IMG/VR virus record: IMGVR_UViG_3300037461_001731
Span: 4,355-68,354 of that record
DNA from: a virus
Taxonomy: Duplodnaviria; Caudoviricetes
Reading direction: 5' to 3' (one strand)
Length of the DNA stretch: 64,000 nucleotides
In this document: one piece after another, positions 1 to 64,000 of the stretch
How the letters are laid out: each line of letters begins with the position of its first letter
How positions within the stretch are numbered: the first letter of the stretch is position 1
Notes under the pieces: generated by a model
What the model was told of the DNA's origin: nothing
Seen by the model: the letters and a program-made list of their open reading frames with translations, nothing else
Database searches by the model: none
Program-made: the position numbers and the translations under genes

Positions 1-1
1 T

Positions 2-1621
2 TATAATGATATAAAAAAAGGTATAAAAATTAAAGAAACGGAAGCTCTTATTTCTGGAAAGTTAAAGAGTTCTTTGTATAAAGATCAGTTGGTGGGAATA
101 TCCTACTTATTGTGTAAGGAAAAGGTCGGGTTGTTTGATAGTATGGGTTTAGGGAAAACGTTACAAGCTTTAGCTACAATAGTTGCTTTAGGGGGTAAGG
201 TTAAAAAAACATTGGTAGTTTGTCCTAAATCGGTAATTTATGGTTTTTTAGAAGAGGTAAAAAAGCATACTAGTTTAAATGCAATTTGTGTTCCATCTGG
301 AAGAGATAATGGTTATAAATTTTTAGTTAAAGAAAAGGATTTGAATTGGGATATTCTTATAATAAATCCTGAAAATTTAGTTAATTCTGAAAAAAGGGGT
401 AATGAAAAAGGGTCTTTAAAAGGTAAAAAAAATACAAATATTTTTAGTAAAATTTTGCCAGAACTTATAAAGATCAATTTTGATATGGTTATAGTCGATG
501 AGTGGCATCAATACAAAAATTTAGACACTAAAAGAACAAAGTGTATATTGCATTTATTTAATGAATTAGAGAAAGTTCATAAAAAAGTTTTAAAAGTTAT
601 TTTAATGACTGGTACGCATATTTCTGAATCTCCGCTAAATGCTTATAGTACGCTAAGTGTTTTATCTAGTAGTCATTTGCCAAATGTTGATTGGTTTGAA
701 AATTATTTTGTTGTAAAAAAACAATTTGAAAAATTTAGGTTTCTTAAAGATGGAAAAACGGGTAGAATAAATAAGTACCCTTATAAGTATGAAAAAATTG
801 TAGGGTATAAAAATTTGTCTGAGTTAAAAAGGAGAATAGAAAGGTGCTCTATAAGGAGAACTAAAGAAGATATGGAGGGGTTTCCGGATAAGATTTTTAT
901 AACCAGAAAGCTAGAATTATTTGGGAAACAAAAAGAGTTGTATAAGGTAGCAGGGAAGATAGCAGTTGATGGGTTTCAAAAAGATGTTAACTCAAATGTT
1001 AATGATTTTTTCTTATCAGGATCTGGTATGAGGTTGAGAAAATTGTTGAATCATCCTTCTTTTTTAGAAGAACAAGGGGATTCGGTTAAGTATTTAGAGC
1101 TAGATAATATTTTAGAGGAAATTTTTTCTGATAAAGAGCAGAAGGTGGTTATCTGGACTGAGTTTAGGCACGCCGTTGACTTGATTTATGATCGGTGGAA
1201 TGAGCAGTATGGTGTGATAAAGTTGTATGGCGGGGTGGATATTAATGATGACTTGGTAAAAAAATTTGAAAATGATGAAGTACCAAGAATTATTGCCGCT
1301 ATTCCAGCTAAAGCTGGTACTGGAGTTGATTTTTTAGCTCGTGCTAGAACAGCAATTTATATAGACAGACCATATTCTTTAACTAATTATCGGCAATCTA
1401 TGGATAGAATTTACAGACGTGTTGCTAAGGAGAATTTAACAAGATTAGATAAGATCAAAAGTCAACCTGCTGTAATTATGTTTTTGGATGTTGCAGATTC
1501 CGTTGATGAATTTATTGCGGATAGGATATACGAAAAAAGTAATGTTTCTGATGCTATTTCTATAAGTAATGATAAGCTTATAAAAATCGGTAGGTCGGAT
1601 TTACTGAGATATTTAAAGTAG
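2..1621 (+). CDS. SNF2-family (SF2) helicase, 5'-truncated by the window edge
   Basis: Motif I DSMGLGKT, motif II DEWH, motif III MTGT, C-terminal helicase motifs (GTGVDF, QSMDRIYR). The frame is open back to base 2, so the track start at 74 is not the true start. Confidence 0.88.
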   Translation, partial: YNDIKKGIKIKETEALISGKLKSSLYKDQLVGISYLLCKEKVGLFDSMGLGKTLQALATIVALGGKVKKTLVVCPKSVIYGFLEEVKKHTSLNAICVPSGRDNGYKFLVKEKDLNWDILIINPENLVNSEKRGNEKGSLKGKKNTNIFSKILPELIKINFDMVIVDEWHQYKNLDTKRTKCILHLFNELEKVHKKVLKVILMTGTHISESPLNAYSTLSVLSSSHLPNVDWFENYFVVKKQFEKFRFLKDGKTGRINKYPYKYEKIVGYKNLSELKRRIERCSIRRTKEDMEGFPDKIFITRKLELFGKQKELYKVAGKIAVDGFQKDVNSNVNDFFLSGSGMRLRKLLNHPSFLEEQGDSVKYLELDNILEEIFSDKEQKVVIWTEFRHAVDLIYDRWNEQYGVIKLYGGVDINDDLVKKFENDEVPRIIAAIPAKAGTGVDFLARARTAIYIDRPYSLTNYRQSMDRIYRRVAKENLTRLDKIKSQPAVIMFLDVADSVDEFIADRIYEKSNVSDAISISNDKLIKIGRSDLLRYLK

Positions 1622-1628
1622 GTGTATT

Positions 1629-2726
1629 ATGAATTTAAAATTTATGGATAATCAGATAAAAAATGGTGTTAGTCTAAAAAAAGAGTTAGATTATAAACAA
1701 AAATTTTATAATTTAAAACAACATTTTATAAATTTTTCTAGAATTTTTTGGTCTTATAGCGGGTATACCAATACTACAATTTCTTGGAAACCTTGGCACG
1801 ATTGCGCTAGTTGTATTAAGAGTTTTGATTATTCATATAAAAAATTAGAGAAACTTTTAGATTTTTTGGAAAACAGTGATGGAATGACTCTTCGTAATTA
1901 TTCTATAATTTGTTTACCAATAAAGCCAATAGATAGCTATAAAAATCCTCTAAAATTGTATAATGACAGAAATCATTTTTCTTGGGCAAGAAAATTATAT
2001 GAATCTTGTGAGGATAAGACACTTTTTTTAGATTTTGTTAATATTCTTTATAATTTTTTGTTACTTCAAGTTGAAACTTATGGCAAATTTAGTATTACAG
2101 CTAAAGAAGTTGTCAGAAAGCAAGATACTGGTTATTATTTTGATGCTTATTGCGGGTTATTGGATAGAATTTTGGACATTAAAAGCAAAGGATTAGATCC
2201 TGAAGATTGGCTATCATTAAAATTTAATAATTGTGTAAATTTTTTAAAGGATAAGGATAGTATAGTAAGAATACGAACTCTTATAAACAATAATGGGCTT
2301 GAGCCTTCTTATGAGCTTTTAAGAGCTAGGACTACTGATCTTTGGCGGGATGTTAGGCAGTTTCTTGGGTTGTCCTATAGTTGCACCTTTCCAGATGGTT
2401 ATATCCCTAAAGGGTGGTGTGTTGATTCAATGGACAAGTCTAATTTAGACAAAGTAGTGAAAATAACAGGGGATGGTTACTACTATAAGTTAGACGGGTC
2501 GCAACGACGCGGTAGACGACATTATTCAGGTAATAGTTATTTTGTTATTAAGTGTACTCCAGAGAACTTTGGAGCATTTAGGGCAACTTGGCACGATCCT
2601 AATTTGTATAATTCATCTCCTACGTGGGATGAATATTCAAAATACGGTGCGCATCCTAATTATTGGGATGCTGAGGGTATTGGAATAAATGGTATGTTAA
2701 AACCTGTACGTTGGAGGGCGGCTTGA
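1629..2726 (+). CDS. hypothetical protein in replication operon
   Basis: 365-aa ORF tightly coupled to neighbours; no family recognised. Confidence 0.6.
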   Translation: MNLKFMDNQIKNGVSLKKELDYKQKFYNLKQHFINFSRIFWSYSGYTNTTISWKPWHDCASCIKSFDYSYKKLEKLLDFLENSDGMTLRNYSIICLPIKPIDSYKNPLKLYNDRNHFSWARKLYESCEDKTLFLDFVNILYNFLLLQVETYGKFSITAKEVVRKQDTGYYFDAYCGLLDRILDIKSKGLDPEDWLSLKFNNCVNFLKDKDSIVRIRTLINNNGLEPSYELLRARTTDLWRDVRQFLGLSYSCTFPDGYIPKGWCVDSMDKSNLDKVVKITGDGYYYKLDGSQRRGRRHYSGNSYFVIKCTPENFGAFRATWHDPNLYNSSPTWDEYSKYGAHPNYWDAEGIGINGMLKPVRWRAA

Positions 2727-3412
2727 CTAAAAATAACGAAATGGTTTTGGTTTTTGAGGAAAATCTTTTATACGGCTTTAGTGGTCTATTGGGTGGAGAT
2801 TATCCTAATTCTATAGAATTAGGCGGGATTTCTTATACTCAATCTGATTTACTTTGGCTAAAGGAGTGTATAAAGCAATCTTACTTTATGCCCCGTGGTT
2901 TAGTGGAAGATGATCCTAAGTATAAGCAAATAATTCCTTATATTATTATAACCTGCAAGGAGTTTTATTTAACGTATCAGCGTATTGGGTCTGAGTCTAG
3001 GTTATATAACAATATTTCTATTGGTATTGGCGGGCATATTAATTACGAAGACTATTATGTTCCTAGTACTTCTTATAAAAATATGGATAAATTGCAAATT
3101 ATTAACAATTGTGCAAAAAGAGAATTTTCTGAGGAATTAGATTTATCTAACTCTGTTTCTGATTTTTTACATAGAAAAACTTTTAGTTTGAATAACCCTG
3201 TTGCCGTGTTATATAAGAGTAATGGTGAGAATAATGTTAATAGGGTGCATTTTGGAGTGGTTTATAAAATTCCTGTAACAGAGGAAGAATCTGTGCTAAT
3301 AAAGTTGAAGAGTGAAGGAAAAAACCTTGACTGGATGACGTCAGATGAGTTATTATTATTGGGTGATAGGCTAGAAGATTGGTCTAGATTGATTATTTGT
3401 GAAAAATGCTAG
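2711..3412 (+). CDS. NUDIX-family phosphoesterase (YmaB-like)
   Basis: EDDPKYKQIIPY, IGIGGHIN, REFSEEL Nudix-like box, VHFGVVY, LEDWS. Confidence 0.75.
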   Translation: MEGGLTKNNEMVLVFEENLLYGFSGLLGGDYPNSIELGGISYTQSDLLWLKECIKQSYFMPRGLVEDDPKYKQIIPYIIITCKEFYLTYQRIGSESRLYNNISIGIGGHINYEDYYVPSTSYKNMDKLQIINNCAKREFSEELDLSNSVSDFLHRKTFSLNNPVAVLYKSNGENNVNRVHFGVVYKIPVTEEESVLIKLKSEGKNLDWMTSDELLLLGDRLEDWSRLIICEKC

Positions 3413-4149
3413 AAAAAGAAGATTTTTTAAGTAGTTGCAATTTATGCAACAAGTCTGGTTTGAACGAGCACGGAGAAGCGTGCACGTGTTTAACTAAATT
3501 TAGGGTGTATAATAGGCTACTTTCTGGAAATTTTAATTTAAATATTTTAAAATTTGTTGACTCTTTGTCTTATAATTTACCTTTTATTGAAGAAGGAAAA
3601 AATTATTTGGAGTATTTTATAAATAACGCGTTAAAAGTAGATAAAAGCGGAAATAGTTTGTTTATTTACTCTAAGGACCGTGGCAGAGGGAAGACCACTT
3701 TAACTCATTATATATTATTTAATACGATTAGAAATTTTGTAAATCCTGGAAATTATAGATCTTCAAGAAATTATAAGTTTCAGCATATTGAAGATTTTTT
3801 TGAAGAGAATAACAAAAAAGATTATGTTGATTATGCCTATAAAGCAACGTGGTTTGTTTTAGATGATTTGGGTAACGAAGATAAGTCTTCACCTTGGAGA
3901 AGGGAGGCTATGCTTTCTTATCTGCAGAGGATGCTTCACTATAGAAGAAATAACAGATTACCAACTATTATAACGAGTAACTATGATCCGGAGGGGATAT
4001 CAATGCTTTATGAGAGGGAGTTGGATTCCTTGTTAGAGATAAAATCTGATTATACGTTAGGTGGTTTATTATTTAGATCTATAAAAGTTGGTGGTCCAGA
4101 AGATTTGAGATTAATTGATGTCGAAGACGTGTGGGAGGATTTATGTTAA
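3406..4149 (+). CDS. DnaC/IstB-like AAA+ ATPase (helicase loader)
   Basis: N-terminal CxxC...CxC, Walker A GRGKTT, Walker B VLDDLG, PTIITSN. Confidence 0.8.
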   Translation: MLEKEDFLSSCNLCNKSGLNEHGEACTCLTKFRVYNRLLSGNFNLNILKFVDSLSYNLPFIEEGKNYLEYFINNALKVDKSGNSLFIYSKDRGRGKTTLTHYILFNTIRNFVNPGNYRSSRNYKFQHIEDFFEENNKKDYVDYAYKATWFVLDDLGNEDKSSPWRREAMLSYLQRMLHYRRNNRLPTIITSNYDPEGISMLYERELDSLLEIKSDYTLGGLLFRSIKVGGPEDLRLIDVEDVWEDLC

Positions 4150-4532
4150 TTCCTTATATTTGTCATCCTTATACAAGTGACCCTGATGGGAATAAAGAGA
4201 GAGCTAAAAAGAAAATAGTTGAGATATACACTAAAACGAGGGAAAAATATAAAGATTCCTTTGAAGGCGAGTGTTATTGGGCTTTTGATCAGTTTTCGGA
4301 TTTAGTCTTTGGGTTTTGTCCTCTTTTGGCTATTCCAGATTCGCTCGACCAAGATAAATTGTCTAGGGACGAGACCTTGTTGATTTGTATGGGTATTATG
4401 AGTAGGTGCGATGAGGTTTGGGTATGCTCTAGAACTTTATCAGATGGTATGATCGCTGAGTTAAAGTTGGCTCAAATTTTGGGTAAGAAAATTTGTTATT
4501 ATGTTGATTTTGATTTTGAAAAATCTGTATGA
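4131..4532 (+). CDS. DUF4406-like / nucleoside deoxyribosyltransferase-like protein (probable start ATG 4143)
   Basis: YICHPY, RCDEVWV, SDGMIAELKLA pattern. Confidence 0.6.
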   Translation: MGGFMLIPYICHPYTSDPDGNKERAKKKIVEIYTKTREKYKDSFEGECYWAFDQFSDLVFGFCPLLAIPDSLDQDKLSRDETLLICMGIMSRCDEVWVCSRTLSDGMIAELKLAQILGKKICYYVDFDFEKSV

Positions 4533-5866
4533 AATTAGATGTTAAAATAGAGACGGAATTTTTAGCTGCTGTTGTGCAAGATTCTAAGTTGTTGACATTA
4601 GATATCTTGAATAATGTTGATGATGGTTATTTTTCTGTCGATTCGTATAAGTGGTTCGTAAAGAAATTAAAAGAGAGATCTTGGCGAATAATCGCGGTTG
4701 ATTTTTTAGATCAATTATTGTTAGAGGATTTTGACGATAGCGAAAAAATAAATTTATATAAAGGTCAGTTATGCCATTTATATGTTAGGGATTTGTCATA
4801 TGTAGAAGACGCTGAAAAAAAATTCAAAACATTTATTGCGTATTCTATTATAAAAGCTTCAACGAAGGAGATTGTGGAGAAGTTTGAGAGAACTAATAGA
4901 ATAGATTATATGTTAAAAGAGTTTTCTGATGCAGTTGATCGGTCCAAGTGTATTATCCAAGATAATGTTTATGCGTCTATTGATTACGCCGAAGATTATG
5001 AAGAGCGTCAAGCCAGAAGACGGCAAGAAAGAGATAACCCTGCGCTAAATCCTGTATTTTTAACAGGAATTAGCGGATTGGATTCTCAATTTAAAATTAA
5101 GGCACCTATGATTGTTGACTTTTTTGCGCCATTTAAACGCTATAAAAGCATATTTTTAAACGCCATGGGGTTTTCTGGATTGTTGCAAGGGTTTAATGTG
5201 TTACATGTGGTGTATGAGAATGATATTCCAACTACAGTAAATCGATATGATTCATTATTTTCGCAAATATCATGTGATCGAATAGCATCATTTTTTATTT
5301 CTCAAGAAGAAAAAGAGAAAATGGATGGACTATTTTGTTGGTTAAACTCATGGCCCGCTCGGCTAAAAATTTTTAAAGTGCAGCCTACACAAACTACAAT
5401 TCCAGATATTGAGGGTTATATAGATAATTTAAGGGCGAAAGAGGGTTTTAAGCCTGACATCGTTATTATAGACTATTTGAATATTATAGGTCCTTCCAAA
5501 TACGATAAGGAAGAAAGGTTAAGACAAGCTCGTGTTGTTTGGGATATTAAACATTTGGCTGATACCTATAATGTGCCAGTTATAACAGCGTCTCAAGCTA
5601 CTCGGGAAGCCGCACAAGCAGAACGACTAGAAATGAAGCATCGTGGAAAATCTGTAGATATTTCTCAAGGAATAAATATGTCTATTGCTATAAATCAGAC
5701 AGAAGAGGAAAGAAAAGAAGGTTTAATCGTTTTGTGTCCTTTATTTTCTAGAGATTTTGAGATAAAAACTTCAGAAATTGTAATTGAAGCAGATTTGAAC
5801 AAAATGTTAGTGAGTAAAGATTTGTTAAATTTATGGAATAATGCAAGAAATTACAATAGATTTTAA
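4529..5866 (+). CDS. dnaB: DnaB-like replicative helicase
   Basis: Atypical Walker A APFKRYKS, Walker B IVIIDYL, TASQ motif; lies between loader and primase. Confidence 0.75.
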   Translation: MKLDVKIETEFLAAVVQDSKLLTLDILNNVDDGYFSVDSYKWFVKKLKERSWRIIAVDFLDQLLLEDFDDSEKINLYKGQLCHLYVRDLSYVEDAEKKFKTFIAYSIIKASTKEIVEKFERTNRIDYMLKEFSDAVDRSKCIIQDNVYASIDYAEDYEERQARRRQERDNPALNPVFLTGISGLDSQFKIKAPMIVDFFAPFKRYKSIFLNAMGFSGLLQGFNVLHVVYENDIPTTVNRYDSLFSQISCDRIASFFISQEEKEKMDGLFCWLNSWPARLKIFKVQPTQTTIPDIEGYIDNLRAKEGFKPDIVIIDYLNIIGPSKYDKEERLRQARVVWDIKHLADTYNVPVITASQATREAAQAERLEMKHRGKSVDISQGINMSIAINQTEEERKEGLIVLCPLFSRDFEIKTSEIVIEADLNKMLVSKDLLNLWNNARNYNRF

Positions 5867-5868
5867 AC

Positions 5869-6813
5869 ATGATGGATAAAACAAGCTATATTTTGAAGAA
5901 ATTTCCGAATAAAACTCCGAATAGCAGCGGTACAATACACACAATTTGCCCATTTCACAACGATTATACTCCATCTTTTTCTATAAATGTTTATTCTGGA
6001 TTGTTTATTTGCGGAAGTGTTTCTTGCGGAGTTCGTGGTAGTTTTCCTTATTTTTATAAATTAATGGAAAAGATAGAAAGTTGGAAGGATGTTTTTAAAG
6101 ATTTAAAAGGTATTACAACAAATTTTGAATTTGAAGATATTTTTGAGAAAAGTAAAAAGATTAAAAAAGATATTATAAATGATTTTCCTTCTAATGAATT
6201 TTTGGAAGATTTAGCGGAAGTTGATTATCTTATAAAAAGGAAGCTTGGAAAAGATATTGTTGAAATGTTTGGTTTGAAGTATGGTTTGAGGGGTTTTTGT
6301 GGCGGAATTTCTATAAAAAATTCAATAGTAATTCCTGTTTGGGACATAGATAATAAGTATAAGACATTTCAAGTGCGTTATTTAACAGACGATCATAAGA
6401 AAAGGTGGAAGAATCCTGTTGGAAGCCCAATTCAGTCTATGTTATACGGAGGTTGGCTTATTTCTAGCTATTCAAAATATCTATGGGTTGTTGAAGGTGC
6501 TTCCGATGTGTGGAATATGTTTAACTTGGGGGAGCAGGCAGTTGGGCTAAATACGAAGGAGCCCTCGGCAAGTCAATTGAATAAAATAAAAGTTTTATGT
6601 GATTTTTATAATTTGATTCCAATAATTTGTCTAGATGGGGATGCCTCAAAGGCTTTAAAAGTTAAAGGTCTTTCATTTTCTCAGTATTTATTTAATGAAT
6701 TGTCTGCTTTTGGTTTGGATTGTAAGATTGTTGATTTAGACTATGACGAAGATCCTGGAGGTTTATCTTTAGAAAGATTAATTTTTTTGAAAAAAGGTAT
6801 TGACTTAATTTAA
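5869..6813 (+). CDS. dnaG: DNA primase (CHC2 zinc finger + TOPRIM)
   Basis: CPFHNDYTPSF...C zinc finger, VVEGASDV, LDGD, EDPG. Confidence 0.85.
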   Translation: MMDKTSYILKKFPNKTPNSSGTIHTICPFHNDYTPSFSINVYSGLFICGSVSCGVRGSFPYFYKLMEKIESWKDVFKDLKGITTNFEFEDIFEKSKKIKKDIINDFPSNEFLEDLAEVDYLIKRKLGKDIVEMFGLKYGLRGFCGGISIKNSIVIPVWDIDNKYKTFQVRYLTDDHKKRWKNPVGSPIQSMLYGGWLISSYSKYLWVVEGASDVWNMFNLGEQAVGLNTKEPSASQLNKIKVLCDFYNLIPIICLDGDASKALKVKGLSFSQYLFNELSAFGLDCKIVDLDYDEDPGGLSLERLIFLKKGIDLI

Positions 6814-6828
6814 CAATTATTGTACAAT
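6800..6828 (+). promoter_or_regulatory. sigma70-type promoter
   Basis: TTGACT-17 bp-TACAAT upstream of the clamp gene. Confidence 0.6.
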
Positions 6829-6847
6829 ATAAAATGTTGGAGGGTTT

Positions 6848-7951
6848 ATGATATTTTTTTCTATTAGTTATGATATTTTGTCCACATTTTCTAAAAATGT
6901 AGAGAGATTTACATCAAGTAATAAGTTTATTTATATATTAAATCATTATGGTTTTATTACTTTTTTTGCTTCAGGCGTTGAGTCTTATATTTATTTAAAA
7001 ACTGATATTAAAGCTAATGATGATTTTAACGTTGGTATAGACTCCGATAGATTTCTTTCTTTTTCTAAAAAATTGTATGAAGGCGACATACACTTTACAA
7101 TAAATAGAAATGATCTTGTTTTAAGTAAGGATAATATAAAAATAAGATTTCCAGTTATGAGCCTAAAAACTTATATACCAAAGTTTACAGGGGTACTGGT
7201 AAAAAATAACAAGGAGTGGTTGTTAGATAGCCTTTGCAACAGTTGGTCTGCGCTTCATGATAAGTCAAAAGGTTTGGATAAGAAATTTTATGGAGTTTTG
7301 TTAGAAAATGATGCAAATTTTTGTAAAATTTGTAGGTTTAGTAATTCTGCTATTTATGTTTCAATAAATTCTCCAGTTTTTTCTGAAAACAAAAGGGTTG
7401 CTGTTTCTGATTTGCTGATAAAGTCTGTAAAAGCTATTAGATCTGATATTTCTGATGTTTTTTTATCTGAAAATTCAATAGGTTTTAGCTTAAATAAAGG
7501 GTTATTTATTTGTGCTAATAATGTTAGTGATACTTATCCCGAGAATTATATGCAGCACTTACAGTTGGCAGAAAAGGAGTCATTATTAAGTTATTTAGAA
7601 AATAGATCAAAGTTTTGTTCAAACATATTGTTTAACGCTTTTGATTTGGTTTCGTCGGCTCTTGGTGATCAAGATTTTTGGATTAAAATTAGTGTAGTTG
7701 GCACAGACAAAGATAATTTAAATATTTGGAGAGTTTTTGGTCGGTCTTCAATGGGCATAGAAGCTTTTGAAGATGTGGTATCTGATAGTGGTGGTTCAGT
7801 AGGGTCTTTTTCTGTACATAAACTTTCTGCATTGAAAGCCTTATCTATTTTTAGTGATGTTGTGTATTTATCAGATTTAAGTTATTCATCTGTAGCGTTA
7901 TCAAATGTTGAAGGATCTGAAGTAGTTCTTTTAACAAAAACTAATGTTTAA
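6848..7951 (+). CDS. dnaN: DNA polymerase III beta-type sliding clamp, divergent
   Basis: 367 aa (clamp size), beta-clamp-like pattern (GVLLE, DTYPENY), in a replication cluster with a DnaX-like gene. Confidence 0.6.
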   Translation: MIFFSISYDILSTFSKNVERFTSSNKFIYILNHYGFITFFASGVESYIYLKTDIKANDDFNVGIDSDRFLSFSKKLYEGDIHFTINRNDLVLSKDNIKIRFPVMSLKTYIPKFTGVLVKNNKEWLLDSLCNSWSALHDKSKGLDKKFYGVLLENDANFCKICRFSNSAIYVSINSPVFSENKRVAVSDLLIKSVKAIRSDISDVFLSENSIGFSLNKGLFICANNVSDTYPENYMQHLQLAEKESLLSYLENRSKFCSNILFNAFDLVSSALGDQDFWIKISVVGTDKDNLNIWRVFGRSSMGIEAFEDVVSDSGGSVGSFSVHKLSALKALSIFSDVVYLSDLSYSSVALSNVEGSEVVLLTKTNV

Positions 7952-7965
7952 AAAGGTATTAGAAA

Positions 7966-8349
7966 ATGTCTAATAGAATAAGACCGATTGTTGTTTTTGA
8001 TTTTGACATATTAAAAAAAGCTTTTGAGTATTATGGTTTAGATTATTTTGAGATAGACCGTAAAAAGCTTTTGAACTGGGAATGTTTTTCAAACCCTAGT
8101 TTAGAATTTCATGAATGTAATTATAGGGCGTTACTTCCTGGAAAAAAATCTTGTGAACATTGTAGTAACATAAAAGGTAGACCTTGCGAAATTTCTTGTG
8201 ATTTTCAAGATTTTTGTTTAGCAACTTATTTGTGGAGGTTGGATGTAAAGACAAAAGATGATTTATTAAGCTTTTTAAGTAAGGTTTTGTATGAAAAAGA
8301 CTCTGATTATGTATATTCTAGGATAATTGAATTAATAGCTAATGGTTAG
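7966..8349 (+). CDS. Cys-rich hypothetical protein
   Basis: 127-aa ORF with CxxC and several further Cys. Confidence 0.55.
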   Translation: MSNRIRPIVVFDFDILKKAFEYYGLDYFEIDRKKLLNWECFSNPSLEFHECNYRALLPGKKSCEHCSNIKGRPCEISCDFQDFCLATYLWRLDVKTKDDLLSFLSKVLYEKDSDYVYSRIIELIANG

Positions 8350-8384
8350 CTATTATATTTTGGTTTTTCGTGTAGAAAACTTTA

Positions 8385-8663
8385 GTGGAGATTGTTATGG
8401 ATGATAACAGAAAACTTGTTCATGAAATTAAATTGGGTAATAGTGTGATAAAGATTTACAGAAAAGACAATCCAAAAGAAAATAAGTTTTATTTTGATTG
8501 GCGTCCTTTTAGAGAGTTTACGATGGCTGATGACACGTTGAATAACAGCCCTTATATGCAGCAACGGGATATATGGGATTGCCAAAAACTTTTGATAGAT
8601 TTACAGGCTTGGATTTCGGACCAGCATAGACGTACCAGAAATAAGGAGCCTATTGACGATTAA
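8385..8663 (+). CDS. small protein, possibly PC4-like ssDNA-binding
   Basis: KFYFDWRPF resembles the PC4 YxDIR strand; weak. Confidence 0.35.
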   Translation: MEIVMDDNRKLVHEIKLGNSVIKIYRKDNPKENKFYFDWRPFREFTMADDTLNNSPYMQQRDIWDCQKLLIDLQAWISDQHRRTRNKEPIDD

Positions 8664-8678
8664 CTAACGGAGGTTCCT

Positions 8679-10886
8679 TTGTTTTTTTCTAATTTAAAAA
8701 TCCCTACAACTTATGTTTTGATTGATACACCAAGAAAGCTTTCTTGGTTGTATGATACTTTAGTTAATTTAAAGACGGGGGTGTTTTCCTTTGACATAGA
8801 AACAACAGACGCTACTGTTAAATCTGCCGAAAAGATTAGGGGCTACAAAAAAACAGCTAAAATAAATGTTGCCGGTGTCTCGTTTGCGTGGGGGCGAGAT
8901 AAGGAAGAGCTTGTATGGAAACCTGGTAATGCGGCTTACGTACCTTTAATAGATTCTAATGATGGTTATTTTTGGAAGGGGCGTCATACAAATGTTATCG
9001 ATTGTCTAAAGCAGATTTTTTCTCTTGGTCATTTAAAAGTTGCACACAATGGAAAATTTGATACTTCAAGATTGTTAAAATATTTAGGAATTGAAGTTGT
9101 AAACTTTTTATTTGATACAATGCTTGCACATTGTTTAATTGATGAAGAGCGAATTGAGTGCTCGCATGCATTGAAATCAAGTTTTGACGAAAGGGGAAAT
9201 ATTATAAAAAAAGGGTTAGTTGATGTTTTTTTAGATCTTTCTGGTTCTGATTTTAAAAAAGATTTAGATCCTGCTTTGGATTTTTACGATCCCGGCTATA
9301 GAAGGTTTCACAAAGTTCCATTGGACATTCTTTATCCCTATGGTTGTGCCGACTCTGATTTTACTCTTTCATTGTATTTTATTTTTAAAAGGTTACTAGA
9401 GAAGGAAGGCTTGATTTGGGCGTTTAATAATATTGTTATGCCTTTACAGGAAGCTATTAAGCAGTTAGAAATGCATGGGTGCCCTTTAAATATTGAAAAA
9501 GCTAGAACAGTAGAAAAAGAGCAGTTATCGATTATGTTAGAAGAGGAGAAGAAAATACATGAGTTAGCTGGGAGAGAGTTTTTAGTTTCCTCGTCTGAAC
9601 AATTGGGTGTTATTATTTTTGATGAGTTAGGTTTTGCACTTCAAGGAAAGCGAAACAAAAGAGGGTGGGTGGTCGATTCTGATATTTTGAAGAATATTGA
9701 TCATCCTATAGTTGAGCATGTTTTTAAGTACAGAAGAGCCTCTAAGATAAATAGTACTTATGTTACTGCAGCTTTAGAGCGAATGGAGGAGGTCACAGGT
9801 GGCGGAAAGATCGGCTGGGTTCATCCAGACATCTTTTTAGATTCTTTAACCGGGCGGTTGAAGTGTAGAGATCCTAATCTTACTAATCTTCCTAGAAAGG
9901 AGAATGACGGGGATATTGTTAAGTCTATTTGGGAATGCGAAGATGACTATGTATTTATTTTTAAAGATTTTTCACAAATGGAGCTTAGGTGCCTTGCACA
10001 TTGTTCTTTGGAGCCTTCATGGGTAGAAGGTTTTAATTTAGGTCATGATATGCACTCTGCTATGGCTTTAAAAATTTTTAATTTAGATTGTGAAGTAGCA
10101 GAGGTAGAAAAACTTTATAAAACAGAGAGATCCCGGGCTAAAACTATTAATTTTTCTATTGCTTATGGGAAAACTATTCAGTCCTTAGCACAAACTCTTG
10201 GTATGACTTATGAAGAAGCAGAAAAGTTTATTGTAGAAGATTATTTTGGTGCCGCACCTGTTTTGAAAAATTGGGTGGATTCTGTCCATGAGTTCGCTAA
10301 AAAAAATTTGCATGTTTATAATATTTTTGGAAGAATTAGGCATCTACCTGATGCAGGCTTGGACATTCCAAATTACGTAAAATGGCCAGAAAAAAGTGAA
10401 ACACCGGAGTGTTACAGGCTAACAGCTTCTCCTGAGGCGTTAGGTATTAATAATGATGACATCTTTGAAGTAGATGAGTCTAAACTTAAGCAGCAGCTTA
10501 GTGTAAAGAAACTGCATGGGTTTAAAAAATGTGTTTCGTGTAAATATCTAAGAAGCTGTTTTATTAATGGAAGAATAAGGCATTTAGTAGGTAGACGGAA
10601 TCAAGCATTAAGGCAGTCAGTAAATTCCATCATTCAAGGAACTGCTGCAGATATGTCGTCATTGGCGTTGATTAATATTACAAGATGTATGCATCAACAT
10701 AAAGTTCGCTCTAAACCAGTTTTATACATTCATGACGAAATTGGTTGTTATACACATAAAGATGATGTGGAAAAAGCCGAAAAGATTATGGAATATTGTA
10801 TGACAGAGCGGCTTAGAAAGATTACAAATTTTGCCGTTCCTATTGTCACAGATACAAAAATTGTAAAATGTTGGGGCGATAAGTGA
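8679..10886 (+). CDS. polA: family A DNA polymerase with 3'-5' exonuclease
   Basis: ExoI FDIET, ExoII HNGKFD, ExoIII YGCAD, motif A DFSQMELR, motif B RAKTINFSIAYG, motif C IHDE; TTG start after GGAGG. Confidence 0.95.
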   Translation: MFFSNLKIPTTYVLIDTPRKLSWLYDTLVNLKTGVFSFDIETTDATVKSAEKIRGYKKTAKINVAGVSFAWGRDKEELVWKPGNAAYVPLIDSNDGYFWKGRHTNVIDCLKQIFSLGHLKVAHNGKFDTSRLLKYLGIEVVNFLFDTMLAHCLIDEERIECSHALKSSFDERGNIIKKGLVDVFLDLSGSDFKKDLDPALDFYDPGYRRFHKVPLDILYPYGCADSDFTLSLYFIFKRLLEKEGLIWAFNNIVMPLQEAIKQLEMHGCPLNIEKARTVEKEQLSIMLEEEKKIHELAGREFLVSSSEQLGVIIFDELGFALQGKRNKRGWVVDSDILKNIDHPIVEHVFKYRRASKINSTYVTAALERMEEVTGGGKIGWVHPDIFLDSLTGRLKCRDPNLTNLPRKENDGDIVKSIWECEDDYVFIFKDFSQMELRCLAHCSLEPSWVEGFNLGHDMHSAMALKIFNLDCEVAEVEKLYKTERSRAKTINFSIAYGKTIQSLAQTLGMTYEEAEKFIVEDYFGAAPVLKNWVDSVHEFAKKNLHVYNIFGRIRHLPDAGLDIPNYVKWPEKSETPECYRLTASPEALGINNDDIFEVDESKLKQQLSVKKLHGFKKCVSCKYLRSCFINGRIRHLVGRRNQALRQSVNSIIQGTAADMSSLALINITRCMHQHKVRSKPVLYIHDEIGCYTHKDDVEKAEKIMEYCMTERLRKITNFAVPIVTDTKIVKCWGDK

Positions 10887-10998
10887 TTTTTTTGTTGCTT
10901 TTCTTTTTTTTGTTTGTTATATTCATATTAGATAGGCTCTTTGAGCAAGGGTATAAAGAACAAAAAGTTTAAATAACTTTTATTTGTAAGGAGTTTTT

Positions 10999-11202
10999 AT
11001 GTCACAGACAGAAATACAATTGTTTTTGGGCGGATTGGGTTTTTATAAAAAGTTTAATGCGTTGGATGAATTTCGTCATAGCGAGACTTCATTTCACGAT
11101 CTTGTGTATGAGTATGCTGACGCTATTGGATTTGATATAGATGATGAGGATGTGGATTATCTTGTTGACCTTTTGTCTTCTGATAATGGATTTCTTTGCT
11201 AA
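10999..11202 (+). CDS. small acidic hypothetical protein
   Basis: 67-aa ORF with AAGGAG RBS. Confidence 0.55.
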   Translation: MSQTEIQLFLGGLGFYKKFNALDEFRHSETSFHDLVYEYADAIGFDIDDEDVDYLVDLLSSDNGFLC

Positions 11203-12308
11203 CAATGTATGTACCTTTGTCTTTAAAGTATCGACCAAAGAAGTTTTCTGAAGTTTTTGGGCAGGATGTTACAAAAACTATTTTTATAAATTCTATTTTA
11301 TTTGATAGAGAAATAAAGTCTATGTTTTTGACAGGGGCTAAGGGTACTGGAAAAACTACATTAGCAAGAATATACGGAAAAGCTTTAAACTGTAAAAATT
11401 TTAAAGAAAATGAAGACTTATGCATGAAGTGCCCTTCTTGTTTAGAAGAGAATCATCCGGATATTGTTGAACTAGATTCTGCGTCTAATAATGGTGTAGA
11501 TTTCGTTAGAGATGAATTAGGTTCTTTTGTTTTTCAAGCACCTTTTTATAAGAGAAAAGTTATAATTTTGGATGAGGTTCATATGATGTCTGTTCAAGCT
11601 CAGGCTTCTTTTTTGAAGTTACTTGAAGAGCCTCCTAAAAATGTAACTTTTATTTTAGTTACTACTAATCCTGAAAAAATTACAGATACTATAAGGTCCA
11701 GATGTTTAAGTATGCCTTTAGTTCCTTTAAGCAACAATAACATAGAGGATAATATAAAATTTATTTTAGAAAAAGAAAAGGTTGAATACTGTGAAGACAT
11801 TTTTTCTAATATTTGTTTATATAGTAAAGGGTCTTTAAGGGACGCACAACAAATGTTGGATAGGCTCTTGCTGTTTAAAGATGGTAATAAAATATCATTT
11901 TCTAATGTTGAGAATATTCTAGATATTATATCAGTAAATCAATATATGAGGTTAGCTGGAGCGCTATGCAGCAAAGATTTCAATAAAATGATTAAGGTTT
12001 TGGATAAATGGTATGAGAAAGGGGTTGACTTAGATCTTTTATTTTTTGAAGGTGTTCCTAATTTAATTAGAGATTTTAGTATATTTTTATCAGGAGCTTA
12101 TTGTGAAAGTACTTTTATGTATACTGGAATTTCTTTGAGTCTAATGGAAAAGAAACAAAATGAAAATTTAATGTTGACTTTTGAAGAGGTTAATGCCATA
12201 TTAAAAATATGGGAAGAGTACTACGATATAGTAAAGAGTTCTGGAAATGTAAAAATTGGCTGGTATTTGTTTTTTATGCGAGTTTCTGAGCTTCTTGTTG
12301 GGAAGTGA
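11196..12308 (+). CDS. dnaX: DNA polymerase III gamma/tau-like clamp loader
   Basis: KYRPKKFSEVFGQ, GAKGTGKTT, Zn motif, DEVHMM, LLKLLEEPP variant, TIRSRC. Confidence 0.92.
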   Translation: MLTMYVPLSLKYRPKKFSEVFGQDVTKTIFINSILFDREIKSMFLTGAKGTGKTTLARIYGKALNCKNFKENEDLCMKCPSCLEENHPDIVELDSASNNGVDFVRDELGSFVFQAPFYKRKVIILDEVHMMSVQAQASFLKLLEEPPKNVTFILVTTNPEKITDTIRSRCLSMPLVPLSNNNIEDNIKFILEKEKVEYCEDIFSNICLYSKGSLRDAQQMLDRLLLFKDGNKISFSNVENILDIISVNQYMRLAGALCSKDFNKMIKVLDKWYEKGVDLDLLFFEGVPNLIRDFSIFLSGAYCESTFMYTGISLSLMEKKQNENLMLTFEEVNAILKIWEEYYDIVKSSGNVKIGWYLFFMRVSELLVGK

Positions 12309-12997
12309 GGTTTATTTTGGGTTATATGAAATTATACGTAGAAAAATTTAAAGACGGCAACTGGCACAAAGTCGGGAGGGTTTTTAGAGATCCTTTCATA
12401 GGTCAATATGTAGATCAACCTTTTTCTTGGCCAAAGTTAGAATTATATTCTATTTTTGCCGATGTAGAGAATCGATTTGGGATTGAACCTATTTCACAAC
12501 CTAGAGGGTTTCCTGAAGATGTGTCAGAAGAAGTTAATTTACTTTATCTTAGTAAGAATATTAACGTTTTTCCTAGTTATCTTGTATTGGACGAAGTTGT
12601 TGACTATAATTTTTATAGAACTTTTAATACTACGGCATATATTTCTCTGTTTGATTATCCAAATTATTTAACAAAAGGGGTACCGGACTTTTGGTATACT
12701 AATGTTAAGGTTGTTGATAGTAACTTCACCAAGCTAATAGATTGTGATATTGCTAGTATTTTGTATAATTTAAATATTATTGAACCTTTAAAGAAAATAG
12801 TTAATAGGTATGGTGAAGTTCCCGCTGCTGTTTTTCCAACATTTTATGTTAAGGTTACTTGGTCAGATTCATTGATTAATAGGCTTGGTGAAGATTTTTT
12901 TGATATGTTAGATCAACTAAAATTAATTTCCGATAGAAAAGATTTTTCTGATGTAAGATTGGTTTTTTGGTTTACAGTATCTACAGTACTTGACTAA
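12305..12997 (+). CDS. conserved phage hypothetical protein
   Basis: IFADVENRFGIEPISQPRGFPED pattern recalled from phage hypothetical proteins. Confidence 0.55.
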   Translation: MRFILGYMKLYVEKFKDGNWHKVGRVFRDPFIGQYVDQPFSWPKLELYSIFADVENRFGIEPISQPRGFPEDVSEEVNLLYLSKNINVFPSYLVLDEVVDYNFYRTFNTTAYISLFDYPNYLTKGVPDFWYTNVKVVDSNFTKLIDCDIASILYNLNIIEPLKKIVNRYGEVPAAVFPTFYVKVTWSDSLINRLGEDFFDMLDQLKLISDRKDFSDVRLVFWFTVSTVLD

Positions 12998-13032
12998 AAT
13001 CAATTGTATAGTTTTTGGTTTTGGAGGAGACT

Positions 13033-13446
13033 ATGAAATTTAATATAGTTTTTGATTTAAATGATAAAAAAGATTTAGTACAATTGGAAATGAATGGTGT
13101 TTTTGGGTATGCGTTAATTAAAAATGGTTATACCTTTTTCTTTCCCAAAAGTTTTTTTGAGGTAAATACTCAACAAAAAGTTCCTGACATTGATGTTTTG
13201 GAACAGGCTAAGTTCTTAATCAATCTAAATTTTGATAATACTGAGGCTTTTTCTTCTTGGGAAAAAGGGTTTTTGACTTCTATTAAAAATAAGTTAGATA
13301 ATAACTATCCACTTACGGATAAACAGAAAAGTACAGTTATTAGTTTGTATGGGAGGCGGACGAACGATTCTTCAGAAGTATTGGAGACTAAAATAAATGG
13401 ACCTATTGGGGTTTTTAACGGCGTAGAAGACGAAGTTCCGTTTTGA
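13033..13446 (+). CDS. hypothetical protein with acidic EDEVPF tail
   Basis: ATG 13033 after GGAGGA; WEKGFLTS...LTDKQ motif. Confidence 0.6.
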   Translation: MKFNIVFDLNDKKDLVQLEMNGVFGYALIKNGYTFFFPKSFFEVNTQQKVPDIDVLEQAKFLINLNFDNTEAFSSWEKGFLTSIKNKLDNNYPLTDKQKSTVISLYGRRTNDSSEVLETKINGPIGVFNGVEDEVPF

Positions 13447-13576
13447 GGGGGGTATAATTCTGAAAATAGTGATAGTGTTATAGATGTTAGAGTTTCGGAT
13501 AAAGAAATAACGGAAGAAGAGGCTGTACGTTTTTTTGGTTATAATAGTGTTTTTGATTTAGACGGAGGAATAATTA

Positions 13577-14101
13577 ATGTACGTTGTTGGTAAAAAAGGC
13601 GATCAATGGTCAATTGACGAAGGTTTACGTGAAAAGGCTAAACAAATTATAGAGGAAAATTCTGAATTATTTAACCATATTAACTTAGATCAAGTTATTT
13701 TTTTGAGAATGCTTGGTGGGCACAAGCTAAAATGGCTTGGAAAGTGTTATTTTATAGGAGCTATTCCCTTGACAATCATTCCCAAGTATGTTACGATGAA
13801 ACTACGAGAGTTTGGTTTGTTAAATTTGGCTAATGTGTCTGCAGTAGATCTAGATATTTTTGATATTAGATTTGTTATTGTTATTAATAACGACCTAGTT
13901 TTAATGCGGGGTAGTGCCCCAGAGCAGTTGGAAGAAGCTACTTTAATGCATGAGTTATTGCATATACACCCTGATGGGGAAAAGTTAGTAAAGCATGACC
14001 TTGAGGATTTTGTAAGCTTGATCGATAAGTTTGGCACTAGATGGGATGAAGGTATTTTTGCGGGGTCTGGTTTGGCAGAAATTGAGGTTGATGAAACATG
14101 A
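13577..14101 (+). CDS. putative phage metallopeptidase
   Basis: LMHELLH followed by VKHDLEDF. Confidence 0.7.
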   Translation: MYVVGKKGDQWSIDEGLREKAKQIIEENSELFNHINLDQVIFLRMLGGHKLKWLGKCYFIGAIPLTIIPKYVTMKLREFGLLNLANVSAVDLDIFDIRFVIVINNDLVLMRGSAPEQLEEATLMHELLHIHPDGEKLVKHDLEDFVSLIDKFGTRWDEGIFAGSGLAEIEVDET

Positions 14102-14745
14102 GTTTTAAGGTATCAATTAAAGATGGTCGAGTAAGTATTTTATGTAACGATATTGTGGAGGAAACTGATATTGAAGAGCTGTTAGGATTTGATGAATCTC
14201 AAATAGAAGATTTATATTATACGCATGCTGCAATTCAAGCAAGGTGGGAGCAGATTGCTATAAATCTAAAACATGATTTTGATTTATTTGTAGAAGAGTT
14301 TGAGAAGAAGTGGTGGGCACATAATAAAAGGTTTGCGAAATTAGTACTGTTAAGCTATGGAGATACGAAACCAACTATTGATTTGGTAAAAGATACAACT
14401 ATTATGATTTATTCGAGGGATACTTCTGATTTTGAGCGTAAGAAGTATGCGAAACTAGCATTTTCTTCAGCATCTAAGAAAGGGTCTTTATGGGTTGGTG
14501 TTAGTGAAGATGAATTTTTGGAAGAAATGTTTAAGTTTATAAATTCAGAGCCCGCTTGGTGGTATGAAACTGTTTTGGAAGTATCTAAAAATATGGAAAA
14601 AAATTATTTAACAGTGCAGAATATAGCTAAAAGGCTAGATTCGAGAAGTTATCATATGAAAGAAGTGAAAGATTTGACTATGGCGAAAAGGTCTAATATT
14701 GGACCATTTTTTGAGAGAAAGTTATCTGGAACGTCAACTTTTTAA
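14098..14745 (+). CDS. hypothetical helical protein, possibly a recombination mediator
   Basis: Immediately upstream of the SSB-like gene and recA; function inferred from position only. Confidence 0.4.
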   Translation: MSFKVSIKDGRVSILCNDIVEETDIEELLGFDESQIEDLYYTHAAIQARWEQIAINLKHDFDLFVEEFEKKWWAHNKRFAKLVLLSYGDTKPTIDLVKDTTIMIYSRDTSDFERKKYAKLAFSSASKKGSLWVGVSEDEFLEEMFKFINSEPAWWYETVLEVSKNMEKNYLTVQNIAKRLDSRSYHMKEVKDLTMAKRSNIGPFFERKLSGTSTF

Positions 14746-14760
14746 AAACGGAGGATTTTT

Positions 14761-16047
14761 ATGAAATTGGTTATGAACATGCCTGGGGTAGAAAAAACTA
14801 CAAATGCAAATAATCAGGCTACACAGAGCGTATTTTACAAACCTTTGCCGGACAAGGCTGGTCAAAAAGTTACAAATGAAGTATTTATTTCATTGTATCG
14901 CCCGGATAAGTGGAAAATTTTTAACTTGGATGAAGATACTAGGAAAAGGTTTGGTTTATATGATTACAACCCTTTGACTGCTAGTAATCTTGATACTATT
15001 TATACATTTTTTTTCAACGTACCTTTGCATTATGTTAAAAATTATTTGAGACCTGATGGGTCTGTTTCTACCATATCTATGCTATGTCCTATTAAATTTA
15101 ATAAGTACCTTATGAATGATATGGGTAGAAAGCCTTTGTTTAGAGAACCTCGATGTGCATACTGTGAGCTAGAGCAAGCTTATTGGGCTAAATACAATGA
15201 TCGGTGGTCGGAACTGGCGGAGATTACTGGAGTTGAAAAAGCTAAGCTTACTAAGGAAGGCTATAAGGAGTTGAGTGAAAAAGACGTTATTTTGAAAAAA
15301 TCAAAAGCAAAAGCTAAGGAATATAAGTCTTCTGAACGTTGCTTGTTGAACGTCTTTGATTACGACAAGTACACTGGGTCCAGACCTTTAGATGAGAATG
15401 AAAGTCTACAATATAAATTGTGGTTTTCTCCTCCAAAAGTTCTTGCAGCATTGTGTGAATATCATATTAAAGATACTAAGCCAAACAAGCACGGTATTAA
15501 GACGGAGCCGTTTTATTCGTTCTCAAATCCGAATGGTTTTCAGTTGATGGAGGTGATTAAGGATACCACGGAATGCGTAGGAACTAACCTGATGAGGACT
15601 ACGTACCAGGTAATGAAAGGGTCTGTTGTACCAATTGATCAAGATTGGGTGGATTACTTATGTGATTTGGATAATGCGGTGGATCCAAGTGATTTTTTGG
15701 TTATACTGCCATATGATGAAGCTAAGATGTATGCTCAAAAAGAGTTGGAAAACGATAGTGCGCAGGATATGGTAAGCGCTCAACCTCAAGTTCAGGTGCC
15801 AGCACAAGTTGCTGCCGTGCCTTCTCCGCCAAAACCTAAGTCGCGACCTGCTCCTAAAATGACAATGCCTGTACCGTCTGTAGATACAAATATTGCTGTT
15901 TCTGCATATATTCCTACTGTTAGCGCTCCTGCACCTTCTATTCCTAGTGCTCCTAATTTTTCTAGTATTTGTCCTAAGATACCTAGTATTGATGATAATT
16001 TGCCGGATAGAGGGCAGGAAGAAGGAAATGATGACGTTCCTTGGTGA
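14761..16047 (+). CDS. probable gp32-like single-stranded DNA-binding protein
   Basis: CP...CAYC zinc ligands, Pro/Ala linker, acidic DDVPW C-terminus, directly upstream of recA. Confidence 0.55.
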   Translation: MKLVMNMPGVEKTTNANNQATQSVFYKPLPDKAGQKVTNEVFISLYRPDKWKIFNLDEDTRKRFGLYDYNPLTASNLDTIYTFFFNVPLHYVKNYLRPDGSVSTISMLCPIKFNKYLMNDMGRKPLFREPRCAYCELEQAYWAKYNDRWSELAEITGVEKAKLTKEGYKELSEKDVILKKSKAKAKEYKSSERCLLNVFDYDKYTGSRPLDENESLQYKLWFSPPKVLAALCEYHIKDTKPNKHGIKTEPFYSFSNPNGFQLMEVIKDTTECVGTNLMRTTYQVMKGSVVPIDQDWVDYLCDLDNAVDPSDFLVILPYDEAKMYAQKELENDSAQDMVSAQPQVQVPAQVAAVPSPPKPKSRPAPKMTMPVPSVDTNIAVSAYIPTVSAPAPSIPSAPNFSSICPKIPSIDDNLPDRGQEEGNDDVPW

Positions 16048-16057
16048 GGAATAAATT

Positions 16058-17104
16058 ATGGCTAGACTTAAAAAAACCCAAAATAAAGAAGAGGTTGTAG
16101 GTCAAGATGGTGATAGACTTAGCAAGATTTTGTCAGCATTTGATAAAAAATCAAAAGACATTAGCGATGTTATCGTATTTAGTGAGGATACTGTTTTTAA
16201 CAATATTCCTGTGATTCCATCGGGTATTTTATCATTAGATAAAGCTCTAGGTATAGGCGGATTTCCTCAAGGTAGAATTGTAGAGATTTTTGGATTAGAG
16301 TCTAGTGGAAAATCAAGTATATGTTTGCAGACTATTGCATCGGCTCAAAAGCAGGGAGGGCTATGTGCTTATGTAGATGTTGAGCACGCTTTTGATGCTT
16401 CTTACGCAAGAGATTTGGGGATAAACTTGTCAAAATTGCTATTCGTGCAGCCGGATAGTGGCGAGCAAGCGCTTAACACGGTGGAGCGGTTAATAGAGAA
16501 CATGAGGGGCGGGGATCTTATTGTAGTTGATTCTATTGCAGCGTTGGTTCCTCAAGCAGAGTTAGATGGTGAGATGAACGACCAACAAATAGGATTACAG
16601 GCTAGGCTGTTGTCTAAGGCAATGCGCAAGCTTGCTGGAATAATTTCTAAATCTGGAGTGTGCTTGATTTTTGTTAATCAGTTGCGTCAAAAAGTTGGAG
16701 TATTTTTTGGTAATAATGAAGTTACTACTGGAGGGAATTCATTAAAGTATTATTCATCTATTAGGCTAGATGTTAGGAAAGGGGCGTTGATAAAAAAGAA
16801 TGAAGTTCCTGTAGGAAATAAAATTAGAATAAAAGTTGTTAAAAATAAATTAGCAACCCCTTTTTCAGAGGTTGAAACAGACCTTATATATGGAAAAGCT
16901 ATCCCTAGAGAATTGGATATTTTGATTTTGGCTTTGGACCAGAATATTATACAAAAAAGTGGGTCTTGGTTAATGTACGATGGTAAAAATATCGGTCAGG
17001 GGGAGCATAATGTTTATCAATATATGGTTAGTACTCCTGAATTCGTTGACGAGTTAGAGGCTAAGCTGAAAGAAACAATTTTTAAAAAACCAGAAGGTTA
17101 CTGA
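16058..17104 (+). CDS. recA: RecA recombinase
   Basis: GRIVEIFGLESSGKS, IVVDSIAAL, QARLLSKAMRKL, GGNSLKYYSSIRLD. Confidence 0.97.
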   Translation: MARLKKTQNKEEVVGQDGDRLSKILSAFDKKSKDISDVIVFSEDTVFNNIPVIPSGILSLDKALGIGGFPQGRIVEIFGLESSGKSSICLQTIASAQKQGGLCAYVDVEHAFDASYARDLGINLSKLLFVQPDSGEQALNTVERLIENMRGGDLIVVDSIAALVPQAELDGEMNDQQIGLQARLLSKAMRKLAGIISKSGVCLIFVNQLRQKVGVFFGNNEVTTGGNSLKYYSSIRLDVRKGALIKKNEVPVGNKIRIKVVKNKLATPFSEVETDLIYGKAIPRELDILILALDQNIIQKSGSWLMYDGKNIGQGEHNVYQYMVSTPEFVDELEAKLKETIFKKPEGY

Positions 17105-17110
17105 TTTAGT

Positions 17111-18229
17111 ATGGATGCTGTAAAATTTATAATGTGGGCTGATACACATTGGGATAAATTAGGCGCTAAGTGTGTTACATTAGAGGATACTTTTTTAGCA
17201 GAAAAGGCTATATTCGAGAGAGCGGTTAGCGGTTATTTTGATTTTACACTATTTGCAGGAGATCGCTTTTTGAAGCGTGAGCCTGATGACGAGACTAAAA
17301 TAAGGGCTGATTCTGTTATTTTTGATTATGTGAATGGTGGCGATATTCCACATTATCATCTAATAGGTAACCATGATTGGGTGGATAACACAAGAAGATG
17401 GCATACTTCAGAGTCATTAAAAAGGTTTTGTAAGAATATTTATGTTATGGACCAAAGTATGACTTATTTTGGAAACAAAATAGCCGTTCATGCTCTTCCC
17501 GCTGATTTTCAGTTTGATTTTAGTAATTATGAGATTGATAAAAACCGGCTTAATATTTTTGTATTTCATGATTCTGTGAAGGGTTGTTATCTTTCAGAAG
17601 ACAGGTCTATAAAGTATGAAGGTGGAGTGAATTTGTCAACATTTGATCGTTCGGAATTTGATCTTGTTGTTGCGGGGGATATACACATTAGACAAGATTT
17701 TAATTTTAAGCACACCATTGGCGGATATTTGGGTTCGTTAGTACAGAGGACTAGGGCTGATTCTAATGCTGAGAGGGGGTGGACTGAGGTTACCGCACAT
17801 AGGAAACAAAGAAGTTCAAAATGGGAATTTGATTTTAAGTTTGTCCCAACTAAAAATTTATTTTCTAAAGTTTTTTTTGTTGTTGATGATAATTCTAAAA
17901 TAGAGGATTTTGAATTAGATTGGTGTAGTTTTAAAGATCAATTTTTAGAGATTAGGTTAGTAGGAAATAAAAAAAATGTGGATAGAATTTCTAATTCTGA
18001 TTATTGGCGGGATAAAAAAGTAGAGTATAGTTTAAGAAATTTGGAGGTTGTTAGGGCTTATGATTCTATCCTTAATAAGGAGAATAGTATTGTTGTAGAA
18101 TTAAGTAATAGTAATAATATTTTAGAAGATTTGAAATTGTATGTGAAAAGTAATTTTTCCAGTTTAGGTACAGTAAACTATGAAAAAGTTTATGAAATAG
18201 TTAAAGTGTTGGAATTAGAAAAATATTAG
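17111..18229 (+). CDS. sbcD: SbcD/Mre11-like nuclease
   Basis: ADTH, AGD, GNHD, GDIH metallophosphoesterase motifs next to an SbcC-like gene. Confidence 0.85.
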   Translation: MDAVKFIMWADTHWDKLGAKCVTLEDTFLAEKAIFERAVSGYFDFTLFAGDRFLKREPDDETKIRADSVIFDYVNGGDIPHYHLIGNHDWVDNTRRWHTSESLKRFCKNIYVMDQSMTYFGNKIAVHALPADFQFDFSNYEIDKNRLNIFVFHDSVKGCYLSEDRSIKYEGGVNLSTFDRSEFDLVVAGDIHIRQDFNFKHTIGGYLGSLVQRTRADSNAERGWTEVTAHRKQRSSKWEFDFKFVPTKNLFSKVFFVVDDNSKIEDFELDWCSFKDQFLEIRLVGNKKNVDRISNSDYWRDKKVEYSLRNLEVVRAYDSILNKENSIVVELSNSNNILEDLKLYVKSNFSSLGTVNYEKVYEIVKVLELEKY

Positions 18230-18238
18230 GAGGTATAG

Positions 18239-18406
18239 ATGAAACTGGTAAATTATCGTTGTGACAAGTGTCTGAAAGACTCTGAGGAGTTGTTTAACCG
18301 TGATGACGAAATTCCTGAATGTTTGGAAGAAAAATGTTCTTGTGGCGGGGAATTTAAAAAATGGAATCTAAAAAATAATGTGCAAGTTTGGCGGTATTTG
18401 AGCTAA
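18239..18406 (+). CDS. FmdB-like zinc-ribbon protein (55 aa, not in the ORF track)
   Basis: GGAGG RBS then MKLVNYRCDKC...KCSCGG, translated by hand. Confidence 0.7.
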   Translation: MKLVNYRCDKCLKDSEELFNRDDEIPECLEEKCSCGGEFKKWNLKNNVQVWRYLS

Positions 18407-18426
18407 TTCTCACAAATAGGTACATA

Positions 18427-20499
18427 ATGTCTAACATTTTAACGATACATAGCATAAACCCCACTGGAATGTTTTCATATGGTTATAGTGAGAATATTCT
18501 ACTTGATAAAAGGGGGCTTGTTTATCTATTAGGTGTAAATGAGGATAGCGGCGGAGATTCTAATGGTTCAGGTAAGTCTTCTATATTTAATTCTATTTGC
18601 GAGTTATTGTTTTTAGAAAATCCTACAGGAGTTAAAGGCGACGCGCTTATTAACACGATGTGGGACAAAGGTATGGCTGGCAGATTAATTTTTACAAATA
18701 AAAAAGGAGAAACTTATAGAGTTACGTATTGTAGAAAATGGAAAGAAAACTATTATGAGATTGACAATGATACGTGTACGGCATATTTAGGAACTAATTT
18801 ATTTCTTGATAAAAAAGATGGAGAAAATTGGATTGATTTTAGAGGCGCAGGCATGCCTGACACGTCTAAAAAATTATTGGAAGTTGTAGGGATTTCTTAT
18901 GATCGGTTTTTGTCTATTGCCTATATGTCTCCGAGAACAGGTGATAAGTTTTTACGTGGAACAAATAAAGATCGGATTGATTTATTATCTGAAATAACTG
19001 ATATAAAAGTTTGGGATAGTATTTTAGCGTCTTGTAGGGCTAAGAAGAAGGAGCTAACTAGTAAAGTTTTAGGTATTAATGACGCGTTGTCATATGAACG
19101 GGGTGCATTAAATATACTAGAAAATCAACTTGTTTGTTCTAAGGATTATGATTATACGGGGGTATTGGCAGAAGTTGACAAAAAATTGGAAGAAACTAAA
19201 ACAAATTGGAGGGTGGCAAATTATAAGTTAAGGCAGTTACAATTTCAGCTAGAACAATGTAAGAGTAATAGGGATAACTTATACAACAAGGAGAAAATTG
19301 ATAAGATTTCTGAAGAGATTAGTGAGTTAAATAAGGAAATTACAAAAAGGCAAAATTCTTTATTAGCTGTTAACGTGGTTGAAGACAACAAGGAGTTAAA
19401 AGCTGAGTTAGATCGAGTTTTAAAGTCAATTGGTGAGGTTAAGGGTGAGATTAACAGTCTTTCTGGGGGGAACAACTCAATTTTGTTAAAATCGACTAAT
19501 TGTCCATTATGCGGGTCCGTTATATCCAAAGGTGTAAAAAATGGTTTAGACAGCAAGTTGAGGGATTTAAAGAAAGAGTATAGTAGATTAGAAAATGATT
19601 ATGATTCTATACAAAAAGACATTATTTTCTTTAAAGAGAGTATAATAAAAAAGCAAGAAAAAGAAAAAAATGAGATAATTACTAAAATAGAAATTTTAAG
19701 AGATTCTTTGGCGAAAAAAACAGAAGTTTTAGATGTTGAAAGAAAGAGTTATTTGAACTATGATAATGAAATTTGGGGGTTATCTTCACAAATAAATGAA
19801 GTTAATAGGCAGTTAAGTAATTATGTTTCAGAAGGATCTGGCTTAAAGGCTAAAAAAGAAAATATAGAATTAAGTTTAAAAAATATAGAAAATTTAAAAA
19901 GTCAAATTTCGGATAAATATGCTATAATCAATAGCTATGCTTCCCAGGCAGCTCTTTTTGCGGATGAAGTTTCAAATTATGATTGGTTAATAGAAAACAT
20001 TCCTTTTATTAAGTTGCATAAGTTATCGATGTTTATGAATGAAATATCTGAATTTGTTAATAACTATTTTGTTTCTATTGGAGATCCTATTCGTGTGAAT
20101 ATAACGTCATTTGATGCAAAAGTTAAGAAGCGGAATGCGGCGGATATAAAAGACCTTTGGAAATCTGAAATAAAAATAGAAATAGAAGAAGGTAGGAAAA
20201 AAATCCCGTTAATGCTTTATTCGGATGGAGAATTAAGTAAAATTTCTATTGCAATAGTTATTGCGTTGCACGAGATAGCTAGAAGTGTCGGTCAGGGTTG
20301 TAATATTCTAATATTAGACGAGATTTTTTCTTATTTAGATTCGGCAAATAGCCAAAAATTGGCAAATAGTGTTCCTAAATTATTTAGTATAGGCACTGTT
20401 ATTTTTACAGATAATTCTGGTTATGTTAATAACCTGATAAGTTTTGATGAAGTTTGGACAGTTAGAAAAAAAGACGGAGTAACGTCTTTAAAAATTTGA
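18427..20499 (+). CDS. sbcC: SbcC/Rad50-like ATPase
   Basis: Walker A NGSGKSS, coiled coil with CPLCG zinc hook, signature YSDGE, Walker B ILDEIF. Confidence 0.9.
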   Translation: MSNILTIHSINPTGMFSYGYSENILLDKRGLVYLLGVNEDSGGDSNGSGKSSIFNSICELLFLENPTGVKGDALINTMWDKGMAGRLIFTNKKGETYRVTYCRKWKENYYEIDNDTCTAYLGTNLFLDKKDGENWIDFRGAGMPDTSKKLLEVVGISYDRFLSIAYMSPRTGDKFLRGTNKDRIDLLSEITDIKVWDSILASCRAKKKELTSKVLGINDALSYERGALNILENQLVCSKDYDYTGVLAEVDKKLEETKTNWRVANYKLRQLQFQLEQCKSNRDNLYNKEKIDKISEEISELNKEITKRQNSLLAVNVVEDNKELKAELDRVLKSIGEVKGEINSLSGGNNSILLKSTNCPLCGSVISKGVKNGLDSKLRDLKKEYSRLENDYDSIQKDIIFFKESIIKKQEKEKNEIITKIEILRDSLAKKTEVLDVERKSYLNYDNEIWGLSSQINEVNRQLSNYVSEGSGLKAKKENIELSLKNIENLKSQISDKYAIINSYASQAALFADEVSNYDWLIENIPFIKLHKLSMFMNEISEFVNNYFVSIGDPIRVNITSFDAKVKKRNAADIKDLWKSEIKIEIEEGRKKIPLMLYSDGELSKISIAIVIALHEIARSVGQGCNILILDEIFSYLDSANSQKLANSVPKLFSIGTVIFTDNSGYVNNLISFDEVWTVRKKDGVTSLKI

Positions 20500-20521
20500 A
20501 ATAATATGATTGAGGTAAATA

Positions 20522-21103
20522 ATGGAAAAGACTGAACTAGAAAAAAGATGGGAAAAAGAATTGAGTGAGGAAGTTAACGAAGCTAAAATTCCTATTAACG
20601 GAGATAACTTTAAAAATAAAGGTGTTGAAAAAGAGCTTAACGCTCCTGAAAGTGAGGAATATGAAGCTGATGAAGAGTTTTCATTTGTAATGAGCCCTTT
20701 TACTCAAGATACGCCTATGGTTTTGGTATCGTCGAATAATAAGCTTTTTATAGGAGGGTATGATCTAGAGTATTCAAAGGGTGAGGCATTGCCTGATGAT
20801 CTTTGTGTTATTACTTTTCCTGTAGCATATTCGGAAAGTTTTGAAAAAACTAGTGATAATACTATTGCTTTTTATCCAGTGATGCGTAGAATTCTTTTTG
20901 GTACTAAAACTCCAGATAATATGGTATTTAGGGTAGATATGTTTTATTATTTAAGAAGAGATAGTAGTAAGGACCTAAATTTGTTTAACTACTATATTAA
21001 AACAGTAAAGGAATCAGTTGCTCAAGATTTTAGTGTTTTAGCTCCGACTACTAATGAGGTTTTGAGTTTTGGTAGAAAAGATCATGAAAATAACGCAAAA
21101 TAA
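20522..21103 (+). CDS. hypothetical protein
   Basis: 193-aa ORF with RBS. Confidence 0.55.
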   Translation: MEKTELEKRWEKELSEEVNEAKIPINGDNFKNKGVEKELNAPESEEYEADEEFSFVMSPFTQDTPMVLVSSNNKLFIGGYDLEYSKGEALPDDLCVITFPVAYSESFEKTSDNTIAFYPVMRRILFGTKTPDNMVFRVDMFYYLRRDSSKDLNLFNYYIKTVKESVAQDFSVLAPTTNEVLSFGRKDHENNAK

Positions 21104-21320
21104 ATTAATGGTTCCTGTTGAAAAAAAGCTTAAGTCTGCTAAGGATATTTATAAGTTAGAAGAGAATGATATTTTATTTTTAAGTGGTCCTTATGCAGGT
21201 AAGAGAGTTAATGAAATTTGGAGTATTGACGATAAATCAAAAGATTACGTTTTTAGACAATTTTACAATTGTTCTGATATTAATGTTTTAAGTTTTTTAA
21301 AAAGGCTATTGTGTAAATGA
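21084..21320 (+). CDS. small hypothetical protein
   Basis: ATG overlaps the previous gene; SGPYAGKRV motif. Confidence 0.5.
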   Translation: MKITQNKLMVPVEKKLKSAKDIYKLEENDILFLSGPYAGKRVNEIWSIDDKSKDYVFRQFYNCSDINVLSFLKRLLCK

Positions 21321-21754
21321 AAAAAGTATTTAAATTTGTTATAGAAGGTAGGCCAAAAGTACAGAAAAATGATCTTATAATTAGAAGGGGTAAAAAAAAT
21401 AGGCCGTTTGTGGGCCATTCTAAAAAATTAGGAACTGTTAGAGAGTTTATTTCAGAAGAAGCTTATAAACAATATATTGAACAAGGCGGATTGGAGCCTA
21501 TAGACTATTTGTGTGAAATAAGATTTGTTTTTTATTGCCCTAAGCAAGCGGAACCAGATTTGGATAATTTACCGTCTATAGTGCTTGATGCACTTCAAGG
21601 TGAGGGAAAAAAAGGTAATAAAGGAAATAAAAATCAAGTTTTGGTAGATGATAAACTTGTTAGGTTAGAAAGAAGTGAAAAAATAGTAAAAGGGGATAAA
21701 AAATACCATGGCGAACCAAGAACAGAATTTGAAATTAGAAAATACAATGGATAG
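21317..21754 (+). CDS. rusA: RusA-like Holliday junction resolvase
   Basis: PDLDNL..VLDALQG...DDKLV. Confidence 0.75.
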   Translation: MKKVFKFVIEGRPKVQKNDLIIRRGKKNRPFVGHSKKLGTVREFISEEAYKQYIEQGGLEPIDYLCEIRFVFYCPKQAEPDLDNLPSIVLDALQGEGKKGNKGNKNQVLVDDKLVRLERSEKIVKGDKKYHGEPRTEFEIRKYNG

Positions 21755-22937
21755 AATAATAATAGAACCAATGTCCACCCCATATAGGGCGTTTTTTTCT
21801 ATGAAAAGGGAGACTTTTAATAAAAATATTGATAATTATTGGGAAAAAAATAAAGATAACTTGATAAAATTGTATGATTACAAGGGTATGAAAAAGGGTG
21901 GCGGTGGAACAGATTATACTAAAGCTAGAAAAGCTTTGGAACAAACTGTAGGTATTAATACTTTGTATAAATATGCTGTTTCTGATATTATCATAGATTC
22001 GATAAATAAAAAATTAGGAAAAGACGAAGAGTTGTTGTTAATTTCTTCTATTAAAATAAGTAATTATGAAGAAAAGGATTTAGATCCTTCAGTTTTTGTT
22101 GTGTTTTTTTGTTGGCCAAAAATTTCTGGTATAACTAAGGAAAATATTAGTTTTAACATTAAGCGGCCAGAATTTAGACCTATGGCTGTGGAATATCAGG
22201 GTAGGCTATCTGACTTGCAGAGTAAACATGGCTACAAGAAAATTATAGAAAATGTAAATGAAATATCAGAAATAACAGATAAGCATGAAATTCTGTTAGA
22301 GATTATGGCATATTGTTATGGGGAGCAATATGAAGATGGTAGTTTTATTGACAAGTGGGTTCCTTATAAGGAAATAACTGTGGATGAGCTAAAAAACTGT
22401 ATAAAGGCGAATCTGGACGGTACTCCTTTTGAAACACAATACGTTAGTGCTAGAGACGCGTCTTTAGTATTGGACGTTAAAGGTATTGTTAAGGGTATTA
22501 GGGTTAATATTATACCAGAAGCTGATTCGTTGTTATTTAAGGCGGAAGGTTTTGACGATGAAATGGCTTTTCGCAAAGCTTTTGAGTCAGAGTATAAAAG
22601 TCACGTTTCTCAAGTAGAGCAAGCCACTATTTTTGATGCAATTATAGATCAAATTATAATAAATGGTAAACTCGGAGCTATACCTGAAGTATGGTTGGAG
22701 CGTAATGTTGAATATTTGTCAAAAGCTCAGATAGACAAGTATGGTGGCGACAAGAAGAAAGCATTAGCTGTTTTGGGTCTAGCTAATGAGCGCCAGTTAC
22801 TTTCCGTTTTGTCGGATCAAGTATTTAAGAATACGTTGAACCAAATGGCATTAAGGTGTTACATAGAATTGTTTGATTTGCCTTCTGATATTGATAAGAT
22901 TGTTGAGCACATGCGTAACAATGTTGTTTGGGGTTAG
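21747..22937 (+). CDS. tig: divergent trigger factor-like chaperone
   Basis: Colinear with trigger factor: KGMKKG (cf. PGFRKGK), FKBP-like YGEQYEDG, C-domain IPEADSLLFKAEGFDD...IIDQII...IPEVWLE. Confidence 0.6.
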   Translation: MDRIIIEPMSTPYRAFFSMKRETFNKNIDNYWEKNKDNLIKLYDYKGMKKGGGGTDYTKARKALEQTVGINTLYKYAVSDIIIDSINKKLGKDEELLLISSIKISNYEEKDLDPSVFVVFFCWPKISGITKENISFNIKRPEFRPMAVEYQGRLSDLQSKHGYKKIIENVNEISEITDKHEILLEIMAYCYGEQYEDGSFIDKWVPYKEITVDELKNCIKANLDGTPFETQYVSARDASLVLDVKGIVKGIRVNIIPEADSLLFKAEGFDDEMAFRKAFESEYKSHVSQVEQATIFDAIIDQIIINGKLGAIPEVWLERNVEYLSKAQIDKYGGDKKKALAVLGLANERQLLSVLSDQVFKNTLNQMALRCYIELFDLPSDIDKIVEHMRNNVVWG

Positions 22938-22947
22938 GGGGTTGCAT

Positions 22948-23517
22948 ATGGGTGAAAATGTTAAAAAGTGTGATACTCCGTACTGCAATAATCAGGTGTC
23001 TTTTTGTAAAAAAGATTTTGTATTTTGTAGCGAGTGTAAATCAAAGCACTCATCTAATGTTTTAAAATTACAAGTTGAGTATGGAAAACCTATTGTAGAT
23101 GTTTTGTTAGAGGCTTGTTTGTTCGATACTGCTGGAGGTATGGCAGATTATCTTGGCGTTTCTTTTATGTCTATATATAATTGGATAAAACAATATTTTG
23201 GTATGACGTTTCAAGATTTTAAGAGAGCTTATATCTGTAAGTCTGAAAAATGCTATTTATTGGAGGTAAAGAGGTCTAATTATACTAGGAGTGAATATAT
23301 TTTAAAAAAAATACGGTCATTAGGTGGTTGTGCTTGTAATAATTCTGTTGATTCTGATTTTATTATGACGAATTGTCCTGTGCATAAACTTTCAGGTATT
23401 TTAAGGGGTTGTCCTAAGATTAAAAAAATTTCTGATAAATTGTTTGCATTATCACCTAACCCTATAAAAATAAAGCATCTTTTTCCTAAGTTTTTTAAAG
23501 AATTGAAAAAAGAGTAA
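22948..23517 (+). CDS. Cys-rich HTH protein (putative regulator)
   Basis: CxxxxC...CxxC plus helix-turn-helix-like MADYLGVSFMSIYNWIKQ. Confidence 0.55.
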   Translation: MGENVKKCDTPYCNNQVSFCKKDFVFCSECKSKHSSNVLKLQVEYGKPIVDVLLEACLFDTAGGMADYLGVSFMSIYNWIKQYFGMTFQDFKRAYICKSEKCYLLEVKRSNYTRSEYILKKIRSLGGCACNNSVDSDFIMTNCPVHKLSGILRGCPKIKKISDKLFALSPNPIKIKHLFPKFFKELKKE

Positions 23518-23656
23518 TTGGATTTTTGTTTTTTAATAAAAATCTTGTATATATTGTATAATTAAGGGAGCCCATTGTGCATAATAATGGGTTGGCAGTT
23601 TTTTAAGCTAAAAATTATCTTCTGAACATTTTTGATTAAACTTTAAGGAAGCGTAA

Positions 23657-23977
23657 ATGTTAAGAATTCATAGACTTTTTTTAAGGAAAGTGGCTAAGGA
23701 CGCAGGCTTTGATTTTGAAAAAAAAGCTTTTGGTAATCCACTAGATAATAGTATGTGGGAAAATATGATAAGTGGTGCGTTAAAAGCTCTAGAGGTTGTT
23801 GCTATAGCGTCTCTGGACTATAAGTTGACAGCTATCGTTAAGCTTTTGCAAAGTTGGCTAAAAGACAAAAAAGAAGAAAAAGCAAGAACTAAGAAACAAT
23901 TAGAGTATGGTGTAAATTATAAAGATCCTTCAGGATTTACAGATCAAAATCCTTATGGTGGTGGATATTATTACTAG
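23657..23977 (+). CDS. hypothetical protein, start of putative virion cluster
   Basis: 106-aa ORF. Confidence 0.55.
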   Translation: MLRIHRLFLRKVAKDAGFDFEKKAFGNPLDNSMWENMISGALKALEVVAIASLDYKLTAIVKLLQSWLKDKKEEKARTKKQLEYGVNYKDPSGFTDQNPYGGGYYY

Positions 23978-24005
23978 GAATAGTTTTGGATAGGAGAATA
24001 TATAA

Positions 24006-24827
24006 ATGAAAGATAAAACAGCACATCATTTGTGGTTCGCAGAAAAAGATGAAAGTGGTAAGGTTATGGTTCATAGAAATAAACAAGAAATTGACAACGT
24101 GGAAGATATGGAAAGAGAAGCATTTAAAGTTATTGAAGCAAGTGCCTGGGGGCTTTATGGCGCATATATGGAAGATGAGTTTGCTTACAATATTCCAAAA
24201 GTGATTGTTGACAGATTTTCTATAGTGGCTAAGAGTCTGGGATTAGTTGAGGAAGCCCCTTATGTTTATTCCTGGGAAAAGCTTGCTGCTGTAGTTGGGG
24301 ATGAGTCTATTAATAATATCAAAGAGAGTGTTAGTTTTGGTAGAAAAGCAAGAGCTTTATCAAAAGAGTTAAATATTCCTTTTGTTGTGGCATTTGACCT
24401 TGTGGAAGATTCTGAACTTATTGGTAAAAAAGCGTTGAAAGAAATTGTTGACGGGGTAAAAAATGGCGAAGCTCTTGATGTTATAGAAATTTTTGGAAAG
24501 CCCGCTATAAAAGTAGCTTCTATTTACGGGGAAGCTCTTGCGTATGATACTCATAAGATAGCTGTTGATGAGGCTGCTGAAGATTACTGGATTTCTTATT
24601 ATGGTGATTTTGGAAAACAGCTTGTAGACGAGATTAAAAAAAGAGTAAAAGCTGATGTTGCTAAGGATTGGTTGCTTAAAAATGGCGTAGACGAAGCTGC
24701 TGCTGAATACTGGAAAAATTATTATAGTGAAGTTGGTGATTATGGTAAAAAAATGGTTGAAAAGGTTAAAGTAGATAGAGAAGTCAAAAAAGATAAAGAG
24801 GATAAAGAAGATAAAAAGGGGGATTAA
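24006..24827 (+). CDS. putative virion/head-internal protein with two DEAA-x-x-YW modules
   Basis: VDEAAEDYWISYYGDFGK and VDEAAAEYWKNYYSEVGDYGK; the second is shared with the 1026-aa protein. Confidence 0.55.
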   Translation: MKDKTAHHLWFAEKDESGKVMVHRNKQEIDNVEDMEREAFKVIEASAWGLYGAYMEDEFAYNIPKVIVDRFSIVAKSLGLVEEAPYVYSWEKLAAVVGDESINNIKESVSFGRKARALSKELNIPFVVAFDLVEDSELIGKKALKEIVDGVKNGEALDVIEIFGKPAIKVASIYGEALAYDTHKIAVDEAAEDYWISYYGDFGKQLVDEIKKRVKADVAKDWLLKNGVDEAAAEYWKNYYSEVGDYGKKMVEKVKVDREVKKDKEDKEDKKGD

Positions 24828-24853
24828 TTTCTTATATTATATCGAGCTTAGTT

Positions 24854-24892
24854 AACCGCTTAGTAATTAATTATTAAGCGGTTTATTTTTTT
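24854..24892 (+). terminator. intrinsic terminator
   Basis: Stem AACCGCTTAGTAAT / ATTATTAAGCGGTT followed by a T-tract after the 24006-24827 gene. Confidence 0.75.
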
Positions 24893-24921
24893 AAAATATT
24901 AAAAAATTTGAGTTATGCTTC

Positions 24922-24950
24922 TTGACAAAATATTAATTTTTTTATATAAT
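24922..24950 (+). promoter_or_regulatory. consensus sigma70 promoter
   Basis: TTGACA-17 bp-TATAAT. Confidence 0.8.
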
Positions 24951-24960
24951 GGTTTTTGCA

Positions 24961-25227
24961 ATGACTAGAATAAAGGAAAAACTGGACTGGTTAGAAGGGC
25001 TAAGCAATCTTGATAAACTGTCTGAAGCCGATAAAAGCTTTTTAGAGTTTGTTAAAGTTTTTAAGAAATCTATTAGTAAAGAAGACTGTGAATCTGGAGA
25101 TTGTGATGAGGTAGTTTGCCCTGAATGTGCCGGTAAATTGAGTACAATGTTTGCTACAACTCCTTTAAAAGTTAGGTGTAATGACTGTGATAAGGAATAT
25201 ATTTTGAAGGAATTATTGGTAGATTAA
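24961..25227 (+). CDS. small zinc-finger protein
   Basis: CPEC...CNDC; the track ATG at 24949 overlaps the -10 box, so 24961 is preferred. Confidence 0.6.
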   Translation: MTRIKEKLDWLEGLSNLDKLSEADKSFLEFVKVFKKSISKEDCESGDCDEVVCPECAGKLSTMFATTPLKVRCNDCDKEYILKELLVD

Positions 25228-25330
25228 TAGTAATTTTAAGAATTCAACGGATATTATGTTATTATATTTTTAAGGTCAATTTAGATACCGTGACGAGTAC
25301 AATAATTAGTATTTTCTGGGAGAAAGTTAG

Positions 25331-25963
25331 ATGAAAAATTGTAGAAACATACGGCAAAGATTAGCTAATCTTAGTGGAAAAACTGTAAAAGATTTTGATT
25401 TTTCGAAAATTGCGGAATGTGTTGCAGATGAGTTGAGAAAAGCGGAAGAGGAAGATAAAGAAAAAGAGCAATATAATGCTTCTTCCGTTAGTGAACGATT
25501 TTTATCAGCATTGAAAAAAACCTGTGGAGAAGTTAATGACCCGAAAGATCAAGATATTAATGGGAAGTTGCCTGTGATTTCAGTTTTTGATGCTTACCAG
25601 ATTGTAAAAATGGCTAGAGACGAATATCCGCGAGATGTTGGAATATCTGTGCTTTGCTCTCATTTAGGGAAAAAATGGAAAAGAAAAAAAGATGCAAATC
25701 TTTTAACTTCTGATTTTCTTAGATTGAAAGAGTCTTATATAAGGCAGTACCCAAAGTCTAAAGCATCTTCTATTTTGGAAATTGTTGCAGATAATGGCTA
25801 TATGTCTTTGGATATTGGGCAGTTAACAGCTATAGCTGAAAATATAAAAAGTCAAGAAGATTATGATTATTATATTAGGCAGAATTGCTTGGCGTCAAAT
25901 TCTCCTCAGAATAAAAAAGCTAGAAAATTTATTTTAGCGCTTCTTAACAGTGAAGAAGAATAA
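25331..25963 (+). CDS. hypothetical protein (putative virion cluster)
   Basis: 210-aa ORF. Confidence 0.55.
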   Translation: MKNCRNIRQRLANLSGKTVKDFDFSKIAECVADELRKAEEEDKEKEQYNASSVSERFLSALKKTCGEVNDPKDQDINGKLPVISVFDAYQIVKMARDEYPRDVGISVLCSHLGKKWKRKKDANLLTSDFLRLKESYIRQYPKSKASSILEIVADNGYMSLDIGQLTAIAENIKSQEDYDYYIRQNCLASNSPQNKKARKFILALLNSEEE

Positions 25964-25974
25964 TAGAGGTAAAA

Positions 25975-28900
25975 ATGTATAAAACTGAAAAAGAGATAAA
26001 AGAAGCCCTATTGAGAGAAGAAGAAGTTACTGTAAATGGTTGTATTATAAGAGTTAATGCTTCCGATGAGGTAGAACTTTTCAATAAAAAGGGGGAAGGC
26101 TTATGTACCTCTTTATTGTTCTTGGATAGAGCTGTTAATGATTTTGTAAAAATGGCAGGGATTATTCCCGATAAAATACCAAGTGTAAAAAAGGAAGTTA
26201 AAAGCCCTTCTTTAAAAAAAGTGCTTGGTCCTGATTCTTCTTTAAATCCGATAAAAACCCCTAAAGTGATTACTAATCCAAAACCTAGTGGGGAGTTTTC
26301 TGATACAGATCTGGGCGAGGATTCTTCAACAAAAGAGCCTTGGAAAGATCCATCAATTAACAAGCATCCAGAAAAACAGACAGAAATGTCAGATCCGGAT
26401 TTTGGACCGGAATTTCTACAAACTTCAGCAAAGTGGTCTTACGTAGACCCAGAAAATAAGGCTATTGTAGAAAAGATTTTAATGGAAGATGACTTGGAAG
26501 CTTTGGATCTATTTATGGAATATCATAATGTTGATATTGCAGATGTGTATGATCAAGCGTATGCTCTCGGCGCTGAAAATATTCTATCGTATTTGGATTC
26601 TAATATTAAGGCAGCGGGTAATAATATTGAAAAAAATCAAAGGTCTAGTGTTAGTGGATCTAACAGTAAAAAGATAATAGACACATTTGATGAGGGCTAT
26701 GCTTTAGGTTCTGGAAAATATATTGAATTAAAGCGTGCAAGTATTTCTGAAAATTTGTTAGAGGACATTTTAGATTTTGAGAGATGGGAGGCTGCCCGGT
26801 CATTGGAAGCCCTCGACCAATTTGTGGAAGAAGAGTCTGTTGTAGATGATGAAAAAATGTCAGAAGACTTCATAGGTCCGGGATTTATTGGTCCTGGCGC
26901 TCCTGGAGTTCAGGCAGTAACTCCTCCGGGGATGGAAGACGTTGTTTTAGATCTTAAGAAAAACAAGGACATAGATAATCCTTGGGCGGTAGCTTGGTCT
27001 ATTTATAACAAGAAAAAAGATAAAAAATCTTATAAAATAGCTAATCAATACGTACAGTTTTTGCTAGATAATCCTGCTTTGGCGGATAAAGTTTTAGCAG
27101 AGGTTGGGAACATGGATGATGCTAGTGCGGCACAATATCTGTTGGAAGAGTTGCTTAACCAAGAAAGTGATTATGATAGTATAAATAGTTTTGCTGAAGC
27201 ATTTGGTGTGTATAAAAGTGAAAAAAGTGTTGAAAGTGGGGATTATTTTAGATTTTTGATAGATAATCCTGCTTTGGCGGATAAAGCTATTAGCGAGTCT
27301 GGTGGGTCTCAAAATGAATATGAAAATGCCCACTATTTAATGGAATCTATACTTAATGAGCCTATTAATGATGAAAAGCTAGAAGGCTACGCTCAAGCTT
27401 TTAGGGATTATAAAGCTAGGTCAGCTAGTAAAAAAATTAGTTTTTCTATAAAATTAGCTGCTCTAAAAGTATCGGAAGAAGAAAATGCCTATATAGAGTT
27501 TATTAAGCAAAATCCATTTTTGGCGGATCAAGCATTTAGATTTTCTGACTCTATTGTTTCTGATCCTGAGGCAGATTATCAATTTTATTTGGACGAAGCA
27601 GCACGTTATTTAATAGAGGAAATTCTAAAACAACAAGTTGACGATGAACTTTTAGGTGACGTTAAAGAGGCTATTATGCCTTATGCTTCAAATCCTGAGC
27701 GGGACAAAACGGTTGTACAAGCGCCAAGACCAAAAATAGATTTTACAGATGACGGCGTTAACCCGTTTTCGGAGACTGTAGTGCAGGAGGCTCCGTCGTC
27801 GGATGAAACTAGAGTGATTAAGCACACTTCTAATAAGACTGCTGGTCCTAGTATTAAGGAGCAGTGGGGTGATTATACTAGAGATTTAGAGGCTGAATCT
27901 GCTGAAGAGCTGTATCATTTAGTGAGATCTTTTGGACTAGAAGATGAATATGATTGGTCGTCTTTTAGACCAAAACTGAATGAAGAAGTTACACCAGATC
28001 AAGTACCCGGCGGTGAAAGCCCTGTTACGACCGGCGAACCTGCACAATACGCAGAAAATCCTGATGAAAATATGGTTGCGTCTGTTAAAAAAGCTGTAGA
28101 TGAAGCTGCTGCTGAATATTGGAAGAAGTACTATAGTGAAGTTGGTGATTATGGTAAAAAAATGGTTGAAAAGGTTAAAGTAGATAGAGAAGTAAAAAAA
28201 GATAAAGAGGATAAAGATCTAGGAAAAGAAGCGCAAGCGGTTCCTCCAGCGGAAGATCCTGCTGGGGTTGGTAAGCCTGCTCCGGCTGTTCCACCAAAAC
28301 CGGCTTTGCCCGCTACTCCAGGCGCACCTTTGCCTCCAGTGAAGCCCTCTCCGCAATCAGGAGATGACGGTTTGAAAACGTTGGGCTGGTCTGAAGAGGA
28401 AATTTTGAATATGAGTCCCCAAGACAAGCAAAATATCCTAAAAATTCAGTTAAGGAAGCCTTCATCCGGCGCAGCGGTTCCTCCACCTTCGTCTGCACCT
28501 TCGTCTGCGCCTTTGCCTGATCCTACAATTCCAAAACCAGTGGCTAACAGAGTATTAAAGCAGGAAGGTGAAAGAAGTAAAGCAGTAAAGGCTTTTGATC
28601 TACTTTTTATAAATGAAGCTGCAGTGCTTACAGAAGAAAAGGTAGCGCAGCAAGCTATCAAACCGACTCCGCAGCGCCAAGCTCCAGCGCCAGCTCCGCA
28701 GCAAGCGCCAGCTCCGCAGCAGCACGCGCCAGCTCCGCAGCAAGCGCCAGCTCCGCAGCAGCACGCGCCAGCTCCGCAGCAAGCGCCAGCTCCGCAGCAG
28801 CAAGCTCCGTCGCCACAACAAGACCAGTCTGGCGCAGTGGGACCAGATGAGCAAAGTCCTGAATCTCAAGTAATGAGTATTTATAATGAAATTATGTCTC

Positions 28901-29055
28901 AAAAAGTAGAAGCTGCTACTCCAGAGCAAGTTCCCGCTCTTAAATCACAAATTTTTCTGGAGAGAGTGATAAAAGAAGTAGGGTTGCCAGTTTCACAAGT
29001 TAGAGAGATATTTGGTTTATCAAAAGACAAAGGTTTTAGTTCACTTTTTAGGTAA
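25975..29055 (+). CDS. large modular acidic protein, putative virion/head-internal polyprotein
   Basis: 1026 aa, three NPxLAD repeats, DNPWAVAWS motif, DEAAAEYW module, Pro/Gln-rich linkers. Confidence 0.6.
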   Translation: MYKTEKEIKEALLREEEVTVNGCIIRVNASDEVELFNKKGEGLCTSLLFLDRAVNDFVKMAGIIPDKIPSVKKEVKSPSLKKVLGPDSSLNPIKTPKVITNPKPSGEFSDTDLGEDSSTKEPWKDPSINKHPEKQTEMSDPDFGPEFLQTSAKWSYVDPENKAIVEKILMEDDLEALDLFMEYHNVDIADVYDQAYALGAENILSYLDSNIKAAGNNIEKNQRSSVSGSNSKKIIDTFDEGYALGSGKYIELKRASISENLLEDILDFERWEAARSLEALDQFVEEESVVDDEKMSEDFIGPGFIGPGAPGVQAVTPPGMEDVVLDLKKNKDIDNPWAVAWSIYNKKKDKKSYKIANQYVQFLLDNPALADKVLAEVGNMDDASAAQYLLEELLNQESDYDSINSFAEAFGVYKSEKSVESGDYFRFLIDNPALADKAISESGGSQNEYENAHYLMESILNEPINDEKLEGYAQAFRDYKARSASKKISFSIKLAALKVSEEENAYIEFIKQNPFLADQAFRFSDSIVSDPEADYQFYLDEAARYLIEEILKQQVDDELLGDVKEAIMPYASNPERDKTVVQAPRPKIDFTDDGVNPFSETVVQEAPSSDETRVIKHTSNKTAGPSIKEQWGDYTRDLEAESAEELYHLVRSFGLEDEYDWSSFRPKLNEEVTPDQVPGGESPVTTGEPAQYAENPDENMVASVKKAVDEAAAEYWKKYYSEVGDYGKKMVEKVKVDREVKKDKEDKDLGKEAQAVPPAEDPAGVGKPAPAVPPKPALPATPGAPLPPVKPSPQSGDDGLKTLGWSEEEILNMSPQDKQNILKIQLRKPSSGAAVPPPSSAPSSAPLPDPTIPKPVANRVLKQEGERSKAVKAFDLLFINEAAVLTEEKVAQQAIKPTPQRQAPAPAPQQAPAPQQHAPAPQQAPAPQQHAPAPQQAPAPQQQAPSPQQDQSGAVGPDEQSPESQVMSIYNEIMSQKVEAATPEQVPALKSQIFLERVIKEVGLPVSQVREIFGLSKDKGFSSLFR
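28681..28810 (+). repeat. GC-rich tandem repeat encoding (APQQAP/APQQHAP)n
   Basis: Alternating GCTCCGCAGCAAGCGCCA and GCTCCGCAGCAGCACGCGCCA units. Confidence 0.9.
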
Positions 29056-29067
29056 TAAGGGGTTATT

Positions 29068-29508
29068 ATGTCAGAAAAATTGGTAGTAATTAATAAGACT
29101 AAACAAGTGCTTTCTCTGAGGATTCAGTCTAATTTAGACGAAGAACAACTTAAAAGAATTGCTAGGCATAAGGAAAGGCGTGTTAGGAAGGCGGCTTTTA
29201 AGATTGTTACGCTAAAACCGAACACCCCTTTAGATTTAGTTAGATTTTTAGGGTTTTCTGTAGAAGAAATTAAAAATAACGTTGTGTTTGCAGACTTATT
29301 CAATAAAAAAGCTGTATCCATTGTTGAGGAAATTTCTGATATTGAAAAAGAAAAAGACCTAGTTGAAAAAGTTGAAGAAATTCCAAAAGAAGATGTATTA
29401 GAAGATGCAGCAGAAGAAGTAGATGAGGATACAGAGGATCTTGTGGAAGAAATTGATGGTCACGTTGTATCTAAAAAAGGTAGACCTAAGAAGAAAAAAA
29501 TAATGTAG
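29068..29508 (+). CDS. hypothetical protein with acidic and basic tail
   Basis: 146-aa ORF ending KKGRPKKKKIM. Confidence 0.55.
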   Translation: MSEKLVVINKTKQVLSLRIQSNLDEEQLKRIARHKERRVRKAAFKIVTLKPNTPLDLVRFLGFSVEEIKNNVVFADLFNKKAVSIVEEISDIEKEKDLVEKVEEIPKEDVLEDAAEEVDEDTEDLVEEIDGHVVSKKGRPKKKKIM

Positions 29509-29517
29509 GCAGACTAA

Positions 29518-30123
29518 ATGTTAGTAAAAGTACATGATTCGTATAAATATTTAGAAGATTTTGGTTTGTTAGAAAAAGATACTGTTTTTTTATATGATAG
29601 TGGCCCTATTCATAAAAATAAAGTTAATACGTCAGCGGTTTCGCATGTTAATGTTTTGTGGATGGATAGACCTATAAAAATTAAATGTTTTGTTGCAGAC
29701 TCTGAAAATAAAAAAAGAGAGGGGCTACAAAAATATTCAGTATTAGAGAGAAATTGTGGAATGTATTTTCCTTATGTACCATATTCTTCTGTTAGTTTTT
29801 TTCAGGGGTCAGTTTTGTACCCATTGGATGTTATATTTTTAAAAGATGAATATATTTCAAAAATAGAGAAAAAAACAAAAGTTGGAGCATTAGATGTTTG
29901 GAGCGAACAAGAATGTTCCGGGGTTATTGAAGTAAATGGCGGCTTTTGCGATCTGTATGATGTAAAAGTTGGTGATAGATTGGTGTTATTAGCTGTTTCT
30001 GAGGCTGACCTGCTAGAAAGAGAGCAAGAGCTTAACGAAAAAGAATTGTCAAATAAAAATGATGCTTTTTACTATAAGAATAATGTACTACATTTAATTT
30101 CTAAGATCGCGGATAATCTATAA
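29518..30123 (+). CDS. DUF192-domain protein
   Basis: GL...GMYF...YPLDVIFL...VIEVNGG...VGDRL. Confidence 0.75.
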   Translation: MLVKVHDSYKYLEDFGLLEKDTVFLYDSGPIHKNKVNTSAVSHVNVLWMDRPIKIKCFVADSENKKREGLQKYSVLERNCGMYFPYVPYSSVSFFQGSVLYPLDVIFLKDEYISKIEKKTKVGALDVWSEQECSGVIEVNGGFCDLYDVKVGDRLVLLAVSEADLLEREQELNEKELSNKNDAFYYKNNVLHLISKIADNL

Positions 30124-30124
30124 A

Positions 30125-30484
30125 ATGTCAGAAGAATTAAAAGATTTGTATCCATATAGAATTTTTGCTATTGGAGGTCATGTGCATTCTGTATATGTAC
30201 CTTTTGAGAGTATTGAAGATTTTCTTGATGAGATCGCAGTTTTGTCAAATGAAGAAAAATGTCTTTTTGCAGTTTACTTAAGTAAAGATAACAATATTGT
30301 TGAGATCGGAATTGTCGCTAGTTGTATAACTGGGGTAGATCGGCCTAATAATACGTCTTCAATAAAGTTAGAAGAAGTAAAAGACAAAATAAAACAATCA
30401 AGAATTAGAAATACTACAAAAAAACAAGAAGTTAGGAAATTTTCGGAATTAAGCTACGGGGAAAGAAAAATTAGAAGAGGTTAA
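30125..30484 (+). CDS. hypothetical protein
   Basis: 119-aa coupled ORF. Confidence 0.5.
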   Translation: MSEELKDLYPYRIFAIGGHVHSVYVPFESIEDFLDEIAVLSNEEKCLFAVYLSKDNNIVEIGIVASCITGVDRPNNTSSIKLEEVKDKIKQSRIRNTTKKQEVRKFSELSYGERKIRRG

Positions 30485-30487
30485 AAG

Positions 30488-31627
30488 ATGGCTAATTTTG
30501 ATGAACTTATAAATGACGATAAGGTTTCTAAACATCCTCTTTTATCAGGATATAAGAACTTTTTAAAATTTAAAGATAATATGAAAAAGTATACGAAACT
30601 TTTTGAAGAAAGAAAAAAAGCCGGTCAATTTGGTAAATTATTTAGCGATAAGCCTGAGGAAGATAAAAGTGTAAGAGCTATGGTTTTTGAAGCGTCTTGC
30701 GTTTTAAATGACGTTTTTTCTCAATTTAATTTGCCCGTTTTTCCAAAAATATCTTTTATAAATACTAAAGACATTAAATACGCAAAGTATAAAGAAAATT
30801 CTGTAGTTTCTGGCGGTATTATTTTTAATGTTGAATTTACATCTGCCTCGGGCTTAAGAACTGCTGCAGTTGTAACCGTTCCGGTGTATAAAGGTGACAT
30901 AGAGCTTCCATCAGTTATGGAAGTTAATGGAAGGTTGTATGTTATCGCTCAAAAGTCTCTTGATGAAATACTGGAGAGGGTAACGTCTTATTCTCTTCCT
31001 AAGTTATCTCCAAACTGGTCAACTCCGCCTAAAAGCAGGGAAGAAAGAGAACTAATGGTATCATTGAGAAATGAAACTGGTTATGTTCCTGAAAAATTGG
31101 TGCCAAAATATTCTGCTAAAAAAATACCAAAAGATTTTGATAAAGTTATAAAAATGATGGAGGATGCTGAAAAGAGCGGAGAAGATAGTTTCCCAAGACC
31201 ATATATCTATTTGTTGAGAAATTATGTATTAGAGCATGTAAATGTTGCTGAGCAAGATGCGTGGATGCCCCACTTGATTAATCTAGGGTTTTGTATTAAT
31301 CCTTATGGTGTTAACGTAAGGAAGAAAAAGTCTCAAGAAATTCACGAAGATTTAGTAGAAGAACTAGGGGAACCTTCTGAAGAAAGTTCTGAGGAAAAAG
31401 GGCTTGTTGATCTGCTCAGAAAATGTTATCCTGGGACTAAAACTCCTATAGAAGTTTCTGATCCTGTTAGGTTTAAGGATACTAGAGGTGACGGCATTAA
31501 GGGTGTGATTGTAGACCTTGATATTGAAAATGATTTTTTAATTATTAAGTCAAAAGGGATGGAATATCGTATAAAAGTAGAGGATATTGAGCCGTTACCC
31601 TCCACGTTTAAAAAAATGTATCTTTAG
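30488..31627 (+). CDS. hypothetical protein (putative virion cluster)
   Basis: 379-aa ORF with an SH3/KOW-like C-terminus (VRFKDTRGDGIKGVIV). Confidence 0.55.
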   Translation: MANFDELINDDKVSKHPLLSGYKNFLKFKDNMKKYTKLFEERKKAGQFGKLFSDKPEEDKSVRAMVFEASCVLNDVFSQFNLPVFPKISFINTKDIKYAKYKENSVVSGGIIFNVEFTSASGLRTAAVVTVPVYKGDIELPSVMEVNGRLYVIAQKSLDEILERVTSYSLPKLSPNWSTPPKSREERELMVSLRNETGYVPEKLVPKYSAKKIPKDFDKVIKMMEDAEKSGEDSFPRPYIYLLRNYVLEHVNVAEQDAWMPHLINLGFCINPYGVNVRKKKSQEIHEDLVEELGEPSEESSEEKGLVDLLRKCYPGTKTPIEVSDPVRFKDTRGDGIKGVIVDLDIENDFLIIKSKGMEYRIKVEDIEPLPSTFKKMYL

Positions 31628-31637
31628 AGGTAATCTT

Positions 31638-32528
31638 ATGGAAAAAGATATTGATTTTACCTATGATAAAGTTATTGAGTTAATGGTTCAAGGGTTTAAA
31701 GTTGACATTGAGCCTTCAAAAATAAGTCCTGATTATTTACAAGTTTCTTTATATGAAAAAGGGGAAAAAGTTTTTATGTGTAATGTAAAGAAAGTGCCCG
31801 AGGATACTGAAAATTTGATGCTAGAAACTGTAGCAAAAGCAGCTATTGATTTTTTCGAAGTTAATAGAGGGTCGCTAGGTCAAGGAGCTAAAATGAGTCC
31901 TAAAATAAATAGACGAGCTTGTTTAGTAGATAAAGATAACGAAAAATGGTTTATGAGTTTTAAAGGGACTGCATTTGAAGAAATGGCAGAAAACCTTTTA
32001 GTGCAATTGTATGATCTTCAGTTTAATAAAGAGTCTTTAAAATATAAATCTTTAGAGAATTTAAGAGAATTAACAGTAATTGAGTATGAGCTTCGCCTTC
32101 TGGACCTAAAAAGAATGCGGGATCTTTCTGTCGGAACCAATGTAATTATTGTTGAAGCTGGAAAAAAAGGTTGTTTTACTTATGCTAATGCTTCATATCT
32201 TAAGGAGTTTATTAATAAATTTGCAGGTAGTCCTTTGGAACAAGAAGTCATTAAAAAAATGAATAGATATCTGGAGATTTTTGACATTATTGAAGATGAT
32301 AGTCGTGAAGTTACCAGAATAGACTATGAGATAAAGAGTATTCAAGAACAAATGGACAGTCTTTCGCTGGAAGCCTTACAACAAAATGTTTTAAAGAAGC
32401 TTCCTGTTTCAAATATGGATTTATTTCCTGAAATGGTTGATGATATTGCTGAGTTAATGGATGGGGTTGAGATGGAAGACCCTCTTATTCCAATGGAAGA
32501 TATGTTCTCACCGAAGGCTACTAAATAG
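31638..32528 (+). CDS. hypothetical protein
   Basis: ATG after GAGG. Confidence 0.55.
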   Translation: MEKDIDFTYDKVIELMVQGFKVDIEPSKISPDYLQVSLYEKGEKVFMCNVKKVPEDTENLMLETVAKAAIDFFEVNRGSLGQGAKMSPKINRRACLVDKDNEKWFMSFKGTAFEEMAENLLVQLYDLQFNKESLKYKSLENLRELTVIEYELRLLDLKRMRDLSVGTNVIIVEAGKKGCFTYANASYLKEFINKFAGSPLEQEVIKKMNRYLEIFDIIEDDSREVTRIDYEIKSIQEQMDSLSLEALQQNVLKKLPVSNMDLFPEMVDDIAELMDGVEMEDPLIPMEDMFSPKATK

Positions 32529-32727
32529 CCTGTACTAGATATCTTTTGATGTCTAAACACCCAAAATATAACTTTTGTTAAGCTTAATTAGTTATTTAAA
32601 GGCTTTGTAGTCTTTTTGTAATAATTTTTTTAGCTTGACTTTTAATGTAGGATTTTGTATTATTTATATAAGAGTGTTTGTTAAGGTATTAAAATATTAA
32701 GCTTTTTATATAAAATAAATTTTTTGA

Positions 32728-32756
32728 TTGACAAGTAGTCTGAGTTATGGTAGTCT
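32728..32756 (+). promoter_or_regulatory. sigma70-type promoter of the RNR gene
   Basis: TTGACA-17 bp-TAGTCT with extended -10 TG. Confidence 0.6.
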
Positions 32757-32792
32757 TTAAAAGATCTTAGGCTTTGTTAGTTGGAGGTTGTT

Positions 32793-35700
32793 TTGAAAAC
32801 TAGAAAAGTAGATGTGGAAATAAAAGATCAAACATCTGGAGATATAATCTTTTATAAAAGTGGTTTTGAAGTTCCTGAAGCATGGTCTGATAGGGCGGCG
32901 ACAATAGTTGCATCAAAATATGCTTTTTCTAATGAAAATAGTGCGTTAAGTGTACTAACCCGTGTAGTTTCAACTATAGAGCGTTGGGGTCTAGAGCAGG
33001 GTTATTTTTCTTCAGATATGGAGGCTTCAAATTTTTCGGATGACCTTTTTTATGCTTTAGTTGACCAAAGGGTTGCATTTAACTCTCCCGTATATATGAA
33101 TTTGGGTAATAATGTACAGGAGCAGGTGTCAGCTTGTTATATTTTATCTTTGGAGGATACTTTATGTGACATTTTGGAATATAGTAAAAAGATTGGAATG
33201 ATTTTTAAGAACGGTTCTGGAGTTGGCGTAAATGCGAGTAAACTAAGAGGTAATGGCGAGAATTTATCTAATAAAGGCAAGTCTTCAGGTGTGTGTAGCT
33301 TTATGAAGATATGGGATATAGTTGGTGGGGCTATAAAAAGCGGCGGACGCACTAGAAGAAGTGCAGCTATGGTTATTTTAGAGGCGGATCATCCAGACAT
33401 TGAGGAATTTATTGAGTGTAAATATAAAGAAGATCAAAAGGCAAAGATTTTAATAAAAAATGGTATTTCTCCAGAAGAGGCTATAGCAACTGTAGCATAT
33501 CAAAACGCAAATCATTCAGTACGGGTATCTGATAAATTTATGAAAGCTGTTGAGAATGATTTGGACTGGGATTTGATTAATCGTGGAGATGGAAAAGTAT
33601 CTAAAACTATAAAAGCTAGAAAATTATTTAATAAAATAGCAGAAATAGCCTGGCATACAGGAGATCCAGGAATTCAGTTTAATGACAGAATGAATGAGGA
33701 TAATCCTGTACCTTCATTGGGGCCACTTAGGGCAACAAACCCTTGTTTCGTTGGGAGTATGCGGCTTTTGACAGATCAAGGTTATATAAAATTTAGAGAT
33801 CTTGTCGGTAAGGATTTTGATGTTTATAGTCCTGTAGATGGAAAATTTAGATCTAGTAAAGTATGGAGTAATGGTTATAAAAATGCAATTAAAATAAATT
33901 TTAGTAAAACAAATATTTCACCTATTTTGTGCACAGAAGATCATGTTTTTATGACAGTAGATGGTGAGAAGTTAGAGGCTAAGGATTTAGTCAATAAAAA
34001 AATTATGCCGTCATTTAAGCCCAAAAAATTTGGAAATAGTGTTGATAAACTTTTTTTAAGATATTTTAATCCTGCGTCTAATAGTTATGATTATGCTGCT
34101 TTGCAGTATTATTTTGGAAATTATAAAAATTATAAAGATGTTGACGATTTAGCTTGTGTTTTATTTACGACTAACGGATTTGTTAATAGTGATGGGTTAC
34201 ATTTTTATTATAAAGATCCTTTTTTTGGTCCGGTTTTTTACGATTTTTTAAGAGACAAGTACGGTATAGATTCGTTTTTTAATACGGTGGAAGAAAGTAT
34301 TGATATTTATAAATGGGAAGATATAATTAAGTTTTTTGAGAATATAAATTTCCTGAAGGCTCATCAAAGGAAGTCTTTGTTAGGTTATTTATTAAAAATA
34401 ACTCCTAAAGTTGATAGCATTGAGGTAGAAGGGGTTAGAGAGGTTTTTGATTTTGTTGAACCGAAATATCATTGGGGTGTTGTTGAAAATTTTGTTGCAC
34501 ATAATTGTAGTGAATTAAGTGCGGTTGATAATTCTTCTTGTAATCTTGCTTCGCTAAATCTTATTAAGTATTGGAGCGGAGAAAATTTTGATTGGGCGGC
34601 ATTTAAAAAGGATGTTCAGTTATTGGTTCTATCTCAAGATATTATGATCGATAAGGCGTTTTACCCTATAGAACAAATAAAAGAGCGTACAATTGAGACC
34701 AGACCTATCGGGATAGGTTATACTAATTTGGGGGGGTTATTGGTTAGTATGGGAGTTGCTTATGGGTCAAAAGCTGCTATAGATTTTGTTTCTAATTTAA
34801 CTAAAAAAATGACAACATATGCTTGTGAAATGAGCATATCACTGAGTGAAAAGTATGGTTCTTTTAAGGCATTTTTTGGTAATGAAGAGGCTGTTGCAGG
34901 AGTTTATGGAAAACTTACTGAAAGTTCAGAAATACATGAGTTGATAAAACGGTTTGGTGTTAGAAATTCTCAATTAACGCTTTTAGCGCCTACTGGAACA
35001 ATCGCTATGATGATGGATTGTGACACTACTGGTATTGAGCCTTATTTTAGCTTAGAAACAGTAAAAACTCTAGCTGGAGGGGGAGTAATGCTTCTTCCAG
35101 CATCTTTGGTTGAGAAAAAGCTAAAAGAAAAGGGATTTAACCCATTGCGTGGTAGTATGCAAGAGTTCATTAAAAAGCTGCCAGATACTAGCGTGTATAA
35201 AACAGCTAATGAGATACCATGGCGCGAGCATATTGAAATGATGGCTGCTGCTCAAAAACATTTAAACGGTAGTATTTCGAAAACTGTTAATTTTACCAGT
35301 ACTTGTACGGTGCAAGATATAGAAAGTGCTTATTATTACGCTTGGCAATTAGGTATAAAGGCATTGGCTGTGTACAGGGATGGAAGTAAGTGCTTGCAAC
35401 CACTAACTTCCAAAAATGTTAAAGAAGATATTAATGATAAAATTTCTGAGAAAGAGGATAAAGTAGTTGCAGTTAGAAGGAAATTGCCAGATGTTAGTGA
35501 ATCAATTAGGCACAAATTTTGTATAGGTGGGTTTAAAGGTTATTTCCACATTAGTCTTTACAAGGATGGGTCTGTGGGGGAAGTATTTATTTCTGCGTCC
35601 AAAGCCGGATCTACTATGCGAGGGTTGTTAGATTCATATGCTACAGCCATATCGTATGCTTTACAGTATGGGGTACCTTTAGAAAAATTAGCGGAATGTT

Positions 35701-35972
35701 TTAAGGATGTAAAATTTGAACCTGCGGGTCTTACTCAGGATAAAGATATAAGAATGTGTTCATCAATTATTGACTATCTTTTCAGGTGGTTAGAGTTGAA
35801 GTTTTTGGATAAAAAGAATAAGATAGTTCAATCCGAAGATAATACCAAAAGTTTTGAAGATAATTTTTCATTAAGTGGACCTCCATGTTTTTCATGTGGC
35901 GGTATGACACAAAAAAGTGGAACATGTTTTGTATGTTTTGTTTGTGGGTCTTCTACAGGATGCGCGGGATGA
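32793..35972 (+). CDS. nrdJ: class II (B12-dependent) ribonucleotide reductase with TSCPD domain, interrupted by an intein
   Basis: FNSPV..N, SACYI, GGRTRRSA, NP/CSE split by the intein, LAPTGTI, ISKTVN, C-terminal TSCPD domain and Zn ribbon; TTG 32793 follows GGAGG. Confidence 0.93.
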   Translation: MKTRKVDVEIKDQTSGDIIFYKSGFEVPEAWSDRAATIVASKYAFSNENSALSVLTRVVSTIERWGLEQGYFSSDMEASNFSDDLFYALVDQRVAFNSPVYMNLGNNVQEQVSACYILSLEDTLCDILEYSKKIGMIFKNGSGVGVNASKLRGNGENLSNKGKSSGVCSFMKIWDIVGGAIKSGGRTRRSAAMVILEADHPDIEEFIECKYKEDQKAKILIKNGISPEEAIATVAYQNANHSVRVSDKFMKAVENDLDWDLINRGDGKVSKTIKARKLFNKIAEIAWHTGDPGIQFNDRMNEDNPVPSLGPLRATNPCFVGSMRLLTDQGYIKFRDLVGKDFDVYSPVDGKFRSSKVWSNGYKNAIKINFSKTNISPILCTEDHVFMTVDGEKLEAKDLVNKKIMPSFKPKKFGNSVDKLFLRYFNPASNSYDYAALQYYFGNYKNYKDVDDLACVLFTTNGFVNSDGLHFYYKDPFFGPVFYDFLRDKYGIDSFFNTVEESIDIYKWEDIIKFFENINFLKAHQRKSLLGYLLKITPKVDSIEVEGVREVFDFVEPKYHWGVVENFVAHNCSELSAVDNSSCNLASLNLIKYWSGENFDWAAFKKDVQLLVLSQDIMIDKAFYPIEQIKERTIETRPIGIGYTNLGGLLVSMGVAYGSKAAIDFVSNLTKKMTTYACEMSISLSEKYGSFKAFFGNEEAVAGVYGKLTESSEIHELIKRFGVRNSQLTLLAPTGTIAMMMDCDTTGIEPYFSLETVKTLAGGGVMLLPASLVEKKLKEKGFNPLRGSMQEFIKKLPDTSVYKTANEIPWREHIEMMAAAQKHLNGSISKTVNFTSTCTVQDIESAYYYAWQLGIKALAVYRDGSKCLQPLTSKNVKEDINDKISEKEDKVVAVRRKLPDVSESIRHKFCIGGFKGYFHISLYKDGSVGEVFISASKAGSTMRGLLDSYATAISYALQYGVPLEKLAECFKDVKFEPAGLTQDKDIRMCSSIIDYLFRWLELKFLDKKNKIVQSEDNTKSFEDNFSLSGPPCFSCGGMTQKSGTCFVCFVCGSSTGCAG
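33744..34505 (+). mobile_element. intein, 254 aa, with degenerate LAGLIDADG remnant
   Basis: Starts CFVGSMRLLT, ends FVAHN before +1 Cys, inserted in the catalytic NP|CxE motif. Confidence 0.9.
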
Positions 35973-36037
35973 TGGCATAAGCGCTGTAAAAATGCATGCT
36001 AAACTAAATAAGTTTATCGTGTAAAAAGGAGTTTATC

Positions 36038-36658
36038 ATGGCGGATTATTTTGAGATTTTTAAAAGGCAGGCACAAAAAAAATATCCAAAATTAAAAATA
36101 AGAAGTAAGCAAGATCATTTTTTTTGGAAACGCATGCCTTCAGGTTTAAAATATAGTGGTATAACACTGGGAAATACTATTTGGCTGCCTAAAGAGCATA
36201 CTAATGTTGGTATGTTGGCTCACGAAGTAATGCATTATGAAGACATAAAAAGATATGGGTTTATTAATTTTTATTTATTGTACCTTTTTCCGCAGTCATT
36301 GTTTTTTATATTTTTTCCGTTATTTTTGTTATTTCTTGTGCTTAGTAATACTGTTATGTTTTCTATTTTTTTAGTATTATCTATAATTTCATTATTGCCA
36401 TTACCTTCTTACACTAGGGCTTGGCTAGAACTTCGCGGCTACAAAATTAGTTTGTATGCGTTAATGAAGCGTGGTTTTGATATAGGTGAATATGAAGATT
36501 ATCTTATTGGTGTTTTAACTGGGTTTTTTTATTATAAAATGGTATGGAATAAAGATAAGGCTAAGGCAATGGTTTATAAAGTTATGAAAGATATAAAAAA
36601 CGAAGAGATAGACGGTGAGACTTTTAAAGATTTAAAGTCCATCATTGAAAAATATTGA
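36038..36658 (+). CDS. membrane-associated HExxH protein
   Basis: LAHEVMH followed by a long hydrophobic segment. Confidence 0.6.
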   Translation: MADYFEIFKRQAQKKYPKLKIRSKQDHFFWKRMPSGLKYSGITLGNTIWLPKEHTNVGMLAHEVMHYEDIKRYGFINFYLLYLFPQSLFFIFFPLFLLFLVLSNTVMFSIFLVLSIISLLPLPSYTRAWLELRGYKISLYALMKRGFDIGEYEDYLIGVLTGFFYYKMVWNKDKAKAMVYKVMKDIKNEEIDGETFKDLKSIIEKY

Positions 36659-36667
36659 GGTATTTTT

Positions 36668-37195
36668 ATGGGATTGAGTAGTTCATACAAGCAAAAAAAT
36701 TATATGGGGGAATATGCGGATGACGCAAGTGTTTTGACCTTCATTAGGGCTAATAAATGGGATAGTGTAGGAAATGGTACTGGAGATCCAAGAGAAGGAA
36801 TGTTGTATTATAATACAGCTATAGATACTCTAAAAGTATATGCTAACGGATCTTGGAATATTTTGCTCAATACTGGGTATGTTAGTGGGTCCAATATAAA
36901 AACTGGAGTATCTGAAATAACTGGGACGTCTATAGACTGGCCAATTGCTCAATATCATTATAAAAGTATTACAAATAATACAGCACTTACTTTTTCTAAT
37001 GACGATAACGGTTATCAGATAACTACAATAATTACTAATACAGGTGCGGCTAAATATGATGTTACTTTTCCTGCTGGGATAAAATGGCCCGGAGGCACAC
37101 CATTTACTAAAGTTACTAGTGGTAGATCAAATATTTATACGTTTGTAAAAGTTAATAATGTAATTTATGGGACATACATTATTGATTTATTTTAA
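36668..37195 (+). CDS. putative tail/fibre-associated structural protein
   Basis: GMLYYNT..LKVY.NGSW motif and TFPAGIKWPGG beta-rich domain typical of phage tail proteins. Confidence 0.55.
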   Translation: MGLSSSYKQKNYMGEYADDASVLTFIRANKWDSVGNGTGDPREGMLYYNTAIDTLKVYANGSWNILLNTGYVSGSNIKTGVSEITGTSIDWPIAQYHYKSITNNTALTFSNDDNGYQITTIITNTGAAKYDVTFPAGIKWPGGTPFTKVTSGRSNIYTFVKVNNVIYGTYIIDLF

Positions 37196-37264
37196 GTAGT
37201 TTATAATTGGTACATATTTTTACTAGAAATTAGGTATCGGTGATACTTTATAAGAGGCTTAAAA

Positions 37265-37993
37265 ATGGCAAAGTTTCCGGTGGCTTTTTGTCAATGTTGC
37301 TTGCAAAATGCTAATGACCTAGACTGTAAATTGTTAGTAAATGCTACAGATTTGGAAAATGAAATAGATTTTTATGATACTTCTAAGGGCGGTTCTTCGC
37401 ATTCTATTAGTAACAATAACGGTGTTATAGAAAGTATTTCTCAAAATAAATTTGAAGATACCTCTATATATTTTGATGGTGCATGTAATTTATCTATAGA
37501 TAATTCTTCCGATTTTAATTTTGGTACAGATGATTTTAATCTAGATTTTTGGTTTTATAATTCAGAATCCTCTGTATTTGACTCTGTTTTTACTGGGTGG
37601 TCCGGTTTGTTGGGTACAAATAAGAGCGTGCTAGGTATAAAAACTGGAGGTATTGTGTATGTAGATATTTTAGATTTTGGTGTGGATAGTTTTGCGTATG
37701 AATCGGAAAATGATTATCGTAACGGTTGGCATTTGTTAACATTAGAGAGGGTTGATGGTAATCTAAAATTTTATATTGATGATGTCTTATTATACTCTAA
37801 AGAAGTTGATTTAAGTATGAATGTTTCATTTAATCCAAATAATAATAAGGATTTTACGATGGGGTGTCAAAAAGATTCTGTGTTAGGATTAAATAGTAAA
37901 TATTATACAGGTTATTTAGATTCTTTTAGAGTTTCAAAAGGGACAGCTAGAAGAAAGTATTGTGCGTTTATGATGCCCTTTAATAGGTATTAA
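37265..37993 (+). CDS. LamG/concanavalin A-like domain virion protein
   Basis: DFNFGTDDFNLDFW, WHLLTLER, GYLDSFRVSKGTAR. Confidence 0.8.
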   Translation: MAKFPVAFCQCCLQNANDLDCKLLVNATDLENEIDFYDTSKGGSSHSISNNNGVIESISQNKFEDTSIYFDGACNLSIDNSSDFNFGTDDFNLDFWFYNSESSVFDSVFTGWSGLLGTNKSVLGIKTGGIVYVDILDFGVDSFAYESENDYRNGWHLLTLERVDGNLKFYIDDVLLYSKEVDLSMNVSFNPNNNKDFTMGCQKDSVLGLNSKYYTGYLDSFRVSKGTARRKYCAFMMPFNRY

Positions 37994-38018
37994 TTATGTT
38001 ATTTTTAGGAGTATTTTT

Positions 38019-38234
38019 ATGACTTGTTCAGTCGCATTAGCGAAAAATAATAAACTTTTAATAATTTCCAGGCATTTAGACAAAAAGAATGCTGAAAAAA
38101 TGGTTCAGTTTAGACATAAAAAAGGATTAAAAAATTGGAAGTATGCTGCTGTTTATGTAAAAAGTTTTAAAGCTACTAACGATAAACATATGTATTTTTC
38201 TTTATGGGGGAAATTTGAAAAAGGGGAAAGTTAA
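38019..38234 (+). CDS. small hypothetical protein
   Basis: 71 aa, AGGAG RBS. Confidence 0.5.
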   Translation: MTCSVALAKNNKLLIISRHLDKKNAEKMVQFRHKKGLKNWKYAAVYVKSFKATNDKHMYFSLWGKFEKGES

Positions 38235-38246
38235 AAAGAGGAGATC

Positions 38247-38747
38247 ATGGAAAAAGAGCACGAAGAAATAATAGAAGAAATATATAAAAAAATGTTATTA
38301 TCAAATCTTCCTGCAGTATTTGTAGATAGGACTGCAAAATTAGCACGTGAGTACGAAGGTATTTTTGATCTTATGTATATGTGGAACGAAGAATTGTCTG
38401 ACGAGGAAAAAGATGAGATAATAGCAGATATACAAGATTTGCTAGACGACGAAGAACGAGAACCTCCAGAGTATATAATTGATTTTTCTAAAGTTGATTG
38501 TGACGTTATAGAAAATATAATTGTAAGTTTATTGATGTGGAAGGCATACATTAAAATGTGTATAAATAAATCTGATTGGGGGCTAGATCGATTATCTGTA
38601 GAGACTGGAATTCCTATAGCAGCGCTTAATAGGTGTTTTAATATTAATACTAAGTCATTAATTAAGTATGGTATGTTTAAGAAGATAATTAAAGTTTTGA
38701 AATTAGATAATCTTGATTTTGTTTATGATTATAGAAGATTTATTTAA
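38247..38747 (+). CDS. XRE-like HTH transcriptional regulator
   Basis: C-terminal GLDRLSVETGIPIAALNRCFN helix-turn-helix pattern. Confidence 0.55.
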   Translation: MEKEHEEIIEEIYKKMLLSNLPAVFVDRTAKLAREYEGIFDLMYMWNEELSDEEKDEIIADIQDLLDDEEREPPEYIIDFSKVDCDVIENIIVSLLMWKAYIKMCINKSDWGLDRLSVETGIPIAALNRCFNINTKSLIKYGMFKKIIKVLKLDNLDFVYDYRRFI

Positions 38748-38763
38748 ACAAGGGGTGTAAGGA

Positions 38764-38901
38764 ATGCAAGATAATCAGTATAACGAAATACCTCAATTAT
38801 CTGATGATGATAAAAGGGAAATTTATCAATATGCTATAAAACGTTCAGAACAAATTATTCGTGAGATGGGTGATGACGATGAAAGATTATCCAGATATTA
38901 A
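38764..38901 (+). CDS. 45-aa hypothetical protein (not in the track)
   Basis: AAGGA RBS, MQDNQYNEIPQLSDDDKREIY..., translated by hand. Confidence 0.5.
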   Translation: MQDNQYNEIPQLSDDDKREIYQYAIKRSEQIIREMGDDDERLSRY

Positions 38902-39214
38902 GATTTTGGCTTATATGGTAAATAATGTTGTTAGTAGTATTGAAGATTTTGATGCAAATCTTGGTTTAAAAAAGAGAGAAGTTAGAACTGCTGTAAGAAG
39001 GCTTCTTAAGAATGGTAGTATTACTTATCAATCGTCTGATATGTTAATTATAACAGGTATTGGAGCTTCTCAATTTTACAATTGGAATGCAAAAGTTTTG
39101 GAAATTTTAAATATTGTAAAGAGTCCTTCTATAAGTTTTAAATTTGGCGAAGAAGATTATTATAGTAGTGATAGTCTTCCGATAACTATAATATATAGTA
39201 TGGGTGAGGTTTGA
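38861..39214 (+). CDS. winged-helix-like hypothetical protein
   Basis: LGLKKREVRTAVRRLLKNGSI pattern. Confidence 0.45.
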   Translation: MRWVMTMKDYPDIKILAYMVNNVVSSIEDFDANLGLKKREVRTAVRRLLKNGSITYQSSDMLIITGIGASQFYNWNAKVLEILNIVKSPSISFKFGEEDYYSSDSLPITIIYSMGEV

Positions 39215-39867
39215 TTATTATGACTGGCATTAAAAATGTAATGTATATTTTAGTTATTATAATTTTTTGTAATTCTTGTATTAAAAAAGAAAGTGAAGAG
39301 TTACAAAAATCTGTAGTTTCTATAGGATTTTTTAATAAAGGTTCTTATTTTTTACCTTCTGGGGTTGCTACTTTTATTTCTGACCAGTATCTTTTGACTT
39401 CATGCAACTCTATTCCTTACAACGAAGATTCTGAGATAACCATTAAAGATAGTCTTGGGCTTTATCATAGAGCTTCCTTAGTACTTGTAGAAACTAAACC
39501 TTGTTTTGCCATATTGTATACTGATCTTATGAGGAGTGAGTTAAATTTTCCGCTTTGTACAAATTTTTCAGAATCTGAACATATTATTATTTCGCAAACT
39601 GAAGATTTATTTAACCTTTATTATAAAGTTCTTTTGCTTAAAAAAGGAACAATTAATACTAACTTTTTAACAAGCGGCGCTTTAATTAATGGTAATTATT
39701 TTCCGAAAGAATTGCCAGATTTTTCAAAGGGTGCTCCTATTATTTCGTTGACTAATAAATGCGTAATTGGTATATATATTAGGAGTACCTATGACTTACT
39801 TGAATTTAGTTTGTCACATGAGATAATAAAACATTTGTACAATAACTTTTTAGAGGAAAAAAGATGA
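39211..39867 (+). CDS. putative lipoprotein with degenerate trypsin-like fold
   Basis: Hydrophobic N-terminus ending FCNSC; GVATFISDQYLLTS and KGAPII...VIGI resemble trypsin-like peptidase strands. Confidence 0.45.
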   Translation: MIIMTGIKNVMYILVIIIFCNSCIKKESEELQKSVVSIGFFNKGSYFLPSGVATFISDQYLLTSCNSIPYNEDSEITIKDSLGLYHRASLVLVETKPCFAILYTDLMRSELNFPLCTNFSESEHIIISQTEDLFNLYYKVLLLKKGTINTNFLTSGALINGNYFPKELPDFSKGAPIISLTNKCVIGIYIRSTYDLLEFSLSHEIIKHLYNNFLEEKR

Positions 39868-40202
39868 GCAGTGACTTGACATTTAAGGATTTGTTGAGAG
39901 TCAATATGAGTTTAACGGGGAAAATGAAGAGGAAATGGAGGATAAACGGCTATGGATACTACGCTCACGCAGGCATACAATACCCGGATGGTAGCATAGA
40001 CATTTTATTTTCCGGAGGCACACACCCCGCTGGTACTGAATATATAATTGTTTCTCTGGACGACAAGAGACCGGCGCTGTCTGCATTTTGGTACGGAACT
40101 GTAGAGGACGCCTCATTTCTAGACAAAGGTGATATTTTTAATTTGAATGACCTTGTTTATATAGAAGGTCAGTTCTTAGTTGTCCGGAGTTGTGGGTTAT
40201 GA
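39864..40202 (+). CDS. hypothetical protein in GC-richer segment
   Basis: 112-aa ORF, ATGA overlap. Confidence 0.55.
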   Translation: MSSDLTFKDLLRVNMSLTGKMKRKWRINGYGYYAHAGIQYPDGSIDILFSGGTHPAGTEYIIVSLDDKRPALSAFWYGTVEDASFLDKGDIFNLNDLVYIEGQFLVVRSCGL

Positions 40203-40411
40203 GAGTTACCCTTTTCGACTATTATGTGCGGACAGCTTTCGAATTTGAAGTTGACGAGGATTCTAGTCTGTCATGCTTAATACCCCGCTTGCCTACAATC
40301 GCTTCGGCTATGGTAATCATCGAAGGTTGCGAAGGTGTGTGGCACGCAAGAAGTGTCCCGAATTATATAGAATTTACACGTGGGTGGGGCAAAAAGTTGA
40401 AGTGCATATGA
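40199..40411 (+). CDS. small hypothetical protein in GC-richer segment
   Basis: ATGA overlap with the previous gene. Confidence 0.5.
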   Translation: MRVTLFDYYVRTAFEFEVDEDSSLSCLIPRLPTIASAMVIIEGCEGVWHARSVPNYIEFTRGWGKKLKCI

Positions 40412-40539
40412 GTGTGAAGATGCGGGACGTACACAATCAGTTGCACTGTACTACCATGTGTCCACGTTGTGGGGCACCTGGATGTGTTTTCAAGTGTTCG
40501 AGGAAGTGTAGTTAATAGGTAAATTATACAGTCAAGACA

Positions 40540-41259
40540 TTGGAGGAAAAAATGAACGATAAAAAAGGTTTAGTATTTTATACTTCGACAAATTCTAAAG
40601 GTAGAAAAGATGCTACAGGAGCTTTTATTCCTGAAGCTAAAAATTTTTCTAAAATACATAATATTCCTGAAGAAGACCAAGTTGGAATAGATTGTAGAAA
40701 ATTAGAAAAATGGGATAGACGTAAAATTGTCTACAACGTGTTAAATGAACAGAAAAACGATTCTTTAAGCAAGTTAGCATTTTTCTGTCATGGATTTCCC
40801 ACACACATTCAATTTGGTATATATCTTAATCATTTAGGAGAGCTTGCAGATATTTTAGCAGATAAGCTGTCAAATAATGCAAAAATAATTTTTTATGCTT
40901 GTAGTACAATGAGTTCTTTCAACAAAGGGGTTTCTGACGGATTGTTTGAGAATGATGATGGGCCCTGTGTTAAGGATGGTTTTTGTGATACATTAAGAGA
41001 TAGGCTAGTTGAAAAAACTGATAAGTATTTTGAAATATTTGGACATACCGGACCTGGGCATGCTACAATGTTTCCATATGTAGCTAAGGTTTCTCCTATT
41101 GAACATGTTACTGAAGATATGGACGGCGCTAATTGGGTAATTTCTCCACTAAGCAGAGATCTTTGGAAAAGTTGGTGCATAAAGTTGAAAAAGACTGATT
41201 TGAGATATAAGTTTCCTTGGTTAACCAAAGAGGAATTAACAAGTCAACTGCTTTCCTAG
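40540..41259 (+). CDS. hypothetical protein with FFCHG...FYACS motifs (caspase/CHAT-like His-Cys pattern)
   Basis: Hydrophobic strand + HG, then strand + AC. Confidence 0.5.
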   Translation: MEEKMNDKKGLVFYTSTNSKGRKDATGAFIPEAKNFSKIHNIPEEDQVGIDCRKLEKWDRRKIVYNVLNEQKNDSLSKLAFFCHGFPTHIQFGIYLNHLGELADILADKLSNNAKIIFYACSTMSSFNKGVSDGLFENDDGPCVKDGFCDTLRDRLVEKTDKYFEIFGHTGPGHATMFPYVAKVSPIEHVTEDMDGANWVISPLSRDLWKSWCIKLKKTDLRYKFPWLTKEELTSQLLS

Positions 41260-41341
41260 AACTTTCGAAAAATCTTCAGTTTTTTAATTTAAAGTTACAA
41301 TATAGGTATAAAGACCGAGTAAAAAAATATCTAATTTTTTC

Positions 41342-41371
41342 TTGACAAACGTATAAAATTGATGTTATTCT
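41342..41371 (+). promoter_or_regulatory. sigma70-type promoter ahead of the repeat-array operon
   Basis: TTGACA-18 bp-TATTCT with extended TG. Confidence 0.55.
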
Positions 41372-41399
41372 TAATTAGAGAAGTAAGCTGGAGGTTTTT

Positions 41400-41888
41400 A
41401 TGAATATTTATAACAACTATATGGAAGAGTCTTCTTACTTGGATTATAATCTATCCGATTTTTCTAAAAAATTAGAAGATGTGCTGGAAAAAACTGATAA
41501 AATCATAAACTTAAGAATGTCAAAAGATGTTACAGATTACTCTGTAGAGGTAAAACATCTTTTGATTTATATAATGGGTTTTATAAAATCTTGCGAAAAG
41601 TTTAGCAAAGAATACCTTACTTTGAAAAAACAAAAAATAGAAGAAGATGAGCTAGATAATAGTTTTAGCCTTGAGTTGGACAATTTACAAGAACGGGTAA
41701 GTCAACTAGAGGAAGAAAACGAAGAATTGGCGTCTAAAATAAGTGAAAAAGATTTTTATGCCAATAAAGAGATGGATCATTTGGCAGATTTTTTTATGGA
41801 AAACATTTCAAAATGGATAAAAAATCTATACGAAAAAGAAAAAGAGCTAACTCGTTTAAAATACAAGATGAGTAGCGAAATCGATTAA
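41400..41888 (+). CDS. coiled-coil hypothetical protein
   Basis: 162 aa, GGAGG RBS, heptad-like LDNLQERVSQLEEENEEL. Confidence 0.6.
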   Translation: MNIYNNYMEESSYLDYNLSDFSKKLEDVLEKTDKIINLRMSKDVTDYSVEVKHLLIYIMGFIKSCEKFSKEYLTLKKQKIEEDELDNSFSLELDNLQERVSQLEEENEELASKISEKDFYANKEMDHLADFFMENISKWIKNLYEKEKELTRLKYKMSSEID

Positions 41889-41912
41889 TAATTAGCAAAA
41901 AGATTATATAAA

Positions 41913-42515
41913 ATGAATAATAAATATGTAAAATTTCTTGAAAAACATGTGGATTGGCATAGTATATCGAAAGATAAAAGGATATCAAAAGCTTTCATTA
42001 GAGAATTCCAGAACAAGGTTAGGTGGGAATATATTTCACGTTATCAAACGCTGTCAGAAAAATTCATTAGAGAATTTCAAGATAGAGTTAGTTGGGAATA
42101 TATTTCACATTATCAAACCTTATCAGAAGATTTTATACGAGAATTTAAAGATAATGTTAATTGGTATCATATTTCAAAGGATCAAACGTTGTCTGAAGAC
42201 TTCATTAGAGAATTTCAAGATAATGTTGATTGGGATTATGTTTCAGGTTGTCAAAAATTATCAGAAGACTTTATCAGAGAATTTAAAGATAAAGTTGATT
42301 GGATTCGCGTATCAGCATGTCAAACCTTATCAGAAGATTTCATAAGAGAATTTAAGGATGAAGTTGATTGGAGTCGTATTTCAATATGTCAAAAATTATC
42401 AGAAGACTTCATTAGAGAATTTAAAGATAGAGTTTATTGGGTAGCTATTTCATTATACCAAAAATTATCAAAAGATTTTATCAGAGAATTCAAACAAAAA
42501 GGTTATATAAAATGA
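41913..42515 (+). CDS. Trp-repeat protein, type B cap, 7 modules
   Basis: LSExFIREFxDxVxWxxISxxQ repeats. Confidence 0.9.
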   Translation: MNNKYVKFLEKHVDWHSISKDKRISKAFIREFQNKVRWEYISRYQTLSEKFIREFQDRVSWEYISHYQTLSEDFIREFKDNVNWYHISKDQTLSEDFIREFQDNVDWDYVSGCQKLSEDFIREFKDKVDWIRVSACQTLSEDFIREFKDEVDWSRISICQKLSEDFIREFKDRVYWVAISLYQKLSKDFIREFKQKGYIK

Positions 42516-43384
42516 AATGTGTAAATTGTAAAAATTTTAATATCTTTAGCACTTTTTGTAATACGTTAAGTCATCCAGTTGACCCTAATTATCATTGTAA
42601 TGGTTTTAGTAATATAAGTAATACTGTTATAAGTAACGCAAATTTAGATGCAGAGATCAAAAGAATATTGAGTTATTATGCTATAGACTATGATGTTAAC
42701 ATGTCCGGTAAAGATTTAATGCAATTTTGTAGAATAAATATTGATGACACGCAATTGGTTGAGGTGGTGTGGACTCAAAAACTATCAGAAGATTTTATTA
42801 GAGAATTTCAAGATAAAATTGACTGGAGCCACATTTTAATTAATCAAACATTATCAGAAAATTTCATCAGAGAATTTCAGGATAAAATTGACTGGGGTCT
42901 AATTTCATATAATCAAAAATTATCAGAAGACTTCATCAGAGAATTTAAAGATAAGGTTGACTGGTTTTGGATTTCTGAATGTCAAACGTTATCAGAAGAT
43001 TTCATTAGAGAATTTAAAGATAAGGTTGATTGGGATTATATTTCAGAGCATCAAATATTATCAGAAAACTTTATCAGAGAATTTCAAGACAAGGTTAACT
43101 GGGAGTGTATTTCAAGTTGTCAAACCTTATCAGAAGATTTCATTCGAGAATTTAAGGATAAGGTTGACTGGGATTATATTTCATATAATCAAAAATTATC
43201 AGAAGACTTCATCAGAGAATTTAAAGATAAGGTTGACTGGTTTTGGATTTCTGAATGTCAAACGTTATCAGAAGATTTCATTAGAGAATTTAAAGATAAG
43301 GTTGATTGGGATGAGATTTTAAAGCATCAAAAATTATCAACTAATTTCATCAATGAATTCAAACAGAAAGGTTATATTAAATGA
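42512..43384 (+). CDS. Trp-repeat protein, type C (Cys4) cap, 8 modules
   Basis: True start at the ATGA junction 42512 (MKCVNCKNF); the track start 42437 lies inside the previous gene. Confidence 0.9.
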   Translation: MKCVNCKNFNIFSTFCNTLSHPVDPNYHCNGFSNISNTVISNANLDAEIKRILSYYAIDYDVNMSGKDLMQFCRINIDDTQLVEVVWTQKLSEDFIREFQDKIDWSHILINQTLSENFIREFQDKIDWGLISYNQKLSEDFIREFKDKVDWFWISECQTLSEDFIREFKDKVDWDYISEHQILSENFIREFQDKVNWECISSCQTLSEDFIREFKDKVDWDYISYNQKLSEDFIREFKDKVDWFWISECQTLSEDFIREFKDKVDWDEILKHQKLSTNFINEFKQKGYIK

Positions 43385-43959
43385 ATAAAAAAGATATGTT
43401 AAAAGATGTTATTAATCAGTATAAACAGACACATCCTAATGATAAAAAAGATTTATTAAGTAATTTTTGGGAGGATATAAGTTATAAGGTTAAACTATCT
43501 GAAGCTTTTATCAGAGAATTTAAAGATAAAGTTTGCTGGATTAGTATTTCAGTACATCAAGAATTATCAGAAGATTTCATAAGAGAATTTAAGGATAGAG
43601 TTGAATGGAATTGGACTTCAGTAAATCAAAAATTATCAGAAGATTTCATGCGAGAATTCGAGTATAGAGTTAACTGGAGTTGGGTTTCAACGCGTCAAAC
43701 GCTGTCTGAAGATTTCATTAGAGAATTTAAAGATAAGTGGAATTGGAGTTATATTTCAAGTTGTCAAACCTTATCAGAAGATTTCATCAGAGAATTTAAG
43801 GATAAGGTTGAGTGGAGTTATATTTCAAGTTGTCAAACCTTATCAGAAAACTTCATTAGAGAATTTAAAGATAGAGTTGATTGGGATGAGATTTTAAAGC
43901 GTCAAAAATTATCAACTAATTTCATTAATGAATTCAAACAAAAAGGTTATATTAAATGA
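43381..43959 (+). CDS. Trp-repeat protein, type A cap, 6 modules
   Basis: MNKKDMLKDVINQYKQ cap + repeats. Confidence 0.9.
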   Translation: MNKKDMLKDVINQYKQTHPNDKKDLLSNFWEDISYKVKLSEAFIREFKDKVCWISISVHQELSEDFIREFKDRVEWNWTSVNQKLSEDFMREFEYRVNWSWVSTRQTLSEDFIREFKDKWNWSYISSCQTLSEDFIREFKDKVEWSYISSCQTLSENFIREFKDRVDWDEILKRQKLSTNFINEFKQKGYIK

Positions 43960-44489
43960 ATGAGAAATATAAAAATATAATTGAAAAACACGCAAACTGG
44001 AAAAGAATTTCTAAAGAAGAATTGTTATCAGAAGATTTCATTAGAGAATTTAAGGATAAAGTCTATTGGAGGAGTATTTCGATATATCAAACATTATCAG
44101 AAGACTTTATAAGAGAATTTAAGGATAAAGTTAAGTGGGGTAATATTTCAATATGTCAAACCTTATCGGAAGATTTCATTAGAGAATTTAAGAATAAGGT
44201 TGATTGGGAAAGTATTTCAGAATGTCAAATCTTATCAGAAGATTTCATTAGAGAATTTAAGGATAAGGTTGAGTGGGGTCATATTTCAAGTTGTCAAACC
44301 TTATCAGAAGATTTCATTAGAGAATTTAAGGATAAGGTTGAGTGGAGTTATATTTCAAGTTGTCAAACCTTATCAGAAGATTTCATTAGAGAATTTAAGG
44401 ATAAGGTTATTTGGTTTTGGATTTCAAGACATCAAACATTATCTGAAGACTTCATCAATGAATTCAAGCAGAAAGGGTATATTAAATGA
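43956..44489 (+). CDS. Trp-repeat protein, type B cap, 6 modules
   Basis: MNEKYKNIIEKHANW cap + repeats. Confidence 0.9.
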   Translation: MNEKYKNIIEKHANWKRISKEELLSEDFIREFKDKVYWRSISIYQTLSEDFIREFKDKVKWGNISICQTLSEDFIREFKNKVDWESISECQILSEDFIREFKDKVEWGHISSCQTLSEDFIREFKDKVEWSYISSCQTLSEDFIREFKDKVIWFWISRHQTLSEDFINEFKQKGYIK

Positions 44490-44926
44490 ATAAAAGAGAT
44501 ATGTTAAGAGATGTTATTAAGCAGTATAAACAAGAATGTTCTAATGATGAAGAAGATTTATTAATTAATTTTTGGGGGGATATAAGTTATAAGGTTAAAC
44601 TATCTGAAGCTTTTATCAGAGAATTTCAAAATAAGGTTAATTGGAGAGCTATTTCATGGAGTCAAACATTATCGGAAGACTTCATTAGAGAATTTAAGGA
44701 TAAAGTTAACTGGTATCATATTTCATGGCGTCAAACATTGTCAGAAAACTTCATTAGGGAGCTTCAAGATAAAGCTGATTGGTATTGTATTTCATATTAT
44801 CAAACATTATCAGAAGATTTTATTAGAGAATTTAAAGATAGAGTTAACTGGAGTTATATTTTATATAAACAAAAATTATCAACTAATTTCATCAATGAAT
44901 TCAAGCAGAAAGGTTATATTAAATGA
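44486..44926 (+). CDS. Trp-repeat protein, type A cap, 4 modules
   Basis: MNKRDMLRDVIKQYKQ cap + repeats. Confidence 0.9.
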   Translation: MNKRDMLRDVIKQYKQECSNDEEDLLINFWGDISYKVKLSEAFIREFQNKVNWRAISWSQTLSEDFIREFKDKVNWYHISWRQTLSENFIRELQDKADWYCISYYQTLSEDFIREFKDRVNWSYILYKQKLSTNFINEFKQKGYIK

Positions 44927-45801
44927 ATAAAGAATATACAGATATATTTAAAAAATACGCAAACTGGGAAAGAATTTCTAAAGAAGAACTGTTATCGGAA
45001 GATTTCATTAGAGAATTTGAAGCTGAAGTTAATTGGAATTGGATCTCATGGTATCAAACGCTATCAGAAGACTTCATTAGAGAATTCCAAGATGAAGTTA
45101 ATTGGTGTAAGATTTCAGAACGTCAAAAATTATCAGAAGACTTTATCAGAGAATTTAAAGGTGAAGTTTATTGGGCTGGGATTTCATGTCACCAAATGCT
45201 ATCAGAGGTCTTCATACGAGAATTTAAGAATAGAGTTGATTGGGTGGGTATTTCATCATGTCAAAAATTATCAGAAGATTTCATACGAGAATTTAAAGAT
45301 GAAGTTTATTGTGGTTATATTTCACAATATCAAGAATTATCAGAAGACTTCATTAGAGAATTTCAAGATAAAGTTAATTGGGGGCGTATTTCAAGATCTC
45401 AAACATTATCAGAAGATTTTATTAGAGAATTTAAGGATAAAGTTAATTGGGATTATATTTCAGAGCATCAAAAATTATCAGAAGACTTTATCAGAGAATT
45501 TAAAGGTGAAGTTTGCTGGATTAGTATTTCAGTACATCAAGAATTATCAGAAGACTTTATAAGAGAATTTAAGGATAAAGTTTATTGGGATTATATTTCA
45601 TGGCATCAAAAACTATCAGAAGATTTCATCAGAGAATTTAAGGATAAAGTTTATTGGATTCGTGTATCAGCATGTCAAACATTATCAGAAGATTTCATAC
45701 GAGAATTTAAAGATGAAGTTTATTGGGATTATATAGTTAGGCATCAAACACTATCAAAAGACTTTATTAATGAATTCAAGCAGAAGGGTTATATAGAATG
45801 A
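44923..45801 (+). CDS. Trp-repeat protein, type B cap, 11 modules
   Basis: MNKEYTDIFKKYANW cap + repeats. Confidence 0.9.
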   Translation: MNKEYTDIFKKYANWERISKEELLSEDFIREFEAEVNWNWISWYQTLSEDFIREFQDEVNWCKISERQKLSEDFIREFKGEVYWAGISCHQMLSEVFIREFKNRVDWVGISSCQKLSEDFIREFKDEVYCGYISQYQELSEDFIREFQDKVNWGRISRSQTLSEDFIREFKDKVNWDYISEHQKLSEDFIREFKGEVCWISISVHQELSEDFIREFKDKVYWDYISWHQKLSEDFIREFKDKVYWIRVSACQTLSEDFIREFKDEVYWDYIVRHQTLSKDFINEFKQKGYIE

Positions 45802-46124
45802 TTAAAAAATATAAAGATATAACTGAAAAATATATGGACTGGATGAGAATTTCTGAAGAAGAGTTGTTATCAGAAGACTTCATTAGGAAGTTTCAAGATA
45901 AAGTTTATTGGGGTTATATTTCACAATATCAAGAATTATCAGAAGACTTCATTAGAGAATTTCAAGATAAAGTCTATTGGAGGCGTATTTCGACATATCA
46001 AACATTATCAGAAGACTTTATAAGAGAATTTAAGGATAAAGTTGATTGGCGATATATTTCATATCATCAAAAACTATCAAAAGACTTTATTAATGAATTC
46101 AAACAGAAAGGTTATATAGAATGA
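45798..46124 (+). CDS. Trp-repeat protein, type B cap, 3 modules
   Basis: MIKKYKDITEKYMDW cap + repeats. Confidence 0.9.
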   Translation: MIKKYKDITEKYMDWMRISEEELLSEDFIRKFQDKVYWGYISQYQELSEDFIREFQDKVYWRRISTYQTLSEDFIREFKDKVDWRYISYHQKLSKDFINEFKQKGYIE

Positions 46125-46522
46125 ATAAAGAATATAAAAATATAATTGAAAAATATACATTTACTGACTGGGGAAGAATTTCTGAAGAAGAAACATTATC
46201 TGAAGATTTTATCAGGGAGTTTAAGGATAAAGTTTATTGGGGTTATATTTCAGCATGGCAAACATTATCAGAAGATTTCATACGAGAATTTGAAGATAAA
46301 GTTGATTGGGGTGATATTTCAACATATCAAAAATTATCTGAAGATTTCATACGAGAATTTAAAGATAAAGTTGATTGGGGTGATATTTCAACATATCAAA
46401 AATTATCTGAAAATTTTATTAGAGAATTTCAAGATAAAGTTAATTGGAGATGTATTTCAAGATCTCAAACATTATCAGAAGATTTTATTAAAGAATTCAA
46501 GCAGAAGGGTTATATTAAATGA
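46121..46522 (+). CDS. Trp-repeat protein, type B cap, 4 modules
   Basis: MNKEYKNIIEKYTFTDW cap + repeats. Confidence 0.9.
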   Translation: MNKEYKNIIEKYTFTDWGRISEEETLSEDFIREFKDKVYWGYISAWQTLSEDFIREFEDKVDWGDISTYQKLSEDFIREFKDKVDWGDISTYQKLSENFIREFQDKVNWRCISRSQTLSEDFIKEFKQKGYIK

Positions 46523-47040
46523 TATTTGTTACTTCGGATCATCATTTTGGGCATTATAAAATTCTTGAATATCAGAAAGATACAAGACCTTTTTGTACTA
46601 TAGACGATATGGATAATTTTTATATTGATTCATGGAATTCACAAGTATCAGATAAAGATACTGTCTATCATTTAGGTGATTTTTGCTTTAAAAATGCTAA
46701 ATTCTATTTTTCTAGATTAAGGGGGATAATAAAAGTTATTCCTGGAAATCATGACCGTTGGGCAAAAAAGAAAAAAGAGAAGTTATTTTCAGCGTCTAAC
46801 CGTGAAATAGAAATTTTGCAACCTGTGTGCGTTCTAAAAGTAGATAAAGTTAACAAGTTTGTGCTATGTCATTATCCTATGTATTCTTGGCCGCATTCAA
46901 ATTATGGAGTACTTCATTTTCACGGGCATACCCATAGAAAAATAGGATATAACGAAAATGCAATACATGTAGGTATTGATGAACATCAAAAATTACTAAG
47001 TTTAAGAGATTTTATGAAAGGTCTGTCATGGAAAAAATAG
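46519..47040 (+). CDS. calcineurin-like metallophosphoesterase
   Basis: SDHHFGH, LGDF, GNHD, HYP, HGHTH. Confidence 0.9.
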   Translation: MIFVTSDHHFGHYKILEYQKDTRPFCTIDDMDNFYIDSWNSQVSDKDTVYHLGDFCFKNAKFYFSRLRGIIKVIPGNHDRWAKKKKEKLFSASNREIEILQPVCVLKVDKVNKFVLCHYPMYSWPHSNYGVLHFHGHTHRKIGYNENAIHVGIDEHQKLLSLRDFMKGLSWKK

Positions 47041-47186
47041 TATTAAATATTATTTTATTAGTGAGTATTATTAGTATTCCTTTAATTTTTTCAATACCAA
47101 TTTTTTTAGACTATAAGCTTAAAAAATTGGAATTTTTAAGTAAAAAGTGTAAAGATAAAGATGAAAACAGAGATGAAAACTGGTGA
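47028..47186 (+). CDS. 52-aa single-pass membrane protein (not in the track)
   Basis: MEKIVLNIILLVSIISIPLIFSIPIFLDYKLKK..., translated by hand. Confidence 0.5.
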   Translation: MEKIVLNIILLVSIISIPLIFSIPIFLDYKLKKLEFLSKKCKDKDENRDENW

Positions 47187-47989
47187 TTATGATGACAAAA
47201 CCTTTTGTTAAATGGGTGGGCGGCAAGACGTCCATACTTAAGCAGTTAGTCAATAATTTTCCTAAGAACTACGATAATTATTATGAGCCTTTTGTTGGTG
47301 GAGGAGCAGTTTACTTTCAAATATTGGCTAAAAACGCTAACTTAAATGATTCAAATGGTGAATTAATAAATTCTTATAAGATTGTTAAGCACCATGTGGA
47401 AGATCTTATCTCCGAATTATTTTTGTATGAAAATACTAAGGAGTTTTTTATGGGAATAAGAGCCAAAAACCCTTTATTCCTATCTCCTGTAGAAAGAGCA
47501 GCCAGATTTATCTATTTAAATAAAACGTGTTTTAATGGTTTGTATAGAGTTAATTCAAAAAATCAGTTTAATGTTCCCTATGGGGGTTATCTTAATGCTA
47601 ATTTTTGTGATAAAAAAACTTTAAGAGATTGTTCTGAAGCGTTAAAAACTGCAAGTTTGGACGCTTCTTGTTTTTCTAATTATTTAGAAAAGGTTAATAC
47701 AAACAATACTTTTGTGTATTTAGATCCACCATATTACCCCTCTGAAAATAATTCTTTTGTTTCTTATACTAAGAGAGGTTTTGGTGAAAAAGATCATGAA
47801 CTTTTGTGCGATTGGTATAAAAAGCTTGACAGAAAGGGTGTAATGGTGTTACTATCTAATAGTGATTGTGATTGGACGAGGCTAAATTATTCTAAATTTA
47901 GAATAATTGAGGTAACTAGTAGAAGGTCTGTTGGTAGTGCTTCTGTGAGCAGGGGCAAGTATTCAGAGTTGTTAATTGCTAATTATTAG
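47183..47989 (+). CDS. dam: Dam-like DNA adenine methyltransferase
   Basis: KPFVKWVGGK, EPFVGGGAV, YLNKTCFNGLYRVN, YLDPPY. Confidence 0.93.
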   Translation: MIMMTKPFVKWVGGKTSILKQLVNNFPKNYDNYYEPFVGGGAVYFQILAKNANLNDSNGELINSYKIVKHHVEDLISELFLYENTKEFFMGIRAKNPLFLSPVERAARFIYLNKTCFNGLYRVNSKNQFNVPYGGYLNANFCDKKTLRDCSEALKTASLDASCFSNYLEKVNTNNTFVYLDPPYYPSENNSFVSYTKRGFGEKDHELLCDWYKKLDRKGVMVLLSNSDCDWTRLNYSKFRIIEVTSRRSVGSASVSRGKYSELLIANY

Positions 47990-48258
47990 TGTTTACAAAC
48001 AAGAGGTTTTTAGGAGCACCGATGAAGTTTAATATTTTTAAAAGATTAGCTGATTTAGAAAATAGTGTTTATGAGCTTATTTTAACTGCGCGAGTACTTA
48101 CAAATTGCTGGATCAAGGACTCTGACAAAATTTTTAAAATTATAGAGGATATTAATAGTTTAAAAAGTTGTATGGTAGTACAAGAGCGGATTTTGACAGA
48201 ATTAACAAGTATGTTGCAGTTAAAGTGTGGAAAGATAGATAAAGATAAGTTAAACTAA
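47989..48258 (+). CDS. small hypothetical protein (likely start ATG 48022)
   Basis: AGGAG RBS before MKFNIFK. Confidence 0.5.
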   Translation: MFTNKRFLGAPMKFNIFKRLADLENSVYELILTARVLTNCWIKDSDKIFKIIEDINSLKSCMVVQERILTELTSMLQLKCGKIDKDKLN

Positions 48259-48283
48259 TAATTTTTATGAAAGGAGTGCTTGT

Positions 48284-48553
48284 ATGTCTGCTAAAATTTG
48301 TCAAAATTGTAAACATTTTGACTTGTTAAATTATCGTTGTAAGGATAAAATGGCTCCTGGAGATCCTAAAAGTACTTGTAATAATTTTATTGATGCTGTT
48401 ACTAAAGATAATTCGAAATCGTGTGACAAGTCTGGCTGCTCAAATTGCGGAAAAAGTACTTGTTCAGCAGACGATTCCGAGGAAGATTTTGAAAAAATCC
48501 TTAAAAATCTTATCGATAAGATATACTTAGGTGATGAAGATGATGACGATTAA
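48284..48553 (+). CDS. Cys4-module protein, acidic tail
   Basis: CQNCKHF..LNYRC...GDPKSTC. Confidence 0.65.
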   Translation: MSAKICQNCKHFDLLNYRCKDKMAPGDPKSTCNNFIDAVTKDNSKSCDKSGCSNCGKSTCSADDSEEDFEKILKNLIDKIYLGDEDDDD

Positions 48554-48585
48554 CTTTAAGATATTTTTGAGAAAGAGGTTTGGTT

Positions 48586-48717
48586 ATGGTTAACTTTTTT
48601 GTTGTTTTGTTTTTATCTGGAATAAGTGTATGTGTTTTTTTAGCTTCTGGTTTTTTTACTGGCTGGAATATTTTTAGTTATAAGCTAATAAAAGCTATTC
48701 GGCAGACGAAGCGTTAA
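48586..48717 (+). CDS. 43-aa membrane peptide (not in the track)
   Basis: GAGG RBS; MVNFFVVLFLSGISVCVFLASGFFTGW... Confidence 0.6.
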   Translation: MVNFFVVLFLSGISVCVFLASGFFTGWNIFSYKLIKAIRQTKR

Positions 48718-48745
48718 ATTTGTTAGAAAGGTTGTGGTGTGAAAT

Positions 48746-48985
48746 ATGTCTGATAAGGTTTGTATAAATTGTAAACATTTTAGTGTTTTTAACCTGAGGT
48801 GTACGCTAAAAGGTTATCCAAGTGAATATTATAAAACATGTGGTTCTTTTTCTAATGTGAATTGTAATAATAATTCAAATTCAAATAATTACGTATACAA
48901 TCAAGATGTTTCTGACAACTATTCAGAAGACAACTTAAAAAAAATGATTGACGAATTAATTGAAGAAGTTTTTACAAAAGATTAG
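48746..48985 (+). CDS. Cys4-module protein, paralog of 48284-48553
   Basis: CINCKHF..FNLRC...YYKTC. Confidence 0.65.
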   Translation: MSDKVCINCKHFSVFNLRCTLKGYPSEYYKTCGSFSNVNCNNNSNSNNYVYNQDVSDNYSEDNLKKMIDELIEEVFTKD

Positions 48986-49000
48986 TGGGAGGAATTTATT

Positions 49001-49132
49001 ATGGCACAATTTTTTTTGATACTACTTTTGTCCGTAGTTGGAATGTTGGTTTTTCTATCTTCTGGATTTTTTATTGGGCGTTTTGTAGCAGAGTTAAAGC
49101 TTAAAAAAGCTTTGAAAGATTTGGATGAGTAA
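49001..49132 (+). CDS. 43-aa membrane peptide, paralog of 48586-48717 (not in the track)
   Basis: GGAGG RBS; MAQFFLILLLSVVGMLVFLSSGFFIG... Confidence 0.6.
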   Translation: MAQFFLILLLSVVGMLVFLSSGFFIGRFVAELKLKKALKDLDE

Positions 49133-49152
49133 ATAGAAAGGTAGGTAAAATT

Positions 49153-49515
49153 GTGGCTGACTACGAAAAAGAACTAAACAGTTTTTTAGAACTTATTGAA
49201 AATACTGGGGTTTCTAAAAGTTTTAAAGAAAAAATGTATCCATTAGTGGAGCGTATTTTTAAAGAATTTGATGGTGAACTTAAAAATGAATTGTTGACTT
49301 TGGCTACAGAGTGTGCTATAACTAAAGCTGAAACTGAAAGTTCATTAGAAAATATAAGAATAAAATTAGGAGAAATGCAAAAAGAAAATGAATATTTAAG
49401 AGAAGCTATTAGAATTACTGTGGATTTAGTTAAAAAGAAAAAAGAAGAATGTGAGAATATAATTTCTAGTCATTATTTAAGTAAGTTAGGTGGAAAGAGT
49501 AGCATCGAGAGCTAA
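49153..49515 (+). CDS. coiled-coil hypothetical protein
   Basis: 120-aa ORF. Confidence 0.55.
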   Translation: MADYEKELNSFLELIENTGVSKSFKEKMYPLVERIFKEFDGELKNELLTLATECAITKAETESSLENIRIKLGEMQKENEYLREAIRITVDLVKKKKEECENIISSHYLSKLGGKSSIES

Positions 49516-50755
49516 AATGTCAAACCTATGCAACGATATGGCTAATGTTCTAACTTATTATAATGTTCCTTTTGAGGAAGACTTTGTTTTTGAAAAGTTT
49601 AATGAGTTAGTTAAGACACTGTCTGAAGAAGATTGGCATTTTCTTTGTAGGAATCTAAGGTTTTCCGAAGAATTTCTGCAAAAATTTGGTGAGAACTTAA
49701 ACTGGAACTTAGTTTCTTTGTTTCAAAAATTATCAGAGAGTTTTATAGAAAAAAATATAAAAAAAATAAATATTTTAAGTTTATCTGCTTATGTTAAGCT
49801 GTCTCCTGAATTCATAGATAGATACATAGATATGCTTGATCTTGAAATTTTGGTAAAAAGGCAGTTTCTCCCAGATTGGCTGATTGAAAAACATATTGAG
49901 TTATTTAAAGTTTCTTTTTTTAGTAAGCTTGACAATAAGAACATTACGTATTTAAAATTATGTGGAAGGCATCAAATTTTAGAAGAAGATCTTATTAAAA
50001 AGTACATAGAATATTTTGATTTTGAAGACCTTATCAGAAATCAACCATTGTCTGCCTTTTTTTTGGAGGACAATGTTGAAAAAATTAATTTTAAGCTAAT
50101 TTCATGTTTTCAAGTTCTATCTGAAAATTTTATTGAAAAACATTTAGAAAAATTTACATTTAAGCATTTGGCTAAGTACCAAAAGCTTTCGGAAGAGTTC
50201 ATTGATAAATATTTTAATAATTTTGTAAAAGATGAGGCTATTTCTTACTTGTGTAAGTACCAAGCCTTGTCAAAAAAGATTGTTAATAAATACATAAAAC
50301 TTTTAGATGAAGAAGCCCTTGGAAAGTATCAAATGCTTCCAAAAGGTTTTTTGAGTAAAAATGGGGTAAAAGTAAGCGAAGAGAATTGGTTTCATAAATC
50401 TAAAAATTTTAAAATCAATTATTTAAAGAATAACACAAAGTGTGAAATTGTGGATAACAACTATATTATAGCTTATATGGGCGTAAGATACAAAAATTAC
50501 GCTTTAGATAATTTTAGGAATAAATTCCTTGTTGATGTAAAGTATAAGGCATCGTGTAATGACTACATAGAAGGTCGCAAAGGTTCCGGGTTTATGGTGT
50601 GGCTAGATCCGGATTTAGCGGATCTTTTTTATGACAGTGATAAAGTGTTAAAAGTAAAAGTAAATATAAAAGACATAAGTTATATTCATCTAAAGGATGA
50701 TTTTATAAATGGGTGCGTTAACTGCTATGCGTTAGTAGTACTCAAGGAGATTTAG
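49490..50755 (+). CDS. divergent Trp-repeat family protein with extra C-terminal domain (probable start 49517)
   Basis: 23-aa periodic units such as FSEEFLQKFGENLNWNLVSLFQK and LSEEFIDKY; about 120-aa non-repetitive C-domain. Confidence 0.75.
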   Translation: MERVASRAKMSNLCNDMANVLTYYNVPFEEDFVFEKFNELVKTLSEEDWHFLCRNLRFSEEFLQKFGENLNWNLVSLFQKLSESFIEKNIKKINILSLSAYVKLSPEFIDRYIDMLDLEILVKRQFLPDWLIEKHIELFKVSFFSKLDNKNITYLKLCGRHQILEEDLIKKYIEYFDFEDLIRNQPLSAFFLEDNVEKINFKLISCFQVLSENFIEKHLEKFTFKHLAKYQKLSEEFIDKYFNNFVKDEAISYLCKYQALSKKIVNKYIKLLDEEALGKYQMLPKGFLSKNGVKVSEENWFHKSKNFKINYLKNNTKCEIVDNNYIIAYMGVRYKNYALDNFRNKFLVDVKYKASCNDYIEGRKGSGFMVWLDPDLADLFYDSDKVLKVKVNIKDISYIHLKDDFINGCVNCYALVVLKEI

Positions 50756-50757
50756 CC

Positions 50758-51015
50758 GTGGTTAGAATTGAAGGTCCGTTTTTTTATAAAAGCTATGACT
50801 TTGAATTAAATGGTTTGCCTTATTACCGGATTGAGTTAAAGGGCACTAAGCTTGTAAATCCAGAAGAAATTTTTAAAAATAAAGAGTATCCCTTAATTAT
50901 AAGGGAATTTAAGTATTTTGATATTTTATCAGAAGCTATTGTTTTTAAAAGCTATGAAGAACTATTTAACTGGCTTAATCAGAAGGGTTATGTAGCGCTA
51001 GATAAGACTGATTGA
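50758..51015 (+). CDS. hypothetical protein
   Basis: 85-aa ORF. Confidence 0.5.
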   Translation: MVRIEGPFFYKSYDFELNGLPYYRIELKGTKLVNPEEIFKNKEYPLIIREFKYFDILSEAIVFKSYEELFNWLNQKGYVALDKTD

Positions 51016-51107
51016 AATTAAAAAAAAATTATGTATGTTATTTGCTTGACAGAAGCGTTAAATTAGTGCTACTTTTAGTTATAAAACTTTCTTGAGTACT
51101 AAAGTAC

Positions 51108-51470
51108 TTGAGGTTTACCTTTCTGGAGAAACAAATGCGGGAAGAAAAAATTAACATAATAACTTGGTTATGCTATTTATTAGTATTTGGGGTTGTCTGC
51201 TGTTTTATGATTTCTGTTTTTTTAAAGAATGGGGTAACCTATGGAGAATTGAAAAATTTTGTCTTTTATAGTAGTATTGGATTTTCTTGTTTGTTTTTGA
51301 TTAATGTTATACATTCGGTTTTTGATGGTGGTTTATTTTCTACGGCTATAATTGTACTGTTAGCAGTTATACTCATTATTTGTGTGTCTATTTTTACATA
51401 TTATGCATATTATTTTTCTTTATACATTCGTCCAGTTATAGACCATTTTTTATCGATTTTTTCGCTTTAA
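51108..51470 (+). CDS. membrane protein
   Basis: Three hydrophobic segments; TTGACA promoter at 51046. Confidence 0.6.
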   Translation: MRFTFLEKQMREEKINIITWLCYLLVFGVVCCFMISVFLKNGVTYGELKNFVFYSSIGFSCLFLINVIHSVFDGGLFSTAIIVLLAVILIICVSIFTYYAYYFSLYIRPVIDHFLSIFSL

Positions 51471-51475
51471 AATTC

Positions 51476-51504
51476 TTGACAAAAAGAATAAGTTGAGTTA
51501 TGTT
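51476..51504 (+). promoter_or_regulatory. sigma70-type promoter
   Basis: TTGACA-17 bp-TATGTT. Confidence 0.6.
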
Positions 51505-51877
51505 TTTAGTAGGAAAGAGGTTTACATGTTTTTTAGTAAAAATAAAATAGAAGGTTTGAGCGAACTTTTATTTCTAATAAAAAAAGTTTTTAGCTTTTCT
51601 ACGCTGAAAGTTGAGCTAAAAAGGATTGTCAAAAAGTTTAACCTGTAATATTTTGTGAGGTAGTTATGTCTAAAAGTTTTTGTATTGTGGTAATTCTTAT
51701 TGTTTTATGTTTTGTTGTGTATCATACATTTATTCAAAATAAAATGGATTCTATCATATTAAATATAGAAGAGGTAAAGTATGATGTTAATTATTTGTAT
51801 GAACAAATGTACGAACTTTGTACGGGAAAAGTTGGATATTGATAATACGATTAGGTAAAATTTAGGAAAATATAAAA

Positions 51878-52516
51878 ATGGCAAAGTTATATTTTAAGTA
51901 CGGGACTGTTAGCAGCGCAAAAACTTTGAATCTTCTTGCTGTAGCACACAGTTATAAAAGTCAAAATAAGAAAGTTCTTCTGGTAAAACCTGAAATAGAT
52001 TCTCGTTGGGGGAAAGACGTGATAAAATCTAGAGCAGGTTTAGAGCAAAAAGCTGATATTGTATTAACAGATATTTCAGACATTTTAAATAATTCGGATA
52101 TTCGTAATTCTGAATTAGCGTGTGTTCTAGTAGATGAGGCTCAATTTTTGTCTCATTCTGCGATTAATGCTCTACGTTTTGTTGCTACGTCTTTAGACGT
52201 TCCAGTAATCTGTTATGGGCTTAGATCAGATTTTAAATCTTTTCTATTTGAAGGCTCTAGAAGGTTGTTTGAAATAGCGGATTCTATAGAAGAAATAGAA
52301 AACACTTGCTTTTTTTGTAATAAGAAAGCTACTCAAAATCTTAAACACGTTAACGGAAAACCAACGATTTTTGGGGATAGTATAGATTTAGGTGCAGAAG
52401 AGAAGTATTTGCCCGTTTGTTATGCTTGTTATGAACATAAGATAGCTAGTAGCTACGAAGGATCTTTGAAGGTCAGAATAGACGGTAGCACGTTTGACGA
52501 GAATTTGGTTGGGTGA
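51878..52516 (+). CDS. tdk: thymidine kinase
   Basis: YFKYGTVSSAKT, VDEAQF, YGLRSDF, CxxC...CxxC. Confidence 0.93.
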   Translation: MAKLYFKYGTVSSAKTLNLLAVAHSYKSQNKKVLLVKPEIDSRWGKDVIKSRAGLEQKADIVLTDISDILNNSDIRNSELACVLVDEAQFLSHSAINALRFVATSLDVPVICYGLRSDFKSFLFEGSRRLFEIADSIEEIENTCFFCNKKATQNLKHVNGKPTIFGDSIDLGAEEKYLPVCYACYEHKIASSYEGSLKVRIDGSTFDENLVG

Positions 52517-52522
52517 ATTATA

Positions 52523-52780
52523 ATGGATATAAGTTATTGCGAAATGGATAATATGAAATGTGTAAGGTTTACCTTCTCAGACGATTTTTTGCTGTATATG
52601 ACTGAAGTGGATGTAGAATTTTTAGTGGATATATTTGATAGATTGTTAAAGATCAAAGGTTATTTATTGGACTACAACTTAGAATATAAAATTACACATA
52701 AATATAACTATAAAAACGATAATGATGGAGGGTTTGATTTAGTAATAACTTTTCAAACACCGATTAATGGGAACGAATAA
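52523..52780 (+). CDS. hypothetical protein
   Basis: 85-aa ORF. Confidence 0.5.
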   Translation: MDISYCEMDNMKCVRFTFSDDFLLYMTEVDVEFLVDIFDRLLKIKGYLLDYNLEYKITHKYNYKNDNDGGFDLVITFQTPINGNE

Positions 52781-52992
52781 GTATTATAAATTTTATAATC
52801 ACATAACGTTGGTTTGTTGTGTTATAAATTTTTTAATGTTTTTAGTAGCATATGCAATACATAACAAGGATATGGCGGTATTTCATTGCTTATTGTTTAT
52901 TTATTGTGTATTAGTTTATATTATGAGAAGAAACGGAAGTAGTTAGTTACTTTAACTATAATATTGTAAGTTTTTACTTTTGGAGGATTTTT

Positions 52993-53232
52993 ATGAAAAA
53001 ATATGAAAACACTTCGGTTAAGACAATGTACAAAAATAAAGCAAAATCTTTTGGTTGTAGGTATTCTAAGCTAATTAAGTACGGAAAAATTCAGGTAATT
53101 TTAAATAAAATGGATCAAGAAGAGTTTATTTTGGAATATAAGCCAGAAGATTCTAATATTAGAAAATATGTTCGATGCTCTGGTAGTGACAATTTTGTAA
53201 AAATGGTAAAAGAAAATTTTTTAAATTATTAA
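52993..53232 (+). CDS. hypothetical protein
   Basis: GGAGG RBS, 79 aa. Confidence 0.55.
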   Translation: MKKYENTSVKTMYKNKAKSFGCRYSKLIKYGKIQVILNKMDQEEFILEYKPEDSNIRKYVRCSGSDNFVKMVKENFLNY

Positions 53233-53387
53233 CGATTTATTTTAGATAAGAGTGTATTAATCCTATTTAAACCAGTTATTTGTCTTTTTTAAGAAATTTA
53301 AAAAAATAAAATATTTTTTAGTTGACTTTTTTGTTAAAAAGAGTTAAATTTAACTAAGAAGTTGGCGGTTGCTTTATATAAGGAAAA

Positions 53388-53603
53388 ATGGAAACAAAAC
53401 ACATAAATATTGTGAAAAAAAAGATAACTGGAACTTGCATAGTTAAATCAGTTTCTGGCGAAATTTTATACGAGGGGTCTGCTGAAGGTTTACCTAGTGT
53501 TATTTTGATAGATGATAAAGTCGGGGTTAAAATTGGGTTAACATATTTTGATGTTGACACAGTTGATACTATAAACGGGCAAATTTTAGCAAAAATATTT
53601 TAA
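53388..53603 (+). CDS. hypothetical protein
   Basis: AAGGA RBS, 71 aa. Confidence 0.5.
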   Translation: METKHINIVKKKITGTCIVKSVSGEILYEGSAEGLPSVILIDDKVGVKIGLTYFDVDTVDTINGQILAKIF

Positions 53604-53618
53604 ATAGGAGAAAGAAAA

Positions 53619-53921
53619 ATGGAACCAAAGTATACGTTTGACAATGTTGTGCAATGGGATGATCTACTTAATAACACTTCTCAAGTGTGGGTAGAGCGTA
53701 TTCAGCTTAACTCAAACAGCCTATACAGTGCTATACAAGGGTTTGTGTTGTTTCATATGCAGTCAGCTTTAAGGCAGGGTGTTGAGGAGTATCTAGAATA
53801 CTCTGTCTGCGATAGATGGACTATAGAAGAGTACCAGAAAAAATTTGGTAAGACTAGAGAAAACAACTTGTATGAAGACGAAAAAGTAATTTTCTCATTT
53901 GGAGAAAATACAATTAAGTAA
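53619..53921 (+). CDS. hypothetical protein, paralog of 61771-62079
   Basis: Shared YTFD..V, VWVER, AIQ.FV.F, LRQGVE.Y, WT.EEY..KFGK. Confidence 0.7.
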   Translation: MEPKYTFDNVVQWDDLLNNTSQVWVERIQLNSNSLYSAIQGFVLFHMQSALRQGVEEYLEYSVCDRWTIEEYQKKFGKTRENNLYEDEKVIFSFGENTIK

Positions 53922-53933
53922 TTGGGGGCTATA

Positions 53934-54095
53934 ATGGACACTAAAAAATGTTGTATATGTGGAAAAGAGACTACTAAAGTATGTGAAGAAATTGATTATA
54001 TTTTGCCATGTGGCATGCCTGTTTGCGACAAATGCAAAAAAGAGCATTTTAGGAGATCTCATGATTTTTCCAACTTTAAAGAAAACGTGTATTGA
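53934..54095 (+). CDS. 53-aa Cys-rich protein (not in the track)
   Basis: MDTKKCCICGKETTKVCEEIDYILPCGMPVCDKC..., translated by hand. Confidence 0.5.
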   Translation: MDTKKCCICGKETTKVCEEIDYILPCGMPVCDKCKKEHFRRSHDFSNFKENVY

Positions 54096-54420
54096 AAAAG
54101 AAATAAATACTGTTTGTGCTTATTTCATAGGTTTGTTTGTATTAAATACTTGCGATATCTTTTTTACGTTGTATGCGTTAGACCATGGATTTTTTGAAGC
54201 TAATTACTTAATGCGAAAATTGATAGAATTTTCCCCAATAGCTTTTATTTTTGTAAAGAACATTATTATAATATTGTGTTTAGCTATTTTTAGCTATGCG
54301 TTTGATTGTGGAAAATTTGATAGTAAGTTCATTATAAATATTTTAAAGTTTGTGACAAGTATTTATTTATTTGTATTGTTTATTCATATTTTTAATATGA
54401 CTATAATTTTTGGAGGTTAA
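54061..54420 (+). CDS. DUF5658-like membrane protein
   Basis: LNTCDIFFTLYAL..G..EANYLM with transmembrane segments. Confidence 0.6.
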   Translation: MIFPTLKKTCIEKEINTVCAYFIGLFVLNTCDIFFTLYALDHGFFEANYLMRKLIEFSPIAFIFVKNIIIILCLAIFSYAFDCGKFDSKFIINILKFVTSIYLFVLFIHIFNMTIIFGG

Positions 54421-54847
54421 CATGTCTGAAATAATTTATCCAAATTTTGTTGGAGATTTAGCGGAATTAGTGGGTAAACCTACAGTTGCGAATGATGCTT
54501 TTTATGGATGTTTAGCTATAAATAAAAAATTAAATTCTTTTATTTTAATTTCTAACTCTATAAAGCCGAAAGATGATTTAGCTATTCCTCTTTCACCTGG
54601 ATATTATTTTGAATTGGTTACAGAAGATCATCCAACATTGGGGAAAGATTTAGATTATGTTGAAGAAATATGTTCTAATATTGACTGGTCGCTTTTATCT
54701 TCGGATTGGGAATATAGCTCTATGAATGTGTCTAAACTTTTTGTAAAATGTAATATGTGCAAACACTTCTCTTTGCTTAACTTGTACTGCAATTTGACAA
54801 ATAAGCGAAAAGATCCAGGAAGTGGTTGTTATTGTGGGGAATTGTAA
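54410..54847 (+). CDS. hypothetical protein with C-terminal Cys4 module
   Basis: CNMCKHFSLLNLYC...KDPGSGC. Confidence 0.6.
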   Translation: MEVNMSEIIYPNFVGDLAELVGKPTVANDAFYGCLAINKKLNSFILISNSIKPKDDLAIPLSPGYYFELVTEDHPTLGKDLDYVEEICSNIDWSLLSSDWEYSSMNVSKLFVKCNMCKHFSLLNLYCNLTNKRKDPGSGCYCGEL

Positions 54848-54866
54848 TGTGGGTTAATACGCGTAT

Positions 54867-55337
54867 TTACTTTGTTTCCTCAAACAATATATAACATATT
54901 AAACTTTCTATCACTCCTTCAGTATTTACTGGACTAGCACAATTCCCGTATCGCTCTAGGCTAATTTCCATGTTATGTAGGATAGCGTCTTTTTGACTAC
55001 AAATTAGTCTTTTTTTGTTGATTTCTTTTGTAAAGACTGATTTTCCAGACAAAATCATTTGCTTATAGTACTCCGTTGGGATTTTTTCTAAAATTAAGCT
55101 ATTATAATAAATTAAACCATATAAAAGTTCTTGTTTTGGGGATTTCGTTGTTATAAAGTCATTAAAATCTTCGTTAACTTTTGCTAGTACTTTTTCTTCT
55201 AATTTTGAGAAAAAATACAAAAAGTTTTCTTTTTTTATTTCTGTTATAAAATCGCAAAATTTTTCTATATTTTTCATTTTTTTCTCCAAAAAAGCAGTTG
55301 ATTTAGTATTTAAGATAACCTTTTTGCTTGAATTCAT
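54867..55337 (-). CDS. hypothetical protein (probable start at MKNIEK)
   Basis: Follows the minus-strand repeat genes; GGAG RBS before MKNIEK. Confidence 0.55.
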   Translation of the reverse strand: MNSSKKVILNTKSTAFLEKKMKNIEKFCDFITEIKKENFLYFFSKLEEKVLAKVNEDFNDFITTKSPKQELLYGLIYYNSLILEKIPTEYYKQMILSGKSVFTKEINKKRLICSQKDAILHNMEISLERYGNCASPVNTEGVIESLICYILFEETK

Positions 55338-55677
55338 TAATGAAACTGGTTGATAGCCTTTGATTGTTAACTATATAACCCCAATCAACTTCATCTTTAA
55401 ATTCTCTGATGAAATCTTCTGATAATTTTTGACACATTGAAATCCATGTCCAGTTAACCTTATCTTTAAATTCTCTGATAAAATTTTCTGATAGTTTTTG
55501 ATATTGTAAAATAAAACGCCAGTCAACTTTATCCTTAAATTCTCTAATAAAATCTTCTGATAGCTTAACATAATTACTCACTTCTTTCCAAAAATCCTTT
55601 AATAAGTCTTTTTTATCATTAGGATATTTCTGCTTATACTGATTAATAACATCTTTTAACATATCTTTTTTATTCAT
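55303..55677 (-). CDS. Trp-repeat protein, type A cap, 3 modules (array 2)
   Basis: MNKKDMLKDVINQYKQ cap + repeats + FINEFKQKGYLKY. Confidence 0.9.
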   Translation of the reverse strand: MNKKDMLKDVINQYKQKYPNDKKDLLKDFWKEVSNYVKLSEDFIREFKDKVDWRFILQYQKLSENFIREFKDKVNWTWISMCQKLSEDFIREFKDEVDWGYIVNNQRLSTSFINEFKQKGYLKY

Positions 55678-56138
55678 TTAATATAACCTTTCTGCTTGAA
55701 TTCTCGTATGAAATCTTCTGACAATGTTTGATATTTTGATATATGATACCAACTAACTTTATCTTTAAATTCTCTAATGAAATCTTCTGATAATTTTTGA
55801 CCCCATGAAATATTTTTCCAATTAACTTTATCCTTAAATTCTCGTATGAAGTCTTCTGACAATGTTTGATGCCATGAAATACAATACCAACTAACCTTAT
55901 CTTGAAACTCTCTAATGAAGTCTTCCGATAGTGTTTGCTTATGAGAAATATGATCCCAGACAACCTCATCCTTAAATTCTCTAATGAAATCTTCTGATAA
56001 TTTTTTAGCCCATGAAATGCTGCCCCAGTCACCCGTATCTTTAAATTCTCTAATGAAATCTTCTGGTAATTTTTTTTCTTTAGAAATTTTCTTCCAATCT
56101 ATATATTCAATAAGTATATATATATTTATTTTATTCAT
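55674..56138 (-). CDS. Trp-repeat protein, type B cap, 5 modules (array 2)
   Basis: Start at the ATGA junction (MNKINIY). Confidence 0.9.
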   Translation of the reverse strand: MNKINIYILIEYIDWKKISKEKKLPEDFIREFKDTGDWGSISWAKKLSEDFIREFKDEVVWDHISHKQTLSEDFIREFQDKVSWYCISWHQTLSEDFIREFKDKVNWKNISWGQKLSEDFIREFKDKVSWYHISKYQTLSEDFIREFKQKGYIK

Positions 56139-56190
56139 TCTATATACCATTTCTGCTTGAATTCATTAATGAAATTTTCAGATTATGTGA
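56135..56190 (-). pseudogene. orphan, inactivated C-cap/junction (SENFINEFKQKWYIE*)
   Basis: Matches the conserved gene end, but ACATAA replaces ACATTA and there is no upstream gene. Confidence 0.8.
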
Positions 56191-56217
56191 TTTCTTTATT
56201 TCTTGAACCATAGTAAT

Positions 56218-56298
56218 AATATAGCCGAAAGCTTAAGGATTGTCAATAAAAAAATTAAATATTTTTTTATTGACTCTTCAAAAAAAATATGGTACAAG
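56218..56298. promoter_or_regulatory. back-to-back divergent sigma70 promoters on a 14-bp inverted repeat
   Basis: Minus: TTGACA(56246-41)-17-TATATT; plus: TTGACT(56270-75)-17-TACAAG; GTCAATAAAAAAAT / ATTTTTTTATTGAC. Confidence 0.7.
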
Positions 56299-56387
56299 TT
56301 GCCAGAAGCTCTTGTTTTTAGGATACGTAGGCTTGTTTGTGGTATAATAACTAAAAGGGTGCAAGTTATATTAAGTAGGATTAAATA

Positions 56388-56624
56388 ATGGAAAAAGCAG
56401 CTAAAATCAGTAATTTGAAGAGAAAAAAATCCCAGAATGTTGATTTCTTTACAGAAAAGCCAAAACAAAATTTTTCATTTTCTGATATAAAAAACGTAGT
56501 AAAAAACTTATCTGATTTAGGCTATTCGGATATAGACATTCTTATTTACCTTGCCGAACAATTTAAAGATAAAGAGAAGATATTAAAGATATTGAAAGAT
56601 CTTAGATTAGCGGGGGAATTTTAA
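56388..56624 (+). CDS. hypothetical protein
   Basis: 78 aa, AGGA RBS. Confidence 0.5.
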   Translation: MEKAAKISNLKRKKSQNVDFFTEKPKQNFSFSDIKNVVKNLSDLGYSDIDILIYLAEQFKDKEKILKILKDLRLAGEF

Positions 56625-56758
56625 TGAGTAAAGTAATTAAAAAGTTTAAAAGTTCTACTATTTTATTTAAAATAGGTTGTATTGTAGTGTTTCTTCAAGT
56701 TGTTAATTTACTTGTCTATTTTTAAAATAATATTAATCTTAAGTTCAAAATTTTTTAC

Positions 56759-56787
56759 TTGACATTCTGCTTTTAGCGTGGTATTTT
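56759..56787 (+). promoter_or_regulatory. sigma70-type promoter
   Basis: TTGACA-17 bp-TATTTT with extended TG. Confidence 0.6.
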
Positions 56788-56867
56788 ATAAAAAGATTGG
56801 TGAATTATGTATAAGAATCTTAGTTTACGCTAAGGTTGTTGCAGAGTTAAGGGTTTAAGGTGCGATC

Positions 56868-57122
56868 ATGTTTGATTATGGAAAAAATTTTATTCATATT
56901 TTGAATGATCAAGACTTTATTGTCGGTGAGATAAGCGGTATGTGTGAGTCACATTGCGGTAAAGTAAAATTTTATAACATAAAGTTTTATCAAAGTATCG
57001 AAGACAAGAAGTATTCATCTTATTTGGTTAGTACTGGTCATTTATGGTTCACTCCCAAAAATTTAAAAAATTTTTTGACAAAATATAGTTTGCACACAGA
57101 TCACCCCTTTGATGCGTCATAA
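56868..57122 (+). CDS. hypothetical protein
   Basis: 84-aa ORF. Confidence 0.5.
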   Translation: MFDYGKNFIHILNDQDFIVGEISGMCESHCGKVKFYNIKFYQSIEDKKYSSYLVSTGHLWFTPKNLKNFLTKYSLHTDHPFDAS

Positions 57123-57128
57123 TACAAT

Positions 57129-57359
57129 ATGGAAAAATTTACTTTTCATACTTTTGGCAAGATAAAAAAAGAAGGAAATAAATATTATTTATTAATTCCT
57201 GCTTTTGATATTGATATTTATCATTGTAGTATAAATGAGTTAATCAATTCAGCGGTTAGAATTTTCAAACATAAGTTTAATGATGAAAAAAAATTTGATA
57301 TATATGCTTTTTTAATAGGTAACTATAAGTTAGATATAGTTTTAAAACAAAAAGAATAG
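57129..57359 (+). CDS. hypothetical protein
   Basis: 76-aa ORF. Confidence 0.5.
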   Translation: MEKFTFHTFGKIKKEGNKYYLLIPAFDIDIYHCSINELINSAVRIFKHKFNDEKKFDIYAFLIGNYKLDIVLKQKE

Positions 57360-57381
57360 CTAACAGTTAAAAGATTGATGA

Positions 57382-57413
57382 AGCTACTTAAAAAAAATTA
57401 AGTAGTTTTTTTT
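57382..57413 (+). terminator. intrinsic terminator
   Basis: GCTACTTAA / TTAAGTAGT stem followed by a T-tract. Confidence 0.65.
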
Positions 57414-57420
57414 ATTTAAA

Positions 57421-57792
57421 ATGGTAGAAAAGTATTATAGATTATTAATTGAACCTGTTTGTGATAACATTAGCTATAACATTAGTGCGGAGACATTAAA
57501 ACAATTTTTGCAAAATAAGTACAAAAAAACTTTATATTTAAATTTTGAAAAGCCTATGTATTTTGAAGACTATGAAGAAACACTAAAAGACTTTTCTAAA
57601 GAATATATTAATTCATTGATAATTCTTGACATTTGTGAAAATTTATATTTTTATCGCGTTTTTGTCTTAAACGGTGAATTGTACAAATATCGAAGTAGTC
57701 CAATTTTTCCTTCTTATAAAGACATTCTTCTTGGCAAAGGGGCATACCAAGTAAACTGGAAACCGGAAAAGGTTTTTAAAAAAATTGATTGA
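57421..57792 (+). CDS. hypothetical protein
   Basis: 123-aa ORF. Confidence 0.5.
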   Translation: MVEKYYRLLIEPVCDNISYNISAETLKQFLQNKYKKTLYLNFEKPMYFEDYEETLKDFSKEYINSLIILDICENLYFYRVFVLNGELYKYRSSPIFPSYKDILLGKGAYQVNWKPEKVFKKID

Positions 57793-57853
57793 CATATCTT
57801 TTTTAGTGTGTTATGTTTTTAATAAGAGTTGTGCTACTAAGAAAGGAAATTAT

Positions 57854-58198
57854 ATGGAAAAAATTATAAAAACATACAAAAATTTTAATCTAGTATTGGA
57901 AGAAAAGTACAAAAAAGGTCATAGGAATCCTTGTCACATTTTTATGGATGATAAAAAGTTGTGCACCTTTAATTTTTGGCAGAAAAGATATTCAAATACT
58001 GTAATTGCTGAACAAGCCTTTACTGCTTTGACTAAGATTTTTCCAAAATACGTGGCAGACTTGGCCAATGAAGCTTTGATAAGTTCTTTTTCCAATTCTT
58101 TTGCTAAAAAGGTTAAAAGTCTTGCTATCAAAGAGCGTAAGCTGCTAAAAAGAAAGCCAAGTCTTTTTGGAAAAAAACTTGTAGAACTGGGAGTTTAG
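57854..58198 (+). CDS. hypothetical protein
   Basis: MEKIIK start after AAAGGA. Confidence 0.5.
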   Translation: MEKIIKTYKNFNLVLEEKYKKGHRNPCHIFMDDKKLCTFNFWQKRYSNTVIAEQAFTALTKIFPKYVADLANEALISSFSNSFAKKVKSLAIKERKLLKRKPSLFGKKLVELGV

Positions 58199-58200
58199 CT

Positions 58201-58626
58201 ATGAGGCTTCGTTTTGTAGCAGATCTGAAAAATCTTTCAAAAAAGAAAAAAATTAAAAATTACACATATAACTTGGCACAGTGTGATGAATTATTTTTAT
58301 TTTTTAATGATAGTTTGTCTGTTCCCAGACTTTACTTTTTTCATGAAGAAGATTTGATTGTGTCAAATAGTGCTTTTGAATCCTTATCATTACGACATAA
58401 GAGGGCTTGCATCCTACATGAATTAGGGCATAGAGAGCTTAAACATAAAGATGATATTAGCAATAAAGTGAAAAATGAATTTGAAGCTGATGATTTTTCA
58501 CAAAAAGCTGGATATGGAAAAGAGTTGTACGATATTCTTTCCTTATCCGCAAAAAAATTAGCAAAAGAAAAAAATGATGTTAGTTTCCTTGTAGAACGGG
58601 CAAAAAGGTTGTTAAAGAGTAATTAA
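58201..58626 (+). CDS. M48-like zinc metallopeptidase domain protein
   Basis: LHELGH...NEFEADDFS..AGYG. Confidence 0.7.
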   Translation: MRLRFVADLKNLSKKKKIKNYTYNLAQCDELFLFFNDSLSVPRLYFFHEEDLIVSNSAFESLSLRHKRACILHELGHRELKHKDDISNKVKNEFEADDFSQKAGYGKELYDILSLSAKKLAKEKNDVSFLVERAKRLLKSN

Positions 58627-58672
58627 ATTATCTTGAATGCTAGAGTATTCAGGTTTTATTTTTGGAGGATAA

Positions 58673-58912
58673 ATGATTGAAATTACTGTAAGTAGCGCAT
58701 TTATGGCGCAAGATCTTTATGAAATTTTTGAAAAAGATGGCGTTCTTTGTTATAAATGTGTGAACGTTAAGCTTATTCAGAACTTGAGTGAAACTTTTAC
58801 AGCAGGAATGATAATCCCTTATTGTGAAATAGTTCAAGACGTTGTTACATTTAAAGATGAAAATGGTGATACCTTGGGGGTTTTTAAACTACTAGAGGAA
58901 GTGCAAGAATAA
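58673..58912 (+). CDS. hypothetical protein
   Basis: GGAGG RBS, 79 aa. Confidence 0.55.
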   Translation: MIEITVSSAFMAQDLYEIFEKDGVLCYKCVNVKLIQNLSETFTAGMIIPYCEIVQDVVTFKDENGDTLGVFKLLEEVQE

Positions 58913-59156
58913 TCTTATTTAAATTTTTTACAATAAATATTTGATCGAGCAGCTTTGGTTTACACTACAAAAGGACTGTAGTTATAATTTGTGGTGTAAA
59001 TTAGTTGCTTTAATTAAGGTTAATTGTTATAAATTGTGATAAAATTACTTTTTAGCGAAATACTTTTATATTTTGGACATACCAAGTCAAGCAATTCTTA
59101 TTAAAATCAAATACTTATCAGTAACTTAGAAAAATCAAAAAATTTTTGAAAAAATC

Positions 59157-59185
59157 TTGACAACCCGCCAAGCCTGGTTTATATT
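59157..59185 (+). promoter_or_regulatory. sigma70 promoter (twin of 61442)
   Basis: TTGACA-17 bp-TATATT; flanks identical to the 61442 promoter. Confidence 0.75.
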
Positions 59186-59226
59186 ATAAATAGAAGACGG
59201 GATATAACTAAAAAGGAGAAAGAAAA

Positions 59227-59520
59227 ATGGTTGTAATTTCAAGAAATAAAGCGGAAAAACTAAGAGCCTTGTATAAGCCCCAATTTATAGGAAAATCAAG
59301 CTTTTTCGAAACTGCTATTTTTCTTTATTTAAGGCATAATTTACAATCTAGCCAAAAAGCCATTGTCAATTCTTTTTTAAGTGTACTTTGTAGCGAGTGT
59401 ATCGATCAAATCGCAGACGTTTTGTCTTCTGAAAAATTATTGACTTTATTTGTTGTTACAGAAAATTTAAATGAATGTTATTATGTATTTAACGGTGAAA
59501 TAGACCACATAAATGATTAA
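59227..59520 (+). CDS. hypothetical protein
   Basis: AAGGAG RBS, 97 aa. Confidence 0.55.
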   Translation: MVVISRNKAEKLRALYKPQFIGKSSFFETAIFLYLRHNLQSSQKAIVNSFLSVLCSECIDQIADVLSSEKLLTLFVVTENLNECYYVFNGEIDHIND

Positions 59521-59525
59521 ATATC

Positions 59526-59900
59526 ATGAAATGTAATAACTGTAGAAACTTTAATATTTTCAGTACTGTATGTAATATATTCAGTCATCCAGTTGATCCT
59601 AATTATTATTGTAATAGTTTTAGTAATACAAATAATAGCGCTGTAAGTAATACAAATACGAACGAAGCTGTTAAACATACTAATTTGTATTATCTTGAAC
59701 AAGGTATAGAATTTCAAATAATAAGTATTTATAATGAAGTTATGGATCAAAAAGTAGAAGCAGCAACCTCAGAACAAGCAGCTATTTTTAAAGCGCAAAT
59801 TTTTGTAGAGAAATTATTGGAAGCGGGTATGTCTCTTTCGGAAGCTAAAGCAATATGTGGTTTAACAAAAGACAAAGGTTTTAATTCACTTTTTAGTTAA
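59526..59900 (+). CDS. chimeric protein: type C Cys4 cap fused to a copy of the C-terminal domain of the 1026-aa virion-like protein
   Basis: N-half matches 42512/63074; C-half matches 28861-29055. Confidence 0.85.
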   Translation: MKCNNCRNFNIFSTVCNIFSHPVDPNYYCNSFSNTNNSAVSNTNTNEAVKHTNLYYLEQGIEFQIISIYNEVMDQKVEAATSEQAAIFKAQIFVEKLLEAGMSLSEAKAICGLTKDKGFNSLFS

Positions 59901-59925
59901 AACAAGGGCTTATTATGTCGGAAAA

Positions 59926-59988
59926 ATGGAATTAAAACTGTCATACAATTTCATTAATGAATTCAAACAGAAAGGGTATATAAAATGA
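59926..59988 (+). CDS. 20-aa zero-repeat mini-ORF consisting only of the C-cap (MELKLSYNFINEFKQKGYIK)
   Basis: Translated by hand; ends in the ATGA junction of 59985. Confidence 0.5.
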   Translation: MELKLSYNFINEFKQKGYIK

Positions 59989-60704
59989 ATAAAAAAGATA
60001 TGCTAACAGACGTCATTAAGCAGTATAAACAGAAATATCTTAATTATAAAAAAGATTTATTAAATGATTTTTGGGATTATATAAGTTATAAGGTTAAATT
60101 ACCAGAAGCTTTTATCAGAGCATTTAAAGATAATGTTAATTGGTATTGTATATCAGAGCACCAAAAATTATCTGAAGATTTCATACGAGAATTTAAGGAT
60201 AATGTTGATTGGGATTGGATTTCATTTTATCAAGCACTGTCAGAAGATTTTATACGAGAATTTAAGGATAATGTTAATTGGTATTGTATTTCATGGCATC
60301 AAAAACTATCAGAAGATTTCATCAGAGAATTTAAGGATGAAGTTAGCTGGGATTATATTTCACAACATCAAAAATTATCAGAAGATTTTATACGAGAATT
60401 TAAAGATAGGGTTGATTGGTATCGGATTTCATGTCATCAAAAACTATCAGAAGACTTTATCAGAGAGTTTAAGAGTAGAGTTTGCTGGATTGGTATTTCA
60501 CATTATCAAATATTATCAGAGGATTTTATAAGGGAATTTAAGGATAAAGTTTATTGGAATTATATTTCAGCATGGCAAACATTATCAGAAGATTTCATAC
60601 GAGAATTTGAAGATAAGGTCGACTGGTGGAATTATATAGTTAAGTATCAAAAATTATCAACCAGCTTCATTAATGAACTCAAGCAGAAAGGGTATATAAA
60701 ATGA
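59985..60704 (+). CDS. Trp-repeat protein, type A cap, 8 modules (array 3)
   Basis: MNKKDMLTDVIKQYKQ cap + repeats. Confidence 0.9.
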   Translation: MNKKDMLTDVIKQYKQKYLNYKKDLLNDFWDYISYKVKLPEAFIRAFKDNVNWYCISEHQKLSEDFIREFKDNVDWDWISFYQALSEDFIREFKDNVNWYCISWHQKLSEDFIREFKDEVSWDYISQHQKLSEDFIREFKDRVDWYRISCHQKLSEDFIREFKSRVCWIGISHYQILSEDFIREFKDKVYWNYISAWQTLSEDFIREFEDKVDWWNYIVKYQKLSTSFINELKQKGYIK

Positions 60705-61417
60705 ATAAAAGAGATATGTTAAAAGATGTCATTAAACAATATAAGCAGATATATCCTAATGATAAAAAATACTTATTAAAAGATTTTTATGAAATAATAG
60801 GTATAAATTGTGAACTGTCTGAAGATTTTATAAGAGAATTCCAAAATAAGGTTAATTGGAATAATATTTCACTGTACCAAACATTATCAGAAGATTTCAT
60901 TAGAGAATTTAAAGATGAAGTATGCTGGTATTATATTTCAACACATCAAACACTATCAGGAGACTTCATTAGAGAATTTAAGAATAAGGTTGATTGGTCT
61001 TGTATTTCAGGGTGTCAAAAACTATCAGAAGATTTCATCAGAGAATTTAAGAATAAAGTTGACTGGTATTATATTTCAATACATCAGACGTTATCAGAAA
61101 ACTTCATAAGAGAATTTCAAGATAAAGTTGATTGGGAATATATTTCATGTCATCAAAAACTATCAGAAGACTTTATAAGAGAATTTCAAGATAAAGTTGA
61201 TTGGTATAACATTTCATGGCATCAAACATTATCAGAAGATTTTATCAGAGAATTCCAAGATAAAGTTAACTGGGGTTGTATTTCAGCATATCAAAAATTA
61301 TCTGAAGATTTTATTATAGAATTTAAGAATAAAGTTGGCTGGAAATATATTTCAGAATATCAAAGCCTATCAACCAATTTCATTAATGAATTCAAGCAGA
61401 AAGGGTACATTAAATGA
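60701..61417 (+). CDS. Trp-repeat protein, type A cap, 8 modules (array 3)
   Basis: MNKRDMLKDVIKQYKQ cap + repeats. Confidence 0.9.
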   Translation: MNKRDMLKDVIKQYKQIYPNDKKYLLKDFYEIIGINCELSEDFIREFQNKVNWNNISLYQTLSEDFIREFKDEVCWYYISTHQTLSGDFIREFKNKVDWSCISGCQKLSEDFIREFKNKVDWYYISIHQTLSENFIREFQDKVDWEYISCHQKLSEDFIREFQDKVDWYNISWHQTLSEDFIREFQDKVNWGCISAYQKLSEDFIIEFKNKVGWKYISEYQSLSTNFINEFKQKGYIK

Positions 61418-61441
61418 ATTTTAAAAATATTTGAAAAAATC

Positions 61442-61470
61442 TTGACAATCCACCAAATCCATCTTATATT
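61442..61470 (+). promoter_or_regulatory. sigma70 promoter (twin of 59157)
   Basis: TTGACA-17 bp-TATATT. Confidence 0.75.
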
Positions 61471-61511
61471 ATAAATAGAAGATGCGACAAACAAAAAAGG
61501 AGATAAGAAAA

Positions 61512-61748
61512 ATGTATTGTAGAATATGTGGCTCAGAACGAAATGCTCGATATAGGGCATCTAAATTACAATTTCTTTGTAAAGAATGTAATAAGGATAC
61601 TCCTAAAAAAATATCTTATGACGATTTTACAGAAAAATTTTGGAGAAACGATGATAATGTGCCTTTTTCGATGAAAAGAGAATTTTATCAGGATTATCTT
61701 TCTTCATGCTGTACTTATGACGAGTATGTTATAGCTGTTACAGGTTAG
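61512..61748 (+). CDS. small zinc-finger protein
   Basis: CRIC...CKEC; ATG after AAGGAG. Confidence 0.6.
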   Translation: MYCRICGSERNARYRASKLQFLCKECNKDTPKKISYDDFTEKFWRNDDNVPFSMKREFYQDYLSSCCTYDEYVIAVTG

Positions 61749-61770
61749 CTATTTTAGAAAGGAAAAAACT

Positions 61771-62079
61771 ATGATTAAAGAATACACTTTTGACCATATT
61801 GTAACCGCTTGGGATTTTATCAATAATACCGATTATGTTTGGGTAGAAAGACTTAAACTTAACGCTGACAATATATATAAGGCGATTCAGGATTTTGTTA
61901 TATTTAATTTAAAATCTGATTTGCGACAAGGGGTTGAATGTTATGTTGATTATGTCTTTCGTGACAATTGGACGCTAGATGAATACAAGCTAAAGTTTGG
62001 TAAAGAAGCTTTAAACCGCCTTAGAAAAACAATTGATCTACGTGAGAATAACGAAATAATTTTTTCAGAAGATATTTAA
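61771..62079 (+). CDS. hypothetical protein, paralog of 53619-53921
   Basis: See paralog. Confidence 0.7.
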   Translation: MIKEYTFDHIVTAWDFINNTDYVWVERLKLNADNIYKAIQDFVIFNLKSDLRQGVECYVDYVFRDNWTLDEYKLKFGKEALNRLRKTIDLRENNEIIFSEDI

Positions 62080-62089
62080 AAGAGGCTCA

Positions 62090-62413
62090 ATGGAAAAAGA
62101 ATACTGGATAGTTTATTTGCACGATTCTTTGTGTGGAACAAGTACAAGATTGGTAATGCTTGACCATGCGCCAAATAAGGCGGAAATCCTTAGATTGTTT
62201 AAGTATTATATAAATTTTTTTCTAAAAAAATGTGAAGGATTTAAACAGTCAATGTCTATTTCTTTTTTAAAAGATTTGGATGATGATGCTGTGTCTGCTA
62301 CTGAAATTTTGTACAAATACACTGTAAAAAGGCTTAGCTACACAGTGGAAAAACAAACGGATGAGGCAGAGATAAGCAATAAATTTAGTCTTCCAAAAGA
62401 ATATCTGGTTTAA
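62090..62413 (+). CDS. hypothetical protein
   Basis: GAGG RBS, 107 aa. Confidence 0.55.
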   Translation: MEKEYWIVYLHDSLCGTSTRLVMLDHAPNKAEILRLFKYYINFFLKKCEGFKQSMSISFLKDLDDDAVSATEILYKYTVKRLSYTVEKQTDEAEISNKFSLPKEYLV

Positions 62414-62420
62414 AAAGATA

Positions 62421-62449
62421 TTGACATTTTATTATTTAATAGTTATATT
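62421..62449 (+). promoter_or_regulatory. sigma70 promoter
   Basis: TTGACA-17 bp-TATATT. Confidence 0.7.
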
Positions 62450-62511
62450 TTAATTAGAAGTTGGTAAAAATGTACTAAAAAGGTACGGTTTATCAAAAGG
62501 AGAATTTAGAA

Positions 62512-63051
62512 ATGGAAGTGTTAACTAAAGGTGTGAATCACAATTTTTTTTGCGCACTAGTTGTAGAATTTAAAAATGAAGAGTATACTATAAATTTAAC
62601 AAATATTGAAAAGAGTCAGATTTTAAATGCATTAAGTAGTTTTGATTTAAATAAAATATATGTACAAGATTTTTTAGGATTAGAATCTATTGTAAATTCT
62701 ATTTTAGAATATTTCAAAAATAAGTCTTTTGAAGAATGTTTAGACTATGCGCTTGATGTTGTTAACTTATTTCAAGAGTATGGAGATCTTTTTATAGCCG
62801 TCTATGATGAAGAAAATTGTTTAAATGCAGTGAAAAAAATTTTTAGAGAGTACCAGTATAGCGGTTATTGTGAAAACTTGGGAACTTTTGCAAAAATAAA
62901 ATTGTTATCAAGGTACACTTTGCCGGAAATCGCAATAAAACATATAAATTGGGAAAAATTGGCGATAGATTTTCTAAAAACGGAAGATGGTTCTTATCTT
63001 TTTTATCGTGATTACGAAGGAGACGGATATTACATAATGATCAAAAATTGA
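62512..63051 (+). CDS. ArdA-like antirestriction protein
   Basis: C-terminal YSGYCENLGTFAK...LPEIAIKHINWEKLAIDF parallels ArdA (YQG.Y....FA....IP......DYE..ARDL). Confidence 0.5.
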   Translation: MEVLTKGVNHNFFCALVVEFKNEEYTINLTNIEKSQILNALSSFDLNKIYVQDFLGLESIVNSILEYFKNKSFEECLDYALDVVNLFQEYGDLFIAVYDEENCLNAVKKIFREYQYSGYCENLGTFAKIKLLSRYTLPEIAIKHINWEKLAIDFLKTEDGSYLFYRDYEGDGYYIMIKN

Positions 63052-63073
63052 TCTGTAAATAAGGTTATATAAA

Positions 63074-63877
63074 ATGAAATGTGTAAATTGTAAAAATTTT
63101 AATATCTTTAGCACTTTTTGTAATACGTTAAGTCATCCGGTTGACCCTAATTATCATTGTAATAGTTTTAGTAATATAAGTAATACTGTTATAAGTAACA
63201 TAAATTTAGATGAAGAGATCAAAAGAGTATTGAGTTATTCTGCTATAGACTATGATAGTAATCTATCTGGTAACGATTTAGTGCAATTCTGTAGGATAAT
63301 TCTTAATAATGATCAATGTGGTAGAATAGGATGGACCCAAAAATTATCTGAAGATTTCATACGAGAATTTAAGGATAATGTTGATTGGCATTGTATTTCA
63401 ATACATCAAATATTGTCAGAAGATTTTATACGAGAATTTAAGGATAGGGTTGATTGGGGGTCTATTTCAGAATTTCAAACATTATCAGAAGATTTCATAC
63501 GAGAATTTAAGGATAGGGTTGATTGGAGAAATATATCAATAGATCAAACACTATTAGAAGATTTCATACGAGAATTTAAGGATAGGGTTGATTGGGATTA
63601 TATTTCAGAGCATCAAGTACTGGTAGAAGATTTCATCAGAGAGCTTAAAGACAAGGTTGATTGGGGTATGATTTCATATTATCAAACACTATTAGAAGAT
63701 TTCATACGAGAATTTAAGGATAGGGTTGATTGGGATTATATTTCAGAGCAGCAAACATTATCAGAAGATTTCATACGAGAATTTAAGGATAGGGTTGATT
63801 GGGATACGATTCCATATTACCAAACATTATCAACCAATTTCATTAATGAATTCAAGCAGAAAGGTTATATAAAATGA
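63074..63877 (+). CDS. Trp-repeat protein, type C (Cys4) cap, 7 modules (array 4)
   Basis: N-cap nearly identical to 42512. Confidence 0.9.
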   Translation: MKCVNCKNFNIFSTFCNTLSHPVDPNYHCNSFSNISNTVISNINLDEEIKRVLSYSAIDYDSNLSGNDLVQFCRIILNNDQCGRIGWTQKLSEDFIREFKDNVDWHCISIHQILSEDFIREFKDRVDWGSISEFQTLSEDFIREFKDRVDWRNISIDQTLLEDFIREFKDRVDWDYISEHQVLVEDFIRELKDKVDWGMISYYQTLLEDFIREFKDRVDWDYISEQQTLSEDFIREFKDRVDWDTIPYYQTLSTNFINEFKQKGYIK

Positions 63878-64000
63878 ATAAAAAAGATATGTTAAAAGAT
63901 GCTATTAAGCAGTATAAACAGGAATATCCTAATTATAAAAAAAGTTTATCAGAAGATTTTTGGTCAGAAATAAGCCGTTATGCTAAATTATCAGAAGATT
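63874..64000 (+). CDS. Trp-repeat protein, type A cap, 3'-truncated by the window edge
   Basis: MNKKDMLKDAIKQYKQ...LSED after an ATGA junction. Confidence 0.85.
   Translation, partial: MNKKDMLKDAIKQYKQEYPNYKKSLSEDFWSEISRYAKLSED

What the first reader, a model, noticed from the sequence alone, without database searches (positions are those of the whole stretch)
41893..63877. Cassette-like architecture: n genes, n+1 conserved junctions, with orphan junctions before the first gene of every array
Seen: each gene ends in about 45 bp of consensus AATTTCATTAATGAATTCAA(A/G)CAGAAAGG(T/G)TATAT(T/A)AA-ATGA. This encodes the C-cap, contains the RBS-like AAAGG and start of the next gene, and often includes the 12-bp palindrome TTCATTAATGAA. 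A junction with no gene of its own also precedes each array: AGCAAAAAGATTATATAAAATGA (41894-41916), a stop-inactivated full copy (56135-56190, minus), a full copy (59935-59988), and AAGGTTATATAAAATGA (63061-63077). After the last gene the junction launches an unrelated phosphoesterase (46519) or a bare ATGA followed by a promoter (61414). Inference: the junction is the unit boundary for insertion, excision or duplication of whole genes, integron-cassette-like, and it gives every new arrival translational coupling. No site-specific recombinase lies in this window; the phage RecA is an alternative driver.
Basis: partly seen in the sequence, partly recalled or inferred. Interest (0 to 1): 0.78.

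Follow-up and report, generated by a model that had tools for sequence, protein, structure and literature searches.

The report
Shared stop-start junction in repeat-gene arrays
A large uncultured phage carries rows of look-alike repeat-protein genes. Each gene ends in the same short sequence, which also holds the ribosome-binding site and start codon of the next gene; this is what tandem gene duplication with coupled translation produces, not an integron-like cassette system.

Summary
The conserved junction is real. An 18-base core occurs 16 times, only in the four arrays, against about 2 copies expected by chance. It is the last 16 codons of each paralogue: a half repeat plus the tail QKGYIK. 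A Shine-Dalgarno AAAGG sits in the Lys-Gly codons, 9 nt before an ATGA stop/start overlap.

Variation among the 13 copies is mostly synonymous (15 synonymous, 10 not; p=2e-6). Silent sites vary as much as in the internal repeats. The 12-bp palindrome is exact in only 7 of 15 copies, and five lose it to a silent change. The junction DNA does not fold into a hairpin. The 68-kb record holds no tyrosine or serine recombinase and no transposase, but it does hold a RecA.

Orphan copies begin at different points (-13, -21, about -50, about -53). The two long ones are leftovers of disrupted genes.

A homologous junction occurs in another metagenomic phage. Other junction sequences built the same way occur in further phages.

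Verdict: tandem paralogues of the "tryptophan repeat" family with translational coupling. The coupling idea is supported and the integron idea is not. Whether homologous recombination prefers the junction could not be tested, because no close relative or read data were available. The scan has noted this gene family, with similar chimeras, on other DNA.

The parts
41913..46522 (+). Array 1: eight tandem 23-aa-repeat genes. N-cap types run B, C, A, B, A, B, B, B, and every adjacent pair overlaps by ATGA.
41894..41916 (+). Short orphan junction ahead of array 1. It matches the consensus from about -21, the SD GG is changed to GA, and it starts 6 nt after the stop of gene 41400-41888.
42465..42515 (+). 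Junction 1: C-cap of the FIREF type with tail, SD and ATGA.
43334..43384 (+). Junction 2
43909..43959 (+). Junction 3
44439..44489 (+). Junction 4
44876..44926 (+). Junction 5
45751..45801 (+). Junction 6
46074..46124 (+). Junction 7
46472..46522 (+). Junction 8. Its ATG starts the phosphoesterase gene.
46519..47040 (+). Calcineurin-like phosphoesterase, unrelated to the family, coupled to the last array gene by ATGA.
   Evidence: Metallophos_2, E 3.5e-5; relatives align from residue 1-5
55303..56138 (-). Array 2: two genes (type B 55674-56138, type A 55303-55677) on the minus strand.
56135..56190 (-). Long orphan: a C-cap remnant with an in-frame TAA and an altered SD. It lies in the 5' leader, between a promoter-like site (56246-56218) and the first gene.
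55674..55724 (-). Junction between the two minus-strand genes.
55303..55356 (-). Decayed junction. The ATGA is lost and the gene ends KGYLKY then stop.
59526..59900 (+). Chimeric gene: type-C Cys-rich N-cap joined to a copy of the 3' end of the 1026-aa gene.
59709..59928 (+). Inserted copy of window 28861-29081: gene end, stop, RBS and the first five codons of the next gene.
59935..59988 (+). Long orphan: the intact C-cap remnant of the chimeric gene. It can be read as a 20-codon mini-ORF (59926-59988) that ends on the ATGA of gene 59985.
59985..61417 (+). Array 3: two type-A genes.
60654..60704 (+). Junction inside array 3.
61367..61417 (+). Terminal junction of array 3, followed by a 2-codon ORF.
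61418..61441 (+). Probable remnant of a type-B N-cap after the last junction (empirical p 0.013).
63061..63077 (+). Short orphan ahead of array 4. The 96% identity with array 1 (42499-42694) starts here, 13 nt before the ATG.
63074..64000 (+). Array 4: a type-C gene, then a type-A gene cut by the contig end.
63827..63877 (+). Junction inside array 4.
16058..17104 (+). Phage RecA, the only recombination protein found in the record.
   Evidence: PF00154, E 1.9e-104

Best explanation
The 'junction' is the common 3' end of tandemly duplicated paralogues of a 23-residue helical repeat family, labelled the 'tryptophan repeat gene family'. It is fused to the translation start of the next gene.

Each gene ends with a half repeat (LSxxFIxEFK) plus the tail QKGYIK. 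The Lys-Gly codons spell a Shine-Dalgarno, AAAGG. Nine bases further on, the next gene's ATG overlaps the TGA stop as ATGA. The arrays are therefore polycistronic units in which ribosomes finishing one gene start the next.

The sequence is alike in all copies for three reasons: the copies share descent, the sequence codes for protein, and it must keep the initiation signals. It is not a recombination site. Copy number and repeat content change by ordinary homologous recombination and gene conversion across the many hundreds of bases of repeat homology, with the phage RecA as the likely agent, and by occasional illegitimate events.

Orphan copies are of two kinds. The short ones are the 13-21 nt leader with SD that any copy needs for expression. 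The long ones are the surviving C-caps of family genes that were disrupted.

Shown: the anatomy, the coding-type constraint, the absence of a fold, the absence of recombinases in the record, the chimera, and homologous or analogous junctions elsewhere. Inferred: actual coupling, and RecA as the driver.
For: - The core 18-mer has 16 copies, only in the arrays.
- Cap variation sits at codon position 3 (0.20, against 0.08 and 0.05 at positions 1 and 2). This equals position-3 variation in 75 internal units (0.21).
- Of the variant states, 15 are synonymous and 10 are not, against 25 and 119 possible (p=2e-6). In the tail alone the counts are 5 and 2 (p=0.002).
- The palindrome is broken by silent changes in 5 copies and is absent from the homologous junction in L051.
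- Single-strand folds are no better than shuffles (z 0 to +1.2, both strands).
- PF00589, PF00239, PF00665 and PF01609 are absent; RecA is present.
- Of 90 high-identity blocks, 74 are internal to the repeats and 16 run through a junction. Only 4 of 360 block ends fall at the ATGA.
- Chimera breakpoints are at about 59700 and 59928-59935. An N-cap remnant follows the last junction of array 3.
- Metagenome contig L051 has five tandem genes ending EFK(A/T)KG(Y/H)FK, with the same AAAGG and ATGA.
- L048 has a different junction of the same design, with AAGGA in the last codons and ATGA.
- Listeria phage LPJP1 and giant-virus arrays have conserved caps with short SD spacers.
- 4-nt overlaps also occur in 8 of 77 non-family gene pairs, and SD-like motifs precede 65 of 83 genes.
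- The AlphaFold model is a helical solenoid whose last helix runs through EFKQ, with the tail as coil.
Against: - N-cap class and C-cap subtype are perfectly linked: A/C genes have LST(N/S)FINE and B genes have LS(E/K)DFI(N/R/K)E, 7/0/0/6, Fisher 6e-4. Internal units, in contrast, are mixed between the classes. Crossovers at random inside the repeats of unlike neighbours should have made hybrids, and none is seen. Whole genes therefore behave as units, which a boundary near the junction would explain.
- All four array heads begin within about 55 nt of the ATG, which is shorter than random truncation of a 300-900 nt gene would usually leave.
- Translational coupling itself was not measured.
- The record is only about 38% of the genome, so a recombinase could lie elsewhere.
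Confidence: 0.72

Rival explanations
1. The junction is a module boundary for homologous recombination, like the PeSL elements of T4-type phages. RecA-type recombination between the about 50-nt junction copies, plus adjacent like N-caps, preferentially duplicates, deletes or moves whole genes. It may act through excised circles, without any site-specific enzyme.
For: - N-cap class is perfectly linked to C-cap subtype while the internal units are mixed.
- Junction copies flank every gene, and partial or full copies head the arrays.
- The type-C gene copy shared by arrays 1 and 4 has its left boundary inside the junction, at -13.
- RecA is present.
- There is precedent in PeSL-mediated shuffling and mini-circles in phi1/RB49 (PMC2839356).
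Against: - The junction offers far less homology than the repeats, where blocks reach 160-196 nt at 96-97% identity.
- Similarity blocks do not end at the junction.
- There is no linkage signal within a class, either within genes or across junctions, though power is low with n=5-6.
- The mapped breakpoints lie elsewhere.
- No gene pair is alike over its whole length.
Confidence: 0.17
2. This is an integron-like, site-specific cassette system. The junction is an attC-like site cut and joined by a dedicated recombinase encoded outside the recovered fragment.
For: The only support is the formal pattern of genes bounded by a common sequence, and the fact that 62% of the genome is missing.
Against: - The record has no Tyr or Ser recombinase and no transposase.
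- There is no hairpin potential.
- The palindrome is neither conserved nor compensated.
- Variation follows a coding pattern.
- Orphan boundaries lie at -13, -21, about -50 and about -53, not at one crossover point.
- The genes are translationally fused into operons rather than being separate promoterless cassettes with an attI and Pc.
Confidence: 0.02
3. The arrangement is partly an assembly artefact. Short-read metagenome assembly may have collapsed or mis-joined near-identical repeat genes, so gene order, copy number and some 'orphans' would be unreliable.
For: The contig ends inside array 4. The repeats are 85-97% identical over 70-196 nt. The record is a single metagenomic contig.
Against: - All 13 genes keep open frames and exact ATGA overlaps.
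- The orphans have specific, interpretable structures.
- A homologous junction array is seen independently in L051.
Confidence: 0.05

Closest known systems
Tandem arrays of 'tryptophan repeat gene family' proteins in jumbo phages and giant viruses (Bacillus phage G gp559 and about 28 places, Listeria phage LPJP1, Bacillus phage BpSp, giant-virus MAGs)
   Same: They share the 23-residue Trp-anchored repeat, at 54-64% identity. They have many copies per genome in head-to-tail rows, and within one virus the copies share N- and C-terminal ends. LPJP1 even has a stop-interrupted cap after its last gene.
   Different: Most relatives carry a C-terminal extra domain or other caps and are separated by 12-30 nt spacers. 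Here the spacer is squeezed to a 4-nt overlap and the SD lies inside the last codons. Only L051 (homologous junction) and L048 (analogous junction) share that design.
Translational coupling by overlapping stop/start codons (ATGA/UGAUG) in bacterial and phage operons; established knowledge, for example trpE-trpD and trpB-trpA of E. coli
   Same: The stop overlaps the next start, and an SD lies within the upstream coding sequence at the usual distance. The same 4-nt overlap occurs in 8 of 77 other gene pairs in this phage.
   Different: Here the same coupling element is repeated 12 times, because it was duplicated together with the gene. Coupling was not measured.
PeSL regulatory cassettes of T4-type phages (Arbiol et al. 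2010, PMC2839356; PMC4122927)
   Same: These are short conserved sequences flanking non-essential genes in plastic regions of large phages. Recombination between copies can shuffle or excise genes.
   Different: PeSLs are intergenic promoter-plus-terminator stem-loops flanking unrelated ORFs. This junction is coding, unstructured, carries an RBS rather than a promoter, and joins only paralogues. No shuffling or circles were shown here.
Integron gene cassettes (attC / IntI)
   Same: A row of genes is each bounded by a related sequence, and expression depends on the upstream context.
   Different: There is no integrase, no attC fold, no fixed crossover point and no attI or Pc. The 'site' is protein-coding and varies at silent positions.

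Membership tests
Integron cassette array | Adjacent tyrosine recombinase (IntI) | tested here: not met
   PF00589 has no match in the 68-kb record, while the controls ring in 14 of 14 genomes. The record is about 38% complete, so absence from the whole genome is not proven.
Integron cassette array | attC site: an imperfect inverted repeat that folds as a single-stranded hairpin | tested here: not met
   Eight 80-nt junction segments, on both strands, gave MFE -1 to -3.3 kcal/mol and z 0 to +1.2 against shuffles. The only palindrome is 12 bp with no loop, and it is broken in 5 copies by silent changes.
Integron cassette array | One precise crossover point shared by all cassette boundaries | tested here: not met
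   Orphan homology starts at -13, -21, about -50 and about -53.
Integron cassette array | Free circular cassettes or junction-specific rearrangements | not testable with these tools
PeSL-type phage regulatory cassette | Intergenic early promoter plus terminator stem-loop | tested here: not met
   The junction is coding, holds no promoter-like site among the best matches, and has no stem-loop.
PeSL-type phage regulatory cassette | Indels between close relatives that break at the element | not testable with these tools
   The junction pattern gave 0 hits in IMG/VR, the JGI metagenomes and the GTDB genomes. The best cultured PolA relative is 30% identical.
Translationally coupled operon (overlapping stop/start) | ATGA or similar overlap of stop and next start | tested here: met
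   All 10 within-array gene pairs have it, as do the phosphoesterase junction and the 2-codon ORF after array 3.
Translationally coupled operon (overlapping stop/start) | Shine-Dalgarno at a functional distance inside the upstream gene | tested here: met
   AAAGG or AAGGG lies 9 nt before the ATG in every intact copy. The phage uses SD-like motifs generally, in 65 of 83 genes.
Translationally coupled operon (overlapping stop/start) | Downstream translation depends on upstream translation | not testable with these tools
   This needs reporter or ribosome-profiling experiments.
Tryptophan repeat gene family (entomopoxvirus label; phage G annotation) | Tandem 23-residue repeats with an invariant Trp, and sequence similarity to annotated members | tested here: inconclusive
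   There are 75 in-register 23-aa units. Phage G gp559 is 54% identical at E 7e-42, and a paper labels phage G proteins with this name (PMC12484599). No Pfam model matches, and the entomopoxvirus proteins themselves were not compared here.

The most novel reading that the evidence does not exclude
The junction may be a portable 'stop-restart' punctuation module. It is flanked on the left by ordinary repeat sequence (LSxxFIxEFK). On the right it is flanked by an N-cap that is itself an in-register 23-residue degenerate repeat (type B). Homologous gene conversion could therefore paste it into or remove it from any repeat run. That would split one solenoid gene into two coupled genes or fuse two into one, and recombination between copies would move whole genes (PeSL-like, but coding). 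This would make the junction a real unit boundary maintained by RecA-type recombination.
Probability: 0.15. Interest if true: 0.5.

Novelty: new member of a known kind. Interest (0 to 1): 0.25.

Why it matters
The finding shows how a compact phage keeps a growing family of probable binder proteins expressed. The translation start of each gene is built into the tail of the one before, so every duplicate arrives ready to be translated. That is a tidy example, but it follows from known principles: tandem duplication, overlapping stop/start coupling and concerted evolution. It would matter more if population data showed that the junction is a preferred recombination boundary, because a coding, RBS-bearing shuffling module would then be a new variant of the T4-type PeSL idea.

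Tried and rejected
- Close relatives for breakpoint mapping were not found. megablast of the array against 50,697 phage records gave no match. The junction pattern gave 0 hits in IMG/VR, the JGI metagenomes and the GTDB genomes.
- Flanking genes gave no help. Gene 41400-41888 has no relatives in IMG/VR. The phosphoesterase has only 33-40% relatives, without synteny or family genes.
- Mantel-type tests for linkage across the junction gave r -0.33 and -0.11. Tests between a gene's own N- and C-ends within a class gave r -0.09 and 0.19. All were non-significant with n=5-6, so they are uninformative.
- Block duplication of C-then-A gene pairs was considered, because all three type-C genes are followed by a type-A gene. 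The A genes after C genes are no closer to each other than to other A genes, so it was not pursued.
- Pfam gave only sub-threshold chance hits for the family. Foldseek against the PDB gave nothing better than E 1.5, to a synthetic alpha solenoid.
- A frameshift or read-through fusion of neighbouring genes at the ATGA was considered and dropped, because no slippery heptamer is present. This was judged by eye, not tested.


Full report
**What the window is.** The window is nearly all of a 68,354-bp IMG/VR virus record with no end repeats, judged about 38% complete. It has about 30% G+C. It encodes a family A DNA polymerase, a DnaB-type helicase, an SNF2 helicase, a class II ribonucleotide reductase and a RecA (16058-17104). 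No cultured phage is close: the best polymerase match is 30% identical, and megablast of the array finds nothing.

**The genes.** Thirteen paralogues lie in four arrays: 41913-46522 (+, eight genes), 55303-56138 (-, two), 59985-61417 (+, two) and 63074 to the contig end (+, at least two).
- They are built of 23-residue units, of which I counted 75 in register.
- They have three kinds of N-terminal cap. Type A is about 45 residues. Type B is itself exactly 23 residues, with the Trp and Ile-Ser in register. Type C is a Cys-rich domain plus a linker.
- An AlphaFold model of the 124-residue gene 55303-55677 is a helical solenoid (pLDDT 84). Its last helix runs through EFKQ and the final residues are coil. 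Foldseek finds no solved relative.
- The family is large: 2,540 database proteins at E<=1e-5. It is present in giant-virus MAGs and in cultured jumbo phages of Firmicutes: phage G, Listeria phage LPJP1 and Bacillus phage BpSp.
- A follow-up note elsewhere in this scan calls it the 'tryptophan repeat gene family'. That label is used for phage G proteins in PMC12484599. I did not compare the entomopoxvirus founders myself.

**Checking the observation.**
- The 18-base core with up to 3 mismatches occurs 19 times, against 2.0 expected and a maximum of 7 in shuffles. Sixteen hits are true copies, all in the arrays. One more hit is the decayed copy at the end of array 2, and two are chance (33777; and 60050, inside a type-A N-cap). 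It is therefore not a generic ribosome-binding site of this phage.
The last minus-strand gene has lost the ATGA. The head of array 3 is really the chimeric gene 59526-59900, which has no junction upstream. The palindrome is exact in only 7 of 15 copies.

**What constrains the junction.**
- The cap reads as a half repeat plus QKGYIK. Among the 13 copies the non-consensus fraction is 0.08, 0.05 and 0.20 at codon positions 1, 2 and 3. Position 3 of the internal units gives 0.21.
- Counting variant states, 15 are synonymous and 10 are not, out of 25 and 119 possible (p=2e-6). For the six tail codons the counts are 5 and 2 (p=0.002). Silent sites drift freely, so the DNA as such is not held constant. 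The protein is, together with the AAAGG/AAGGG and the ATGA.
- Five copies break the palindrome with a silent C/T change and no compensating change.
- Eight junction segments folded as single-stranded DNA, on both strands, are no more stable than shuffles (z 0 to +1.2). This is the opposite of an attC site and fits an open initiation region.
- Four-base stop/start overlaps occur in 8 of 77 other adjacent gene pairs, and SD-like motifs precede 65 of 83 other genes. The elements are ordinary for this phage; what is special is that they were copied along with the gene.

**Recombination machinery.** Searches of the whole record with the Pfam models for tyrosine recombinases, serine recombinases, rve and DDE transposases found nothing, while the positive controls responded. 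RecA is present. Because 62% of the genome is missing, this is absence from the fragment only.

**Where rearrangements actually broke.**
- *The orphan at 59935-59988.* This is the C-cap of a type-C gene whose interior was replaced. Homology to the type-C genes runs from 59526 to about 59680. Then 59709-59928 is a copy of 28861-29081: the end of the 1026-residue gene, its stop, the next RBS and five codons. The cap resumes at 59935, so both breakpoints lie outside the ATGA core. The remnant can be read as a 20-codon mini-ORF that ends on the ATGA of gene 59985.
- *The orphan at 56135-56190.* This is a cap with an in-frame TAA and a damaged SD. It lies in the leader between a strong promoter-like site (56246-56218, 11 of 12 matches) and the first gene.
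- *After the terminal junction of array 3.* The 24 nt that follow align with a type-B N-cap (empirical p 0.013). This suggests a deleted gene whose breakpoint lay inside the N-cap.
- *The short orphans.* They begin 13 nt (63061) and about 21 nt (41894) before the ATG. The 196-nt, 96% identical block shared by the type-C genes of arrays 1 and 4 starts exactly at -13.
- *Conclusion.* There are four array heads and four different boundaries, so there is no common crossover point.

**Similarity blocks.** Among 90 blocks of at least 60 nt and at least 88% identity, 74 lie wholly inside repeat regions and 16 run straight through a junction in both copies. Only 4 of 360 block ends fall in the first 12 nt after the ATG. 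No two genes are alike over their whole length; the longest block is 196 nt. The visible exchange is therefore at the level of repeat modules, not whole cassettes.

**A point in favour of whole-gene units.**
- N-cap class and C-cap subtype are perfectly associated: A and C genes have LST(N/S)FINE, and B genes have LS(E/K)DFI(N/R/K)E (7/0/0/6, Fisher 6e-4). The genes are not independent, so this amounts to two lineages.
- Internal units, in contrast, are mixed between the classes. The nearest neighbour lies in the other class for 29 of 76 units, against 38 expected at random.
- Crossovers at random inside the repeats of unlike neighbours should create hybrids, and none is present. This fits short-patch gene conversion inside genes plus gene birth by events that keep genes whole. 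Such events could be recombination in the cap-junction-cap segment, recombination between like genes, or selection against hybrids.
- Within a class I found no linkage either across junctions or between a gene's own ends, but with 5-6 sequences the tests have little power.
- All four array heads also begin within about 55 nt of the ATG.
- These points keep alive a PeSL-like reading, that is homologous recombination between junction copies (PMC2839356). I give it about 0.17.

**Other phages.**
- The exact junction, searched as a back-translated pattern with the ATGA, is absent from IMG/VR, the JGI metagenome contigs and the GTDB genomes.
- A protein-guided scan of metagenome contigs then found L051, a 1,073-nt contig of 21% G+C. 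It has five tandem short family genes, each ending EFK(A/T)KG(Y/H)FK, with AAAGG at the same distance and an ATGA overlap. This junction is clearly homologous, differs mainly by silent or conservative changes, and lacks the palindrome. The design is therefore older than this phage and the palindrome is incidental.
- L048 has four tandem family genes with a different conserved end, in which AAGGA sits in the last codons before an ATGA overlap.
- LPJP1 (L036:11875-16953) has six tandem genes with a conserved cap and 25-32 nt SD spacers, and a stop-interrupted cap after the last gene.
- Giant-virus arrays (L026) likewise share their ends.
- Conserved gene ends are thus the normal look of tandem expansions of this family. 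The compact overlap form is one variant of it.

**Verdict.**
- The junction is best explained as the coding C-cap of duplicated paralogues with an embedded SD and an ATGA overlap that couples translation along the array.
- The integron-like interpretation fails every feature that could be tested.
- Whether homologous recombination prefers the junction cannot be decided without reads or sister genomes.
- Caveats: this is a single metagenomic contig that ends inside an array, so order and copy number need confirmation, and coupling is inferred from sequence only.

Noticed in passing
window 49490-50755: A 14th, divergent member of the repeat family (421 aa) stands alone, outside any array and without the junction. 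It has the C-terminal extra domain seen in giant-virus relatives (about 28-31% identity to L015 and L018 over residues 40-418). It may resemble the ancestral form.
   Followed up: partly
L051:1-1073 (metagenome contig Ga0307992_1115321): Five tandem, very short family genes (2-6 repeats each) lie within 1 kb of 21% G+C DNA. All are joined by a junction homologous to the one studied here. The array looks like one long repeat run punctuated by stop-restart modules.
   Followed up: partly
L048:4248-7287 and L058:3926-6738: Another environmental phage lineage has tandem family genes with a different conserved end (..LFKELVQ). An AAGGA lies in the final codons, followed by an ATGA overlap. This is an analogous junction with a different sequence.
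   Followed up: partly
window 24676-24808 and 28085-28217: A 133-nt direct repeat, 93% identical, lies outside the repeat-gene arrays. One copy is inside the 1026-residue gene. It was not examined.
   Followed up: no
window 54410-54847 (C-terminal end): The last about 35 residues of this unrelated 145-residue ORF carry a Cys-rich motif resembling the type-C N-cap of the repeat genes. It lies next to the inverted block.
   Followed up: no
window 56246-56218 (-) and 61442-61470 (+): Two promoter-like sites share an extended -35 region (TTGACAATCC) and a TATATT -10 with a 17-nt spacer. They may define a phage promoter class that bounds the arrays.
   Followed up: partly
window 42902-43063 / 43178-43339 and 63543-63612 / 63681-63750: There are recent internal duplications within single genes: 162 nt at 97% identity and 70 nt at 100%. 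Repeat number therefore changes by in-gene unequal exchange.
   Followed up: partly
all 13 junction copies, e.g. window 43353-43358: Twelve of the 13 C-caps spell GAATTC (an EcoRI site) across the Glu-Phe codons, with Phe as TTC in 12 of 13 and a Leu codon (CTC) in the other. Internal repeats mostly use TTT, and L051 uses TTT. This looks like a marker of common descent of the cap in this phage, not a conserved signal.
   Followed up: partly

Follow-up and report, generated by a model that had tools for sequence, protein, structure and literature searches.

Four arrays of tryptophan-repeat genes

The window, a 64,000-nucleotide stretch of a viral record (Caudoviricetes) estimated to be 38% complete, carries 15 members of one repeat-protein family within 22 kb:

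41913-42515, plus strand: N-cap A, 7 modules and C-cap; stop overlaps the next start (ATGA)
42512-43384, plus strand: Cys-rich N-cap C (about 90 amino acids), 8 modules and C-cap; PHROG 3532, E 1e-101
43381-43959, plus strand: N-cap B, 6 modules and C-cap
43956-44489, plus strand: type A, 6 modules and C-cap; query of the homologue searches
44486-44926, plus strand: type B, 4 modules and C-cap
44923-45801, plus strand: type A, 11 modules and C-cap; protein modeled (AF2 pLDDT 83.8)
45798-46124, plus strand: type A, 3 modules and C-cap
46121-46522, plus strand: type A, 4 modules and C-cap; stop overlaps the start of a metallophosphoesterase gene (46519-47040)
49490-50755, plus strand: divergent member, 421 amino acids, degenerate repeats and a C-terminal domain of about 125 amino acids (50378-50752); PHROG 3532, E 7e-40
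55303-55677, minus strand: type B, 3 modules and C-cap
55674-56138, minus strand: type A-like, 5 modules and C-cap; extended to an ATG at 56150 in the open reading frame list
59985-60704, plus strand: type B, 8 modules (one of 24 amino acids) and C-cap; orphan C-cap remnant upstream
60701-61417, plus strand: type B, 8 modules and C-cap
63074-63877, plus strand: Cys-rich type C cap, 7 modules and C-cap, complete
63874-64000, plus strand: type B gene start, cut by the contig end; overlaps the preceding stop by ATGA

Tandem Repeats Finder detected a 69-nucleotide period, along with its multiples of 138 and 207 nucleotides, in exactly four blocks, and translation with motif anchoring resolved 80 full 23-residue modules plus 13 C-cap half-modules across the 13 complete canonical genes. 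Spacing between modules is 23 residues everywhere, with a single 24-residue exception, and each gene has 3 to 11 modules. There are three N-cap types (A in six genes, B in five and the partial gene, and the Cys-rich type C in two) and a single C-cap type, ...FI(N/R/K)EFKQKGYI(K/E). The first-pass annotation had described 13 complete genes and one partial gene in four arrays with about 80 modules, three N-caps, one C-cap, and 3 to 11 copies, all of which these analyses bear out; the partial gene is real, beginning at 63874 and running off the contig end at 64000. What that tally overlooked is the divergent fifteenth member at 49490-50755. On the minus strand, the start that it had placed at 56138 is most likely right, as the ATG at 56150 falls within a junction remnant. 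Orphan junction remnants precede the first gene of each array.

Genes for replication and nucleotide metabolism surround the arrays; virion genes do not. Stop and start codons overlap as ATGA at eight internal junctions, and the genes would be expressed as translationally coupled operons in which the conserved C-cap codons (…AAAGGTTATATAAAATGA) double as a Shine-Dalgarno-like AAGG and the next start codon. Apart from these genes, the phage is unrelated to those with homologous arrays (G, BpSp, LPJP1, and c-st), and its DNA polymerase is less than 30% identical to that of any cultured phage.

Membership in a widespread viral family

By sequence, the window genes are members of the named "tryptophan repeat gene family" (PHROG 3532), which they match with E values of 1e-64 to 1e-101. 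Searches of BFVD returned MSV027, AMV029, MSV205, and phage G gp558-563 with E values of 1e-8 to 1e-23. The model of the 44923-45801 protein matched MSV027 there (E 2e-23, 42% identity), as well as AMV029 (E 1e-22), MSV205, and proteins of Pithovirus, Marseillevirus, and Orpheovirus. The suspected link to tryptophan-repeat proteins of entomopoxviruses and large phages thus holds at the level of PHROG, BFVD, and tblastn matches. Clustered at 50% identity, its metagenomic members come to about 7,100 representatives. We found no functional study or solved structure of the family in the literature. The cultured phages G, BpSp, and LPJP1 carry 28 to 35 matching places each, as located by tblastn, so its function is accessible to experiment.

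A constant frame and a variable face predicted to be helical

Entropy along the module is 2.5 to 3.9 bits at positions 14, 16, 17, 20, and 21, at most 0.6 bits at 13 core frame positions, and intermediate (0.9 to 1.9 bits) at positions 4, 10, 11, 12, and 23, in agreement with the earlier description of a near-invariant scaffold with hypervariable residues before the Trp, after it, and after the IS pair. The frame reads LSE-FI-EF, with Trp at its invariant position in 78 of 79 modules, and the five variable residues form 74 distinct words among the 80 modules. A few modules recur in different genes. At most frame positions pN/pS is 0.00 to 0.27, and module DNA identity is only 75%, equal within and between genes, with synonymous frame sites differing throughout; the frame is under strong purifying selection. 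In the dN/dS comparison proposed by the first-pass annotation, dN at the variable sites is about equal to dS (cross-validated ratio, 0.45 to 2.2), both are saturated, and positive selection is not proven.

The variable face is rich in Tyr (18.7%), Asp (12.9%), Asn (8.4%), Cys (8.4%), His (7.8%), and Trp (4.8%) and depleted in Lys (2.5%), Leu (0.8%), Ile (3.3%), and Pro (0%), with Arg at 5.8%. This composition is strongly non-neutral (by chi-square, P is 5e-88 relative to neutral expectation and 5e-128 relative to the proteins of the window itself); it is antibody-like and resembles that of a binding surface. Its net charge is -40 over 395 residues, the frame contributes about -1 per module, and 10 of the 13 proteins have a pI below 7, three of them reaching a net charge of -20. 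The same positions vary, with a similar residue bias, in a set of 218 modules taken from other viral contigs as long as 441 kb and in the consensus of 78 homologues.

An AlphaFold2 model of the 44923-45801 protein (pLDDT, 83.8; pTM, 0.73) is all-helical, and DSSP places helices at module positions 3 to 8 (helix A) and 15 to 21 (helix B) in every well-modeled repeat. The predicted architecture is an alpha-solenoid of two helices per repeat with a constant frame. On a helical wheel, variable residues fall between 100 and 240 degrees and conserved residues between 300 and 40 degrees, so that in the model positions 16, 17, 20, and 21 occupy an outward arc of helix B, opposite W15, I18, S19, and Q22. 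Surface exposure here is read from secondary structure and helical geometry, which agree with the proposal that the variable residues line one helical face. L1, F5, I6, F9, V13, W15, and I18 would build a shared core, with positions 16, 17, 20, and 21 and the helix N-cap position 14 facing away from it; stacked over 3 to 11 modules, these positions would line up as one unbroken stripe, distinct in each paralogue.

Against known binder scaffolds, the repeat model gives generic structural matches with Z scores of at most 5.7. Leucine-rich repeats were rejected as an identity, the model being all-helical and lacking LxxLxLxxN beta-strands. Ankyrins and DARPins were rejected on period (23 rather than 33), on the lack of a Pfam Ank match even at E values up to 1, and on structural Z scores of only 4 to 5.7. 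Membership among TALE, PUF, or PPR proteins was likewise rejected, with a period of 23 against 33 to 36, mostly acidic proteins whose variable face has a net charge of -40 where a basic binding surface would be expected, and no Pfam match.

A C-terminal domain in relatives

Of the best 120 homologues of 97 to 310 amino acids, about 110 share a conserved domain of about 110 amino acids at the C terminus, modeled with a pLDDT of 87.3 and a pTM of 0.83. Its structural matches include BC2332 (Z 6.7), Arr (6.1), a Tpt1-type enzyme (5.9), TreX (5.6), and diphtheria toxin (5.4), and chains of the ADP-ribosyltransferase (ART) fold make up the large majority of the best 50 VIA matches, with Z scores of at most 6.7 that are weak in absolute terms. 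Foldseek E values for the domain were 0.04 at best, and a Pfam search produced no model that convincingly matches it. These comparisons weakly suggest an ART-like predicted fold for the C-terminal domain of the relatives and of 49490-50755. In the relatives the domain conserves A-Y-[K/R]-G on the first strand, E-N-S-F-G, and K-x-R; comparing the conserved residues with the H-Y-E and R-S-E triads of ARTs yielded no mapping. At four polar positions conserved in its relatives, the 49490-50755 protein instead has M, R, C, and N. One relative bears an N-terminal DSP/Tyr-phosphatase domain. Enzyme-like fusions of this kind are what would be expected of a targeting module, and they suggest such a role for the repeats.

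Probable binding of protein targets and its alternatives

The tryptophan-repeat paralogues would most likely bind different protein targets. The explanation as a whole, to which we assign a probability of roughly 55%, is that the genes encode small soluble alpha-solenoid paralogues, each recognizing a different protein, with diversity that is old and fixed and with expression from coupled operons. The proteins are probably cytoplasmic, and they may target proteins of the host or of the phage that they encounter in the course of infection, for instance when the host is taken over or its defenses are countered. The repeat array would act as the recognition module, alone or fused to an effector domain. 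Its diversity would come from gene and module duplication followed by divergence, rather than from active hypermutation.

The first-pass annotation had also raised a TALE-like code, in which each module would read one base through positions 16, 17, 20, and 21 in the manner of TALE, PUF, or PPR proteins. PUF and PPR repeats do share the design, in which a single helix of each short module holds the two to four positions that set specificity; arrays of 3 to 11 modules would give useful site lengths; and PUF proteins typically contact bases through Tyr, His, Arg, Asn, Ser, and Cys. We nevertheless consider such a code quite unlikely, as most of the proteins are acidic, their variable face carries a net -40 with only 2.5% Lys and 5.8% Arg, and 74 words in 80 modules far exceed the needs of a four-letter code. 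The weak structural matches to PUF and PPR chains (Z 4.2 to 4.4) are no better than those to ankyrin or HEAT proteins. Protein binding is favored over base reading because the variable face is rich in Tyr, Asp, Asn, Cys, and His and poor in Lys and aliphatic residues and because the proteins are mostly acidic. The same abundance of Cys and His, roughly sixfold higher than in the other proteins of the window, could instead point to zinc or other metal sites on the surface, formed by residues at positions 17 and 21 (i, i+4), and 57 of 79 modules have His, Tyr, or Cys at position 21. However, Cys/His pairs at 17 and 21 within modules number 7 against 7.0 expected, pairs between adjacent modules are not enriched (the sole nominal signal, 21/21, has an uncorrected P of 0.04 among 23 tests), and Tyr, His, and Cys codons lie single transitions apart. 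We consider metal binding very unlikely. It is improbable, though somewhat less so, that the proteins are structural or assemble with themselves, for example into a scaffold, a compartment, or decoration of the virion, with variable residues that would be noise or tune packing: solenoids often build scaffolds, the proteins are small and numerous, and a variable-site dN not clearly above dS is what relaxed constraint would give. Against it, the variable sites are far from neutral, avoiding the Lys, Leu, Ile, Val, Phe, and Pro favored elsewhere in this AT-rich genome, and the same bias appears in unrelated phages. The genes also lie among early-type replication genes, enzyme-like fusions in relatives fit targeting better, and the main text of the BpSp virion proteomics study contains neither "tryptophan," "repeat," gp045, nor gp053, which is weak evidence.

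A different question is whether the repertoire is still being rewritten by a diversity-generating retroelement or by cassette recombination, as implied by the earlier view of a diversifying library. Only a few codons vary, most of them NNT; conserved junctions and orphan junction remnants could support cassette exchange; a few modules are shared between genes; and in one near-identical phage pair, all four differences fall inside a repeat gene. We give active rewriting very little credence. T-ending codons are the genome's ordinary usage (74 to 84%). Modules differ at synonymous frame sites throughout, at 75% identity within and between genes, so no single template could have been copied, and the second base of variable codons is 87% purine, a pattern that points to selection for kinds of residue and not to mutagenesis of adenines. 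Both observations violate the retroelement template rule of adenine-only differences. No reverse transcriptase (PF00078) was found in the 68-kb record, weak evidence since the record is about 38% complete. Comparison of related phages, which had been suggested as a test, found identical variable residues in three near-identical pairs of the same phage family from other samples: L029 matches L032 without a single difference across 13.9 kb that includes five repeat genes, and in the L027/L028 and L040/L041 pairs all differences lie at frame positions 1, 4, 5, and 10, with none at a variable one. The genes give no indication of continuing diversification, and fixed diversity remains part of the protein-binding explanation preferred here.

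A bolder extension of protein binding, which we hold as doubtful, is that the arrays serve a phage effector system as exchangeable arms for targeting. Most relatives' arms would be fused to the small ART-like domain and others to a phosphatase or F-box, and in this phage 13 or more would have been freed as stand-alone binders, each blocking or redirecting a different host protein, such as a defense component. The ART-like domain, lying outside Pfam, offers a concrete biochemical handle. If the repeats are specific binders, they would constitute a large and still unexplored group of factors through which viruses interact with their hosts, in a family spread over jumbo phages, entomopoxviruses, and giant viruses.

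Comparison with known systems

Direct homologues occur in Bacillus phage G (gp558-563), BpSp (gp045 and gp053-058), Listeria phage LPJP1, and Clostridium phage c-st. There too the genes are small and arrayed in tandem, carry the annotation "tryptophan repeat gene family protein," and show no more than 52% identity to the window genes. The entomopoxvirus family (MSV027, MSV029, MSV205, AMV029, and AMV254) and its giant-virus homologues share the 23-residue repeat, the invariant Trp, and the multi-copy habit in large DNA viruses, but infect insects and protists rather than bacteria and differ in caps and copy number. AMV254 is described as a tryptophan-repeat protein with an F-box (PMC7728225), a domain absent from the window genes. 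The ankyrin/F-box host-range families of poxviruses and phage repeat-ART fusions are alike in being multigene families, many of whose members join a variable repeat domain to a constant C-terminal domain, which in the present family is the putatively ART-like domain of the relatives and of 49490-50755; by contrast, none of the 13 canonical window genes has an effector domain.

A parallel in design comes from designed and natural helical-repeat binders, namely alphaRep proteins (HEAT-like) and DARPins (ankyrin). The window genes combine a constant frame with variable residues at i, i+1, i+4, and i+5 on one helix per repeat, and the positions randomized in alphaRep follow the same pattern. The period is 23 here against 31 or 33 there, the ankyrin-type beta-turn is missing, the sequence match to alphaRep A3 is faint (E 0.07), and structural matches to DARPins, ankyrins, and alphaRep are generic (Z 3.8 to 5.7). 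None of the matches is significant in sequence or in fold, and the likeness is one of design, not of membership. If the repeats are specific binders, they would offer a compact 23-residue scaffold for protein engineering, and if they are targeting arms, they would be a natural viral counterpart of the designed alphaRep and DARPin binders.

Organization of the repeat arrays

Within the window, which makes up the final 64 kb of a 68,354-bp IMG/VR virus record (31% G+C; estimated completeness, ~38%), Tandem Repeats Finder confined arrays with a 69-nt period, along with 138- and 207-nt higher-order periods, to four blocks. Translation yielded 13 complete repeat genes and a truncated fourteenth. 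When modules were anchored on the F-I-R-E-F motif, 80 full 23-residue modules and 13 C-cap half-modules were recovered, with a spacing of 23 residues throughout, the sole exception being one 24-residue module. Repeat finding, translation, and anchoring therefore bear out the first-pass annotation, which had counted 13 complete genes plus one partial gene, about 80 modules, and a 69-nt period. The three N-cap types and single C-cap that it described were also seen in the translated genes, the N-caps being a degenerate repeat, a leader beginning MNKKDML, and a Cys-rich domain of ~90 residues.

Features of the window
41888-41912, junction remnant
41913-46522, first array
46519-47040, metallophosphoesterase, between arrays
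47183-47989, D12-class N6-adenine DNA methyltransferase, between arrays
49490-50755, divergent member of 421 aa, with degenerate repeats plus a C-terminal domain, overlooked in the first-pass annotation
51878-52516, thymidine kinase, between arrays
55303-56138, minus strand, second array
56139-56200, junction remnant
59925-59984, junction remnant
59985-61417, third array
63052-63073, junction remnant
63074 to window end, fourth array
63874 to window end, fourteenth repeat gene, truncated by the contig end

Eight internal gene junctions consist of an ATGA overlap, and the start of the metallophosphoesterase gene is likewise ATGA-overlapped by the final gene of the first array. A Shine-Dalgarno (SD)-like AAGG lies within the C-cap codons (AAAGGTTATATAAAATGA), about ten bases upstream of the next ATG; the C-cap/start junction is also the site of this element for the following gene. 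Remnants of the conserved junction precede the first gene of every array, as in ...NFINEFKQKGYIK ahead of 59985 and GGTTATATAAA ahead of 63074. Positions 59526-59900 hold a 124-aa open reading frame that opens with the Cys-rich cap (CxxC...C...C) of the genes starting at 42512 and 63074 and continues with unrelated sequence; the cap looks like a small, separable domain. Elsewhere, a perfect 39-nt tandem repeat in three copies (28687-28802), rich in Ala, Pro, and Gln, lies within a 1,026-aa open reading frame (25975-29055) that has no PHROG match.

Variability and selection

Amino acid entropy over the modules was 2.5 to 3.9 bits at positions 14, 16, 17, 20, and 21, at most 0.6 bits at 13 core frame positions, and intermediate at positions 4, 10, 11, 12, and 23, in agreement with the almost invariant scaffold and hypervariable residues that the first-pass annotation had described. 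Modules are only ~75% identical in DNA, the same within genes as between genes, yet pN/pS is 0.00 to 0.27 at most frame positions, indicating strong purifying selection on the frame. The 80 modules contain 74 distinct five-residue words, and the diversity is old.

At the variable positions, pN/pS was 1.85 (position 16), 1.44 (17), 0.94 (20), and 1.47 (21), with both pN and pS saturated. Ratios of 3 to 6.7 from a closest-pair dN/dS test were rejected as biased, since dS drops when pairs are selected for a similar frame. In a cross-validated version, where one half of the frame served for pair selection and the other for measuring dS, the variable-site ratio was 0.45 to 2.2 and the excess was gone. 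Variable sites change as fast as silent sites, a rate that does not establish positive selection.

Composition at these sites is far from neutral (p = 5e-88 against the base-composition expectation; p = 5e-128 against the proteins of the window itself). Enriched residues are Tyr (18.7%), Asp (12.9%), Asn (8.4%), Cys (8.4%), His (7.8%), and Trp (4.8%), and Lys (2.5%), Ile (3.3%), Leu (0.8%), and Pro (0%) are depleted. A special mutational origin of the NNT codons was rejected, as they reflect the genome's ordinary codon usage, and surface metal sites were set aside as well, Cys/His pairs showing no enrichment within or between modules. Sixteen other viral contigs (up to 441 kb) contributed 218 modules with the same variable positions and a similar residue bias, and the consensus drawn from 78 homologues shows both as well.

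Predicted fold of the repeats

AlphaFold2, given 78 sequences for the 11-module protein (44923-45801), returned an all-helical model (pLDDT, 83.8; pTM, 0.73) in which each well-modeled repeat has a helix A at positions 3 to 8 and a helix B at positions 15 to 21. By helix geometry, W15, I18, S19, and Q22 of helix B fall inside one 100-degree arc, positions 16, 17, 20, and 21 occupy the opposite 140-degree arc, and the helix is N-capped by position 14, where Asp or Asn predominates. The predicted helices, taken from a confident model, thus support the earlier proposal that the variable residues form a single helical face. Foldseek searches of the PDB with this model gave nothing at E ≤0.001, and sequence searches of the PDB gave only spurious or faint matches. 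Among viral model structures, the repeat model matched the entomopoxvirus tryptophan-repeat proteins MSV027, AMV029, and MSV205, phage G gp558-563, and proteins of Pithovirus, Marseillevirus, and Orpheovirus, with E values down to 1e-23 or better.

Distribution of the family

The window proteins belong to a named, structurally unsolved family. PHROG 3532 (function unknown) matches the repeats at E values of 1e-64 to 1e-101, and Pfam and NCBIfam hold no model for them. Among cultured phages, tblastn found matches at 30 places in Listeria phage LPJP1, 28 in Bacillus phage G, and 35 in Bacillus phage BpSp, where copies are annotated "tryptophan repeat gene family protein" and form arrays (e.g., gp053-058), as well as in Clostridium phage c-st and large enterobacterial phages. 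These matches and the viral model structures agree on the kinship to entomopoxvirus and large-phage tryptophan repeat proteins that had been claimed. In an exhaustive HMMER search, the cluster representatives numbered 7,122 at a cutoff of E ≤1e-3 and 3,593 at E ≤1e-10; the family is already named and widespread, and our literature search located no paper on its function. Close homologues are also annotated in assemblies of the firefly Ignelater luminosus (P0153) and the spider Argiope bruennichi (P0225, on a 137-Mb scaffold), which may be viral insertions or contamination.

No near-identical DNA was found among cultured phages, and the DNA polymerase (8679-10886) stays below 30% identity to the polymerases of all cultured phages in the collection; this phage therefore has no close cultured relative. 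Searches with flanking proteins revealed no close relatives in IMG/VR or JGI metagenomes, and the top phosphoesterase relative, which shares 49% identity, lies in surroundings free of repeat genes.

C-terminal domains and fusions

Of the 120 best mid-length homologues, about 110 share a conserved C-terminal domain of ~110 residues. It is absent from the 13 complete repeat genes of the arrays, and the divergent member at 49490-50755 is the one protein in the window that carries it. Modeled alone (pLDDT, 87.3; pTM, 0.83), the domain retrieved mainly ADP-ribosyltransferase (ART)-fold chains, which made up the large majority of its best 50 structural rows. These were led by BC2332 (Z = 6.7), Arr (6.1), a Tpt1-type enzyme (5.9), TreX (5.6), and diphtheria toxin (5.4), followed by PARPs, pertussis toxin, DarT, and ParT; weak Foldseek rows were CNFy, PARP16, and Arr. 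As absolute scores are low, we call the predicted fold only ART-like and leave superfamily membership unclaimed. No Pfam or NCBIfam family was found for the domain, and the ESM Atlas gave only unnamed viral clusters. Relatives conserve A-Y-[K/R]-G, E-N-S-F-G, and K-x-R, of which the window copy has lost four polar residues.

Other fusion partners also occur. In P0312, a 713-aa metagenome protein, tryptophan repeats come after a dual-specificity/Tyr-phosphatase domain (Pfam E = 4e-10) at the N terminus; beyond this one fusion, Pfam scans of 18 long relatives gave nothing informative. For AMV254, the literature describes an F-box alongside the tryptophan repeats (PMC7728225).

Discussion

The best reading of these genes, at somewhat better than even odds (a probability of about 0.55), is a repertoire of protein-binding solenoids that diverged long ago and is now fixed; on this reading, the solenoids of relatives would act as targeting arms for effector domains. 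Repeats joined to differing effector or adaptor domains are what would be expected of a target-recognition module.

The first-pass annotation had proposed a diversifying library, and active diversification now appears unlikely. The saturated dN/dS holds no demonstrated excess, and the record contains no reverse transcriptase, although this point is weak because the record is a fragment. A single template could not explain the modules, since they differ at silent frame sites throughout. Strain-type comparison relied on near-identical contig pairs from different samples, representing other phages of the family. Over 13.9 kb that includes five repeat genes, L029 and L032 show 100% identity, whole L027 and L028 are 99.96% identical (four base differences in 10.6 kb), and L040 and L041 differ at one frame residue; in all three pairs, the variable residues are identical. 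All four differences between L027 and L028 lie inside a 20-module repeat gene (L027:9562-10317), at frame positions 4, 5, and 10, where the alternative residue is found in other modules. Module-to-module conversion or assembly noise may explain why the few differences cluster there.

The repeats had also been proposed to read nucleic acids in a TALE-like code. Ten of the 13 proteins have a pI of <7, three carry a net charge of -20, the frame contributes about -1 per module, and the variable face sums to -40 over 395 residues. Such acidity speaks for protein recognition rather than for a TALE-, PUF-, or PPR-type code, which we consider unlikely.

The ART-like C-terminal domain of the family and the cultured phages rich in copies give a practical starting point for testing function. 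Among solved structures, VIA-align returned only generic alpha-solenoid rows for the repeat model, and its likeness to ankyrin/DARPin, HEAT/alphaRep, PPR, and PUF proteins is of this generic kind, with all Z scores ≤5.7.

Follow-up and report, generated by a model that had tools for sequence, protein, structure and literature searches.

The tryptophan repeat gene family, a name in use in the literature (PMC12484599, PMC7728225, PMC6669658), shares a 23-aa unit with an invariant tryptophan and an LSE.FI.EF core, occurring in many copies per genome and often in tandem, across jumbo phages (Bacillus phages vB_BpuM-BpSp and G, Listeria phage LPJP1), entomopoxviruses, iridoviruses and giant viruses. 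An F-box has been reported for one of the entomopoxvirus proteins, AMV254 (PMC7728225). We found look-alike clusters in Nucleocytoviricota and Uroviricota, and giant-virus MAGs also yielded matches to the repeat family. Module-scale copying that gives combinatorial variants of a variable surface is a feature of Borrelia vlsE/vls, Neisseria pilE/pilS and lamprey VLR. In repeat families such as ankyrin and LRR, interlocus gene conversion and unequal crossover leave short non-reciprocal tracts between paralogs and mosaic genes, accompanied by intragenic unit duplication and diversifying substitution at binding-surface positions, as in the genes described here; the general theory of concerted and birth-and-death evolution has been set out previously (PMC3966223, PMC3924837).

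The window analysed here, 64,000 nt of DNA to which all positions refer, is part of a 68-kb contig from a large wetland phage, and contains 80 in-phase modules of 23 aa (69 nt) spread over 13 complete genes, with a 14th truncated at the contig end (Table 1). Tryptophan occupies module position 15 in 79 of the 80 modules, and the framework is invariant, with an entropy of 2.5–3.9 bits at positions 14, 16, 17, 20 and 21 and 1.9 bits at position 23. Each gene consists of a head (type A, B or C), 3–11 modules and a conserved tail, with A heads linked to LS[EK]DFI tails and B and C heads to LSTNFI tails. The genes of the arrays are complete and follow one another in operon-like strings with ATGA overlaps, and all 13 genes carry their own ATG and a Shine-Dalgarno-like site within the tail of the preceding gene; a promoter and terminator scan yielded no informative signal in DNA as AT-rich as this. 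In a scan of the contig, 27 places matched the repeat family, and the only repeat fragments outside genes were two short orphan tail remnants, one of which precedes the second ATG of g9 (56138), likely the true start of that gene. Long second-frame ORFs within the arrays (e.g. 41938-42345) were discounted, being a by-product of periodic sequence.

Table 1 Repeat genes, tail remnant and recombination genes of the window.
Feature	Position	Strand	Description
UvsX/RecA-like recombinase	16058..17104	+	PHROG 97, E 6e-84
SbcC-like nuclease subunit	18388..20499	+	PHROG 77, E 4e-54
g1	41913..42515	+	head A, 7 modules, tail LSKDFIREFKQKGYIK
g2	42512..43384	+	Cys-rich 90-aa head type C, 8 modules
g3	43381..43959	+	head B, 6 modules, four-way mosaic
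g4	43956..44489	+	head A, 6 modules, internally homogenised; structure predicted
g5	44486..44926	+	head B, 4 modules, no recent partner tract
g6	44923..45801	+	head A, 11 modules; segments like g7, g2, g3, g11, g1
g7	45798..46124	+	head A, 3 modules
g8	46121..46522	+	head A, 4 modules, internal tandem copy
Diverged 421-aa family member	49490..50755	+	degenerate repeats and non-repeat C-terminal part
g10	55303..55677	-	head B, 3 modules, no recent partner tract
g9	55674..56150	-	head A, 5 modules, no recent partner tract
Orphan tail remnant	59926-59988		5' of g11
g11	59985..60704	+	head B, 8 modules; tracts in common with g8 and g6
g12	60701..61417	+	head B, 8 modules, no recent partner tract
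g13	63074..63877	+	head C, 7 modules
g14	63874..64000	+	head-B gene, cut by contig end

These arrays belong to the already named tryptophan repeat gene family (PHROG 3532), which g6 matched at E 1.3e-99; by tblastn, g4 was 48.7% identical over 88% to a BpSp gene annotated "tryptophan repeat gene family protein", and family phages were matched at 49–58% identity in 31–40 places per genome. Compared with known members, the genes here are short, have three alternative heads and end in a conserved tail whose sequence runs over the start codon of the following gene. The phage is not closely related to any of the family phages named above, its DNA polymerase reaching no more than 30% identity. No F-box was seen here. 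An exact look-up of ten proteins in a protein collection, an array megablast against a phage database, a query of the upstream gene against metagenome contigs and a search of viral contigs for the tail/start junction pattern each returned no match, and g3 as a query recovered distant family members only. The downstream phosphoesterase query retrieved loci only 33–40% identical, five of which were checked, none with repeat genes.

A preliminary description of this DNA held that repeat modules are copied and shuffled between genes, arrays and strands, an interpretation that our analysis partly supports. All seven variable signatures it quoted were found in the genes named for them: WIRVSACQ in g1 and g6, CWISISVHQE in g3 and g6, GYISQYQE in g6 and g7, WSYISSCQ twice in g3 and once in g4, WDYISEHQ in g2, g6 and g13, WYCISWHQ in g9 and g11, and the seventh in g8 and g11. 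Twelve module pairs were identical at all four hypervariable positions considered (16, 17, 20 and 21), whereas 0.47 were expected under column shuffles and at most 5 pairs arose in 5000 of them. Against a codon-column-shuffled null, in-phase exact runs of at least 40 nt numbered 23 (1.46 expected) and those of at least 50 nt numbered 9 (0.03 expected), and 31% of 69-nt windows had a partner at 63/69 or better, compared with 1.5% in the null. Shared signatures were accompanied by shared synonymous sites in the strong tracts, but WYCISWHQ, WDYISEHQ in its comparison with g13 and WIRVSACQ lay at or below background in this respect. The claimed exchange between strands, exemplified by WYCISWHQ in the minus-strand g9 and in g11, lacked support at the DNA level, the match covering only 27 nt built from strongly preferred codons with a framework synonymous identity of 7/14, under background; owing to codon bias, DNA identity is uninformative for this signature, for part of WDYISEHQ and for WIRVSACQ. 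Copying between genes and arrays is supported where sub-gene tracts link paralogs; g9 and g10, on the minus strand, have no significant tract.

The statement that neighbouring modules differ each time was borne out statistically, the neighbours of module pairs matching at 62/69 or better averaging 54.5/69 against a background of 52.6, but not without exception, as g6.5/g7.1 adjoins g6.4/g7.0 at 63/69. Gene-scale collinearity, sought by neighbour-lag correlation, was not found (lag-1 r = 0.08, not significant). Applied to the 79 distinct modules, a PHI test gave no significant result (P about 0.8–0.9); homoplasy saturates every pair of sites, which leaves the test powerless at the scale of single modules.

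At the DNA level, the exact 135-bp duplication described within g2 (42902-43036 = 43178-43312) is present and its exact match extends to neither side; it sits in a 193-nt tract of 94% identity (42844-43036 with 43120-43312) that is shorter than the 276-nt offset, which indicates a patch rather than a simple tandem duplication. The mosaic g3 combines a B head, a g6-like first module (43507-43597 with g6 45487-45577, 87/91), g4-like modules 3–5 (43708-43868 with g4 44238-44398, 150/161) and a g2-like end comprising the last module and tail. Within g4, 44025-44339 resembles 44094-44408 (276/315), and 44025-44132 matches g7 45936-46043 (103/108). The long g6 shares 45296-45450 with g7 45895-46049 (144/155), 45547-45651 with g11 60240-60344 (98/105) and 45550-45726 with g1 42195-42371 (156/177); with a tail identical to that of g6 at 46 of 48 positions, g7 has the appearance of a g6 relative that has been shortened and carries a g4-like patch. 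Beside its internal copy (46226-46378 with 46295-46447, 139/153), g8 has a tract at 46205-46299 that recurs 14 kb away in g11 at 60522-60616 (91/95, 57 nt exact). Finally, g13 contains an internal exact copy of 70 nt (63543-63612 = 63681-63750), and its 5' junction and head equal those of g2 over 78 exact nt (63061-63138 = 42499-42576).

Tract lengths were about 90–193 nt, or 1.3–2.8 modules, and the tracts listed at 93–96% identity compare with a mean module identity of 75.5%. Beyond the tracts identity falls to background and whole neighbouring modules are not included, the ends being fuzzy because background framework identity is already 85%. Head and tail subfamilies were often crossed, as in g3(B)-g4(A), g3(B)-g6(A), g8(A)-g11(B), g6(A)-g11(B) and g2(C)-g6(A). 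Recent partners exist for about one third of the array sequence, and four genes (g5, g9, g10 and g12) lack any. These observations support the copying of sub-gene tracts between non-collinear positions of paralogs, an outcome that whole genes duplicating and then diverging uniformly could not give. Relative to families of the ankyrin and LRR type, this one is phage-borne, with a 23-aa module predicted to form two helices and tracts of merely 1.3–2.8 modules.

The preliminary description set this exchange against divergence after duplication, an opposition that did not survive the substitution counts. In close module pairs, the six hypervariable codons carried 41 nonsynonymous and 3 synonymous changes, compared with 15 and 31 in the framework, so that point substitution, with selection either diversifying or relaxed, is a main source of variety. 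An AlphaFold2 model of g4 (pLDDT 96.4) has two helices per module and places the hypervariable residues at i, i+1, i+4 and i+5 of the helix bearing the tryptophan, and the repeat proteins are confidently predicted to be two-helix solenoids whose variation lies on one helical face. The best VIA-align structural matches (4xl5_C, 6moj_A and 1lrv_A) were weak and generic, with Z of 5.1–5.4, a range common among helical repeats, and an rmsd of about 5 Å; Foldseek gave no match against the PDB at E ≤0.001, sequence searches of Pfam, NCBIfam and the PDB returned only spurious low-complexity-like matches, and no ankyrin, HEAT or LRV sequence profile gave a meaningful Pfam match at cut-off. The predicted two-helix stack with variable residues on one face is reminiscent of the alpha-solenoid binder scaffolds, namely DARPins (ankyrin), alphaRep (HEAT-like) and the leucine-rich variant 1LRV, although the repeat here is shorter at 23 aa.

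Could the shared signatures reflect old identity by descent, or convergence on selected binding residues, while the rest of each gene diverged without recombination? About 0.5 chance signature coincidences are expected, the PHI test was not significant, and WYCISWHQ (g9/g11), WDYISEHQ with g13 and WIRVSACQ, with their preferred codons and background-level framework, agree with such an origin. As a general account, however, it appears improbable, and for the strongest 8–10 tracts it is already refuted: exact runs of 46–135 nt cross framework synonymous sites and module boundaries, framework identity is 0.94–1.0 within tracts compared with 0.70–0.82 in their flanks (a post hoc test), and the tracts join different head and tail subfamilies. 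Quite improbable, too, is that a short-read assembler fused reads of paralogs or strains and so made the mosaics and the 135-bp duplication, even though this is a metagenome contig of modest depth (about 14x in run X1), the same samples contain strain or paralog variants, the Logan unitigs are interrupted all along the arrays and the end of the contig falls within a repeat gene. Mis-joins rearrange flanks and cannot create identical tracts; the reads themselves must contain the shared sequence. The 135-nt repeat is probably the only one longer than the largest k-mer usual in assembly, and one unitig (43007-43137) bridges the 3' end of its first copy into unique sequence. In addition, unitigs from four runs reproduced the local sequence exactly, frame, head and tail are intact in all 13 genes, and the genome of a cultured phage, LPJP1, has the same kind of copies. 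The array sequence comes from a single metagenome assembly, on which long-range connectivity rests, and the Logan contigs of four wetland runs were compared with 41400-47100 using unitigs of 100–400 nt, too short to resolve alleles. Unitig "joints" considered as mosaic alleles proved to be cross-mapping from other paralogs, one inserted stretch encoding the g14 head.

The likeness to VLR assembly and antigenic variation drawn in the preliminary description would imply programmed diversification, in which a dedicated mechanism copies silent donor modules into an expressed gene at high frequency in every generation. Module-scale copies linking genes, in some cases 14 kb apart, variation concentrated on one surface, and the conserved junctions and orphan tails could all be read in this way, but we regard such a system as highly unlikely. 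All 13 genes are complete, so there is no division into an expression site and silent cassettes, the two short tail remnants being the only fragments outside genes, and no incomplete gene with flanking cassettes of the lamprey VLR type was found in the arrays. RVT_1 has no match in the 68-kb contig (about 38% of the genome), whereas control genomes do match, and the hypervariable codons are not limited to NNY, W, E, K and Q being frequent. Moreover, a recent partner exists for only about 31% of the array, and the recombination genes present are of the general UvsX and SbcC kinds. With neither a single expression site, nor silent partial donors, nor an incomplete germline gene, the resemblance to vls, pilE/pilS and VLR lies, by analogy, in outcome and not in architecture, and the exchange is real yet unexceptional gene-family evolution rather than a programmed cassette system.

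We consider it likely that this tryptophan repeat multigene family evolves by birth and death combined with ectopic homologous recombination and surface point substitution. Each gene would encode a small alpha-solenoid with an N-terminal cap (the head), 3–11 two-helix modules and a C-terminal cap, and the tandem genes would undergo birth and death. Ordinary ectopic homologous recombination may join in-phase 69-nt modules of different genes by short-patch gene conversion or template switching over roughly 90–190 nt, by intragenic module duplication, or by unequal crossover at modules or at conserved tail/start junctions, the latter together with the two orphan tails suggesting homology for unequal crossover at the level of whole genes. 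The UvsX-like and SbcC-like machinery of the phage probably performs the exchange, the UvsX/RecA-like protein being, from its sequence, a candidate enzyme for the tracts. Meanwhile, on the first helix of every module, nonsynonymous point substitution would alter five or six solvent-facing positions of a single face, resulting in a common scaffold with a differing surface stripe that most plausibly binds host or phage proteins.

For a family among the largest unexplained in jumbo phages and giant viruses, this analysis contributes the predicted two-helix solenoid fold, the location of variation on one face and the short-tract exchange while that face diversifies, and together they make a testable hypothesis of binding modules in an arms race, for which the hypervariable positions are candidates to mutate or graft. 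The evolutionary claim is only modestly surprising, since the exchange mechanism is textbook recombination among repeats. A bolder reading, which we regard as speculative and rather unlikely, is that at least 14 small solenoid binders form a repertoire in which module recombination and surface hypermutability continually make new specificities in nature; such a repertoire would supply a "library" for counter-defence or host takeover and, with its 23-aa unit, a natural scaffold to set beside DARPins, and co-occurring phage genomes would differ in their mosaic alleles. Metagenomes hold thousands of homologs of the repeat family. The region of phage G examined had no exact copies of at least 35 nt, the tandem repeat genes of LPJP1 had exact in-phase copies of 49–56 nt, and giant-virus MAG contigs had such copies of up to 100 nt; recent sub-gene copies are more prominent in the present arrays than in the examined region of phage G or in LPJP1.

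Thirteen complete repeat genes (g1 to g13), together with a fourteenth truncated by the contig end (g14), follow one shared plan in which N-terminal heads and C-terminal tails cap 3–11 modules per gene, 80 in total, each exactly 23 aa (69 nt) long with the consensus LSEDFIREFKDKVxWxxISxxQx. The module framework hardly changes in protein sequence but varies synonymously in its DNA, and entropy reaches 2.5–3.9 bits at module positions 14, 16, 17, 20 and 21 and 1.9 bits at position 23. The head is a degenerate module (type A; g1, g4, g6, g7, g8 and g9), a 38-aa MNKKDML... cap (type B; g3, g5, g10, g11, g12 and g14) or a 90-aa Cys-rich domain (type C; g2 and g13), with LS[EK]DFI tails accompanying A heads and LSTNFI tails accompanying heads of types B and C. 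Tails end in ...EFKQKGYIK, their last codons containing a GAAAGG-like ribosome-binding site and overlapping the ATG of the next gene (ATGA). The g13/g14 array runs on past the end of the assembly, as the repeat family probably does too. In an AlphaFold2 model of g4, run with a 27-row alignment (pLDDT 96.4, pTM 0.86), each module forms two short helices, W-x-x-I-S-x-x and S-E-D-F-I-R, and the modules stack as a solenoid, with the hypervariable residues on one face of the W-helix (i, i+1, i+4 and i+5) and W, I, S and Q on the other. Fold searches with this model returned generic solenoids only (Z ~5), the level at which it resembles DARPin, alphaRep and 1LRV.

The preliminary description had proposed that modules are copied and shuffled, citing an exact 135-bp duplication and seven variable signatures that recur across genes, all of which are present. 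Against a null in which codon columns were shuffled among modules, we observed 12 module pairs identical at all four main hypervariable residues (0.47 in the null), 9 in-phase exact runs of at least 50 nt (0.03), and a partner matching at least 63/69 for 31% of 69-nt windows (1.5%); the longest exact run in the null had a 95th percentile of 48 nt. The best tracts span 91–193 nt at 93–96% identity, compared with a mean of 75.5% between modules, and further internal copies occur in g4, g8 and g13. The g2 tract does not fill its 276-nt offset and is therefore a patch rather than a simple tandem copy.

Features of the repeat arrays and of the phage around them (window positions)
Feature	Position	Partner	Length	Remark
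Tract in g2	42844-43036	g2 43120-43312	193 nt	
Tract in g3	43708-43868	g4 44238-44398	161 nt	
Tract in g6	45296-45450	g7 45895-46049	155 nt	
Tract in g4	44025-44132	g7 45936-46043	108 nt	
Tract in g6	45547-45651	g11 60240-60344	105 nt	
Tract in g8	46205-46299	g11 60522-60616	95 nt	
Tract in g3	43507-43597	g6 45487-45577	91 nt	
g2/g13 match	42499-42576	63061-63138	78 nt	exact, 20 kb apart
Orphan tail before g11	59926-59988			...NFINEFKQKGYIK stop
Orphan tail before g9	~56139-56190			minus strand; ...FINEFKQKWYIE stop
g14	63874-64000			head type B, MNKKDMLKDAIKQYKQ...; begins at g13 stop, truncated by contig end
Diverged family member	49490-50755		421 aa	
Repeat-free stand-alone gene	59526-59900			opens with type-C-like Cys motif (MKCNNCRNFNIFS...)
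Gene with comparable Cys-rich motif	54410-54847			motif at its end
UvsX-like recombinase	16058-17104			
ORF between UvsX-like and SbcC-like genes	17111-18229			PHROG match absent
SbcC-like nuclease	18388-20499			
Calcineurin-like phosphoesterase	46519-47040			between or beside arrays
Dam-type N6-adenine methyltransferase	47183-47989			between or beside arrays
Thymidine kinase	51878-52516			between or beside arrays

Neighbours of close module pairs match at 54.5/69 versus 52.6 (lag-1 r = 0.08); similarity is thus not carried over to whole neighbouring modules, and gene-scale collinearity is absent. Tracts often connect genes from differing head/tail subfamilies, and several partners paint single genes (g3 by g6, g4 and g2; g6 by g7, g2, g3, g11 and g1), making module and gene relationships incongruent, the outcome for which the preliminary description had proposed a test. 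Exchange lies mostly in the g1–g8 cluster, with two clear long-range cases, both to g11; in the 69-nt window comparison over the arrays, no recent partner was found for g5, g9, g10 and g12.

Whether shared signatures reflect copying or convergence has a mixed answer. Framework synonymous-codon identity averaged 0.80 in signature-sharing pairs versus 0.72 (P = 0.005), reaching 0.94–1.0 for g2.2/g2.6, g3.4/g4.4 and g8.1/g8.2 (gene and module number) and 0.87 for g3.0/g6.7, while several other signature pairs were at background. In alignments, long exact runs extend from one module into the next for CWISISVHQE (46 nt), WSYISSCQ (60 nt), GYISQYQE (62 nt) and YISAWQ... (57 nt), whereas the WYCISWHQ pair has 27 nt in common and no more, and these are silent on descent because they consist of codons of 88–96% usage (Y, C, H) and the single-codon W. 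Copying is thus well supported for four of the seven signature groups and moderately or partially for WIRVSACQ and WDYISEHQ, but unsupported for WYCISWHQ. The suggested exchange across strands likewise lacks support, with a synonymous identity of 0.50 in the minus-strand case g9.2/g11.2 and both g9 and g10 among the genes without a recent partner. In module pairs matching at least 62/69, hypervariable codons carry 41 nonsynonymous to 3 synonymous differences, compared with 15 to 31 in the framework. Once modules have been copied, point substitutions on the exposed face are thus a major source of difference, and variants are both spread and erased by recombination.

The observation itself is thus confirmed and its proposed interpretation supported in part. 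Module-scale recombination in these arrays is real, and ordinary ectopic homologous recombination probably accounts for it, combining unequal crossover with short-patch conversion or template switching. A framework that is in phase and 85% identical would favour such events, as would the conserved tail/start junctions. The UvsX-like and SbcC-like genes are encoded by the phage itself and, with the ORF between them, appear from their sequence to form its own recombination module. The two orphan tails, each directly upstream of the first gene of its array, are probably scars of such recombination; the true g9 start is probably the second ATG, 56138. A shorter junction remnant (AAGGTTATATAAA) lies upstream of g13 and a degenerate form upstream of g1. 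The g2/g13 match starts 13 nt ahead of the ATG and runs 65 nt into the type C head, the two heads being 88% identical overall. The two other genes with Cys-rich motifs had no match in Pfam or NCBIfam. The likening of the arrays to VLR assembly or antigenic-variation cassettes was not supported: neither silent cassettes nor a single expression site were found among the arrays and contig, no reverse transcriptase was found in the contig, and the hypervariable codons showed no NNY restriction, so that a programmed system is unindicated.

The repeat genes correspond to PHROG 3532, the 'tryptophan repeat gene family', a name given to Bacillus phage proteins (BpSp and G; PMC12484599) as well as to those of entomopoxviruses and iridoviruses (PMC7728225, PMC6669658). 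Scoring covered more than 2,600 homologs from metagenomes, and look-alike clusters are viral (Nucleocytoviricota and Uroviricota). LPJP1 likewise carries tandem arrays of tryptophan-repeat genes and, like giant-virus MAG contigs, exact in-phase copies of 49–100 nt; those in giant-virus MAG contigs L012 (6069-6520) and L009/L010 (6080-6790) are intragenic and reach 92–100 nt, indicating recent module copying outside phages too. With none seen in the region of phage G examined, recent copying is recurrent, not universal, in the family. The present arrays are a new, clear case of this known evolutionary mode, module-scale recombination, in a named viral repeat family to which PHROG 3532 assigns no function.

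The window (bases 4355-68354) is taken from a linear IMG/VR virus contig of 68,354 bp (CheckV completeness ~38%), with G+C of ~30% and nearly all genes on the + strand. The contig encodes helicases, a DnaC-like loader, primase, family-A DNA polymerase and clamp loader, besides ribonucleotide reductase and a baseplate-wedge-like protein, and the replication and recombination set together with the latter identifies the source as a tailed phage, probably near jumbo in size. No close relative was retrieved from the phage database or from viral and metagenome contigs. The analysis is based on one short-read metagenome assembly; the sequence was found in four wetland metagenome runs, whose unitigs confirm local sequence, not long-range order.

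Long second-frame ORFs within the arrays (41938-42345, 42957-43322, 45017-45562, 46146-46559, 60133-60531 and, on the minus strand, 55670-56032) are most simply a by-product of the stop-free repeat unit, and their periodicity matches the repeats. The 1026-aa ORF at 25975-29055, without a PHROG match, contains a perfect, G+C-rich 39-nt tandem repeat in 3 copies (28687-28802) encoding an Ala/Pro/Gln-rich stretch, and this part is the sole 40% G+C region of the window.
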